A stretch of DNA of 63,414 nt, the filler included, from Octopus bimaculoides (taxonomy: Eukaryota), in assembly GCF_001194135.2 (NCBI RefSeq). It is 4 parts of 3 records of this genome, joined end to end, with 100 filler letters (N's around TTAATTAATTAA, not from the genome) between each part and the next. Parts side by side here need not be neighbours in the genome. Positions count along the whole stretch, not along the records: positions 1 to 27,924 come from NC_068985.1; positions 28,025 to 55,578 come from NC_068986.1; 2 more parts are not named here. One strand, 5' to 3'. Each line of letters begins with the position of its first letter. Position 1 is the stretch's first letter. The position numbers and the translations under genes were made by a program. The notes under the pieces are model-generated. The model saw only the letters and a program-made list of their open reading frames with translations. It made no database searches and was not told the DNA's origin. This document shows positions 1 to 63,414 of the stretch, in pieces.

Positions 1-75
<75 letters not shown>
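1..75. repeat. (AAT)n microsatellite
   Basis: Pure AAT tandem run from base 1 to about 75. Confidence 0.95.
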
Positions 76-76
<1 letters not shown>

Positions 77-1260
77 GTATGCAAGTGTGTAGGTGGAAGG
101 GGGAAGTTGGATGTGGGATGTGGGATGTGTGTAGGAATCCATGTGGGGATTGGTGTCAGATGAAGTGAGGTAGTGAGTTGAGTCCATATTGTGCAAAGGA
201 ATGAAGAAAGAAGATTAATTCGGGTTCACATGAAAAATACTGAGGAAAAGTTGAAAATACATTAAAAGTTTCTTTTTTATATATATTTTGTGTAATTAAA
301 ACAAGTTTAACTTCTTAACAACCCTGGAGAATAATTTTATTCTATGTGTTTATGTGTTTGTAAAATAAAAATATCAAGATACCTTTTCACAGAATAAATG
401 TTCATAGTTCAACTGAAATTATAGTCATAATGTGAGTTTGACATATATAATTTATACAAGCCATATATAATAAGAATGACAAATATGGAAGGTAACAAGG
501 AAGACATACAGAGTCACATGTTGTTTCAAGCCATATTTGGAGAAGGTTTCAGTGTATACATATCTGAGTTTTGCAGCAAAAACAAGCTTTATTGTGGTAT
601 AGGAAAAAGTCAGATTTAACTTAAAAAAATCAAGTTTAACTGACCTGGATCTGGTTTTGTTGATTTCAGCCTTCATAATTTTATGTAATTTGTCCATATT
701 TTTCAATATTTAAAACCAAGTGACATTTCCAAAACAAGGGATGTATGTATGGTTTGTTAATATATATATATTGCCAGTGGAACGTTAAAAGCACATCTGA
801 GCATGATCGTTAAATTTTAACTGCATCCAAGAAACTCCTGTTTGTCAGCCTCTGTGCTGAAGTTAAGGTATTTGCAAACATAATTTAAGAAGAGGTAGCA
901 TATGTTGTTAGCAATTGTTAACAAAAACGGGGAGAGGAAGGGATAATATTTAGGGACACCATCTGCATGAAAACTCAATAGTAAAGAAGTGCTAGCATGC
1001 TTGATGTAGCAACCAATAAATACTAATTTGATTTAGCCAAAGAATTGGCTAATTACATCAAACACACAACAAACTTACTTTCCTGTTAGCCCAGCAATAT
1101 TTAACCCATTTGCCCATTTACCCAGTGCTTATGAGATGAAGACTTTGACGTTTGTCAGTGGATATATAATTATTTTCGATTGTAAAATGAGGCTGTTTTG
1201 GTTACTATATTTAACAAGTTGGGAGTCAATTCTCATCTCAATATCAAATCAATTCTTAAG

Positions 1261-1470
1261 ATGGTGAGCTGGCAGAATCATTAGCATGCTGGGCAAAATG
1301 CTTAGTGGCATTTAACCAGTCTTTGCAATCTGAGTTCAAGTTCTGCCAGGTTCAACCTTGCCTTTTATTCTTTCAGGATTGATAAAATAAGTTCCATTTG
1401 ATTAGTGGGGTTGATGTAGTCAACTTCAATGTTTCTCCAACATTGCTGACTTGAGCCAAAATTTGAAATC
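1261..1470 (+). mobile_element. tRNA-derived SINE, family B (GGTGAGCTGGCAGAATC head; Nin/Deu-like central domain)
   Basis: Head GGTGAGCTGGCAGAATCATTAGCA, B-box-like GAGTTCAAGTTC, and core CCTTTTATTCTTTCAGGATTGATAAAATAAGT. The same family recurs at about 3000-3390 (-), 19220-19410 (-), 32820-33300 (+) and 47560-48650 (+). Confidence 0.75.
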
Positions 1471-2046
1471 AATATTAAATACCTTCTTTCAAAGTAATTT
1501 CAATATGAAATTTATGAGAAATATTTGTTTACAAAATTCTTTGGTGCTACAAATGAAATATTTATTTCAATGAAACTTTTTCAACAATGAAATTATAAAA
1601 ACCCAGTCATGTACATATTAACACATTAATCGTTGAATAACTGATAAATAGTTGAATTTTAAAAATTAATTTCTTATTATTTTCACCTTTACAATTGATT
1701 TTCATAAATTTACACCACATATAGATGTTTATATAAAAACGTTTAAATATCGGTATATACATATGCATCGATACACATGCATACATACATACATACATAC
1801 ATACACATGTGTATGTATGCGTGTGTGTGTGACCCCTTATTTTTCCATGTTGCCTTCCGTCCTTCTCACTGTTATTGCATATGTTTGTATAAATAATGTG
1901 ACAAACTCGCCTTAAGAATACGTATATAATTTCAGTTGAACTATGAACAGTTATTTGATAAAAATGTATCTTTGTATTTTTATTTCTCAAACATATAAAC
2001 GCATAGAATAAAATTATTCTCCACTTAGGTTCAAAAGCTATAAATA

Positions 2047-2448
2047 GGCGCAGGAGTGGCTGTGTGGTAAGAAGCTTGCTCCCAAACCCCATGGTGTTGA
2101 GTTCAGTCCCACAGCATGGCACCTTGGGCAAGTGTCTTCTACTATGGCCTCAGGCTGACCAAAGCCTTGTGAATGGATTTGGTAGACAGAAACTGAAAGA
2201 AGCCCGCCATATATATATGTGTGTGTGTGTGTTTCTGTGTGTCTGTGTTTGTCCCCTCCCCCCACCATCGCTTGACAACTGATGTTGGTGTGCTTATGTC
2301 CCCGTAACTTAGCGGTTTGGCAAAAGGGATTTGATAGAATAAGTACTCGGCTTGCAAAGAATAAGTCCTGGGGTTGATTTGTTCAGCTAAAGGCGGTGCT
2401 CCAGCATGGCTGCAGTCAAATGGCTGAAACAAATATGAGAATAAAAGA

Positions 2449-2450
<2 letters not shown>
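2047..2450 (+). mobile_element. tRNA-derived SINE, family A, with internal (TA)n(TG)n microsatellite
   Basis: Head GGCGCAGGAGTGGCTGTGTGGTAAGAAGCTT, then GAGTTCAGTCCC and GGCACCTTGGGCAAGTGTCTTCT, an internal microsatellite, and the 3' part GGCGGTGCTCCAGCATGGC...AATAAAAGAAT. Further copies are near 14665, 16350-16615 (-), 22563-23010, 23077-23500, 28025-28290 (-), 30131-30520, 46553-46965, 56780-56945 (-) and 58188-59225. Confidence 0.8.
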
Positions 2451-2490
<40 letters not shown>

Positions 2491-2514
2491 CATTATCATT
2501 AATAGTAGACAGAT

Positions 2515-2950
2515 TCCATTACTTAGGTAACCGAGTTAACAGTGGAAGAGGTAGTTCTGAAACTGTTGCTGCAAGAATAAGAATAGGTTGAGCAAAGTTC
2601 AGAGAGTTACTACCTCTGTTAGTAACAAAAAGCCTCTCCTTCAGAGAATGAAGCAGAGATTATGATGTCTGTGTACAAACAGCTATGCTACATGGCAGTG
2701 AAAGATGGGCTGTGACTACAGAGGACATATGAAGGCTGAAAGAAATGAAACTAGGATGGGTAATGTCAGTGTTCATATATAGCAGAGTGTCATGTAAAAG
2801 TGCCCAGTACACTTTGTGAAGTAGTTGGAATTAGGGAGGGTATCCATTAGAAACCATGCCGAAACAGACAAATGGAACCCTGTCATCTGTTCAAGTGGTC
2901 AGATCCTGTCAAACTGTCCAACCCGTGCCATCATGGAAAATGGACGTTAA
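2515..2950 (+). mobile_element. RTE-clade LINE 3' fragment (degenerate)
   Basis: Translates to ARIRIG*AKFRELLPLLVTK...TAMLHGSERWAVTTEDI, matching the other RTE copies here, and is followed by the RTE 3' tail (CCAACCCGTGCCATCATGGAAAATGGACGTTAA). Confidence 0.8.
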
Positions 2951-4898
2951 GTGGTTGTGGTTGTGGTGGTGGTGGTGGTGAGTATTATAGCAGTAATAGT
3001 TTCCAATTGCGGCACCAGGTGTCAGCAATTTTTGAGGGAAGGTTATTAGCCAATACCACTGAGCTGAGTATTTGACTGTTATTTCATTGTATCGACTTTG
3101 GAGGAATGAAAGGCAAAACTGGTTTTCATGGAATTTGAACTCAGGACAATTTGACCAACTCAAACCTATGGAAATTCTTTGCTACTCTAGGTACAACGCC
3201 TGAAATTTTGAGGGAGGGGGCCAGTCGATTACATCGACACCAGTACGCAACTGGTACTTAATTTATCGACCCTGAAAGGAAGAAAAACAAAATCAACCTC
3301 AGCAGAATTTGAACTCAGAACATAAAGACAGACAAAATACCACTAAGCATTTTGCCCAGCGTGCTAACGTTTCTGCCAGCTCGCCACCCTATCAAACCTA
3401 TGGATATTGACACACCAGGATAGTAGATCAAATCCTCTCAAGAATTTCATTGGATCTAACTAAATGCAACATGGAATTTAGTTGGATGTACAATCAATTT
3501 TGCTTCTCTTCTTCTCTTGCAAACTGAACGATAACAAAAAGAATGAAAATAATAAAGAAAATTATGGTAATGCAAATTTAATTGTTAAACAATTTGTTTT
3601 ATCAAAGAAAGTTGGTTGTCATAAACTGGGTGTGATGGGTTAACAAAAGTTAATTCTCTACTTTCTTTCTCCAGTAAAACTCCTCTAATTATATAAAATG
3701 AAATCCCAGATTTTGTGGCTCTGCAATTTCATGTCATCTTCCTTCTATGAAGATCTTTATCAACAATTTACAGCATATGATTTTTACAGAAGATAGTTGT
3801 GATTCTTTTTGCAGAAGATGGCGGTGGTGGTGAGTGTTGTTTTTGATGTTAAGGTAGCAGTAGTAGTGGTAGTNNNNNNNNNNNNNNNNNNNNNNNNNNN
3901 NNNNNNNNNNNNNNNNNNNNNNNNNNNNNNNNNNNNNNNNNNNNNNNNNNNNNNNNNNNNNNNNNNNNNNNNNNNNNNNNNNNNNNNNNNNNNNNNNNNN
4001 NNNNNNNNNNNNNNNNNNNNNNNNNNNNNNNNNNNNNNNNNNNNNNNNNNNNNNNNNNNNNNNNNNNNNNNNNNNNNNNNNNNNNNNNNNCGGTGGCGGT
4101 GGTGGTGGTGGCGGTGGTGGTGAGTGTTGTTTTTGATGTTAAGGTAGCAGTAGTAGTGGTAGTGGTTGTTTTTATGTGGAATTAGTGTGTTACACCGTTG
4201 GTAATTAATGTGTGTCTGGGGAGGCATGTGGCGGGAGTGAATTAGGTAACAAAGTGATATGAGGCATGTTACATAGTGTGAGTATGGAGTGGCATGGCAG
4301 AGGAGGGTAGTTGTTAATGTTTATGTTTGTGTATGTATGTGTATGCGTATGTATGTGGTGTATGTATGCATATCTATGTGTGTATTTGTGTGGTATAGTG
4401 TGTATGTATGTGTGTTTGCATTTGTGTAATATGATGTGTGCATGTAGCATGATGTATGTGTGTAGTGTAATGTGTGTGTATGTGTGTGTGTATGTGTGTG
4501 TATGTATGTATGTGTATGTGTGTGCGTGAGGATGAAATACAAGAGATAGAAAGAGGGAGGGCAAGAGGGCGTGAGAGAAGGAGGAGAGAAGTTCTTTGTA
4601 AAACAAACCAATTATCCAGACATTTAAATTCTAGAAATACAAACCTTATAAAACAGATTTCTTTCCGTCAATATTTTAATCAAACTTGAATAACAATGGG
4701 AGGCATTTGGTGGATGCTTCACCTTTTCTAGAATCACTTTCCATTGGAGTTGATTTTAGTATTTCATATTTTTAGTCCCGTTTTAATAACAATCTGTGAA
4801 CTACTGAAGTTTCCTAACTAAATCAACATCAGTCCGACTCTACAACCTTAGCAATTTTCAACTTGTCAGATGTTGCACTAATTTATAATTCAATTTAA

Positions 4899-5584
4899 TT
4901 AACCCTTTCATTACTGTATTTATTTTGAGGGCCTCACCGAGGCGATGACTACTGACCGAGACCTTTGGAAATGTGCTGTGCGTGAGAAGACCGGCAAGCC
5001 AAGTAAGATCATTGCCAGTGCCCCTGGACTGGCTCTTGTGCGGGTGGCACATGAGATGCACCATTTTGAGCGTGGCCGTTGCCAGTACCGCCTGACTGGC
5101 TCCCGTAGGATTTTCGAGCGAGATCGTTGCCAGTGCCCCTGGACTAGCTTGTGCGGGTGGCACATAAAAGACACCATTTCGAGCGTGGCCGTTTTCGTGC
5201 GGGTGACACGTAAAAGCACCCACTACACTCTCTGAGTGGTTGGCGTTAGGAAGGGCATCCAGCTGTAGAAACTCTGCCAAATTAGACTGGAGCCTGGTGT
5301 TGCCATCCGGTTTCACCAGTCCTCAGTCAAATCGTCCAACCCATGCTAGCATGGAAAGCGGACGTTAAACGATGATGATGATGATGATGATAATGTTCTG
5401 TGTTTCTTTCAATTACTTGAAATATAACAAAGAATTAAGTAAAATAACTCAGTTATCATTCAGCTAGTGTTAGGAACATAAATTGTGACTAAGGTTTGGT
5501 GGAAGATTTTAATTGAAGACTTATGAAAAAATGACATTTGTACTACAGAGCTGGTTTCAGTCGGGTTAGTAACGAAAGGGTTAG
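4899..5584. mobile_element. piggyBac-like MITE (TTAA-CCCTTTC...GAAAGGG-TTA) interrupted by a young RTE 3'-tail element (about 4929-5392)
   Basis: TTAACCCTTTCATTAC at 4899 and GTAACGAAAGGGTTAG at about 5570-5584 form terminal inverted repeats. The insert ends in (GAT)n and keeps many CpGs. Confidence 0.65.
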
Positions 5585-6078
5585 AAAAAATTATTATGAA
5601 AGAGACAGGAACTGAGTTGATAAAAGTCCAGGTTGTTAAGATTTTACACTACAGACTCATGGTTCATGAGTTCAAATCTACTATTGGTACTTCTGAGCAG
5701 AATAATTTTGTATATTGCCAAAGTTCATCCAGGTGATAAGAACTGGTGTAGATTTGATCAACCTGGTTCAGTTTTTAATAATTGTTCATCATTTATTTTA
5801 TTCTTCTTTGCGATTCTGAGTTCTGAATTTGTGCCAACAGACACAACGAAATGCTCTTAACAAGACATCACGAGTACTGGAATTCTTTGTTGGCACACAG
5901 CCCCTGGAGCTGCCCATAGCTCTCTGCTATGTGTGAATTCAAAATTAGAAAGAAAAAGAAACAAAACAGTATGTCTGTTTGTATGCAAACAGAATGAATA
6001 GAAAGAGACTATTTAGTTCCTTTGTCTATCCCTGGTTGTTTTATATGCTACCCTTTCATCAAGTCAACAACTGTTATA

Positions 6079-6634
6079 TATGGGGTCTGATCAAAATGCA
6101 TGAAGGCTTCTGCTATAACAAGAAAATTGCAACACACATCAATTTGGCATTTAATCTCTTTGGAACTAAACCCCTTCGAAAGCTATACACTTTATCAAGT
6201 GTTGTTTCCATTGATGGAAGCATTCCAGGAATTCTTTTTTGGGATAGTGAGCAGCTGCCTTGTCACATTCACTTCACTTTCCTCATCTTGAACTCTTGTT
6301 CCTTTCAAGTAGGATTTGATTTCTGCCTTAGTTTTGTGGTCATAGCCATAGGCTCAAGATTCATCCCCTGTATGAGCCTTGTCAAAAATCTTGTCTTCCT
6401 TGACACAATGAAGGAGATCTTGGGCAGCTGAAACCTGATCTTCCTTTTGAGATGACCACACTTGACACACTCTACTTCTAAGCTACAAACAATGGAAATG
6501 TGTGAAAACATTATAACTTGGTGTGCATCTATGTGACAGAGTTCTTGGTCAATCTGTGTCAAGTGACTTCCCCTTGTTTATCTTAACTCCGTTGTCCTAG
6601 CAACAGCTTTGATACTTTTTGATCAGACTTCGTA
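6079..6634 (-). mobile_element. Internally deleted mariner transposon with TIRs
   Basis: The minus strand reads AAQDLLHCVKEDKIFDKAHTGDES*AYGYDHKTKAE (mariner TGDE-W-Y-YD motif) and EFLECFHQWKQHLIKCIAFEG (C-terminus). TIRs are TA-TGGGGTCTGATCAAAA (6079) and TTTTTGATCAGACTTCG-TA (ending 6634). Confidence 0.8.
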
Positions 6635-8855
6635 TTGTGTGATTGAACAAATTGTCTTTGACTCAACAGTGACTGCTGAGGAGAACAGTCACCAAACCTG
6701 TTAATTGTCCCTCAAGGCAAATGGTGACAGGTATTTCATATTTTCATTCTATAGTATATTTGAGATTCATTCTTCTCAATTATATAACTTATGTAAACAT
6801 AAAATCATAGCACCTACTACCTGTTAAGTTTGGTGCTTATTTTACTTGTGTCTGCATTGTCATTAAAAGTTAAAAAGCAAAAAAACAACTTCCACCCTTT
6901 AGTGTTGGATCAATTTTCCTTTTCATTATTAAATCCATTTCTTCTGCCAAAAGTATCCATGCCCAGAGGCATGTAATGCTAACTTGTAAACATCCAGAAA
7001 TTTGACTATGCCCTTTGTGAATCATATATACGAAATAAAATTTAAGTTTACTTTTGCAGTGAAAGGAATTGTGTGGTGAAATTGCTAGAGACTGTCACCA
7101 TTTCTTGATCTGAACATTAGACATATCTCCATTATATCTCCATTACATTTTGCATCAAGTTCTACAACAGGTAATGTTCATCCACTGCATAACATTCCCT
7201 CATACATGCTAAACACACACAATATTATTATATATAAATGTGTGTGTGTGTGCATGTATGTGTGTGTGTGTGCATGTGTGTGTGTGTGTGTGCATGTGTG
7301 TGTGTATATGTATAAATACTCCCACATGTATGCATGTGCATGCATGCTAAGTATTTAAAAGCTCGTTGCGAGATATGCGGTGTATCATTTTAATGATGAA
7401 AACCTTTACTAAGCCGCCTACAGAAAAAAATATAATTTTTAACATTAAGTCTAAAATTTCTTCCTGAAGATTGCATGTTCTCTCACAAAAGTGCTTTGAT
7501 TATGAAAATATTGGAAAACATGTCGAGCTTATATTCAATAAACTTTCTTAGAACATTTCATGTCTGCAAGCTAAAATTCTTTGCTTATATCACCAAATTT
7601 GGTTTCTTTTTTTTATTGTAATTTTTGATTTCTTGTTTAACTTCCTTTTAACCCATTACACAAAAGACTGCTTGTTAAAAAATATTATCAATGATGATAA
7701 TGATAATGATATAAATGATAATAATGAGAATAATAATGATATGATAACAATAGCCATGTCCAAGAAGAAAACTGAAATAAAGAATCTTAAGAAATACAAT
7801 TTTTTTTTCGACTATTGAAGAAAACTATTAATGAAATATCAAAAAAGTATTAATGAACACCAGAAAAATTATTTCTTTTCAAATGTAAAAAGTAAGGAAA
7901 TTATTTGAGGTTTATGGTTGGAAGGTAGAAAAAATAAAATAAAGATTTGTCTAAATATTTTTTGCCAACAGTAACAGAAATATTTTGCTAAAAAGAAAAA
8001 TTCTATTTCAGCAAACAACTGGATTGGCTAGAATACATAGCAATTCTATAAGATTTATGCAAAATATACCGAAGTGTTAAAAACCGGAATTTCTTCTATG
8101 CTGGCACTGTCTCGATTTTCATTTCGTTGTCTTTTATTTACAGATAATTTCCTGTTGAGAAATCTTCAATTTTCTCCTGGTTATTTATCATGTACCAATT
8201 AGTCGTATGAAAGTGGAAATATACAGCAACAATTATTCCAGAATGTTTAGAAGGAAATTGACTGAATTTGAAGACAAGATTAAACTGGGAAGTGAAAAAT
8301 GTAGACTAGAAACATACGCTATCACTATTTTATAAGGATCTTTTAAGAGGCAAAAAGGAATCTTTTGTTAATGGCGTTAAGCAAAGGAGAGAGAAAACTT
8401 TTGGATAGGGATGTTACCTACAATAGGTTGACGTCTGGGTAATCTGTAGCTGGTATACATCTTTTTTTGTTTGGATCAGACAATTGGTTGGTAGAAAGTG
8501 TTTTGAATTCAAGGTATATGAGGTAGCATTTTGGTGCTCTGCCCATTTCACTGTTGCGCTACCATCCAGAACAAAAGGCTCTTTCATCATAGGTTGCCTG
8601 TCACGTATGGCAGGACATAATCTGGGCAGTAATGATGATGGCTTTATACTTTTAAACAATATATTTGTTTGCACAGATTGTAAGCTCTAATAATGTTAAC
8701 TAACCATTACTTGAAACCGACTTGTTATCCATTTCTTGTTGCTAACATTTTTTGATGAGGAACAGCTGTTGTTGAATGTCTATAATACAAACGATATTTC
8801 CGTTCCAGTGCTAATGCTGGGAAGCATGAACTTTCTCTGCCTCTCAACCTTGCTC

Positions 8856-8900
<45 letters not shown>

Positions 8901-8940
8901 CTCCCTCCATCTNNNNNNNNNNNNNNNNNNNACCTTGCTC

Positions 8941-8985
<45 letters not shown>

Positions 8986-9477
8986 CTCCCTCCATCTTTC
9001 TCTTTTTCTCATTCATTGGTAAACCATTTCATTGATTTAAAAACCTAATCTCATGCGTGTAATGCCATGTTAAACATGTACAAGAAGATAATCTCTTTGA
9101 TTTTGTTATCACTTTCTAACTCCTTGATTGACATCAATATGCTGCTTCTCTTCCACCTTCATCTTGAACTCAATCAACTTTGGGCACTACAAGGGAATAT
9201 CAAATCACTGCATCATATTTTACAATCCATAATAGAGAGGTGCTTATAACTTGTTGTTGCCATTTAGCCCCAGGTCAGTCCTGATCCATCAGACCTATGA
9301 TCAGAGCAATCAATACTTAACTGTCTTAACATCCTGTATCTAAAACTGCATTATCTTATGTGCCTTTCTTTCTTTTAATATACTAGGAAGCGAATTTAGA
9401 GAGATTTAGTTGTTATTTCTAGTAGAGCTGGCAATGACAGTGAGTCTTCCTTCTTGATTTATTAAAAAAACAGAATG

Positions 9478-9795
9478 AAGGCACATGGTTTAGTGGTTAG
9501 GGCATTCGGCTCATGATCATAAGGATATGAGTTCAATACCTACTGGTGCATTGTGTCCTTGAGCAAGAAACTTTATTCCATATTGCTCCAGTTCACACAG
9601 TTGGCAGAAATGAGTTGTACCTGTCATTCAAAGGGTCAGCCTTGTTACACTCTGTGTCATGCTGAATCTCCCTGAGAACTACATTAAGGTTACACATGTC
9701 TGTGGAGTGCTCAGCCACTTGCAGCTTAATTTCACAGGCAGGCTGTTCTGTTGATCAGATCAACTAGAATACTTGTCATTGCAACCAATGGAGGA
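9478..9795 (+). mobile_element. tRNA-derived SINE, family C
   Basis: A-box TGGTTTAGTGGTTAGGGCATT, B-box GAGTTCAATACC and TGTGTCCTTGAGCAAG motif. A related decayed copy lies at about 52320-52480. Confidence 0.7.
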
Positions 9796-11184
9796 CCAAT
9801 TATTAAAAAGCAAGTGAAGAAGATGAGCTGAATCCATGTTGGAAGACTGGTTTCTAATTTGAGAAAAAGCATGAATAACAGTCTTGTCCTATTTTTCTAG
9901 AATCAGTAAAGCTAACATAACACTGTTAATGGATAGGGAAAATGAAAATGCAGGCGCGTGGGATACGTTCCCATTGTTCTAGAATCACTGTGTAGAAAAC
10001 CTCTCACACACTCTAACACAATGAACCAAACTGCGTCTCGACATCCCTTCTCTTCCTCACATGTACTATGATTACCTCCCACTNNNNNNNNNNTCTCCCT
10101 GAGAACTACATTAAGGTTACACATGTCTGTGGAGTGCTCAGCCACTTGCAGCTTAATTTCACAGGCAGGCTGTTCTGTTGATCAGATCAACTAGAATACT
10201 TGTCATTGCAACCAATGGAGGACCAATTATTAAAAAGCAAGTGAAGAAGATGAGCTGAATCCATGTTGGAAGACTGGTTTCTAATTTGAGAAAAAGCATG
10301 AATAACAGTCTTGTCCTNNNNNNNNNNNNNNNNNNNNNNNNNNNNNNNNNNNNNNNNNNNNNNNNNNNNNNNNNNNNNNNNNNNNNNNNNNNNNNNNNNN
10401 NNNNNNNNNNNNNNNNNNNNNNNNNNNNNNNNNNNNNNNNNNNNNNNNNNNNNNNNNNNNNNNNNNNNNNNNNNNNNNNNNNNNNNNNNNNNNNNNNNNN
10501 NNNNNNNNNNNNNNNNNNNNNNNNNNNNNNNNNNNNNNNNNNNNNNNNNNNNNNNNNNNNNNNNNNNNNNNNNNNNNNNNNNNNNNNNNNNNNNNNNNNN
10601 NNNNNNNNNNNNNNNNNNNNNNNNNNNNNNNNNNNNNNNNNNNNNNNNNNNNNNNNNNNNNNNNNNNNNNNNNNNNNNNNNNNNNNNNNNNNNNNNNNNN
10701 NNNNNNNNNNNNNNNNNNNNNNNNNNNNNNNNNNNNNNNNNNNNNNNNNNNNNNNNNNNNNNNNNNNNNNNNNNNNNNNNNNNNNNNNNNNNNNNNNNNN
10801 NNNNNNNNNNNNNNNNNNNNNNNNNNNNNNNNNNNNNNNNNNNNNNNNNNNNNNNNNNNNNNNNNNNNNNNNNNNNNNNNNNNNNNNNNNNNNNNNNNNN
10901 NNNNNNNNNNNNNNNNNNNNNNNNNNNNNNNNNNNNNNNNNNNNNNNNNNNNNNNNNNNNNNNNNNNNNNNNNNNNNNNNNNNNNNNNNNNNNNNNNNNN
11001 NNNNNNNNNNNNNNNNNNNNNNNNNNNNNNNNNNNNNNNNNNNNNNNNNNNNNNNNNNNNNNNNNNNNNNNNNNNNNNNNNNNNNNNNNNNNCTCTTCAG
11101 TAAGACCCCTACGTCTGTCTCACTATAACCTTTTCATCATCACCTCCCCCTATGCCTCCTCGCCTCTTAAAAGTGTTTTTCTTG

Positions 11185-11545
11185 CAAGTACTTGGTGACC
11201 CTGTCAGTGCAGGTGCTACTTAAAAGCACCCAGTCCACACTGCAAAATGGTTGGTGTTCAGAAGGGCATCCAGCTGTAAAAATCCTGCCAAAACTGACCT
11301 CGCCTGTGCTGGTGCCACATAAAGAGCATTAAGTCCACTCTGCTGAGTGGTTGGTGTTAGGAAGAGCATCCAGCTATAAAAATCCTGCCAAAACAGTCAC
11401 AGAAGTCTGATACAGGCTTCGGCCTGGCCGGCTGTTGTGGTACCATCCGTCCCACCCATGCTAGCATGGAACACAGACATTAAATGATGATGATGATGTC
11501 GATGACGATGACGATGATGATGACGATGATAACGATGATGATGAT
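11185..11545 (+). mobile_element. RTE 3'-tail short element ending in (GAT)n
   Basis: GGTTGGTGTTAGGAAGAGCATCCAGCTATAAAA...CCACCCATGCTAGCATGGAA...TTAAATGATGATGATG. This is the same tail as on the RTE copies at about 5230-5390, 41820-42070 (-) and 54700-54845. Confidence 0.75.
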
Positions 11546-12333
11546 GTTGAGTGGGATAGATAAATATGAGATATGCTTTACATTAATGGTTACGGGGACA
11601 GTTTCACTAAACATGTGAACGCATACCAGATTATGGCCTTTGGAACTTAGTAAACCAAAAAGCATTGACTCTCTACAAGTATCAATCAGAACCAAATTCT
11701 TCTTTATGATCCAGCAAGACAGGCAACCAAATTCCTCAATGCCAACACACTTCTAATGTCACAGTTTTGCAGATTAGAATTTACACAATACATTTCTATC
11801 TTCTCCCCTTCCCAGCTACTTGTCCGGATATGTTAATATTGTGTCTTGGAGGAATAAGTTCAGACTTGGTTTCATACATGTTACCATTTACATTCTAATA
11901 TGCAACTGTGTAGTCATTCTTTGCCATGAGAGTGGAATTGTTTTTGGTATTCTACTAATGCCAGCCAGCTTGGTATTCTTATATTCTGATTGAAAGTTTG
12001 TTAAGAAAGGTCAATATGACAACCTATCATAAAAGTTCTGAGTTCTTCTATCCTGAAGTCATTCTCTTGTCATAGTTTCAGCAATACCAAAATTAATGCT
12101 GCATAGTTTGGATGTAATGCAGGATAACGAATTGTTTTGTATTCTTGCCTCACAGCATTCTGGTTGAATTCTTCAGATTTTCCTCCAGTATAAACCTGTA
12201 CCTTCATCAGAAGTTGCTTCTCTGACTTTCAATGGCCATTTCTCAATAACTCAGTTGAATGCTGACTGAAGGACACCATATTTATTTCTTCTGATGTTTA
12301 TTGTTTTTGACCACATGTATGTATGTATGTATG

Positions 12334-12367
<34 letters not shown>

Positions 12368-12789
12368 TGTATGTATGCATTCATGCAAGTCTGTATTTAT
12401 GTATACACATATGATTATAGACAACATGTATACATGCTCTCTTCTATTCTTAATTCTTTGAATTCTTCCTCAATAGAAGGAGTCAGTTTCTAACAATGGT
12501 ACAAAGTTCCATCTTTAGAATGTTGATAACAAAAACAATGTCACATTTTAAACCTGAGAATAGTCTTGCATATTTTTACTATTCCACTTACAGACTTTTT
12601 GGTCGACTTCTTTTTCAGAAAATCCTAGTTTTTCCTAATTGTCGCTTAAACATTTACTGACACAATCAATTGAACAATGAATTGTTATTGGTGTAAATAT
12701 GAGTTTATAACTTAGGTAAAGAAGCTGAAGGTTTCAAAACATTTGTGGCCAGTTACCCTCTTCCTCCTGAATTTTCAAAGAGATTTTCA

Positions 12790-13560
12790 CATCAACAAAG
12801 CAGCTGACCTCTGGGATGGTTACGTTTTCTCATCTGGCCAGTTACGTTTGCACTTGGCATAAGTTTTGATGGCAACATTTCACCAAAATTCCTTGTGTTG
12901 ATGTTTGTGAATGTATTCAATAACAGGAGGATCCTCAATACTTTTTATCCCAGGATAGTCTTTTCCCAAATGGCATCACATTTTGTTTTAGAGGGAACAT
13001 GTTGCCGTATTAAGATGTAGTACTTTAACGTCATTTTTGGGCAGCTGCTAATCACATGTGTGATGTCTTCCAAAGAAATGTGATTTAATTATTATTTTCA
13101 GTTGCATCTTGTAGTACCAAGGGCTTCACCGCCACTTTAGTCCATTAGGTATTTGGTAGCAATTTCCTGTTTTTGGGATTCCACTTTTGCCAAGTGCAGA
13201 GACTTCAGCTACTCTGAGTAGGAAAGAAATTCATATGCTTTCCTCTAACCAAGTCGTATTCTCACAAGGCTTCTATCCTATTTCCTTTCTTTCTACAGCA
13301 CAGCATTGTTTATCAAAAGTTGCTGGGCACATTCCTTCACTTCCTTCCTTCCATCTATTCATCAATCACTATTTATTGTCGGACTCACTACAATGCCAGA
13401 GGAATCGGTTGAGGCAGCTTGTATAGAGCTTGTGCATAATGTTTAAACAAACAGTAGGCCCGTAGTTTTCTGCTAACTCAGCCATTTCGTTCTTGACTAC
13501 AAGATTCATCCATATTCTAAGCAAGTTAATTTGGAATGTCTATCTGACCTTCCACAGTTC
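12790..13560 (-). mobile_element. R4/Dong-type (RLE) non-LTR retrotransposon fragment, heavily decayed
   Basis: Minus-strand translation gives QKQEIATKYLM, EDITHVISSCPKMTLKYYILIRQH (CCHC-knuckle end) and HKEFW*NVAIKTYAKCKRNWPD (approach to the RLE R-P-D motif). Confidence 0.7.
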
Positions 13561-13679
13561 TTTTAAATATGCATATTAATGATTTTCTATATAATATCAG
13601 CCTCTGGTACCAATATTCAACTGTTAAGTCTTTTCCAGGTGTCTTCCTATTATGCAGTTTTCCTACGACTACAGGGGTG

Positions 13680-14035
13680 GAGAGGGGTATCCAAAAGAAA
13701 CCGAAAGTTTGCAATATTATTTTATTCACTTAGTTTTACTTGTTTACACTTTTATCCCCTTCAAAGTATTCTCCATTTGAAGCATCAATATTTTCCATTG
13801 TTCAAAGCAGTTCTGGAACTCTTGTGAAGTGATGCCTTTTAATGTCTCCATGTTTTTTTTAACTTCACTTCTTCCACATCTGCAAAACGTTTTCCTTTAA
13901 GGACTTCAGGGGAACAAAAAACAAGGCGCTGGGAGCAAGAGTGAGTACAGGGGGTAAGTAAGGTCATGCCCTTTTTGGTAAAAAAAACTGTCTCACATTC
14001 AAGGTAGTGTACTATGCCACACAAGCAGAAGAACC
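13680..14035 (-). mobile_element. mariner transposase C-terminal fragment with 3' TIR
   Basis: EVLKGKRFADVEEVK..., then a shifted frame giving ITSQEFQNCFEQWK. TIR-like GAGGGGTATCCAAAAGAAACCG at about 13683. Confidence 0.75.
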
Positions 14036-14039
14036 CAGT

Positions 14040-14406
14040 CGTGGCTGTCAGAAAATTTCTGTGACCACATCACTCCTAACATGTGGCTACCTAACTCCCC
14101 AGACTGCAATCCCTTTGATTATTGTGTGTGGGGTGTAGTCTAGCAAGAGACCAACAAAATTCCTTGTAGCACCAAAGATGAACTGAAGGCAAGGATTATG
14201 GTAGCATTCACCAACTTAAACAAGGAGGCTTTCCAGAAGAGTTGCAGGAGATTCTGAATTCATCAGGAGACCATGGTTGAAGCCACTTTTGAGTATTTCA
14301 AGATATTTTTATGTAATTTTGGTAAATATATCTGTTAAAATGAGATGTCAGTGTTAGTTTCATTTTTGCGTAACTTAGATGACATATTTTTCACCGCACC
14401 CTGTGT
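14040..14406 (+). mobile_element. Tc1/mariner (maT/DD37D-like) transposase 3' fragment with TIR
   Basis: WLSENFCDHITPNMWLPNSPDCNPFDYCVWGVV*QETNKIPCSTKDELKARIM (WPPxSPDLNPLDY motif). The end TTTTTCACCGCACCCTGTGTA resembles a TACAGGGTGCGG-type TIR. Confidence 0.8.
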
Positions 14407-14775
14407 ATGTGTGTGTGTACGTGTGTACATGTATGTATATATATATATATATATAGATATATATATATATATATAAATATGTACATTTATGTATGTATAT
14501 GTATGTATATGTATATGTATATATATATATGTATATATNNNNNNNNNNNNNNNNNNNNNNNNNNNNNNNNNNNNNNNNNNNNNNNNNNNNNNNNTATATA
14601 TATATATATACATACATGCAAATATATATGTGTATTTATGTTTATCTATATATAATGTATATATGTAGGTGCAGGTGTAGCTATGTGGTAAAAAGTCTGC
14701 TTTCCAACCACATGGTTCCCGGTTCAGTCTCACAGCATGGAACCTTGGGCAAATATCTTCTACTATAGCCATGGT

Positions 14776-14836
<61 letters not shown>

Positions 14837-15245
14837 AGAGGTGGACAGAGAAGGGAGGAGAGAGAATGAGAAATACAGATATCTACATAAATACTTAAAT
14901 GGAAGAATGGGTGTGTTTCACTGCCGCTAATTAGCCTTCATAAAAACAAAGCTGACCCCAAAAGAAAAACTGATAAGAATGTTATGTTTATTACTCAATG
15001 TAACCATGGAAACCAAAACAAAAAAAACAAAAAGAAGATAATTAAAAAAGAAGCACAATGGCAAGGATGACAAGAAAAAGAAGAAAGAAACGAATTTACT
15101 TTGTGTCATAATGAATGAAAGAGAGGGGGAAAACAACAGCAAAAGCAAAAGGAAAAAAGCTAAATTAAATCGACTAATTAGGGTTACCAAGACAAAGTAA
15201 GATCAAAATTCTTCCAAACTACTGAAATAGATGTGTGTGTGTGTC

Positions 15246-15285
<40 letters not shown>

Positions 15286-16376
15286 GATATGCAAAAATAT
15301 TTGTTTATGTATATATGCATACATACAAACACACACATGATGATGATGATAGTAGTAGTAGTAGGAGGAGGAGAAGGAGGNNNNNNNNNNNNNNNNNNNN
15401 NNNNNNNNNNNNNNNNNNNNNNNNNNNNNNNNNNNNNNNNNNNAGGAGGGGAGGAGGGAGGGGAGGGGAGGGGAGGAGGAACCCATAACAAAACAATGAT
15501 GACAAAAGCAACAATAATATTTCCTTCATTAGCCACAAGGGCTCAAAGAGATACAAAAGAATAAAACTTTCACCTAAAATTACAAGGAAAAAACAGAAAA
15601 TGTTAACTGTAAACAAAAACAAAAAAACAACCCATTTACAAATTATGAAGAGAGGAGTTGAGAGACGTTATATAGTAAATGGACAATATATATTCTTTAG
15701 AGGTATATACACAGACCTGTATGTATACATGCACACACATACATATATAAGGTAAAAGGTTTTATTTTTCATTCCCTTCGAAATTGCTCTTAAATGTGGT
15801 TCTGGACGTTTTGCCTGCTCTTTCTAGCATGTAAGGCTGACTGTTAAGGGTCGCCTCTTTTGTGTTTAAATGTACACATATGCATATATACACACAGATA
15901 TAATATGTAATGTGGTTAAAAACAGAATATTAAAACCATTGTAAGCAAAATTAAACTTAAGCAATATGGATATCCTTCATTGTCCTTCTTTGTCATGTTA
16001 CTCTACCACACTAGTTATCTTAGTGAGAGGTATCTAGAGTTCCTGCACCATTACATGATATATATACATGTATAAAATGTGGGGGTTTAGTTCACAGGTG
16101 ATCTAAATGACTAGGTACGCTGGGTAAGTGCTGTATTGGATTACCAGGGCTTCAAGCTCATAGCCGAGGCGGGACTTATGGAAACATTGTAGATTTCCAA
16201 TATAGTGGATATATATTTGTTAAAGAGGACAACAAACACTAAGGCAAGACAAACATCTTTATGCTTCATTTTTCATCTTTTTCTTCCTTTCTTTATTCCT
16301 TTTCTCCTGTCCTCTTTGTCATTGTTTCATTAATCTAAACACACCAGCATTGGTTGTCAAGTGATGGTGGGGGAAT

Positions 16377-16439
<63 letters not shown>

Positions 16440-16670
16440 GATATATATATACATATACGACAGGTTTCTTTCAGTTTCCATCTACCAAATCCACTCACAA
16501 GACTTTAGTAGAAGGCTGTAGTAGAAGACACTTGCTCAAGGTGCTATGCTGTGGGACTGAACCTGGAACCATGTGGTTGATAAACAAGCTACTTACCACA
16601 CTGCCACTCCTGCGCTTATGTATATATATGTGTGTGTGTGTGTGTGTTTCATAGCGTTTTTTGATTGTCT

Positions 16671-16733
16671 TAATAACTGATGAGATGCCGGAGGAGATTT
16701 CCGCCCTGACATCCGAAACTCAGAGTTTTATTA
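16671..16733 (+). ncRNA. Minimal type I hammerhead ribozyme motif (in short repeat about 16671-16795)
   Basis: Helix I UAAUAA (16671-76) / UUAUUA (16728-33); core CUGAUGA (16677-83); helix II GAUG.../...CAUC; GAAA (16715-18); helix III ACUC-A-GAGU; cleavage triplet GUU with U17 at 16727. Confidence 0.75.
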
Positions 16734-18039
16734 TGGGACCTGAATAATTGTCACATATTTTATTACAGATAAATTCCTCTATTTTCATTGACAACCAATG
16801 CTGATGTGTTTATGTCCAAATCATGGCCATAGTCAAATGACTGAAACGAATAAAAGAATAAAAGAACATATATATACCTGCACATACACACACACACATA
16901 TATATATAATATATATACACACACACATATGGACATATATATATACATATGCCTCGCACACATGTGCTTATATGTACATATATTTATAGTAAATGCCAGC
17001 AATTAAAATGAGACATATTTTAAAGAGCTGAAATGCAAAAGCTTTCTAGTTTTCTTGAATCAGAGCACTTCATGACCCCGTTCATTTAACAGGTTTTCAA
17101 ACTGTGTTTAAGTGCAAGCAAAAACACCATTAATATTTTTGGTACACCTTATGAGAATATGCCTCTTTTAAGTTTTGCTATAATATTTTGATTTTACTTA
17201 TAATCTATGTTTTACCTATTTGTATTCTGAACTTATCTGTGTTATTCTCAATTCTTTGGAGAGTACATGGCACTAGAGATGCATCATTTTCTTTATTTGT
17301 TCGCTTTTCATAGGATGGTAAACCTCAGTTCATTTTCCTTGTTATTGTCCTGAGGAGGAACATTTTGTTCCATTTTTCATTTTCTGTGATTTCCTCTCCT
17401 TTTTTTCCCCCACCTTTCATATTTTTGTCAAGCATTTAGGAATATTCATCGGTAACTGTCGTTTCTTTCTCATCAAACAATCAAAGTGTAGCACCACAAG
17501 AAGGTACAGTTAAGGGTGATTTCTGATACTGAGCCTAAAGGTATTTTCTTTTTGATCCCCAGAGTTTCGGCAGATGGTGCTCTGGAAACTGGTGTTTGTT
17601 ATTTTCTTTGCTGTATTAGTTTTGTTTTCTTTGTTTTGTTTACTCTTCCCAATTCTTCCATACACCCAGTCCTAAAGTGTGTTTCATTCTGACAAATCTA
17701 ACAACTATGCTTTCTGGCATAAATCATTAATCTTATACCTATGTCTTGGAGTCTTCCACTAGATACAGTTCCAATTAAGGGTCTCTGATATTTTTGCATG
17801 TCATTAGGATATTGACATCTCCTAGGATACTTTGACCCTTTTCAACAGAAAATCACAACTAGCCATGCATCTATGTTGTATCTTAACCCATGCATAAATA
17901 TATAGCCAGAAGGATACCTGACAATTTCAACCTGTATTTTGGTTCTATAAGTACAGCATATCGTTTCACAGATGTTGCTTTTTTCTGATGTTATAATTTC
18001 TCCTAAGTTCTGAGAACTAATTACACCAGGTTCCAAATA

Positions 18040-18785
18040 GATAAGAGTAGCGAATCACCCCTTTGTAGGATGTATGGCAGTAGAAATGAAACAACCTCAC
18101 ATATTGTGAGTGAGTGTAGCAAGTTGGCCCCAAAAGCACAACAAAAGGAGGTATGATAATGTGGCTAAGTTCGTCCACTGGAGGCTATGTGAAAAGTACG
18201 GCCTGAACAGAACACGGAAATGTTACGAACATGAACCAGGAGGAGTCACCGAGAACAATGAATATAAGATAACGTGGGGTTTTACAATCCAATGTGACTC
18301 CCTAATTGAGGCTTGGAGACCAGATATTGTGGTAGATAAAGGAAAAAAGGAAATCAAGATTATAGATATTGCAATACCTGGAGATGCATGCATAAGTGAC
18401 AAAGAACTAGAAAAGATTGGAAAGTACAGACTACTAAAAGATGAAATTTCAAGAATATGGACTATGAGGAGAGTGTCTGTCATTCCAGTAGTTGTAGGGA
18501 CACTTGGAACACTAACAGCCAAGTTTGAGAAATATGTCAAAGAAATTGGAATTAAAATGGGAGCAGAGTAAGTCCAAAACACTGCTCTGCTGGAAACAGC
18601 TAAGAATTTGAGATTGGTACATGGATGTTGAATGTCTCCCACGATAATTAACAACCAAGTATCAAAGCTTATAATGTGCGGAAAGAGATCCTGTGAGACC
18701 TCTGACAGCAAGATGCTGTCTGCTCTCACAGAATCTACCAGAACAAACAAGACCAAACGTTCTGGGAAGTAAAACAATAACATGC
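18040..18785 (+). mobile_element. R4/Dong-type non-LTR retrotransposon 3' fragment (CCHC plus restriction-like endonuclease)
   Basis: CRMYGSRNETTSHIVSECSKLA (decayed CCHC), KRRYDNVAKFVHWRLCEKYG, WGFTIQCDSLIEAWRPDIVVDKGKKEIKIIDIAIPGD...KELEKIGKY (PD..D RLE motif), VIPVVVGTLG, then QNTALLETAKNLRLV and a short 3' UTR. Confidence 0.9.
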
Positions 18786-21532
18786 TTTATTACAGGTAAT
18801 AACACCTGAGAAAATATTCTAATTAGTTTTAAAAAGGTAGAGTGGTGTGTAAAGGAAATTTGGTTGTTGTTTCTCTCAGTTCTTCCTTTCATTTAATATG
18901 TGGAGCTGGTTCTTTGGACAACTCCAAGAGATGTGTATGCAAAATGATCTTGAACTTGTTTTTATCACAAGCAAGAACAGTTGGTTCTATATTAGATACT
19001 TTTGGAAAGTGACAGGAAAAATATAGAATATGAAGATGAAAACACCAGCTTATGAAGACAGAATATGTTATTGACTAGAATGTCATTTGTGTCAGAAGTT
19101 TTTGGCAAAAACTAAGGATACGGTAATATTAGAAAAGAGATTGATGAAAGTAACAGAAAAGGAAACATTTTTAAATTTCTAAAATGAATTATTATAATAA
19201 TTAAATTATTCTAGATTATTGGTTTCAAATTTTGATACAAGGCCAGCAATTTTGGGGGAGGGGAAAATCAATTACTTAACTGCTACTTATTTTACTGACT
19301 CCAAAAGGAAGAAAAACAAAGTCAACCTCAGACAAATTTGAACTCAGAACATGAAGATAAACAAAATGCTGCAAAGCATTTTGCATGGCATTCTAGCAAT
19401 TCTGCCAGCCTGCCATGTTACATATGAAAGAATTATTCTAAAATAATAGCGCTGCTCTGCACTACAGTTGGAATTCTAAATTACGGGTCTTAAAATCTTT
19501 ATCCGTCATCATCCTAATTCGATGGTTTGATAAATCAAAACAGAAATACTTTCCACTGCCTCTTCCTCTTCCTCACAAGGATTTTTCCCTGTTTCCACTT
19601 TCCAAGTTCCCTTGGCAGGCTTTTGTTTGGCCAAGGCTTTAGCAGAAGCCATTTGCTGAAGGTGCCATGTAAAGAAACGGAACTGCTTCTGATGCAAACT
19701 TCTTAGACACATATCTATTCCGGCATTGCCAGCTTTCATCATCGTCATCGTCATAATTTAATGCCCATTTTCCATGCTGGCATGGGTTGCACAGTTCGAC
19801 AGGAGCTAGCAAAGCCAGAGCACTGCACCAATCTCCATTGTCTGTTTTGGGAAGGTCTCTACAGCTGGATCCCTTCCTAATGCCAACTGCTTTACAGAGT
19901 GTACTGGGGGGCTTTTTATGTGTCACCATCACAGGAGCCTTTTATGTGGTGCCATCACCAGTGTTCTTTATGTGACACCAGTACAGGTGCTTTTTACATT
20001 TAGAAATTCTGTTTCTGAGTTCAAATTGAATATGAAACCATGAATACACTCAAAAATAAGAAACTGATGATTATTAAAATTTCGATTCTATCGTAATATA
20101 AATGTATGAGGTGAATAGTTCAGAAAGCATTAATTAAAAAGAAAGGTGTTTATTTTCAAGTAAAAATGTCTACTTTCAAGATGCCATATTGATACTAAAT
20201 TATCCTTTCTCTCTTAAACACACAAGATGTCCAAATTCCCATAATTCAAGCATTACTATATAGAGTTAGTTTGAAAAAGAGATTAGCATTTTTTCATGGA
20301 AACACTTCTTTTTAATTTCCTATTTTCAACTGATGGCGACAGATTAGAAATAATTGTGCAAAGATGGTGCTAAGATAATTCTAAATTACATTGACCCACA
20401 GTAGCACGTTCAATTTCAAAACAAATCTGTTATATAATTGTCAACATTCTGTTTCATTTGATTATTGCATTCCTTTCTGCCTTTTAAATTGCTTAACAGC
20501 TGCACACAATGGCATTTATTGAATTCCACTCATTCCATATTGTTTCTTTTTTTATCCAAGTGGCATATATGAATACATCATTTATAAAAGTACAAATTTC
20601 TAGGGTTTTATGAACATTTATTCTCTGACAGACTTCCTAAATGTCTGCGAATATTTCAGGAACCTTGTAATCTAATCTTCCAGTAAAATAACTATTAGAG
20701 CCTAGATTCATTGATTATAAGATGCATGAGCACAATGGTTCTGAGGTTATAGTGATGACTAAATGGCCAATAGTGCAAACCTTACTGGGGTCATTGCCTT
20801 GTACTGTTAAGGAACAGTACAAAACTATGCTTCCTCCAGTTTTCTTGATAGGGAAATATTGCTACTCATATTTCATAGTTAAGTGCTGTATGGCTTGGAA
20901 AGGTTTACACCTGAAAAGTCAATTGCTTCAGTATGCAATCATGCTCATAGTTTCTTTTTACTTTGAGACAAGTACACGCATTGCTTCATGTAAAATATTA
21001 GATTATCGATAAAAACAAATATTTTTGTGGTTAAAATCTAAAGAGGATTCATGTTCTTTCCATCGACTTCAACTCAGACGAGGAATCACACTGTTCATTA
21101 CCATCATCATCATCATCATCATCATCTTTTAATGTCCTCCTTCCATGCTGGCATGGGTTGGATGGTTTGACAGGAGCTAGTCTGGCAGAAGACTGCACCA
21201 GATTTCTGTGTCTGTTTTGGCATGATTTTTATGGCCGATGCCCTCCCTAATACCATCCATCCCACAGAGCAAGCTGAGTGCTTTTGACATGGCACCGGCA
21301 CATGAAGAAAAAAATCAAGTGAAGGAGCTTCTATGTGGCAACTCAATTTCCTAGAAATTTCAGCTAAATCTTTCTCTCAAATTAAACCTTTCACTATTAA
21401 ATTTTAATATTTAGGGCACACTGGATAATGCATTTCTCAACCAGGGCTTCCCAGAACCCTAAAGTTCTGCAAAAAGTTCCTAGGGGTTCTGCAAGAAAGA
21501 GTGAGATAAGCTAATGCTAATTTGATGATATA

Positions 21533-21563
<31 letters not shown>

Positions 21564-24500
21564 GATATTTACTATGTGAACTACGATGCAAAAAAGATAT
21601 GGTATATAAATTTTTTTGTGCAGGGGTTCCTTGAGACATGCATTTTATTTTAAGGATTACAGAAGGGTAAAATGGTTGAAAAACATTGGGGTAATGTATT
21701 TTCAGATACACTGTTTGAATAGAAGACGCAGTGTCTTACAGTAAGAATTTGATGACAGGCAATTCTACTCACTCATTACAAATCTGGGGTCAAATAACAT
21801 AACAGATAATCAAACGAATGCATGAGCCTCCACAATGCCACTCACTCTGCTAGAAATAGCAAGTAAATCTTCCACAACAACAAAAAAAGAAGTACAAGTT
21901 AGAAAACTACCCTGTGTGTGAAAATAAGATGCAATGTTTACAGCTGGAAGACTTCTGGTATGATATGAGGGAGATATTGATGGTTATTTGTAGCAAACTG
22001 AGATACCGCATAGAGGACCACTGAATGGTTAAATTTATGGTTCTGTTTATTGATTTATCAAACCAAGATATTTCCCTCAATATAAAAAAAATTAATTTAC
22101 AGAAATCAAATTGTTGTCCTTAAAACATCTTCTGTCATCTCCATTAATGCAGGTTATTCCATTGCAAGTGATATCATTATCTCTTTTGGTATTGCTTCCA
22201 TTCCAGTAAACGGTAGAGGGGGTGGTTGGGGGAGCTGCCTCTACTTGACACGTTACATTGAGGGGGAAACTTCCCAAACTGTCCTGTTTACTCATAACAC
22301 AATGCTTCTTCTTTATTTCCCTGGAGGAATAAATTGAATGTCCATATATCTTCCAGGTCTTATATAGAACTGGGGGGGGGGGCAAATAATTGGATGAAAT
22401 TAATAAAATTAGCGGTGAAATGGGTGTGTGCATGGATGTGAAACACTGACATTATGATAGTTTCCAGGTTGCTGTTGCTTAGCATTTGGTTAGCCTGATT
22501 GAGCAGTGCTCAAAGGCATTCCAACCATGGTTATCCAGTCTAATTTCTCTTTCTTTTTTCAGGGCTAGGCACAGGCATGGCTGTGCGGTAAGAAGTTCTA
22601 CGTTCAATCCCATTGTGTAACACCTTGGGCATTCGGTGAGTGGATTTGGTAACAGGAAACTGAAAGGAGCCTCTCATATATGTGTGTGTGTTTGTGTGTG
22701 TTTGTGTGTGTTCGTGTGTGCATGTATATGTGTGCATGCATGTGTCAATGTGTGTGTGTTTGTGTGAATTTATGTGTGTGTGTGTGCCTGTGTGTCTGTG
22801 TGTATTTTTGTATTTGACCCCCACCCTTGCTAGACAACTAGTGTTGGTGTCTTTACAACCCCCATAACTTAGTAGTTTAGCAAAAGGGATTGATAGAATA
22901 AGTGCCAGGCTTAAAAAAAAAAAAATATGGGGTCAATTCATTCAACATAGAAGCTTGTCAAGGTGCTGCCCCAGCATGGCCACAGTCTAATGACTAAAGC
23001 AAAAATGAAAAGACAACAGTGCACCAAGACCTTCATTATTTAGTGTTCTGCATCTTTCTTGTTTTTTGGTCCTATGGCACAGGAGTGGCTGTGTGGTAAG
23101 AAGCTTGCTTACCAACCACATGGTTCCAGGTTCAGTTCCACTGAGTGGCACCTTGGGCAAGTGTTTTCTACTNNNNNNNNNNCTACGCTCTTCAACAGAA
23201 AGAATACGGAGACAAGGAGAAAAACACGGAGAAAAAAAAAAAATTGAATAGTGTTCAGTCAACGGTCAATCATAATAATATATATGTATGTATGTATATG
23301 TTTGTGTGTCTGTGTTTGTCCCCCCACCATCTCTTGACAATCGATGCTGGTGTGTTCACGTCCCCATAACTTAGTGGTTTGGCAAAAAGGAATGATAGAA
23401 TAAGTACTAGGCTTTCAAAGAATAAGCCCTGGGGTCGATTTGCTCGACTAAAGGCGGTGCTCCAGCATGGCCACATTCAAATGACTGAAAGATGTAAAAG
23501 AAAAAGAAGCAAAACAAAAAACAGCAGAGATTGACTTCTGACTGGTCTAGCGATCAAATAGAAGCTTTTGATTAAGTCAACAGTCTTAGTGGTTAGAGAC
23601 ATTGCTGAAAGAGTGGAGGTAATATATGCAGGCAAAAATGGCCATAAACTTCATCGAGACAAATTTATTATTCATTTTCAAACAAATGACCTTTGTGTAT
23701 TCATCAAAAATACTTGCTTTAATCTCAGCTGGGATATTAGTTACGAGACCTCAAAGAGTATTATTCAATTCATTTCATATAAATTTCTGAATTTTCTATT
23801 TGGGTTTAAAATTAACTAATTAGAACATATACATCTTCAGCACATTTCTATACTATAATCTTCATAGAGAATATTTATATATATATATATATACACACAC
23901 ATATATGTATGTGTGTGTGTTTGTATACACATAAATGCATATATATANNNNNNNNNNNNNNNNNNNNNNNNNNNNNNNNNNNNNNNNNNNNNNNNNNNNN
24001 NNNNNNNNNNNNNNNNNNNNNNNNNNNNNNNNNNNNNNNNNNNNNNNNNNNNNNNNNNNNNNNNNNNNNNNNNNNNNNNNNNNNNNNNNNNNNNNNNNNN
24101 NNNNNNNNNNNNNNNNNNNNNNNNNNNNNNNNNNNNNNNNNNNNNNNNNNNNNNNNNNNNNNNNNNNNNNNNNNNNNNNNNNNNNNNNNNNNNNNNNNNN
24201 NNNNNNNNNNNNNNNNNNNNNNNNNNNNNNNNNNNNNNNNNNNNNNNNNNNNNNNNNNNNNNNNNNNNNNNNNNNNNNNNNNNNNNNNNNNNNNNNNNNN
24301 NNNNNNNNNNNNNNNNNNNNNNNNNNNNNNNNNNNNNNNNNNNNNNNNNNNNNNNNNNNNNNNNNNNNNNNNNNNNNNNNNNNNNNNNNNNNNNNNNNNN
24401 NNNNNNNNNNNNNNNNNNNNNNNNNNNNNNNNNNNNNNNNNNNNNNNNNNNNNNNNNNNNNNNNNNNNNNNNNNNNNNNNNNNNNNNNNNNNNNNNNNNN

Positions 24501-25272
24501 NNNNNNNNNNNNNNNNNNNNNNNNNNNNNNNNNNNNNNNNNNNNNNNNNNNNNNNNNNNNNNNNNNNNNNNNNNNNNNNNNNNNNNNNNNNNNNNNNNNN
24601 NNNNNNNNNNNNNNNNNNNNNNNNNNNNNNNNNNNNNNNNNNNNNNNNNNNNNNNNNNNNNNNNNNNNNNNNNNNNNNNNNNNNNNNNNNNNNNNNNNNN
24701 NNNNNNNNNNNNNNNNNNNNNNNNNNNNNNNNNNNNNNNNNNNNNNNNNNNNNNNNNNNNNNNNNNNNNNNNNNNNNNNNNNNNNNNNNNNNNNNNNNNN
24801 NNNNNNNNNNNNNNNNNNNNTATATATATATATACACACACATATATATATCTATGGTATGCACAATCAAAGCAATATAGCCATCTATGTATCATACTAA
24901 ATCTATACACACAGTCAATGGGCCAGTTACTGTAGTATTTGCTTTGAGGTAACACCTCTTATGGATTTGCTGTCTTAAAAATACAATAAATATCAGAAAG
25001 ATATATAAATTTGCCCCTGCTGTGGCCAGCAGGAGCACCAGATGAATTTTTGCATTTTTGGACCTTTTCAGTGCAGTGTACTTGCAGCCAGCCACATTTT
25101 CAAAGGAGAATTCTTCATTTCTGATACAGGAAGGAGTGAATAAGATATTCACTGGTGTTGCAAATAACTGTTTGGTCAATCTTAGTAAAGTTATGAAGAA
25201 ACAAACTCACTGGGTAACCGAACCTTAGATATGCCATATATATAGTATTTATCTACATCTAAATCTACACAT

Positions 25273-25314
<42 letters not shown>

Positions 25315-26700
25315 ACACTCCCACATACACACACACAAATACACTTTCTTGCATACACACACATAATAGAAAGACAGATAGATAGATAGATAGATACATA
25401 CATACATACATACATACATACATACATACATACATACATACATACGTGTATTTTAGATTTTAGTCAACATTCAGGGATTCCACAAACCCTGTGGAATAAA
25501 TCCTGTGATTATTAAGATTAATTAAACTGATGTAATTACAGTATCAATTATAAACAACAAAACACCATTCTTTAGAATTTTTGTAGACTTTCAAGGGTTC
25601 TATGTAGTTCCTGTCTTGCAGTTGGTTAACCAACAAGAGTTATAGGAAATTTCACCGTAGACATTTTATTGTAGGAAAATTTCATCATAAGCAATTTCAT
25701 TTTAAATAACCTCATCACATTCTTTTAATGTTTGATGTTGAATAAAGACTTACTTTTAATAAACCTTTAATCATTGTTTATAAAGAAGAAATGCTAATAT
25801 AATACACTTCATCATTGTCCTTTTAGCAAATTATCTTATGGCAAAATTCCTGGTGGTGAATTTTGCAGACATGGCCAACAACAAGGCTGAAGTATACGGA
25901 CAGTTGGAAAGAGACAGCAATTAACTTAAGCTTTTGTTTGCTTACAATTTGACCAGCTCTGAGTGTCTTATGAAACTTTTGAAACTCTTGCCTTTGTAAA
26001 CGACAAACAGAATGGTAAGGGACAATAAATGCTTCTGTAGTTTAGTCTTTCTCTCCGATTTATGATATACACACTTTAATTTATACTTATTCAGTAAGAT
26101 ACAAACATACACTATTAATATCCAGCACAAGTCCACATCCTCAAACAAAAGAAGAGTCTATATATTTAAACAAATGAACTAATATATTCACCGGATTAAT
26201 ATTGAATTCACTCATTTTTACTTTCTATTTAATATTCTAATAACACTTTATTATAATTTAAATGCACAAAGTCAGATGAAACAGGTTCAAATTCTATAAC
26301 TATTTTAGGTAATTAAATGGCTGTATCTGAGAACTATAAAAATACATCAGAAAGCTTTTCTACAATCTATATTAATTTCATGAGCAAGCTGTTTTGTTGA
26401 TTTTATCAACTGGAACCTTTGATAAAACCCATATTTATTTCCTAGCACGCTAACATTTTTCCCATGTCCAGACATGTTTACAATGAAAATAAGAAATAAA
26501 TTAAATTTATTTACATCATCATCATCATCATCTTTTAGTGTCCATTTTCCATCCTTGCACACCTCTTGTGCCCAGCTTTACTCTCAGGGTGCTTACATTC
26601 TGTTGTGCATGCACATTAGCACTGCACATCCAGCGAAGTATACTAGCTTCATTTCTTACAAACCTACACATGTTCTCAGTGGGCACAATCCCTACTTAAG

Positions 26701-26929
26701 AGCAGTTAAGAGCACGGGCTACTAACCCCAAGATTCAGAGTTCGATTCCAAGCAGTGACCTGAATACTAATAATAACATCGAAAAATACCTTAGGAATGA
26801 GAACCCAGGTTCGAAATTTCCCCAAGACACCTGAAGAAGGCTGGAGAGTATATCAGCCGAAACATTGTGTTAACAACAAACAAGACAAGGACAAATATCC
26901 ATCAAATGTAAATAATGTAAATAATGTAC
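26701..26929 (+). mobile_element. tRNA-headed short element carrying a hammerhead-like motif
   Basis: Anticodon-arm-like GGG-CTACTAA-CCC (26716-28), B-box GAGTTCGATTCC (26738-49), hammerhead-like motif at 26826-26871, and a TGTAAATAA repeated tail. Confidence 0.65.
26826..26871 (+). ncRNA. Minimal type I hammerhead-like motif (probably decayed at helix III)
   Basis: GACAC-CUGAAGA-A-GGCUG-gagaguauau-CAGCC-GAAA-CAU-U-GUGUU. Helix I is ACAC/GUGU, helix II has 5 bp, and helix III reads ACAU where a palindromic ACGU is expected (a CpG-type change). Confidence 0.6.
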
Positions 26930-27058
26930 AACCCCTACTTGTACCCTGTGAGTCCATTACCCAGGCCATCATTCATCACCCAACATGTTTTTATGTTGGG
27001 AAAATTCTATGTAAACTGATCTGTTTGTGATGAGAGGATTCCGTAAACCATATTTCCA

Positions 27059-27103
<45 letters not shown>

Positions 27104-27417
27104 TGTGTGTGTGTGTGTTTCAATTAAATGTAAGGATAAAATTTATATACGAATCTATCGAGTAGCCAGCATGTAAAACCAATTAAGGTAAAAAATTAAT
27201 ACCAAGTATATAATTTCTTAAAATACAATATTACATTAAGGGTTGTTGCGATAAGTAAGCAAGTGTGTATATTTTGATAAAGTAGTTTGACTTTAGCATC
27301 TCTTTCTGGCATTTGGCTTTACTTATAGTCACATCCCTTAATGTAATAATTATATATATATATGTATATATATATACACATATATACACATATATGCTTA
27401 TCTATATACATATATAC

Positions 27418-27459
<42 letters not shown>

Positions 27460-28078
27460 GCGCACACACATATACATCCATATATACATCTGTGTGTGCG
27501 TGTGTGTGTGTGTAAACATACGTATCTCAATATCGATACATATGAAAATATCATTGGACGTACTGAATTAATATAGCTTCATAAGTTAAGCATTTCATTT
27601 GTTTATTCTTTTTAAAAGTGATATATGTACAGAATTAAACTCTAAAATATTTAAGAATTCCATTATTAAAATATTGTGAAGTTAATCTACAGGAAGAATA
27701 TTGCTTATTACATTATCATATTAATAATTATATTGATTTAAATATCTTGAAAAGAATTTACATATATATATATATATGTATGTATATATATATATATATA
27801 TATAGGGATTAATCTTCTATCTTCGCTCCTTTGCGCCACATGGGCTCAACTCCCCTCCACTCTTCATCTAACCCCCTCCTCCTGTCTCTCTCCCCCACCC
27901 TCCCTCCTACCACCCATCTCTCCCNNNNNNNNNNNNNNNNNNNNNNNNNNNNNNNNNNNNNNNNNNNNTTAATTAATTAANNNNNNNNNNNNNNNNNNNN
28001 NNNNNNNNNNNNNNNNNNNNNNNNGAGACAAACATGGACACAAAGACACACACATAGATAAACATATATATATACATG

Positions 28079-28133
<55 letters not shown>

Positions 28134-28729
28134 ACACAACAGGCTTTCTATCAGTTTCTGTCTACAAACTCCACTCACAAGGCTTTGGTCAGCCCAAGGC
28201 TATAATAGAAGACACTTGCCCAAGGTGCCATGCTATATGACTGAGCCCAGAACCATGTGGTTGGGGAGCAAGTTTCTTACCATACAGCCACACCTGTGCA
28301 CATGTGTGTGTGTGTGTAAATCGTACTATGTGTATAACCTTTTCAGGGGATGTGGGCATGCACATCCGTGTTCATTGGTGTGTTTTCTTTCTTTTATGTA
28401 TTGGTTAAGTTTGTGGAGCCTTTATGTGTGAATGCGGTGTGTGTAGGAGTACCATGTGTGTGGAAGTTTGTATCAGGGAGTGGGTGGAAAACAGTCTATT
28501 ACGTAGGTGTCAGCCGTGTTGGGGTGTGCGTGTTCATTTGTGAGTGCATTAGTGAATGCTCTGGTCAAACTCTTTGCTAGACTCCAGGGTATTGGTGGAG
28601 GGCACAAATTGAGGGACTGATAATTGTAGTCATGATGGGGCATGCAGGTATGATAGGCTGTACTTCCTTTTATGTGGGCAAGAATTAAAAATTTCACTTC
28701 TGCTATTCAGGTAAATACCTGGGCACTGA

Positions 28730-28925
28730 GTGCTCTTTAAAATCATGATTTCTCAGCCAAGCATAACCTCCACTTCCTGCTGCTATTGAAGTATGGTTTA
28801 CATTTCTCTAGGATCTTCCACTTTATACTGTACTTGGTGGTCCTTTCTTTCAAAGATCAAACATGCTTGGCTAGAGTTGTGGTGTTACATCTCTCTGGGA
28901 TGTTGAAGGAGGACTTGTGGTTGTA
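28730..28925 (-). mobile_element. Penelope-like element GIY-YIG endonuclease C-terminal fragment
   Basis: The minus strand reads GPFRTRYNHKSSFNIPERCNTTTLAKHV*SLKERTTKYSIKWKILEKCKPYFNSSRKWRLCLAEK, the typical FKxRYNNHKSSF...IKWKILEK...CxLCLxEK Penelope signature. Confidence 0.85.
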
Positions 28926-28969
28926 GCGGGTTCTGAAGGGGCCTATATGTGTGTGTGTGTGTGTGTGTT

Positions 28970-29315
28970 TTCAGAATGAGTAACAAAAGAATACCTCATG
29001 TACAGCCAGCTTGATGGTGGGCACAGGTGTGTTAGTCAATCATGGCTCAGATATAAGGACAAACTGAAAAGTAACCTCTCAGCAGTCAATACAGCTCACA
29101 ACAGCTTGGAGTGAACAAAATGGAGATCACTAGATCAAAATGGTATAAGAGACTGTTTCAACCAGCATTAACAAGCTTAGGGGTGCAAAGAAGAAAAGCA
29201 GCTGCAAATATACTGCCTTTACTGACCCATAATCCTCGTACTTGCAACATCTACAGGCTTCTTAGCAAATCATTGCCAGGTCTCAAATGTCATATTTGAC
29301 ATAAGCATTATGATT
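28970..29315 (+). mobile_element. RTE (BovB-like) LINE C-terminal fragment, distinct from the dominant RTE family
   Basis: RMSNKRIP, then a shifted frame giving MYSQLDGGHRCVSQSWLRYKDKLKSNLSAVN, resembling the RMPDxRLPKQxxYGEL..G.R..G..K.RYKDxLKxNL motif. Confidence 0.6.
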
Positions 29316-29508
29316 GACAATGAAAGTGTAGGCTGTTGGATTCTTGTATGTCAAATCAATGGGAGACTCCATCAATAATATAATATATATATATATATAT
29401 AATCTTAATTAAATGATTAATAAGGCCACTATTCAATTTATTTTAAAACATAAAGCTTATGTTTATATACTTTAAAATTGATCTTATACAGGATCCAGTT
29501 TCCTTTTT

Positions 29509-29737
29509 TTAATCCTTTAGCATTCAGATTACTTTATCAAATGTAATGCTTTTTTATTCACATTGTTTTAAATGAATCATACATTATCTCATAGCTTTGA
29601 GATTTTAATGATGTGATTGTTTATATTTAGAACGACATTGTAAGATACATTATGAGGGGCCAAATCTGAACAGTTTGAACATAAAATATGCATAATATTT
29701 GGGCCAGATATGACCAATTTAAATGCTAAAGAGCTAA
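29509..29737. mobile_element. piggyBac-like MITE (TTAA-CCTTTAGCATT...AATGCTAAAG)
   Basis: Terminal inverted repeats with TTAA-like ends. A second copy lies in the opposite orientation at 35803-36030. Confidence 0.7.
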
Positions 29738-29795
29738 CGCAACATTATAGGTCACAAAACAATAAATCAAGTATAAGGGTGATGTTAAAATATAT

Positions 29796-29891
<96 letters not shown>

Positions 29892-31281
29892 CTACCTTTC
29901 ATCAGAGTATTATTTGGTACTTATGATTTATGTCTGAACATCCAAAGTGAGTTATTCTTGGAGCATCTATAGTTTAAGATTGTTGTATTTCTGCATTAGG
30001 GGTAGATGTTGTAAGTTCTAATAGACTCTAGATAAAATAAATTGGAGTATATTTTTAAGAGTATTAATTATAGTCATGGCTGTCAATATGTATGTCTGTA
30101 TTATACATATGGATAAATAGATAAATATATAGGTGTAGGCATGGCTGTTTGGTAAGAAGCTTGCTTCTCAATCATGTTTCCAGGTTTAGTCCCACTGTGT
30201 GGCACCTTGGGCAAGTGTCTTCTATTATATCCTTAGACTGACAAAAGCCTCTTGTAAGTGGATTTGGTAGGCAGAAACTGAAAGAAGTCTGTTGTATATG
30301 TGTGTGTGTGTGTCTTTGTGTCTGTGTTTGTGCTTTCACCACCACTTGACAAATGGCGTTGATGTGTTTACATCCCTGTGGCTTAGCAGTTTAGCAAAAG
30401 AGAATAAGTACCAAGCTTAAAAAATAAGTACTGGGGTTGATTCATTTGATTAAAAATTCAAGGAAGTGTCCCAGCATGACCACAGTCTAATGACTGAAAC
30501 AAGTAAAAGATAAAAGATATATATATATATATAAGTAAGAATACAAATGGGTTGAGGTTTACTACAGCTGTTTCAGATGCTTTTTTTTTTTTTGATGAAC
30601 AAATCAATTACATCATGGAACTGTTTACTTCAGGTGAATAAAAATTTTAACCTAAAATTTAACTTTTAACATTTAACATTTAACAAATATAGTTTGACTC
30701 CTTCATTTCAATGACAATCAGAAAGTGAATATACTAATCATAGCTAGACCCTGTATAGGCTATCCAGAGTCATTAGTGGGTGGTCAGAGGGACAGATAAT
30801 GTAATGAAATACATTTGCACTGGTGCTATTTACCAGACAAATAGCATCCAACCAGGGTCATTTAGTGACAGCATACACTTAGATACATATACAATTCAGA
30901 CACAAGCCATAAATTATACAAACACAAAAATCAAAAATAAACATATTTCTCACGGTGGTGCACCAGCATGACCGCAGCCACTTGGCTGAAACACATAAAT
31001 AAATAAATATATATGTGTATGCACACACACACATATATACACACACACACACTCATATATATACACAAATATACACACATAAATACATATATACAGACAC
31101 ACGTTCTCATACAAGTATAGATGAGCCATTATGCATGCATTCACAAATAAACCAATATATACGTATCAAAACACACATCAACAGATAGACAATCATAGCT
31201 AGGTATATTCATACAAATGGAGCTTATACATTCATACATATACAAGTGTGCATACACACACCTAAGTAACATACACACATG

Positions 31282-31357
<76 letters not shown>

Positions 31358-32819
31358 CATATAAATATGGATATGTACATGCCAACATATATAAGAACAT
31401 ATTCAAATATACCCTCAATAGTATAAATAATATAATTAACGTAACAAAACTTAATTCAAAATGTAAAATATAAGAGTAAGATGGCATATCAAATTTCAGT
31501 TTGAGAATCATCTAACTTATATGGAGGTTAGAGACGATAGTCAAAATATTCATATAAGTAAATTACAAACATACGTATATGTGTATACATGTATGCGTGT
31601 GCACACACATACATACATTTATATACATACACTCACATATAAACACATATAATATAAATTATAATCACTAACTGGAGCCATGAAAACTTCACGGAAAACA
31701 AAAAATGTAAGCATTTGTAAATTGTGTGCTGGTGGTGCCATGAGAAATGTTTCTATATTGGCTGAGGACCCAATATATAAAATACTGTAATTGATTAAAT
31801 TGTAGGAAAGTAAAAGTAACATCCAGAATTTGCTGTGGTTATGTATCTGTCTACTCTGAAAATACTGATAAACATTTAAAAACAAAACAAACCCCATTCT
31901 TTCAGTTACCACTCACTCTCTGTCTCACTCTCTCTCTCTCTCTCTCTCTCTCTGTCCCTCCTCTCTCTTGCTTTACTGCTCACTTCAAGTATACCTCCTC
32001 TGCTTAACACCTTTTATTTTTATTTCTGCCTCTCACTTCAGGTGTAGAAAGGTAACAGTAACATCCACAGGTATCTGCTAAGAGAGAGAGGCAAACAGAC
32101 AGAATAACTGTCAGACAGACAGACATATAGATAGACAGGCAGACAGACAGACAGATAGATAGGCCGCTATTAGGACTGGATTAACATCCATAGTGACCCT
32201 AACGACTAAAAAGATTTTCCTGCCTCTGTATTGGATCTAATACAACCAAGAAAAGGGGAAGTTATGTCCATAGTGAGTTCATACACTATAACACAATTAT
32301 ATTATGCAATACAGCTATACTGACATTTCGTTTCACAGTATGTTACTAGTATATGTTTATCAACAGCAAACATAGGTATCCTACTGTTCATAGAAATACA
32401 GACTAAATATACTCAATTACCATGAAAGAAATATAGAAACATAGTAGACATTATGTAACAGGTTTAAAGTAAATGAATGTTCTTTTTCTATGATGCAAAC
32501 AATTTAACCTAAGTTCAGATGTCTTATTAAGCAGACTACCCTGATATTTTCGTATTTCCTGTAGTGCAGCACTGCATAATCTTCAGTCATATCTGTTATA
32601 TGGTGAGGCTTCCCTAATTATACTCCAGGCAATTTCAAACTGACTATCATAGTCTTTTAATTGCCACACGTCTTCAACCAGTGATGTGATATTAGCTTTA
32701 TTATGAGCCTATGTAGTCTGTATTTGACGTCAGAAGTTGAGCCTATACAGATAAAGATATTAGTGTTGGTAGTTATATCACACTTGTAAACAATATTATT
32801 AGTTAGACATGTCCCTTTA

Positions 32820-33300
32820 AGCAGTCAATTAATCTGGCAGAATTGTTAGCATGCCGTGCAAAATGCTTTGCGGCATTTTATCCATTTTCACGCTCTGGTC
32901 TTCCACCAAGGTCAGCTTTGCCTTTCATCCTTTTGGAGTTGATAAATTAAATACCAGTGAAACACTGAGGTTGACTTAACCCCACCCCACCAAATTCCAG
33001 GCCTTGTGCTTATAGTTGAAAGGAATATTATTATTATTGTTATAAGGTGGTGAGCTGGAAGAATTGTTAGCATGCCAGGCAAAATGCTTAACAGCATTTC
33101 ATCCGTCCTTACATTCTGAGTTCAAATTCTGCTGAGGTCAATTTTACCTTTCACCCTTTCAGGGTCATTAAATTAAGTACCAGTGAAACACTGGAGTTGA
33201 TGTAATCAATTAGTCCCCTCCCCACAAATTTCCGGTCTTGTGCCTTTAGCAGAAAGGATGAATTTCAGGCCTTGTACCTTTAACAGAATGGATTATTATT
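32820..33300 (+). mobile_element. Two head-to-tail family-B SINEs ending in (ATT)n
   Basis: CTGGCAGAATTGTTAGCATGCC...GGCCTTGTGCTTATAGTTGAAAGGAATATTATT is followed directly by AAGGTGGTGAGCTGG... with a duplicated 3' end. Confidence 0.75.
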
Positions 33301-33313
33301 ATTATTATCATTA

Positions 33314-33563
33314 TACAGGGTGTGGCAGAAGGATTGCCCCAATTTCAAAGGTTAACAAAAAACAAACATGAAGATACAAGAAAAAACTTTGTATTTCTTA
33401 CAAATGCACAATGCTCTCCACTCCAGGCAATTGTGGGTACTCGGAAACAGAGAACAAAATGGCATTCAATGAACTTTATAGAAATACAAAGTTTTTCCAT
33501 GCATCTTCATGTGTTTGTTTATTAATCTTTGAAATCAGGGCGAGTTTTCTGCCATGCCTTGTA
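33314..33563. mobile_element. Tc1/mariner-type MITE with about 85-bp TIRs and TA ends
   Basis: TA-CAGGGTGTGGCAGAA...AAAAACTTTGTATTTCT pairs with AGAAATACAAAGTTTTT...TTCTGCCATGCCTTG-TA. Confidence 0.85.
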
Positions 33564-33695
33564 TAAGCAAGATGACACATTAGGAACAATAGTATTACTT
33601 GAAGTTTCAGTACAATTTCTATAGTGGTTAGTATTATTGCTATTACCAATGCCAGCAAGGTGGTTATTGTTTAATAGGATAGGTAGAGGCACAAC

Positions 33696-33931
33696 AAATT
33701 CAGCTACACTAGAATTGTTATGGCTATTAGTTGGTATACCAATATCTGTAAGTTTCCATTAGGAATAGTTATTATACCCACCTCTTCTTTACTGGTTCTG
33801 TGTGTGCTAGTGGAAATGTGGTTACATGCAGAACCAGTTAAGAAGTGGATACAATAACTATCAATGATGAAAACTTTACAAATATTGGCATCCCAACTAA
33901 TAGCCATAATAGCTCTAGTGTATCTGAATTT
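33696..33931. repeat. Imperfect foldback (long inverted repeat, about 16-nt loop)
   Basis: AAATTCAGCTACACTAGAATTGTTATGGCTATTAGTTGG pairs with CCAACTAATAGCCATAATAGCTCTAGTGTATCTGAATTT. The inner arms TTCTTTACTGGTTCTG and CAGAACCAGTTAAGAA also pair. Confidence 0.8.
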
Positions 33932-34088
33932 ATGTAACTGAAGACATTTAATATTATTTGGAAAGAATTTTTAAATAATCTAAGATAACCAAATATGCTA
34001 CCCATCTTATGGGGCCTGTGTGTGTGTGTAAAAGGCTATATGTGTATACATGCACACAAATATACATGTATGTATGTGTGTGTATGTG

Positions 34089-34169
<81 letters not shown>

Positions 34170-34493
34170 ATATTTAGATCTCTAACAAATATTTGGTAAA
34201 ATATTGTACCTGTTATCAAAGTAGCAAAATTCTCACTTGAAAAGTTGTTTATACTTTGTTTAAATATAAAGACTTTCAAATATGTGATACAATTTTGGGT
34301 GCATATCAATTTAAATAAGGGCCCTGAAGAGATGCAAGGCTCTATGTTCTTACCTCAGACAAGAGTGAGTTGGGATCTTGCATTGAAATGTGTATAGGTT
34401 ATTAAACAAGTTTTATTATGGATTGCGTTATGGCTCTTATTTAAATTGATATATATATATATATATATATATTGTTACCTTCTGTTATTTCAG

Positions 34494-34698
34494 GATATTA
34501 TGCCAACTATATCTCAGGAGGAAAGTCACAGAATAGAGATCATGCAGAAATATGGTAAACAAAAAGTGTACAAAGTGATTTCTCATTATTCTGGTCTTGA
34601 CTCTATGGACATCAGCGTGAATGTGGACGACATTGTTGGTGTTATCAAAGAGCAAGACCCAATGGGGAACAAAAGCAAGTGGTTTGTTGACAATGGAG
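34494..34698 (+). CDS. DNMBP: Dynamin-binding protein (Tuba)/ARHGEF37-38 family exon: post-BAR linker and penultimate SH3
   Basis: Acceptor ttatttcag| and donor GGAG|gttagt. DIMPTISQEESHRIEIMQKYGKQKVYKVISHYSGLDSMDISVNVDDIVGVIKEQDPMGNKSKWFVDNG matches the family-diagnostic GVIKxxDPMG...WxxDNG motif. Phase 0 to 1. Confidence 0.88.
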
Positions 34699-35802
34699 GT
34701 TAGTAATCTCATTCTAATTTTCCACACAAAATAATTATCTAACAAGCAGCGACTGACACACATATTCTGTAGTGTTGTCAAATTTTTTATAGTTTTTTTG
34801 GTTTTTTTTCCACAATCCTTTTACAGATCTCAGGGGTATTTTTTATGGCTTAGCCACAGGAGGAAAGACAGAAAAATCCCTGAAACTGCTGAGAGCAAAT
34901 TATTCTCAGAGTAGAGACCTTTCCCAAATGCTTACAACAAAATAATTCCACCAAAGTCTCTCCAGGGTCAGGTCAGGTGATGGTATTGACCCTTTGAGTA
35001 CCAATCAACCCAGCTGAGACTACCCCTTGTTCTATGATACAAACTTCCAGTTTTAAAGTGATCTAAATTAAAACCTTCCATTAAAGTTTCATGTTAATAC
35101 ATGCTCTTAATACCTACTTAATAATGACAACATTTCTACAGATTCCTTCATTATTTTCAAAATTAATTGAAACAAAGACTATGGCAACTAAATGATATTT
35201 TAAGTCTATCATTTCATGAAAAGCAAACCTTTGATCAAAGATACTCTAATCTTTTTCTCAAGTATAGTATATCTATGACAGTATCCAATACAGTATCCAA
35301 TACATCCTTCCTTTTTTCAAAAAGTTGGATGTGATTTGATGGAGAACTGATGTTGTTTCTAACAGGTTGAATGACCACGTAGAGGAATCCTGCTTTGGAT
35401 CATTGACTTTTATTTTATTGATCCTGAAAAGACAAAAATCTTGGTTGATACTTTGGATAAAATACCATTTGTTTGTCTAGCCATTATACTGGTATTTGTA
35501 AGGGTGAGGTATATATCTGATTGCTATATATTACTTGTTTTATCTATCCCATGAAAATGTCCTTAGTATTGAGCCTAGCGAGATTTATACTCAGAACAAA
35601 GAAAACAAAACTAACTACAATATTTTATCCTTAGTCACTTTTTCCTGTTTGTCGTGATTGTCCTAGTGACCAGAAAAATATTGATCACTAAGCTATTGAT
35701 TTCTTTATATTAACATGAGTTTTTATTATCATTGTTTAATCCCAGTTCAGCTATGATCATCTCATTTTGTTTTCAGACATGTTCATTCTTTTTTTGTTTT
35801 CT

Positions 35803-36030
35803 TTAACCCTTTAGTATTTAAACCAGTTATATCTGACCAAAGTATTCAACCTGTTTTATGTTAAAACTGACCAAGTCCAACCTCTCACACCTACTCTACA
35901 ATGTCATTCTAAAATTAAACAATTATATCATAAAAATCTCAAAGTTACAATATTATACATGATTAATTCAAAACAATTTCAATAGATAGGCATTATATTT
36001 GACAGAGTAATCTGAATGTTAAAGGGTTAA
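35803..36030. mobile_element. piggyBac-like MITE
   Basis: TTAACCCTTTAGTATT...AATGTTAAAGGGTTAA; reverse-orientation relative of 29509-29737. Confidence 0.75.
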
Positions 36031-36455
36031 GACAGTATGATTAGAGACGTTGGTTGCTATTTTTAGCATGTTGAGCAACTATGTAGAGGCTCCCTCATTG
36101 GCTTCTATAGATTCCAGTTTATGATAAGGGCTCAACCAATCTTAGCTAGATTTCAACTTGGAATTCAGATGAGAAGATGCATATAACAAGGCATTTGATT
36201 GCTTTTGTTAACTCCGATTTTACATTTTTCTCTTGGTTTGTAACAAGACCAACTTCTGTATTATCAACTAAGTCACTCTTCATTATATTACCGATACTTT
36301 TTTTATTGACTCTCCAGAGAGATGACAAAAAAGGTTAGAACTTGAACTCAGAATGCAGAAGAATAAACTTTCTTCAGCACTATATATGCTATTTTCTGTC
36401 CCTCTACTATCTCATCCCAAATAAGTGATTTCCCAGATTGTCACCAAACTATGAA

Positions 36456-36545
36456 TTTGATATTATGTAAATAGAGGAATTTATCTGTAAATAGTGTGAC
36501 AATTATTTGGTAGCCATGATGAAACTCCGAGTTTCGGATGTTGGG
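36456..36545 (-). repeat. Truncated copy of the hammerhead-bearing repeat, identical to 38849-38938
   Basis: The 90 bp TTTGATATTATGTAAATAG...GTTTCGGATGTTGGG are read identical at both positions. This copy contains only the GAAA/helix III half of the ribozyme. Confidence 0.85.
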
Positions 36546-37030
36546 TATAGTCAAGTGAATCAACATTAGTTCATGATGAAGCTGAACAATGACCAAAGGT
36601 ATTCCAGCATTGACCATGCAATTTCATGTTTTTATTAAGATGTAATGTATCAAAGATCACATTATTTCATATATTCTTCTGTTTTTGAAACTTAAGATGT
36701 GATTTTTGAAGAAGTTTTGGCTACAATTTGTAGCTGATAGCTGTAATGATGAAAAGAAAATTTGTCCTTCAGTAGGATTTGAAATCAAGACTTGAAAGAG
36801 GGCACTAAACACAAAGTGGTATTTAGTCCTGTTCTCTACTTTCACTGCCATAATATTAACAACATTGTCATATATTTACTAAGAGGAATATTTTCATACT
36901 AATTTCTTTGCATCATCATGGAAAGCGGCAGTTGCAGCAGTCAATTTTTTGTTTGATTACTGTCATGTATTTGTTTGTTTTTTTTAATTGTTTTTTTTTT
37001 TAAGATTCTCTCTTGTATTGTATGTTACAG

Positions 37031-37266
37031 CTGTGAAAGGATTTGTTCCGAAAAGTATTCTGTGTAACCCTAATCCCGGAGGCGATGAGGAGAACTACAA
37101 AGAGGTCACTGAACCCCATATTTATACAGAGATAGAAGACAAGGCGTCTCTGGCAGCCAACAAAGCTACCTCTGAAGATTGGCGTCATGTCTATGAACAA
37201 AATGTAGAAACGGAGTCTGACCTTCGTCTGCCTCCTCCCCCAGAAGCATCTCTTGCTTTTGACGAG
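37031..37266 (+). CDS. DNMBP: DNMBP-family exon: end of SH3 and inter-SH3 linker
   Basis: Acceptor tgttacag| and donor GAG|gtcagt. Phase 1 completes NG-A-VKGFVPKSIL (KGFV SH3 end), then NPNPGGDEENYKEVTEPHIYTEIEDK...LPPPPEASLAFDE. Ends in phase 0. Confidence 0.85.
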
Positions 37267-38762
37267 GTCAGTGGAATGTCTTTAAAGTTTCAATGTATTT
37301 TCTTATCATTTACATGCCTGCTTTGTTTGGTCTTTATAATACCAGCACCAAATTACTACACACCCATCATCACTACTGTCACATTCACACAGCCATACCA
37401 AAAAAAAACTTCATTTCTCTGATTCATTACAACCAAGTTCTTATCACCCAACCACCATTACATTCTCACACTATACTACTACATTCTCAATGATAGCAAT
37501 ACCACCACCACCACATTCTCACTGTTGTACTGCTACCAGCACTACCACATTATCACAACACATCTATTATCACCACTGCCAGGTCTCACAGTACTAATAC
37601 TACCACTACTTCCACCACATTTTCACTGCTCTAATACAGTTACTACTGCCACATTCTTACACCTCAATTATTATCACCACTAGCACATTCTCACATCATC
37701 ATATAACATCTGCCTTCCATGCTGGCATGGGTTAGGTGATTCAATAAGGTTTGATGAGTTGGAGGATGATGTCAAGCTCCAATATCTGCTTTGGCATGGT
37801 TTCTGTGACAGAATGCTTTTCCTAATACTGACCACTTTACAGAGTGTACCAGATGCTTTCTTCAGGACACTGGTATTAGTGAGATCACTAAGTAACTTGA
37901 AAAACAAAAAATATCTCCCCTGGACTGAATAGAGAGAAATGAGGCTTTATGCTAGGTTTTGAGAGGTTGTAGAAGCTCTGCCAAATCAGATTGGAGCCTG
38001 GTGTCGACTCCTGGTCCACCAGTCCTCAGTCAAATCGTCCAACCTATGCTAGCATGGAAAGCGGACGTTAAACGATGATGATGATGATGATGTTTTACTG
38101 TAGAGGAGATACATGGCTACCCTACATTATATGAGGATTGATGAATGAGAGTAATTGGGGCGGAGCAGAAGAGATAAAGATGATAGTGACAAGGTGTCAA
38201 GGCTTACCAATGCTACTATTACATACGCTGCCACATTTTTACATCTCTACAACTATCATCATGACTAGTATTTCTAACAAGTCTATCACTACATCATGGT
38301 GTCACAGTTCTACTACTGCCACAACTACTACAATCTAACAACTTTTTCGCTGCTTTCTCACTACTACTACCAGCACTACGACATACTCTTTCAACAGTCA
38401 AATGTCATACCTCACCTATTCCACATAGAACTAGAGAAAAAAAGTATTTCTGTAAATACTTTCTGTATGACTAATACCAGAATGCAGAAACTTGTGCAAG
38501 AATTCAAAGATGATGAAGAAAAATAGGTACCTGACATTACAACCCTTATAGGAATCACCAGTTAAAATGTGGACTATTCTTTTGGAACTTGTGATGCACA
38601 CATCTACAGGATTTTCCAAGTGGATTCCTATTATTTTTCCCTGATCTGCAGAGAATTAAATTAGGCACTACAAGCTCACAATAACATTTAACAGTTATAT
38701 GAAACTGACATTGTTTGCAACAAAAAGTTGTCTCTACCATATATATATATATATATATACAT

Positions 38763-38796
<34 letters not shown>

Positions 38797-38877
38797 GTGT
38801 GTGTGTGTATTGATAGAAAAGGTAAGATAACAAAAGAAAGAAAGAGACTTTGATATTATGTAAATAGAGGAATTTAT

Positions 38878-39066
38878 CTGTAAATAGTGTGACAATTATT
38901 TGGTAGCCATGATGAAACTCCGAGTTTCGGATGTTGGGGCGGAAACCCACGCCGCCATCTCTTCAGTTATCTGGCCTGAAGAGATGGCGGTGTGGGTTTC
39001 TGCCCCGACATCCGAAACTTGGAGTTTTATCATGGCTACCGAATAACTGTCACATATTATTTACAT
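38878..39066. repeat. Near-perfect foldback of about 88-bp arms with a 9-nt loop; each arm carries a hammerhead core
   Basis: The left arm ends ...GCCGCCATCTCTTCAG (38966), the loop is TTATCTGGC, and the right arm starts CTGAAGAGATGGCGG (38976). Confidence 0.9.
38911..38971 (-). ncRNA. Minimal type I hammerhead ribozyme motif
   Basis: Minus strand GAUAA-CUGAAGA-GAUGGCGG...CCGCC..CAUC-C-GAAA-CUC-G-GAGU-U-UCAUC. Helix I has 4 of 5 pairs; the architecture is the same as 16671-16733. Confidence 0.65.
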
Positions 39067-39094
39067 ATATATATATATATATATCATCATCATC

Positions 39095-39640
39095 ATCATC
39101 ATTTAACATCTGTTGTACATGCTGGCATGGGTTGGATGGTGCGACCAAGGCTGCTGGTAAGCTGGAAGGTTGCACCAGACTCCAGTCTCATTTGGCATGG
39201 TTTCTACAGCTGGATACCCTTCCTAATGCCAACCACTCCAAGAGCATGATGAGTGCTTTTATGTGCCTCTGGCATGGGTGCTATTTGCATGACACCAGTA
39301 TCTGCTATGACTGCGATTTTACTTGACTTGACGGGTTTTCTTCTCAGGTATGGCATAATGCCAAAGGTCTTGGTCACTAGTCATTGCCTCTGTGAGACCC
39401 ATGCTTCATACTTCACCACCTCATCCCATGTCTTCCTGGGTCTACCTCTATCACGGGTTCCCTCCACAGTTAGAGATCAGCACTTCTTTATACAGCTGTC
39501 CTCATCCATATGCATCACCTAACCATACCAGTGCAGTTGTCTCTCTTACACACCACATCTGATGCCTCTTCTTCCCAACTTTTCTTTCAAGATGCTTACA
39601 CTCTGTTGTACATGCACACTGACATTGCATATCCAGTGAA
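39095..39640 (-). mobile_element. RTE LINE 3' fragment with (GAT)n tail
   Basis: The reverse complement encodes ...WYGxVMHMDEDSCIKKC*SLTVEGTRDRGRPRKTWDEVVK, followed by the RTE UTR. Confidence 0.85.
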
Positions 39641-40251
39641 TCATACCATATATATATATATATATATATATATANNNNNNNNNNNNNNNNNNNNNNNNNN
39701 NNNNNNNNNNNNNNNNNNNNNNNNNNNNNNNNNNNNNNNNNNNNNNNNNNNNNNNNNNNNNNNNNNNNNNNNNNNNNNNNNNNNNNNNNNNNNNNNNNNN
39801 NNNNNNNNNNNNNNNNNNNNNNNNNNNNNNNNNNNNNNNNNNNNNNNNNNNNNNNNNNNNNNNNNNNNNNNNNNNNNNNNNNNNNNNNNNNNNNNNNNNN
39901 NNNNNNNNNNNNNNNNNNNNNNNNNNNNNNNNNNNNNNNNNNNNNNNNNNNNNNNNNNNNNNNNNNNNNNNNNNNNNNNNNNNNNNNNNNNNNNNNNNNN
40001 NNNNNNNNNNNNNNNNNNNNNNNNNNNNNNNNNNNNNNNNNNNNNNNNNNNNNNNNNNNNNNNNNNNNNNNNNNNNNNNNNNNNNNNNNNNNNNNNNNNN
40101 NNNNNNNNNNNNNNNNNNNNNNNNNNNNNNNNNNNNNNNNNNNNNNNNNNNNNNNNNNNNNNNNNNNNNNNNNNNNNNNNNNNNNNNNNNNNNNNNNNNN
40201 NNNNNNNNNNNNNNNNNNNNNNNNNNNNNNNNNNNNNNNNNNNNNNNNNNN

Positions 40252-40650
40252 ATAACAGAGGAATTCAAGACAGGTTGCCCCTGGCAGCTCCTCTATGCTG
40301 ATGACCTGGCCCTCATAGCAGAATCACTACCGGAACTAGAAAATAAATTTTGGGTGTGGAAGCAAGGTTTGGAATCAAAAGGCTTTAGAGTCAATGTAGC
40401 AAAGACCAAAGTTCTAGTAAGTAGGAAGGCGAACCCATCACACACACCCTCAGGTAGGTGGCCCTGCTCGATGTGTAGAAAAGGTGTAGGTAAAAACTCC
40501 ATAAGATGTACCCAGTGTAAGCTATGGATACATAAGAGGTGCAGCAACATCAATGGAAGATTAACCAAGAAGATAGCTTTAATGTGCGGCAGATGCATAG
40601 GGGCAATAAACACTACAGATGCTCAGAAAACAGATTCCATCACACTCCCA
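40252..40650 (+). mobile_element. RTE LINE RT fragment (YADD and Cys-rich PHD-like insert)
   Basis: ITEEFKTGCPWQLLYADDLALIAES...GRWPCSMCRKGVGKNSIRCTQCKLWIHKRCS. Confidence 0.9.
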
Positions 40651-40679
40651 CTGCTTGAAAGGAACTCAGCCACTTTGCC

Positions 40680-41760
40680 TCCGTCAGGCCCAATGTTCAA
40701 AAGTGATTTTTTTATGTGCCACCAGCATGGGTGCACTTGACTTGATGGGTCCTCTTAAGCAGAGCACATCACCAAAGGTCTTGGTCAGTAGTCATTGCCT
40801 CTGTGAGGTTCAAAGTTCTAAGATCATGCTTCACCACCTCATCCCATCTCTTCCTGCGTCTACCTCTACCACAGGTTGCCTCCACAATTAGAGAGTGACA
40901 CTTCTTTACACAGTTGTCCTCGTCTATACACATCACATGACCATACCAGTACATTCTCTCTTGCACACCACATCTGATTCCTCTTATGCCTAACTTTTCT
41001 CTCGATGCTTACACTCTGTCGAACATGCACACTGATATTGCACATCCAGCAAAGCATACTGGCTTCGTTTTTCTCAAGCCTATGCATGTCCTTGGCTGTC
41101 ATAGCCCATGTTTCACTGCCATGCAGCATAGCTGTTCGCACACAGGCATCAAACAATCTGCTTTTCAGTCTGAGAGAGAGGCTCGTTGTTGCCAGCAGAG
41201 GTAGGAGCTCTCTGAACTTTGCCTAGCCTAATCTTATTCTCAGAGCTATGCTCTAGAATAACCCCCTCTACCACTAACCTGGTTGCTTAGATACCAGAAG
41301 TTATCTATTACCTCTAGCTTGCCCTCCTGGCAGTTGATGGAGTCTATTTTCTTCAGCATTTATTATTCCTATGCACCATACAAAAGTTAGTTTCTCTGTT
41401 AACCTTCCTTTGTTGTTGCTGCACCTTTTGTGTGTCCAAAGCTTACACTGGGTGCATCTTATGGAGTTTCTACCTACACCTTTTCTACAGATTGAGCAGG
41501 GCCATCTACCTGAGAGGATTTGTGATTTGTCTACCTTCCTACTTACTAAGACTTCGTTTTTTGCCAGGTTAACTGTAAGGCCCTTTGATTCCAGACCTTG
41601 TTTCCATACCTGGAACTTCTTCTTTAGCTCAGGTAGGGATTCAGCTATAAGAGCAAGGTCATCAACATAGAGGAGCTCCCAGAGGCAGCCTGTCTTGAAT
41701 TCTTCTGTTTTACCTAGAGGACTATGATGAACAAGAGGGGGCTGAACTCCATCCCCATAG
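40680..41760 (-). mobile_element. RTE LINE fragment (YVDD to C-terminus), inverted relative to 40252-40650
   Basis: Minus strand CLWELLYVDDLALIAES, WPCSICRKGVGRNSIRCTQCKLW, RTAMLHGSETWAMTAKDMHRLEKNEASML and WYGHVMCIDEDNCVKKC. Confidence 0.9.
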
Positions 41761-42130
41761 AATTATCATGCAAGTGGCTGAGTATATTACTAACAATTAC
41801 AACCTTAACATCATCATCATCATCATCATCATCATCGTTGTTTAACGTCCGCTTTCCATGCTAGCATGGGTTGGACGATTTGACTGAGGACTGATGAAAC
41901 CAGATGGCTACACCAGGCTCCAATCTGATTTGGCAGAGTTTCTACAGCTGGATGCCCTTCCTAACGCCAACCACTCCGAGAGTGTAGTAGGTGCTTTTAT
42001 GTGCCACCGGCACGAAGGCCAGTCAGGCGATACTGGCAACGGCCATGCTCAAGATGGTGTATTTTACGTGCCACCTAATCCTATTAAATGCATACGTATA
42101 ATAATATGGGCATAGAACTATTTATATAAA

Positions 42131-43632
42131 ACTAGCAGCTAAGTCCGGTTTCACCTAGTCTGTTTGGATAATGTGGTTGTGATCTTTTTCAGTTAGGCAT
42201 AATCTATAACAGCATTTCTCAACCTTATCATTTCGGGTCCCCTTTTTCAATTGGAGCCTCCAGCTGTATGAAAATTTCCTGACTCCCCCCGCCTCTTGTC
42301 AGGAAACAGCTTCAGGAGTTGTGAAGAACAAATTTGTATGTAGTCTGTTTCTCTGAGCTATTCTATTAGACCTCTGTCTAATCATTAAAACCTTGATTTA
42401 ATTATGAACATAGAAAGAAATTATGCATTAATCCCTATTTTTGTAAGCAGTTGTATCCGTAAAAATGTTATTTGCAAAGAACAGAAATTGAAAGAAGATA
42501 TATGAAATGGACATGTGTGTGCGTGTGTATGCATGCTTGCACGTGTGCATGCGTGCTTGTGCATGTGCATGCGTGCTTGCGCATGTGCATGCGTGCTTGC
42601 GCATGTGCATTCGTGCTTGCGCATGTGTATATGAGAGAGAAAGTGGGTGAGAAAGAGAGATAGTGTGAGTGAGTGAAGGTGTGTGTCGTGATGATTGATG
42701 TATTTGTACGTAGTCTGTTTCTGAGAGCTATTCTATTGGACCTCTCTGTAATCATTAAAACATTGATTTAATTATGAACATAGAAAGAAATTATACATTA
42801 ATCCCTATTTTTGTAAGCAGTTGTATCCGTAAAAAATTTTATTTGCAGAGAGCAGAAATTAAAAGAAGATATATGAAATGGACGTGTGTGTGCATGTGCA
42901 CGTGTGTGTGCATGCGTGCTTGTGCATGTGTATATGAGAGAGAAAGAGGGTGAGAAACAGAGATAGAGTGAGTGAGTGAAGGTGTGTATCATAATGACTT
43001 ACGTCTTTTAAGGTACACACACACATACATAGTAAATGTGAGGTCATCGTATAAAATTTTTACGACAGTTGATTTATGGAAAATCATCATCATCATCATC
43101 ATCGCTTGATTATGTTAAATTTTTGAAATGCAAATATGGAAGTGAAAATTAAGTTCAGACCTCTACATGGTAGCTAGACCTGGTAGAAATAGCAGCCAAA
43201 CCTCCCTCAAAACACTCTACTGTCTTAATCTGATGATTCTGCTTATTATGTAGTTTGAATGAGAAACTGTAACTAAAGATTAAGATTATTAACCCCACAA
43301 AAAAGAGATGAAAGAAGAGAGACAACATAGCGAAAGTTTTGGCTGATTGTCATCCTGTACTCCCCTTGTTGCTAGCGAAATGGTATATGCCGGCTGTGTG
43401 AGCAACTGGTTGTTTTAATGGCGGAACAAACAGGGGAATTCCATTAGAAAAAGTTTTAATCGATTTTCACGGTAACTATGGGGGCTAGGGAAAAATACAA
43501 ACCGCATTCCAATCTATGCACCCATCTTCACATGTGTGCCATTTTTCACGTGAATCCACCCAGCCATTTGGCTGTGAACCTCAAGACAAGAAAGAATACA
43601 ACAATCGCCCATGTCCAATTTGTATTATAGAT
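42131..43632 (+). mobile_element. Helitron/HINE (DINE-1-like) non-autonomous element with an internal 370-bp tandem duplication
   Basis: The 5' end is ACTAGCAGCTAAGTCCGGTTTCACC and the 3' end is ...GCCCATGTCCAATTTGTATTATAGAT, both typical of HINE/DINE-1 termini. Internal units start at 42332 and 42702. The boundaries are inferred. Confidence 0.5.
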
Positions 43633-43707
43633 TAGTTTTGTGGTTTTGGTATATAATCATTTCTTCCAATTTTGTAATCTTTTATTTCCTTTTTTTTTAT
43701 ATTATAG

Positions 43708-43899
43708 TTATACATTGCTGAGTATGCTTTTCAATCTGGAGGCCTCAACCAAGTATCTTTGTTTGAGGGCCAAGTTGTGACAGTCCTTGCTAAACAAGAT
43801 ATGGAAGGAAATGAAGAATGGTGGCAAGTAGATGCTGATGGAAATATTGGTTATGTCCCTGCTGCCTATATTAGAAAAATTGATGCCACACCTACATGA
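43708..43899 (+). CDS. DNMBP: DNMBP-family terminal coding exon: C-terminal SH3 and stop
   Basis: Polypyrimidine tract plus atag|, then LYIAEYAFQSGGLNQVSLFEGQVVTVLAKQDMEGNEEWWQVDADGNIGYVPAAYIRKIDATPT*. The DxxGNxEWW...GYVPxxYIRK motif matches the Tuba C-terminal SH3. Phase 0 fits the previous exon. Confidence 0.9.
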   Translation, partial: LYIAEYAFQSGGLNQVSLFEGQVVTVLAKQDMEGNEEWWQVDADGNIGYVPAAYIRKIDATPT

Positions 43900-46709
43900 A
43901 CTTTCATTTAAATGAAAATTTGTCTTGGTAACTCATGTGCATTTCTAATGATCAATTTAGAGAATTTCTCAGTTTCCATTGGCTCCATTTTTTCTTACCA
44001 TCACCAAAACATTTCCAGGGAAACTGCTGTTCACATGGATTCCTCCATCAGAAACAACCTAACAAACTTTGCTGCTTCCTTCTAATTATTTTTTTCATTC
44101 ACAGACATTTAGATTAAGTTTTATAAACCTTGCTGTAAAAGAGTTTGTTTTTCTTTCTCTCTCTCTCTCTCTCTCGTAACAAAGAATAATTATTGAAAGC
44201 AGTTTATCTTACATTGTTGTCATATTATTAATATTTTAATGGATAATTGAATAAAATTGAAGATATTTTGTTAGTATTTTTCTCCTTCCAATTTAGGTTT
44301 CAATTTAAAAGAAGTTCATTTTCTGAAAAAACTGAGTGCTATATAATCAATTCTTCAATTTCTGAATTCATGTGAAAAACAAAAAAAACTCCAGCCAAGT
44401 GGACACATCTATCAAGCCATTTCATCATCTTTGCAACAAGTTTTCAAAATCTTTTATATTAAAAGTTTTTTGGGTTTTTTTTTTTTTTTCAAAACTTTTT
44501 TCCAGCTGCATGAACAAAATCTTTGTTAGCTTTTAAAACAAAGAGAATATTTTTACATTTGACTCTCAACTTGGATTTTATTTTATCTTAAAATAAAACA
44601 AATAGTGTCAATGAAGCATTCTTGCTTCCAATTCTTGGAAATAATTTTTTTTTTAATGATTTAAAACTTTCTTGTATATGTATATATATGTATATATATA
44701 TATATATATATATACTTGATATCTTCTAGACCTTTGTTTATTGTTTAACTGTCTTTTTTCATTCTACAATGAGGTGTATTGATGTTTCAACCTTAAAATA
44801 AAATATTCGTCATTATTTACATTATCTAGGGTGATGGATGGGCAGAATCATTAGACCATTGGACTTAATGTCTTTCAGTATTTAGTTTTGTCTCCTTACA
44901 ATAGGTGTTCAAATTCTATTGGGGGTCAATATTACCTTTCATCTTTATAGGGTTTGAAAAAATGAGTACTAGTCATGTAGAGTCAATTAACTATTACTCT
45001 CTCCTCTCCTAATTTATGACCATTTATCAATTTAAGACATCATCATTTACATTATCTAATATTATCTAATATTTTCATGACAAGTTCACAGGATGATGTC
45101 ATGGTATGTGTTAAACTAAAGTTTAATTCTTACTTTGAAACAAAATTAGCTGATCAAATGAGCTAGTAAAAGAATGACAGTTATTTCTGCAAAGGTTACA
45201 TTTATAAAATAAACACCATTTTACCCTCTTTTTTTTTTTTTATCAATCCTTTTATATTTAGAAATATGTTATTGATATATTTTCACTTACTATGATAATT
45301 TTATCATACATTCTATGGAGAGAAAGCAATTATTCCTTCCATAAAAGTTAACAAACTAGCAAGCTTCATTTAACTTCCATAACTTTATTCATGACATATC
45401 AAATTATATCTTCCTCTTAAAATTTTTGGTATTTCTGAAAATCCAGTTCATTTTATTACTGCATTATTATGCTATAACAACTCATCTAGATGACTGCTGA
45501 GGCAACAGAATTACACTGAAACCAAAAAGTGAAAGATTTTTATGAAAGACCTCATAACATCTCAGTGAACTACATCTGTTAAATTTCTGAGATATATTTT
45601 TATGCACATTTTTACAAACATCTTCTACTTGCCAGGCCAAAGTTGCTCTGTCCCTCCCGCAGTCATCTCACTACATGAGGCATTATCACAAACTTCCTAT
45701 TTAGTTTATACCAGACAAAATGTGATCATTTATTACAGCAATTACATTAGCTTCCTACAATCAAAGAAACATTTAATTCCATTTCCAAGCTTCCATTTCT
45801 GTGATTGGTTTACACATTCTTAATAAAAAAATTTAATGTTTGACAAAATTTGTTAAATTAAGAGATTATTTTTGATTTCCTATTTCTGTCAACATATAAT
45901 GATAATGATTCAAATTTTCTTATTTCAAATTTATAAAATAAACATGTTGTGCACCATTTGCTATTTTTGTAAAATCCTGCACCTTTTCTTATGACTTTTC
46001 CTGTGAAAATGTTCCTCTATTTGTTATTCATTTGCAAAAATCTCATGACATTTAACATGATTCTCTTTAGCATTTCTTTCTATTTTTTTTAATTGATTTC
46101 CACAGAATTTTTTCCCAAACCTCATTTTAATGATGACACAATTAAGTCATATAAGTCTTAGTCTCTGGCACCCTATCCCAAAATTATTAATATATTTTAC
46201 CACTTTTATTTTTGTTCTTACCAGTGTTCCAAATGATAAGTGAGTGTTGTATATCTTACAAGCTTATGGATTGGAGATACTGTCATGGCATCCCAGTTGT
46301 TTAGCTTAGTTAAAAGAAGAAAGGACTGGGAATAGTTAATTCATCTAGGCCATTCTTATTTGGTGAAAAGTTACATTTTGTTGAATAAAAGCCAGTCTAA
46401 ATTTGTTTTCTTCATCTCTTTGTAGAAATATCTGCTAGCAAGATATTGAATTGACAAACAATGGTTCAGTATATCAATACTTATCTTGTATATTTTCCTT
46501 CAATCCATTTTGTGTACATGAATGTTATGGTATTAGTTTCCATAATATATATAGGCATGGCTATGTGGTAAGAAGCTTGCTTTGCAACCACATGATTCTG
46601 GGCTCAGTCTCACCGCATGGCACCTTGGGCAAGTGTTTTCTACTATAGCCTCAGGCTAACCAAAGCCTTGTGAGTGGATTTGGTAAACAGAAATTGAAAG
46701 AAGCCTATC

Positions 46710-46747
<38 letters not shown>

Positions 46748-47559
46748 TTGTTTGTGTCTTTGTATCCATGTTTGTCACCTTGACAAGTGGTGTTGGTGTG
46801 TTTATGTCCCCGTAACTTAGCGGTTTGGCAAAAAAGACCGATAGAATAAGTACCAGGCTTTAAAAAATATAAGTACTGGGGTCGAGTCATTCGACTAAAA
46901 ATTCTTCAAGGCAATGCCCCAGCATGGCCACAGTCTAATGACTGAAACAAGTAAAGTAAAGGTAAAGGATATATACATATATATATATATAAACATAGAC
47001 GATCGTGCCAACATGTACAGACTGTGCCTACTACCTAGTCTTCTGTAATTATCATTAACTCATCATCATCAGTTTGGTAACTTTGTTAGGGTACAGATAA
47101 TCCATTCTACCTTTTCTATGGAGAAGACTTGTACCAAACATTCTTATTTCCAACTTATGGAAAAAAAATTTTGGTAGCAGTTGGGGTGTATTGTTCTGAG
47201 AATGTATACACTCTCTAGAATCACTCTCATTTTGGAGTTTACATATGAAGGGTTTGCTTAGAAGTTCTTCAACTTTATTATTAAAATTACAAAGAAAATG
47301 ATCAAGACAATGTAAGCTAGACCAAATATTTTAGTGTGTCTTCTTCAGTTTAAATATCACTAGGATTTGCTTTATTCTTAATTCTCTGTGGTGGAGAAAG
47401 TTATAAAATATGTATCACCAGTAAGGCATTGATATTGATTTAATTTCATTTAGAAAAGAGATTTGCACCTTGTAAAATAAAAAAAAAAAAACTTTCACCA
47501 CCATAATAATCATGCTCTTTTTCATCATCATCATGATCATCATGATCATCATTATTATT

Positions 47560-48650
47560 AAGGTGGTGAGCTGGCAGAATTGTTGGCACGCTGGACAAAG
47601 AGCTAAGTAGCATTCCAGCTGTCTTTACATTCAGAGTTCAAACTTTGCCTTTCATCCTTTCAGGGTTAGTTAAATAAGAACCCATTAAACACTGGGTTTG
47701 ATGTAATCGACTAGCACCCTCCCACAAAATTTCAAACCTTGCATCTATAAAGGATGATTATTATTATTAAGATGTCATACTGGCTGACTTATTAATGCAT
47801 TGCGGAAAATGCTTAACAGTATTTCTTCTGATTCTTTATATTCTGAGTTAAAGTACTTTTGAGGTCAATTTTGCTTTCCATCCTTTCTGGGTTGATAAAA
47901 TAAAATGCCAGTCAAGTATTAGGGTCAATGTAATTGAATTACCCCCTCCTCTCAAAACTGCTGACCTTGTGCCAAAATTAGAGAAAGAATAGTTATTATT
48001 ATTATTATTATTAAGCCGGTGAGTTGGCAGAATCATAAGCACGCTGGGCAAAATGCTTAGTGGCATTTCATCTGTCTTACATTCTGAGTTCAAATTCCGC
48101 CAAGGTTGATTTTGCCTTTCATCCTTTCAGGGTTGATAAAATAAGTACCAGTTGAGTACTGGGATTGATGTAATCAACTTCCCCCTTCCCTAAAAAATTC
48201 ATACCTTGTGCCTATTGTAGAAAAGATTATTATTATTGTCATCATTATATGAGAGTGGCAGATTATCAGAATCATTACAGCACCAAACAAAACCCCTTGT
48301 ATTTGTTCCAGCTCCAAATTCAATTCTTGCCTAGGTCAGCTTTGTCTTTCACCCTTTTGGGGGTTAACAAAATAAAGTATCTGTCAAGTATTGGCATTGA
48401 TTTAATTGACTATTCTTCACTTTCAAAATTTCATCTCATATACCTATATTAGAAACGTTTTCATCACTCTTATTATTATTATTTGTCCATCTTTACATTC
48501 TGAGTTCAAATTCTGCTGGGATTGACTTTCCCTTTCATTCTTTCAGGGTTGATAAAATAAGTACCAGTTATGCACTGGGGTCGATGTATTTGACTTATCC
48601 CCTCTCCTAAAATTTTGGGCCTTGTACCTATAGTAGAATGGATTATTTTT
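47560..48650 (+). mobile_element. Array of five head-to-tail family-B SINEs
   Basis: Copies start at about 47560, 47770, 48012, 48250 and 48485 (the last is 5'-truncated). They are separated by (ATT)n tracts and differ in divergence. Confidence 0.75.
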
Positions 48651-49233
48651 ATTATTTTACTATGTTACCCTTCTTTACCAGTACACAGAATCATATGCCA
48701 CTTTAAATTATTAATCATATTTCTCAAATGAGATTTCTCTTTTTCTAAATACTATTATACTCTACTATTCAATACAAAATTAATTTTATATTTTTTAATC
48801 TATGGGTTTATATTTTTATCACTGTTTGAAATATGTTATCTTCATATTATGAAGCTATAAATTAGGCAAAACGGCATATGTTCTTTGAGATTTACTTCAT
48901 GTTTGGGAATCTTTAAGTGTTTTAATTATTAACTTCATTTAATCATTCTCTTTACAATATTTTAGTTTGGTCTTTTCTTTGATCTTCTTCAGGTAGCACC
49001 CATGCGTGCACGCATGTGTAAGTGTGTATAGTGTTTATTGTCTTGCAATGTGGCCTGATGTTAGGACTTTCAATTTCTTTGAGGAGGTGTGAGTCATAAC
49101 ATTTGTTTCATGTTGTTAGAAGACAAAATGCATTAAGTATTCTTGCTCTGTTGTAATATAGATTTCTTTATTCTTATGGATTAATATGATCATCTGATCA
49201 AAGTTTACTCTATCTATCCATCCATCCAGTCTT

Positions 49234-49266
<33 letters not shown>

Positions 49267-49704
49267 AACAGTATAGAGAGTAAGTGTTTAAAGCCTCAGT
49301 CGGAAATGAAAACAAGTCCCAAGTACTGCATACATTGAGATCAAACATTGTAGAACTCAAAATGTTTAAAGACTACAGACAAAATATATAAGCAGTACAG
49401 ATATAGACTTAATAATAAAGGCGCTAAGTTCATTCAAATCCAAAGAATAAAGAATATGTGTAGATATAGGAAATATTTTAAAGATAATTGACTAAAATGT
49501 AAAAAAAAATCAGAAACATAATAAATGTGAAGCTAAATTTCCTTTTTAAATCCATTGCAACCGCAATCATTTAGATTGTTTTGTGTTTGATGTAATCAGG
49601 ACCTAAAACTACTCAAGTTTTTATGAAAATCTTTATAACTTACAGGTTGTGAAAAGAACCTTTCAAAGCAAACCCTTTCTATGTATGACTGTCTGTCCCC
49701 CACC

Positions 49705-49766
<62 letters not shown>

Positions 49767-51271
49767 NNNNNNNNNNCTCACTCTCTCAACAAGTACACAT
49801 GCATACACACACATATGGCTGACAAACAAAAACATTCAAAGTTGTTGAAAATCCAATTCCAAGGTTGTGACTTTTAAATGAAAGCAGTTAATTTTTGCTT
49901 TGTTTTTTTTTTTTTTAATCTTTTAAGGAATATTTTCAATATTGATAAACTTTCAAAGTGTTTGTATGTGTTATTAGGTTTTTTTAATTTCCACACTATG
50001 TAAATTGTGGAGAAAGCCAAGTTGCATAATGATTTTAGTAATACCAAGCAATGTATTCTGTTTAGTTAACAGCAGATAAAGGGAGATCATTCTATTTATC
50101 AGATACCTGAAAACAAAAATGTGATAACTAGAATCTCTGATTGTTGTTGTTGTTTGAAACTGAAATATACTGCCAGTAATTATATACATAATTCTTTGAA
50201 TTATAACCCAGAGTAACAGAAGTAGAACCAACACAACAATAGCTGATATTTCTTTATGATGCTAAGTCCCCACCCTTGGCAAACAATTTATTTGGGGGTC
50301 TCTTCTTTAAAAATATTTTTAAAGAGCTATCTCAAGTTTGAAGCAGTTATAGTAAAAATACAAATATTTGTAACAGAACAAAAACTCATTTATTTAGTTT
50401 TGGCTTCTAATTCCTGGCTATTATTCCTCAAATTTATTTCCTAGCTAAATTTGCTTATTTAAATCCACCTTTTGGCTATATTTGTCAATATTTTCTATCT
50501 CAGCAAATGCTGGTTCAAGAACAGAGTTTTCTGTAAACAACTCTTATTATGCCAATCTTCTAATAACCAATCAAAATCAAAGGTCTATGTGTACACACAC
50601 ACGCACGCACTCACACACATATGCACTCACACACATAATTTGACTGCCATAAAACCGAATACTGCAAATATGTATTTCTGCCAACATTTTCATGTTTATA
50701 TTTCTTCAAGAGTTTTTATGATATTTTTAGTTAATAACCATGTCAACTCATATTTAAATTTACAGCTTTTTTAATATTAACTCTGGGGGTGTGGTATNNN
50801 NNNNNNNNNGGGGGGGGGGGAGTTGAGAAGTGAGTTGGTAGAAATGGTAGTGCTGGACAGCATTTAAATTTCATTTGGTTTACTCTCCAAGTTCAACTAC
50901 TGCTGTAGTTTGATCTTTTTTATTTTCCTTTAAAAAAAAGTCTTTGGATTTAATAGAATAAGTACAGTGATATTGCTTGATCCAGTTGATTAGATCTTTC
51001 TACAGAAATTGGCCTTGCACCTAGCGAAAAGAAATCAGTAGTGTTTGTATTTATTGTTTATATATGGTGTAGCCTCTCCACAATTATTTTGGACGTCTAC
51101 CTGCCTATCCATCTATCTATGTGTTTAATGCAAGTCTTCCAATAAGAATTATTGGTCACCTTATGTAAAAGTTTTCTGAATATAGAAATAACTATGGAGC
51201 CAATTATTTTAGTTGAGCTCACCTGGTACCACTCAGATTTTGCTAGCCTTCTCTCTCCCTCCTTCTCTCTC

Positions 51272-51316
<45 letters not shown>

Positions 51317-52899
51317 CGTGCTGTTTTAAACTGAACCACTGAGAAAACTTCAGTCCTGTTTTTTTTTTTCTCTTATTTCTTTTTTTCAAAATTTATTGTA
51401 GAGCAAACTTGCTCTCTGTCCTTCACTACATTCAAAAATTTCTTCATTTCAAACATCTCCTATCTCGGGGTAAACTATGTGTACAATCATTTGATATCAT
51501 GAAAATTCAAGCAGACCTAACAAAACAAAAAAAGGTAACATTGTGTAACAGTCACCATGGTCTGATAAACTTCAAAGCACCTTCAAGAACATTCTTGTAG
51601 GAGCAATAACAAAACCAAAAACAAAAGCAAAAAAACTTTGATGAATAAAAAATCAATTGAATTTTAATTGCATATGTTGTTTTATTTGTTGTGAAATTAT
51701 TAATGGTTTAATGTGGTGGATTGGCAGAATTATTTGAATGTTGGCAAATATACCTTGTGATATTTAGTTACAACCCTTTATGGGCTGAGTTCAAACCCCC
51801 ACCTTTCATCCTTCTAGAGTCTGTAAAATAAAGGCAATTTGATCAACTAATCTCGCCTGCCAAATTTGTGATCTTGTAACTATATTAGAAATGATCATTA
51901 ATGAAATGTCCTTGCTCCACTCCTTAGTCATTTAAGGCTGCATTATCCAATGTATTCTTGTTTTTCAGACAATAGTGTGCAATTTGAAGATTTGACTGTT
52001 GTTACTAGCTGGCTGAGCAGCTGTGTATATGTTCTTATATTCTGGGTGACTGAATTACTGATTACATCACAAAGCACCTATCACCAGGAGTAGTATAAAC
52101 TGTTGAGGTAATATGTGTATATTGTAATTCATTCAAAGATGAGCCTTTTCTTCATTGCTAGTTCTCCATTTCTGATGTGTTCTTCAAGACATCATGCTCA
52201 AAAAGGAAATTCAGAATAGTGAGAGAGTTAAGCTACTTCAGCTTTTAATGGAAGAATAAACTCTACTACATGTACCAAGAACTTTTCTCTCTTGTTTGTA
52301 CATTTTAACATGTGTATATGATATAAAGGTGTGTGGCCTCATGGTTAAAATGTTGGTTTCACAATCATAAGATTGTGGGTTCAGTTTCCAGATCAGGCAA
52401 TAATTTTTGTCCTTGACCAAGGTATTTCATTTCACATTGCTTCATCCCACTCATTTGAAAAATGAGCACCAATTTAGAGCTGATGCAGTCTTCTCTACCT
52501 CCAGCTATCACATCCTAGATGCTCTCAGTCAAAGGTATGATATCAGGAGGATGTTTGTGAACTGCTCACGACTACATGGGCACCTAAAACAGTTAGCAAA
52601 AGAAGGGTACATGGAAATTCATACTCACCTGCAGGTGACAGGTACCGGGCAGGTTGGTTAAGAAGTTTGCTTTATAATCATGAGGCCTGCAATTTGATAA
52701 TTCTATTCAGCATGTGTCTTATACCATAGCTACTAGCAAACCTAAGAAATGTGAGTGAAATTGGATAAACAGGAATTATGTGCAAACTCTTTGAATGCAC
52801 TGTACTTTTAACACAAAGCACCTGACTTGTCATGTAATGTCACATTGAGGTTATTGAATATCAAGCTAAAAGTAGCAGTGTAAAATACTTAGCCACATT

Positions 52900-54850
52900 A
52901 TGATACAATTAGAGAGAGAGTTAGCCTAGATGAGATGCAGTTTGGCTTTGTGCCAGGGAGAAGCACCAATGATGCTATATTTCTGATAAAACAGCTGCAG
53001 GAGAAATACCTAACCAATGATAAACCTCTGTACTTGGCCTTTGTTGACTTGGACAAAGCCTTTGACAGGGTCCCTCAATCCCTTATCTGGTGGAAATGTG
53101 GAAACTAGGGAGAGGTGTGGTTGGTGAGAGCTGTATAAGCCATGTACAGGGGTGCTATCAGTAGGGTGAGGGTTGGCAATGAGTCCAGCAAAGAATTCAG
53201 GGTACAAGTAGGGGTTCACCAAGGATCAGTGCTCAGCCCCCTCTTGTTCATCATAGTCCTCCAGATAATAACAGAAGAATTCAAGACAAGCTGCCCCTAG
53301 GAGCTCCTCTATGCTGGTGACCGTGCTCTTATAGCTGAATCTCTACCAGAACTAGAGAAGAAGTTTCAGGTATGGAAGCAAGATCTAGAATTGAAGGGCC
53401 TTAGAGTTAACCTAGCAAAAACCAAAGTCTTAGTAAGTAGGAAGGCAGACAAATCACAGACCCCTTCAGGTAAATGACCCAGTTCAATCTGTAGAAAAGG
53501 GCATAGGTAGAAACTCCATAAGATGTACTCAGTGTAAGCTCTGGACACATAAAAGGTACAGCAATATCAGAGGAAGGTTAACAAGAAAACTAACTTTTGT
53601 ATGTTAAAGGTACAATAAGCGCTGAAAATGTGCATAAAATAGACGCTAGGGGTAGTAGATAGTGTCCGTTATCTAGATGACCAAGTTAGTAGTGGAGCGG
53701 GGTGCTCCGAGAGCATAGCTGTGAGAATAAGATTAGGCTGGGCAAAGTTCAGAGAGCATCTGCCTCTGCTAGCAACAAAGTGCCTCTCTCTCAGAGTGAA
53801 AGGCAGATTGTATGATGCCTGTGTGCGAGCAGCTGTGCTACATAGCAGTGAAACCTGGGTTGTGACAGCTGAGGACATGCATAGGCTTGAAAGAAATGAA
53901 GCCAGTATGCTTTGCTGGATGTGCAATGTCAGTGTGCATGTTTGACAGAGTGTAAACATCTTGAGAGAAAAGTTAGGCATAAGAGGAATCAGATGCGGTA
54001 TACAAGAGAGACAACTGCACTGGTATAGTCATGTGATGTGTATGGATGAGGGCAGCTGTGTAAAGAAGTGCTAATCTTTAACCTGTTAGACCCAGGAAGA
54101 CATGGGTGAAGTGGTGAAGCATGATCTTCAAACTTTGAGTTTCACAGAGGAAATGACTAGTAACCGAGACCTTTGGTAATATGTTGTGCTTAAGAAGACC
54201 CATCAAGCCAAGTCAAATTGTAGTCATGATTGATGCTGGTGTCATAAAACTGGCATCCATGTTGGTGGTGCATAAAGGGCAGAGGTAAAATGGCTGAATT
54301 CCTCTCAAGTGTTGGGCCTCACAGAAGCAATGATTGAGACCTTTGGCATTATGTCATGCTTGAGAGGAAGACCCATCAAGCCAAGAAAAATCAGTCATGC
54401 CAGATACCAGTGGAGATAAAGCACTATTACACTCTTGGAGCAGTTGGCATTAGGAAGGGTTTCCAGCCACAGATAACCATGCCAAATCAGACTGGAGTCT
54501 GGTGTAGCCTTCCAGCTTACCAGCCGTGGTCAGTTCTTTTCGAGTGTTGGGCCTCACAAGGCACTGACTGAGACCTTTGGCATTTGTTTTGCTTGAGAGG
54601 AAGACCCATGAAGCCGAACAAAATCACAGTCATGGCAGATACTGGTGTTACACAAATGGCACTTGTGCCAGTGGAACGTTAAAGCACCCATTACACTCTC
54701 AGAGTGGTTGGTGTTAGGAAGGGCATCCAGCTGTAGAAAACCATGCCAAATCAGACTGGAGTCTGGTGCAGCCTTCCAGCTTACCAGGCCTGGTCAAACT
54801 GTCCAACCCATGCCAGCATGGACAATGGACGTTAAATGATGATGATTATG
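52900..54850 (+). mobile_element. 5'-truncated RTE LINE (RT, C-terminus, 3' UTR, (GAT)n tail), with stops and frameshifts
   Basis: LDEMQFGFVPGRSTNDAIFLIKQLQEKY...AFVDLDKAFDRVP, VGVHQGSVLSPLLFIIVL, ELLYAGD (decayed YADD) and RIRLGWAKFREHLPLL. Confidence 0.92.
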
Positions 54851-54980
54851 AGATGGCGGTGACATTGACTGGACCATTGTAATAATCTCACTTAAAAACA
54901 ATATGATATTCAGCAACCTCATCATCATCACCATCATATGTATGTATATGTGTCTATATATATATATATATATATAAACA

Positions 54981-55215
54981 CTTGCAGTGTGGAAGGTGTT
55001 TATAAGTCATTTAAGAAACATACAAAAACCATTAGATTCACTTCAACATTTAAATTTAATTTGCTAAAATATTTTCATCACTTTGAGACCGCGACCTGTT
55101 CACTGACAAAATTCTATGCTGCATCTCCATGTTTCTTAAATTTCTAAATGGCTTATAAATACCTTCTACGCTGCAATTGTTTTCGTTCCAGCACACGATC
55201 TCAGATCAGGTCACT
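54981..55215 (-). mobile_element. Short element with inverted arms enclosing a hammerhead-like motif
   Basis: TTGCAGTGTGGAAGGTGTTTATAAGTCATTTA (about 54982) is inverted-complementary to TAAATGGCTTATAAATACCTTCTACGCTGCAA (about 55145-55176). A small hairpin ACTTGC-TAT-GCAAGT lies at about 55213-55227. Confidence 0.6.
55058..55110 (-). ncRNA. Candidate hammerhead ribozyme with G3:C8 core variant
   Basis: Minus strand UUUGUCA-GUGAACA-G-GUCGC-ggucucaaa-GUGAU-GAAA-AUAUU-U-UAGCAAA. Helix II has 5 bp including two GU pairs, helix III is the palindrome AAUAUU, and helix I has 6 of 7 pairs. Confidence 0.5.
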
Positions 55216-56149
55216 TGCTATGCAAGTACATTTCCCTATATATATATATATATATATAATAAAGTAAAGTTGAGGAATACCGTACGAGTGGAAATATATA
55301 TGAAAGAAGGTTTGAAAATGCACTTATTTTAAAAATATTTATTTACTTAACCGGTTTCACTTTTTTAGAAAAAGATTATCAAAAGTCTTTGAGAATAATA
55401 AAAAATGTTAAAAAACAGTTTGAGTATCAAAATGCATATATACATTTTTTTATGATAAAATATATTTAAAGTATAAAGCTTTGTATGAACTTTGTAATGT
55501 TACATACTGATTATCACACATTCTCTGATAATAAGATGAAAATGTTAAAAACAGTGTATGAAAATACATATATGGAAANNNNNNNNNNNNNNNNNNNNNN
55601 NNNNNNNNNNNNNNNNNNNNNNTTAATTAATTAANNNNNNNNNNNNNNNNNNNNNNNNNNNNNNNNNNNNNNNNNNNNAAAAGGTCCGGAGTGGATGCTG
55701 AGACAGGGCGGTGTAAAAAAAAGAGTTTTCAAAACATTTTTCATACGAAGATCCCCCTCCCCCCACCTAAAAAAAAAATCCCATCATTTCGAAGGCCGTG
55801 GTTTAATAAAAAATGGAGAAAATCTTGAAACAATTTTCCCAACAAATTTCTTTATAATCGTAATCTATGCCGTTTGATTGTGTGAATTTTCCGAGATTCC
55901 TCTCTCCATCCCCTCGGAAAAATTCTGTCCTATAAACCCCTATATACACTGCAGCCACAACATCTAAGCGGTATTTGTAGAAAATTTTCCAAGAAAAGTA
56001 TCCATTTTTCTGGATGTTGTGAGGCAACAAATTCGGGGGTGTATACATCTGTAGTAATGCCCTTTTATTTATACGATTTTTTCATTTCATGTTTATTTCA
56101 ATTGAAATAAACATGAAATTGAAATGTAATCGATAGGTAGGACTACATA

Positions 56150-56770
56150 CTTTAGTATTTAGTTGACATTCCCTTTGCAGTTTTTAATTCAGAAACTCTT
56201 TTTTTTCGCATTGAACTGATGAGCTTTGTGATTGTCTCTTGTGAAATTTCTGCCCACTTTTCACGCATTAGGTTTCTGTCGAGTTTTTCATACGGCTCTG
56301 TCTAGTATGCTCCAAAAATTTTCAATTGGGTTCATGTCAGGAGATTGGCTCGGCCAAGGAAGCTTTTTGATCCCATTTTCGGTTGATTGCATTGTAGAAT
56401 ACTNNNNNNNNNNTTGGCTCGGCCAAGGAAGCTTTTTGATCCCATTTTCGGTTGATTGCATTGTAGAATACTTTTCGCTGGGTGGCATGGAACCCCATCT
56501 TCCACGAATAAAAACTCATTTTTCGTTTATGTCATCGTGTGTATACATCGGAAGTAGTCCTTGCTTAAGTATTTCGATGTATTTTTCAGAGTTTATGTTT
56601 CCAACACATTCGATCAGCTCAGAACGACCATTGCTGGAGACAACTCTCCATACCATTATAGAGATACTGTCATGTTTCACAGTTGGTTGGAGTCGTTTCA
56701 CATCATATTCTTGATTGGGAAGCCTCCAGACCCAAAACACGTCCACTGGTAGCACTTGCATGTTTGCGAG
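56150..56770 (-). mobile_element. Tc1 (DD34E) transposase fragment
   Basis: LQPTVKHDSISIMVWRVVSSNGRSELIECVGNINSEKYIEIL and LPWPSQSPDMNPIENFWSILDRAV (WPSQSPDLNPIE motif). Confidence 0.9.
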
Positions 56771-57605
56771 TTGTTTGCAAGACATATACGACAGGCTCCT
56801 TTCAGTTTCCCGCTACCAAGTGTCTTCTACTATAGCCAGAGGCTACAGTAGAAGACACTTACCTGAGGTGCTACGCAGTGGAATTGAACCCGGAATCATG
56901 TGGTTGGGAAGCAAGCTTCTTACCATACAGCCACTCCTCTGCCTATAGGAAACTTTTCTGGAGAAGTTAGCTCATTGGTGAGCGCTGTGTCTGTGTGTTC
57001 GACGCTTAGCTGGAGATGTTGCAAGGCGTGCGGGTGTGCAAAATGTGTGTGTACCTGTGTTTGTCTGTGTGCGTGTGCGTATGTATGTATGTCTATGTGT
57101 GCTTGTGACAGCGTATGTGCATGTGTGTGTGCCTGTGTGTCTGCGTGTGCGTGAGTGCGTGCGTGTGTTTATGTGTATACTTGTGTGTGCTTGGGGGTGT
57201 GTGCGTGCGTATGCGTATGTACTGGTGTCTGCGTGTGTGCATGTGTGTGTGCTTGTGTGTGTGTGCTTGCGTGTGATTGTGTGTGTATGAGTGTGTGCGT
57301 GTGTGTGTGTGCGTGTTTATGTATATGCTTGTGTGTGCTTGTGTGTGCTTGTGTATGCGTGTGTATTNNNNNNNNNNNNNNNNNNNNNNNNNNNNNNNNN
57401 NNNNNNNNNNNNNNNNNNNNNNNNNNNNNNNNNNNNNNNNNNNNNNNNNNNNNNNNNNNNNNNNNNNNNNNNNNNNNNNNNNNNNNNNNNNNNNNNNNNN
57501 NNNNNNNNNNNNNNNNNNNNNNNNNNNNNNNNNNNNNNNNNNNNNNNNNNNNNNNNNNNNNNNNNNNNNNNNNNNNNNNNNNNNNNNNNNNNNNNNNNNN
57601 NNNNN

Positions 57606-57641
<36 letters not shown>

Positions 57642-58187
57642 ATTTTGAAACCGCGATGTGTCTGTGTGTCCGAACTGCGATTTTAATGTAAAGATGTTAC
57701 TCTCAGCACGCGACGGTGTGTGGACGTGTGTGCCATTGCGAGCGCGTGAATGCGCGTGTTATGTTTCACTTGTTTCAAGCCATTAGACTGCGGCCATGCT
57801 GGGGCACCGCCTTGACGGGTTCGAGCGAACAAATCGATCTCAGTACTTGTATCTCTAAATTCTGGTACTTACTTTAATGGGACTCCTTTTGCCGCAACGC
57901 CAGAAAACGGGACGTAAACAAACCAACATCGTTTGTCATATGGTAGGGATGAGACTACAAAGATACACACACACTTACACATGCACACGAACACACAAAT
58001 ACACACTCACACACACACATATATGAATCGATATTTTTATTCTTTTATGTATATCTGCCCAAAGGTTGTGGCCTTGCTGGGGCAATGACAGTGTCATCAC
58101 CACGTCGGAGATCTTGGACGCAGATCAAGGCGCTTCTTGAAAACATCTACCCCCAACTCCATGTAGATCCCGCAGATTTTTGGCGAA

Positions 58188-58365
58188 GGCGCAGGCGTGG
58201 CTGTGTGGTAAAGAAGCTTGCTTCCTAACCGCATAGCTCCGAGTTCAGTCCCACTGCGTGGCACCTTGGCCAAGTGACTTCTTCTATAGCCTCAAGCCGA
58301 CCAAAGCCTTGTGAGTGGATTTGGTAGACGGAAACTGGAAGAAGCTCGTCGTATATATGTATACA

Positions 58366-58405
<40 letters not shown>

Positions 58406-59225
58406 NNNNNNNNNNNNNNNNNNNNNNNNNNNNNNNNNNNNNNNNNNNNNNNNNNNNNNNNNNNNNNNNNNNNNNNNNNNNNNNNNNNNNNNNNNNNNNN
58501 NNNNNNNNNNNNNNNNNNNNNNNNNNNNNNNNNNNNNNNNNNNNNNNNNNNNNNNNNNNNNNNNNNNNNNNNNNNNNNNNNNNNNNNNNNNNNNNNNNNN
58601 NNNNNNNNNNNNNNNNNNNNNNNNNNNNNNNNNNNNNNNNNNNNNNNNNNNNNNNNNNNNNNNNNNNNNNNNNNNNNNNNNNNNNNNNNNNNNNNNNNNN
58701 NNNNNNNNNNNNNNNNNNNNNNNNNNNNNNNNNNNNNNNNNNNNNNNNNNNNNNNNNNNNNNNNNNNNNNNNNNNNNNNNNNNNNNNNNNNNNNNNNNNN
58801 NNNNNNNNNNNNNNNNNNNNNNNNNNNNNNNNNNNNNNNNNNNNNNNNNNNNNNNNNNNNNNNNNNNNNNNNNNNNNNNNNNNNNNNNNNNNNNNNNNNN
58901 NNNNNNNNNNNNNNNNNNNNNNNNNNNNNNNNNNNNNNNNNNNNNNNNNNNNNNNNNNNNNNNNNNNNNNNNNNNNNNNNNNNNNNTATGTATGTATGTA
59001 TGTATGTGTGTGTATATGTTTGAGTGTCTGTGTTTGTCCCCCAACATCGCTTGACAACCGATGGTAGTGTGTTTACGTCCCCGTAACTTAGCGGTTCGAC
59101 AAAAGAAACCGATAGAATAAGTACTAGGCTTACAAAGAATAAGTCCTGGGGTCGATTTGCTCGACTAAAGGCGGTGCTCCAGCATGGCCGCAGTCAAATA
59201 ACTAAAACAAATAAAAGAGTAAGAG
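58188..59225 (+). mobile_element. Family-A SINE, CpG-rich copy, with its central microsatellite spanning an N gap
   Basis: The head GGCGCAGGCGTGGCTGTGTGGT lies before the gap. The 3' half GTCCCCGTAACTTAGCGGTTCG...GGCGGTGCTCCAGCATGGCCGCAGTC lies after it. Confidence 0.8.
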
Positions 59226-59583
59226 TAAAGAGCATATATAATTGAGTCACAAGGCACTGGCCGGCACGCGGGTATCTCTTAATTGTTTTAGGCGTTAGAC
59301 TGCGACCATGCCTTGAAGAGTTTAAGTCGAACGAATCGTACCTAGAGCTATCTTTTAAAAGTCTGGTTCTTTTCTGTCAGCTTCTTATGCCGAACCGCTA
59401 GGTTACAGGGACAAACGGTGGTGGTTAGGACAAACATACAAAAGCACACAGACAGACAGACACACACACAAACGTGGGATTCTTTTAGTTTCCATCTACG
59501 AAAGTTCATCGGAACCATGTGGTTGGAAAGGAAACTTCTTAATACACAGCTACATCTGCGATCGTAGTTACGCCTACTCCAAA

Positions 59584-59616
<33 letters not shown>

Positions 59617-60021
59617 TGTATGTATGTAGATAGATAGATAGATAGATAGATAGATTGATAGATAGATAGATGGATAGATAGATGGATAGATAGACAGATA
59701 GATGGATGGATGGATAGAAAGAGAGAGAGAGAGAGAGAGAGGTGGGATAATTATATAGAGAAAGAGACGGACAGATAGATTGATATGTGTGCGCGCGTGT
59801 GCAAAAATGTGCGTGTGTGTGTTTGTATATTATTGAATGTGTGCACGTGCCTCTGTATATATACACATGTGCTTCTTATTCACTCTGAATTGTCTGTGTA
59901 CCAGACCTGTTATATCCGTTTAAAGATATTTTAACGGTGTCTGTATACATACATACATACATACATGCATGCATACATACATACCTACCTACATGCATAC
60001 ATACATACATACATACATACA

Positions 60022-60057
<36 letters not shown>

Positions 60058-60185
60058 TATACATACATACATATATATATATATANNNNNNNNNNNNNNN
60101 NNNNNNNNNNNNNNNNNNNNNNNNNNNNNTTAATTAATTAANNNNNNNNNNNNNNNNNNNNNNNNNNNNNNNNNNNNNNNNNNNN

Positions 60186-60216
<31 letters not shown>

Positions 60217-61206
60217 ACAGGCTAGGTGTAGGTTGGAGTATATATATAACCCAATGACCACCCACAACTAATATTTCCCTAATCTCAATTATTACATTTA
60301 TAGTTATTTATTACTTGACTTTATTGCACCCTGCCTCTACTCTTTTTCTTTTCCGTCTTCTCTCCCTGCCATTTTGCCTTCTCGTTCGTTTCTTTTCTAA
60401 ACATTCTACCACCATCATCACCACTGCCACTTCCAAATTCAACCGTACATTGCTATAAGGAAGATCTTTTGGAGTTGACACCTCCGTTTCAATCTTTGAC
60501 TCCTGACAAATTCCCCTTGAAAAGACCCGCCTGATAGATATCACGGCTCCTCAAATATATCCTTACTAAATACACATACGCACACGCACACACATACACT
60601 CTCTCTTTCTCTCTCTATTTATCTATTTCTATCTCCCTCTCTCTCTCTCTCTCTCGCTCACACACTCACACGCACACACACACATACATATACACACGCA
60701 TACACACACACCTAGTGTCAGAGTTCATTAGCTGAAATATAACAGGCAACCACTGAGAAAAATCTAAGGCTCCAGGTCAAACTCAACAGGTCACTTCAAT
60801 TATATCAGTTAAGTGTTCCTACTCTACTGCCATCAAATCGATTCAATTACCTTCCGTTGATAGATTGGCAGAATCGTTAGTGCGTCGGACAAAATGCCTT
60901 GTAGAATTCAGTTACAATTATACTTTTACGCTTTTAATCTTTTACTAGTTTTATGGCACTGGACGGACTATGGCAATGGTGCAGCATCGCCTTCAGGGTC
61001 GTTTCGTTGATCGAATTGACGTCTTAAACTTGTTATTAAGCCTGGTACTTATTCTACCGGTTTTTGTCGAGCCGCAAATTTAGAGGAGACGTAAACAAAC
61101 CAGCACCCGTTGTCGAGAGATGAAACACATACGCTCAAATTCTCACACACTTACATACACACACATTGATATATATATGATGTATACGTATATATATATA
61201 TGATGT

Positions 61207-61253
<47 letters not shown>

Positions 61254-62299
61254 NNNNNNNNNNNNNNNNNNNNNNNNNNNNNNNNNNNNNNNNNNNNNNN
61301 NNNNNNNNNNNNNNNNNNNNNNNNNNNNNNNNNNNNNNNNNNNNNNNNNNNNNNNNNNNNNNNNNNNNNNNNNNNNNNNNNNNNNNNNNNNNNNNNNNNN
61401 NNNNNNNNNNNNNNNNNNNNNNNNNNNNNNNNNNNNNNNNNNNNNNNNNNNNNNNNNNNNNNNNNNNNNNNNNNNNNNNNNNNNNNNNNNNNNNNNNNNN
61501 NNNNNNNNNNNNNNNNNNNNNNNNNNNNNNNNNNNNNNNNNNNNNNNNNNNNNNNNNNNNNNNNNNNNNNNNNNNNNNNNNNNNNNNNNNNNNNNNNNNN
61601 NNNNNNNNNNNNNNNNNNNNNNNNNNNNNNNNNNNNNNNNNNNNNNNNNNNNNNNNNNNNNNNNNNNNNNNNNNNNNNNNNNNNNNNNNNNNNNNNNNNN
61701 NNNNNNNNNNNNNNNNNNNNNNNNNNNNNNNNNNNNNNNNNNNNNNNNNNNNNNNNNNNNNNNNNNNNNNNNNNNNNNNNNNNNNNNNNNNNNNNNNNNN
61801 NNNNNNNNNNNNNNNNNNNNNNNNNNNNNNNNNNNNNNNNNNNNNNNNNNNNNNNNNNNNNNNNNNNNNNNNNNNNNNNNNNNNNNNNNNNNNNNNNNNN
61901 NNNNNNNNNNNNNNNNNNNNNNNNNNNNNNNNNNNNNNNNNNNNNNNNNNNNNNNNNNNNNNNNNNNNNNNNNNNNNNNNNNNNNNNNNNNNNNNNNNNN
62001 NNNNNNNNNNNNNNNNNNNNNNNNNNNNNNNNNNNNNNNNNNNNNNNNNNNNNNNNNNNNNNNNNNNNNNNNNNNNNNNNNNNNNNNNNNNNNNNNNNNN
62101 NNNNNNNNNNNNNNNNNNNNNNNNNNNNNNNNNNNNNNNNNNNNNNNNNNNNNNNNNNNNNNNNNNNNNNNNNNNNNNNNNNNNNNNNNNNNNNNNNNNN
62201 NNNNNNNNNNNNNNNNNNNNNNNNNNNNNNNNNNNNNNNNNNNNNNNNNNGTGTGTGTGTGTGTGTGTGTGTGTGCGTGTGTATGTGTGTGTGTGTGCA

Positions 62300-62610
62300 T
62301 ATGTCTTTTGATTGCCCTGCATGCTTTAGCAATGCAACTTATCTTGGTATAACCACCAGAAATCACGGATCATCATACAAACGCTCCACTGGCCTTGATA
62401 TTTTTCTTCTATTCACAAAATATCTGAGTCAAAATCTACATCTTAACCTTCGTTCTGCGTAACACAGCTTTCTGTGAAAATTGTCTGATGTGAATGAAAG
62501 GATTGTATTCTTGCATTCAACCTACGTCCATGCTTATGAAAGCTATCAATCATCATTTCAACAAGATATTAGTCAGAAATGATTTTGCATTTCAAAGACA
62601 GCATTTATAT
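62300..62610 (+). mobile_element. Possible very decayed Penelope GIY-YIG fragment
   Basis: FDCPACFSNATYLGITTRN resembles the F-C-x-C-N-A-x-Y-I-G-x-T-x-R GIY-YIG start. The downstream sequence is too degenerate to confirm. Confidence 0.3.
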
Positions 62611-62620
62611 TTCAAAATTG

Positions 62621-62780
<160 letters not shown>

Positions 62781-63106
62781 CACAAAGATTCAACTTCTTA
62801 CCAGACTTCTAAATCATCTTCAAGACATACTGAGCCTCAAGACCATATCTTATCAGTTCTTTCTAACTGTAGTCTAACTGAAATGTCAAACATAAATTTT
62901 GCTTCAGCTGCAGATGGCGATTTATAGCAAAGTTACTGTTCTCTGTCAATGTGCGTTTATGTATATATACATATATATGGTATATTCTGTTAAGAACGTA
63001 GTAGAGTACAATATATAGCTCGTCTACCTTCAGATTTACCCTGTGCTATCCAGTAGTAGTATTATATGTCCTGCCAGGTTTGCGTTTGGGCATCTGTCGT
63101 GTGTGA

Positions 63107-63296
63107 ATATATAATTGAAACAATTGGCGTAAACAAGAAGGAGTAAGGTTTGACCTTTATTTTTTAATCACTACAATTATTTCCACGCAACGTAGTTCTC
63201 CTGCACCATTGGAGAACTACGTTGCGTGGAAACAATTGTTGTGATTAAAAAATAAATGTCCAATCTTTCCCCTTCTTGTTGACTTTAATTTTTTCG

Positions 63297-63305
<9 letters not shown>
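63107..63305. repeat. Foldback inverted repeat with a 9-nt loop
   Basis: TTTATTTTTTAATCACTACAATTATTTCCACGCAACGTAGTTCTCC (63156-63201), loop TGCACCATT, then GGAGAACTACGTTGCGTGGAAACAATTGTTGTGATTAAAAAATAAA. The outer arms are imperfect. Confidence 0.9.
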
Positions 63306-63367
<62 letters not shown>

Positions 63368-63414
63368 ATAGATTGGTTATATAAGTCTATATACATTTAC
63401 ATGTATATATATAT

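Follow-up and report, generated by a model that had tools for sequence, protein, structure and literature searches.

Minimal hammerhead ribozymes were described in 2014 in the pseudo-LTRs of metazoan Penelope-like elements (PLEs) (Cervera & De la Pena, PMC4209133). In the available part of that report, these motifs share with the octopus repeats studied here the type I topology, an unpaired base after A9 next to a G10.1-C11.1 pair (in families 2 and 3), a helix III that is palindromic and may contain a short insert, and an organization in many unrelated families per genome, mostly solo or in opposite-strand pairs. The core covariation given there is U3-A8, in contrast to the G3:C8 core of one family described below, and the consensus base after A9 is H, where that family has G. 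Octopus entries had no occurrence in the one supplement file of PMC4209133 that was searched. According to portions of PMC8557442 and PMC4209133, PLEs can insert as inverted pairs and with a tail on one side, and 31 recently active PLE families are reported from O. vulgaris (PMC13282606). Covariation of positions 3 and 8 in nature, as found here, is also documented by Perreault et al. (2011, PMC3088659), but the natural variants in the available excerpt are U3-A8, A6C and U15.1-A16.1 rather than G3-C8.

Three further systems are relevant. The Poseidon element of Anolis carolinensis (PAc; Frangieh et al. 2024, PMC11167929) combines a PLE hammerhead with a one-ended tail, like the repeats of the window, and differs from them in having a known ORF; tblastn of 153 PLE-like proteins against the window detected no ORF remnant adjoining families 1-3. 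Non-LTR retrozymes (PMC7229834; bioRxiv 10.64898/2026.07.22.740005) are, in the accessible sections, likewise animal repeats that are short, code for no protein and contain type I hammerheads, with a likely PLE origin. They are defined by head-to-tail tandems and circular RNA, neither of which was seen in the window or in family 3 RNA. In the SINE-like Sm-alpha and Sj-alpha elements of Schistosoma (PMC6765202), a short unit with a promoter precedes a hammerhead, an arrangement that family 2 may share; the hammerheads in the available part of that paper are canonical and often tandem, whereas family 2 is solo, with a minimal motif and a putative head.

The general class is already known; one high-copy core variant, G3:C8, is new relative to the literature surveyed. 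The window (the whole 63,414-nucleotide stretch that was analysed, filler included) is Octopus DNA and includes the 3' end of the dynamin-binding protein gene (Table 1). An intronic position is demonstrated only for the repeat copies at 36453 and 38846-39072, since upstream exons of the gene were not found in the window.

Table 1 Repeat copies, ribozyme motifs, element remnants and host exons in the window.
Feature	Position	Strand	Description
Family 1 copy	16671..16790	+	Hammerhead 16671-16733; canonical core, long helix II region, near-palindromic 9-nt helix III
Family 1 copy	38846..38975	-	Hammerhead about 38905-38975, core span 38911-38971 as in the preliminary description, CUGAAGA; first half of inverted pair, last intron of host gene
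Family 1 inverted copy	38976..39072	+	Hammerhead 38977-39040, core intact, 5' strand of helix I absent; enters (TA)n
Family 1 partial copy	36453..36545	-	GAAA, helix III and 3' part only
Family 2 insertion	26698..26927	+	230 bp between 13-bp direct repeats
Family 2 partial tRNA-like head	26705..26749	+	B-box match 26738-26749; anticodon-loop-like 7-mer
Family 2 hammerhead	26826..26871	+	Textbook minimal motif, extra A after A9, G10.1-C11.1
Family 3 hammerhead	55060..55111	-	Placed at 55058-55110 in the preliminary description; G3 at 55103, C8 at 55098, G12 at 55076
Family 3 first copy of back-to-back pair	54984..55126	-	Hammerhead and about 75 nt downstream; depth falls at 55126-55143
Family 3 inverted, 5'-truncated second copy	55145..55236	+	Extension of approximately 60 nt absent from the first copy
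Broken GIY-YIG C-terminus of a putative Neptune/Nematis-like PLE	28614..28943	-	Interrupted by stops and frameshifts; flanked by (CA)n/(TG)n runs
"Decayed fourth" motif	28316..28375	-	7-bp hairpin, core-like remnants, about 300 nt past the ORF remnant
Second, more distant PLE GIY-YIG remnant	32427..32824	-	Absent from the preliminary description
Dynamin-binding protein gene, final three coding exons	34494..43899	+	About 34494-34698, 37031-37266 and 43710-43899

Hammerhead motifs in three repeat families

Hammerhead motifs in three repeat families are real. A strict type I descriptor, written and tuned post hoc with the candidates already known, matched the window at exactly four places, all of them the named motif sites. 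In 200 block-wise dinucleotide shuffles the same descriptor gave a mean of 0.04 matches per window and reached four in none. The three families are mutually unrelated (best cross-family alignment E 0.15), which agrees with the unrelated flanks given in the preliminary description, and the diversity of ribozyme-bearing repeats that it claimed holds as well, family 3 at least being very abundant. A looser scan, run without a shuffle control, gave ten matches and recovered two of the four named motifs, missing family 1; its eight further matches were dropped as they fail the strict descriptor. One of these, at 32312-32369, is U3:A8-like.

The core CUGANGA/GAAA/UH occurs in type I order in all three families, canonically in families 1 and 2 and in family 3 only with positions 3 and 8 swapped. 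The family 1 motif at 16671-16733 reads, on the plus strand, CUGAUGA, a 31-nt helix II region, GAAA, ACUCAGAGU, U17 and helix I; that at 26826-26871 of family 2, also on the plus strand, reads CUGAAGA-A, helix II, GAAA, ACAU, U17 and a 5-bp helix I. The unpaired base after A9, next to G10.1-C11.1, is A in family 2 and G in the family 3 majority. Family 1 departs from the minimal motif of PMC4209133, as available, in having no base there, in a C inserted on the 3' side ahead of G12 and in a helix II that is long and interrupted. The label "minimal" suits families 2 and 3 but not family 1, with its long helix II region and 9-nt helix III segment. Helix III palindromy was scored as bases pairing between two copies. 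By this measure the suggestion that a palindromic helix III favours dimers fits family 3 (6/6) and family 1 (8/9) but not the 26826 copy (2/4), in which positions 15.2 and 16.2 are C and A. Self-cleavage, if it occurs, would be after U17.

Chance look-alikes in an AT-rich, repeat-rich genome are a very improbable source of the motifs. The post hoc tuning, the weak matches of the loose scan and the result of Rfam cmscan (E<=10), in which none of the matches listed for the window (150 of 153) was a hammerhead, would fit such an origin; the shuffles speak against it, as does family 1, whose copies keep the core while N7 varies. Rfam also named no hammerhead in 26660-26960. The hammerhead shape is the minimum-energy structure only for the 26826 copy (z -2.68, with 6 of 200 shuffles doing as well); the three remaining motif copies, with z between -1.22 and +0.17, do not fold into this shape on their own. 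Pair counting over four family 1 copies gave one G-C/A-U change, which does not exceed shuffles (253/500), although the test is powerless. Two of the family 1 copies, 38977-39040 (+) and 36453-36545 (-), were absent from the preliminary description, and Rfam miRNA-like matches at 38915-39027 reflect the inverted pair of this family.

The G3:C8 core of family 3

On the minus strand the family 3 motif reads GUGAACA-G, helix II, GAAA, AAUAUU and U17, with UUU as the cleavage triplet and a predicted cut between 55067 and 55066. Helix positions in the window copy are decayed. Majority letters for the family were obtained, weighted by depth, from thousands of DNA contigs of three species (A, B and C). 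Compared with the window, the majority has C for T at 55065 (99/98/97% in A/B/C), G for A at 55077 (92/86/76%), G for A at 55080 (95/94/93%) and T for C at 55064 (65/56/58%); the split at 55064 is one of U-A versus U.G, paired either way. With these letters helix I regains 7 bp and helix II 5 bp, G10.1-C11.1 included, around an unchanged palindromic helix III. A chance reading is largely refuted for this family, whose majority letters mend precisely the broken pairs. Double-sided covariation was not seen in the contigs of the three species.

The G>C class of change stayed below 8% in all four runs, and the lone C>G place in each DNA run was 55127, so G3 and C8 are unreverted at the 8% level. 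The family 3 core G3:C8, in place of C3:G8, is retained in most copies in three species; the preliminary description had only hinted at this core as a family-wide feature. The copy number may be roughly 10^4. A 23-base family 3 pattern had no match in viral contigs or in genome contigs, and its lone match in a metagenome contig, without the 3' strand of helix II and GAAA, was set aside as chance.

The literature surveyed contained no report of a natural G3:C8 hammerhead, and earlier reports on PLE hammerheads beyond that survey are possible. The same core exists as an engineered C3G/G8C double mutant of PAc (PMC11167929), which is partly active and needs the protein; what is a laboratory construct there is the natural majority in family 3. 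The G3:C8 family is predicted to cut slowly.

It is unlikely, in our estimate, that the family represents a dead ribozyme, its swap fixed in a master element that no longer depended on cleavage and its fold kept only by recent common ancestry or for protein binding. PAc inserts in vitro without cleavage (PMC11167929), the single change G8C cuts the rate by a factor of about 10^5 with partial rescue by C3G (PMC8495972, in the part available), and the family has a UUU triplet, all of which suit a loss of function. So does the RNA: 1853 reads of one cDNA run showed no pile-up of read starts or ends and no cleavage ends, although fragmented cDNA may hide ends, and in PAc, too, no RNA-seq reads end at the cut site (PMC11167929). 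These reads fell about equally on the two strands of family 3. Against a dead ribozyme, the two changes hit the same core pair and complement each other, and the rest of the core and all helices are intact in three species; on a rough estimate, a pair of neutral core changes would have this outcome with a probability below 1%.

The G3:C8 family provides support on a population scale (thousands of contigs, three species) for a variant encountered in the surveyed literature only as a laboratory rescue. Descriptors limited to CUGANGA, as in several PLE surveys, would overlook the whole high-copy family, and families missed in this way bear on claims that some PLE groups lack hammerheads. Since the path to G3:C8 crosses single mutants that are inactive in vitro, family 3 is a natural test of whether PLE hammerheads must cut at all. 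Octopods may carry an active natural hammerhead with the G3:C8 core, spread over tens of thousands of copies of a single Penelope-type family, and, beside it, a tRNA-headed hammerhead SINE, a combination to which we assign somewhat less than an even chance. If true, an animal retroelement lineage has crossed inactive single-mutant core states and amplified on, invisible to CUGANGA-based searches.

Insertion layout and Penelope-like elements

Families 1-3 are likely the 3' ends (pseudo-LTR pieces) of PLEs of separate lineages, short, mostly decayed and often back to back, with family 3 carrying the swapped core that is predicted to cut slowly; the probability of this reading is about three in four. 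Against it stand the lack of an adjoining PLE ORF remnant in the window, of double-sided covariation in family 3, of a hammerhead minimum-energy fold in three of the four motif copies and of read-end pile-ups in RNA, as well as the G after A9 in family 3. Families 1 and 2 are known from the window copies, and family-level letters come from family 3. In their layout, copies stand back to back as inverted pairs, have a tail on one side and occupy microsatellite targets. The family 3 pair is bordered on both sides by (TA)n, and other family 3 loci show similar joints spanning the junction of the pair. Within family 1, 36453-36545 and 38846-38938 are 98.9% identical and have different flanks.

The window also contains two PLE GIY-YIG remnants. 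That at 28614-28943 aligns to the C-terminus of the 813-residue homolog P0157 (E 2e-12); inspection of P0157 by eye shows RT, linker cysteines and CCHH. Pfam named GIY-YIG weakly in one of ten homologs and nothing in P0157; a HMMER protein search with the GIY-YIG fragment gave 947 matches, and a word-based protein search with it gave none. No hammerhead is confirmed at either remnant. Where a decayed fourth hammerhead had been placed beside a Penelope ORF (28316-28350), the neighbouring GIY-YIG remnant is real, but the hammerhead is unconfirmed, its parse being without helix II and having GAUU for GAAA.

A PLE RT/GIY-YIG protein would copy RNA 3' ends into AT-rich or microsatellite targets, and insertion would often add an inverted, 5'-truncated second copy. 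In a parent tandem transcript, the palindromic helix III (AAUAUU in family 3) may bring two hammerheads together for cleavage after U17, probably with assistance from the PLE protein, as is the case for the anole element. The master lineage of family 3 presumably passed from C3:G8 to G3:C8 with the tertiary Watson-Crick pair kept, and was then amplified. Activity of the window copies themselves is improbable, since each stands alone, has decayed or is trapped in a long hairpin.

The repeats might instead be true non-LTR retrozymes, whose head-to-tail units cleave, circularise and are reinserted by PLEs, the window holding solo offspring. This is improbable. The units are short and have no ORF close by, the family 1 pair is young, and retrozyme monomers are common and PLE-derived elsewhere (bioRxiv 10.64898/2026.07.22.740005, accessible part). 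Yet no head-to-tail copy, and no two tandem units with complete hammerheads, occur in the window, and retrozymes usually have canonical hammerheads with loop-loop contacts (PMC7229834, available portion). The circular RNA and cleavage ends expected of retrozymes were sought for family 3 in one RNA run and not seen; no go-back (circle) joint appeared among the 15 of 129 joints listed, which cover part of the unit. Family 3 contigs also continue 5' of the hammerhead, with loose ends of median 53-167 letters. The non-autonomous elements put forward in the preliminary description, if taken as retrozymes, lack support in these data, and 5'-truncated ends of ordinary PLEs fit at least equally, given the lack of head-to-tail copies, the two copies in inverted pairs and the 5' continuation.

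A possible tRNA-like head in family 2

Family 2 may be a tRNA-derived Pol III SINE with a PLE-type hammerhead and 3' end, resembling Schistosoma Sm-alpha; we regard this as a tentative reading, falling a little short of even odds. The flanking direct repeat is identical at 12 of 13 positions and is likely a target-site duplication. The GTTCGANNCC B box matches the window only once, some 90 nt ahead of the hammerhead core, and the anticodon-loop-like 7-mer, recognized by eye, stands at class I tRNA spacing. On the other side, neither ARAGORN nor Rfam found a tRNA on that strand (ARAGORN gave none at default scores and noise only at relaxed scores), the element is a single copy with its A-box region missing or damaged, and the tRNA-like head and the hammerhead are possibly two neighbouring insertions. 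The tRNA-headed reading covers family 2 only and is compatible with PLE 3' ends as the explanation for the other families.

Hammerhead families in the window

A strict type I descriptor, specifying a Watson-Crick N3:N8 core pair, a 4-bp helix II starting with G (one optional bulge), GAAA, a near-palindromic helix III, H17 and helix I, matched the window at four places only: 16677 (+), 26831 (+), 38966 (minus) and 55103 (minus). The four motifs that the preliminary description had assigned to three families are all present where it placed them, and BLAST bears out that the families are mutually unrelated; its decayed fourth motif did not hold. Shuffling in 500-base blocks (200 shuffles) gave a mean of 0.04 matches (none in 192, one in 8, four in 0), a significance that is somewhat overstated because the descriptor was written after the candidates had been seen. 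An earlier loose scan, run without a control, gave 10 matches, two of them named candidates. No hammerhead occurs among the best 150 of 153 Rfam matches on the window. Only the 26826 motif self-folds into a hammerhead (z -2.68); the other named motifs have z -1.22 to +0.17.

Repeat copies, host-gene exons and Penelope-like element (PLE) remnants
Feature	Position	Strand	Details
Family-1 back-to-back pair	38846-38975; 38976-39072	minus; +	arms 112 nt, 80% complementary, spacing 9 nt
Family-1 truncated copy	36453-36545		98.9% identity to 38846-38938, flanks differ
Family-2 insertion	holds 26826-26871		230 bp, between 13-bp repeats (12/13 identical)
Family-3 first copy	54984-55126	minus	
Family-3 second copy	55145-55236	+	5'-truncated, about 60 extra bases
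Dynamin-binding protein gene, last three coding exons	about 34494-34698, 37031-37266, 43710-43899	+	tblastn with O. sinensis protein
Broken C-terminal GIY-YIG region	28614-28943	minus	HMMER, 947 matches at E<=0.001
Second GIY-YIG remnant	32427-32824		

Core pair and abundance of family 3

The motif at 55058 (minus) reads GUGAACA, G, helix II, GAAA, AAUAUU, U, with the canonical C3:G8 pair swapped to G3:C8. Four public runs (4 of 24 runs listed) were aligned to 54982-55225 at no less than 80% likeness with an 8% reporting floor; they gave 3951, 7901 and 10796 DNA contig records for organisms A, B and C, and 1853 of 12,895,792 RNA reads (about 6% of the run) for organism A. The depth-weighted majority departs from the window copy where the pairs of that copy break: 55065 T>C in 99, 98 and 97% of DNA depth (A, B and C, respectively), 55080 A>G in 95, 94 and 93%, 55077 A>G in 92, 86 and 76%, and 55064 C>T in 65, 56 and 58%, the last split being U-A versus U.G. 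With the majority letters, helix I has 7 pairs and helix II five Watson-Crick pairs, G10.1-C11.1 among them. The further common variants 55085, 55087 and 55090 all lie in loop II, and stem position 55092 varies in 4.6-7.3% of DNA depth.

Among the changes listed at the 8% floor, none falls in the core strand 55097-55103; those listed account for 20/20 changes tallied for run X1, 25/25 for X11 and 28/30 for X8, whose other two are one C>T and one T>A. The G>C class is absent from all four runs at this floor and C>G occurs once per DNA run, at 55127 (a single additional C>G occurs in the RNA run, at a place outside those listed); thus, G3:C8 is the family state, at a resolution where a C3:G8 subfamily below 8% of depth or 80% likeness would escape detection. 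Summed core depth is ~3-4 x 10^4 times single-long-piece depth in each DNA run, which we read as abundance of order 10^4 only, since the tool warns that summed depth is no copy number.

The G3:C8 arrangement preserves the tertiary pair. Engineered C3G/G8C partially rescues cleavage in a PLE hammerhead (PMC11167929) and generally (PMC8495972), and PMC3884650 mentions activity of a G3-C8 variant. Family 3 differs from the published natural 3:8 covariation, which is U3-A8 (PMC3088659; PMC4209133). Our search of non-subscription literature for a natural G3:C8 hammerhead returned engineered or unrelated uses only, and no paper was found on hammerheads with Penelope and octopus; a repeat annotation of O. 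vulgaris from 2026 mentions neither hammerhead nor ribozyme in its main text (PMC13282606). Family 3 is a new core variant, allowing for a possible earlier report, of a known class: minimal type I hammerheads are published from the ends of PLEs, with many families and copies in the thousands (PMC4209133). Because cleavage was found dispensable for insertion of the anole PLE in vitro (PMC11167929), we retain as a less likely alternative a dead ribozyme, with G3:C8 fixed in a master element for which cleavage no longer mattered.

In the RNA run, no family-3 place has a pile of read starts or ends (1853 reads), and none of the 15 joints listed of 129 goes back. Mate directions at the core are near-equal (about 370 and 362), and 63% of reads extend into unlike sequence. 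This pattern fits passive read-through of embedded copies with no sign of cleavage or circles, in a run that is a weak cleavage test because an active anole PLE hammerhead gave an equally blank result (PMC11167929). Decayed letters are more frequent in RNA reads than in DNA contigs at 55076, 55080, 55087, 55090 and 55092, with G12 changed in about 15% of reads versus 1-2% of contigs; old copies in host transcripts, lost cleaved RNAs or contig bias to common words may contribute. At 55028, 55033, 55154 and 55156, A>G or T>C reaches 16-27% in RNA, compared with 0.6-2% in the DNA contigs that carry the same species label. Inverted pairs undergoing A-to-I editing could account for this; against it, C>T and G>A are likewise raised, and the RNA and DNA individuals differ.

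Depth collapses at 55126-55143, the junction of the two copies, and (TA)n runs flank the pair on both sides. Joints (for example, 55111 to 55156 or 55170) and the letters they span are consistent with a back-to-back layout at other loci; contigs show other copies running on 5' of the hammerhead. The inverted pair between (TA)n runs, with its second copy truncated, resembles described PLE insertions, with inverted truncated copies, a one-end tail and microsatellite targets (PMC8557442), and minimal hammerhead pairs on opposite strands are also described (PMC4209133).

Families 1 and 2 and the host gene

Family 1 has four copies in the window, where two had been described, and is less minimal than the "minimal" label given to it. 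Its core varies at N7 alone; pairing holds in 95.7% of 46 cells and helix I shows a single G-C/A-U double change, but this covariation is not above chance against shuffles (253/500). Helix III is a 9-nt near-palindrome, 8/9 pairing between two copies (-7.4 and -9.7 kcal/mol). In the + copy of the back-to-back pair, the 5' strand of helix I is missing. Computed as RNA, 38846-39072 folds as a single hairpin of great length (z -25, -156.9 kcal/mol), in which both motifs would be locked. The near-identity of the truncated copy, with unlike flanks, points to a young subfamily or to local conversion. The inverted pair at 38860-39072, a near-perfect ~90-bp hairpin in the last host-gene intron with a miRNA-like score below Rfam thresholds, is likely to provide a substrate of double-stranded RNA. 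Within the family-1 3' end lies ATTCCTCTATT (16765-16776 and 38861-38872), which also precedes helix I in an Acropora Neptune example (PMC4209133 supplement) and may be chance.

The window consists of animal DNA rich in A+T and in microsatellites (N count 4712). An SH3-type exon at 34494-34700 has 89% identity with Octopus sinensis dynamin-binding protein, which together with the tblastn exon placements marks the DNA as Octopus; host exons earlier than the third-last were not found within the window. Two family-1 loci, 36453 and 38846-39072, fall within the last two introns of the gene. Positions 16671, 26826 and 28316 precede its third-last exon, probably in introns too, and 55058 is 11 kb beyond the stop codon.

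In family 2, 26826-26871 agrees with the published consensus NNN CUGANGAH G..C GAAA N NU H NNN (PMC4209133 supplement) except at 15.2/16.2 (C and A), likely a decayed CpG. A B-box match, GTTCGANNCC, at 26740 is the sole one in the window. An anticodon-loop-like 7-mer, read by eye, lies 21 bases upstream, which we take to be class I tRNA spacing. Neither ARAGORN nor Rfam called a tRNA at the family-2 head, and a tRNA-headed SINE is no more than a lead.

Probable PLE origin and other window features

Each family is most likely the hammerhead-bearing end of a PLE lineage; the PLE-type part of the earlier interpretation stands, and non-autonomous retrozymes are not established. As inferred from PMC4209133, PMC11167929 and PMC6765202, two motifs in a tandem parent transcript would pair via helix III and cleave after U17 at a slow rate, perhaps protein-aided, and RT/GIY-YIG would then copy the 3' ends into AT-rich targets. 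The copies within the window are probably inactive, and 153 PLE-like proteins gave no match near the three families.

The Penelope ORF reported beside the fourth motif (about 28316-28350) is the broken GIY-YIG region. Ten of its HMMER matches were looked up, two being Octopus proteins; it aligns with the end of an 813-aa protein in which RT, linker-cysteine and CCHH motifs can be recognised by eye, and Pfam support for its identity is weak. A 7-bp hairpin with remnants resembling the core follows about 300 nt downstream; neither the original parse nor a re-parse gives a complete hammerhead there. About 100 nt past the second remnant, 32312-32369 (-) is a weak U3:A8-type look-alike (UUGAUAA, damaged hairpin, GAAACG) that fails the strict descriptor.

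MITE-like palindromic elements 200-250 bp long, with 68-84% self-complementarity, at 63107-63305, 33311-33566 and 33696-33931 gave no match to this descriptor. Decayed LINE-like ORF fragments (39273-41745, 53233-54855, 18007-18568) appear by eye RTE-like and of restriction-like endonuclease type, and two or three SINE-like families occur in many copies throughout. Exact duplications flanking N gaps (9667-9890/10094-10317, 3819-3873/4109-4163, 8847-8912/8932-8997 and 56345-56403/56414-56472) are probably assembly overlaps.
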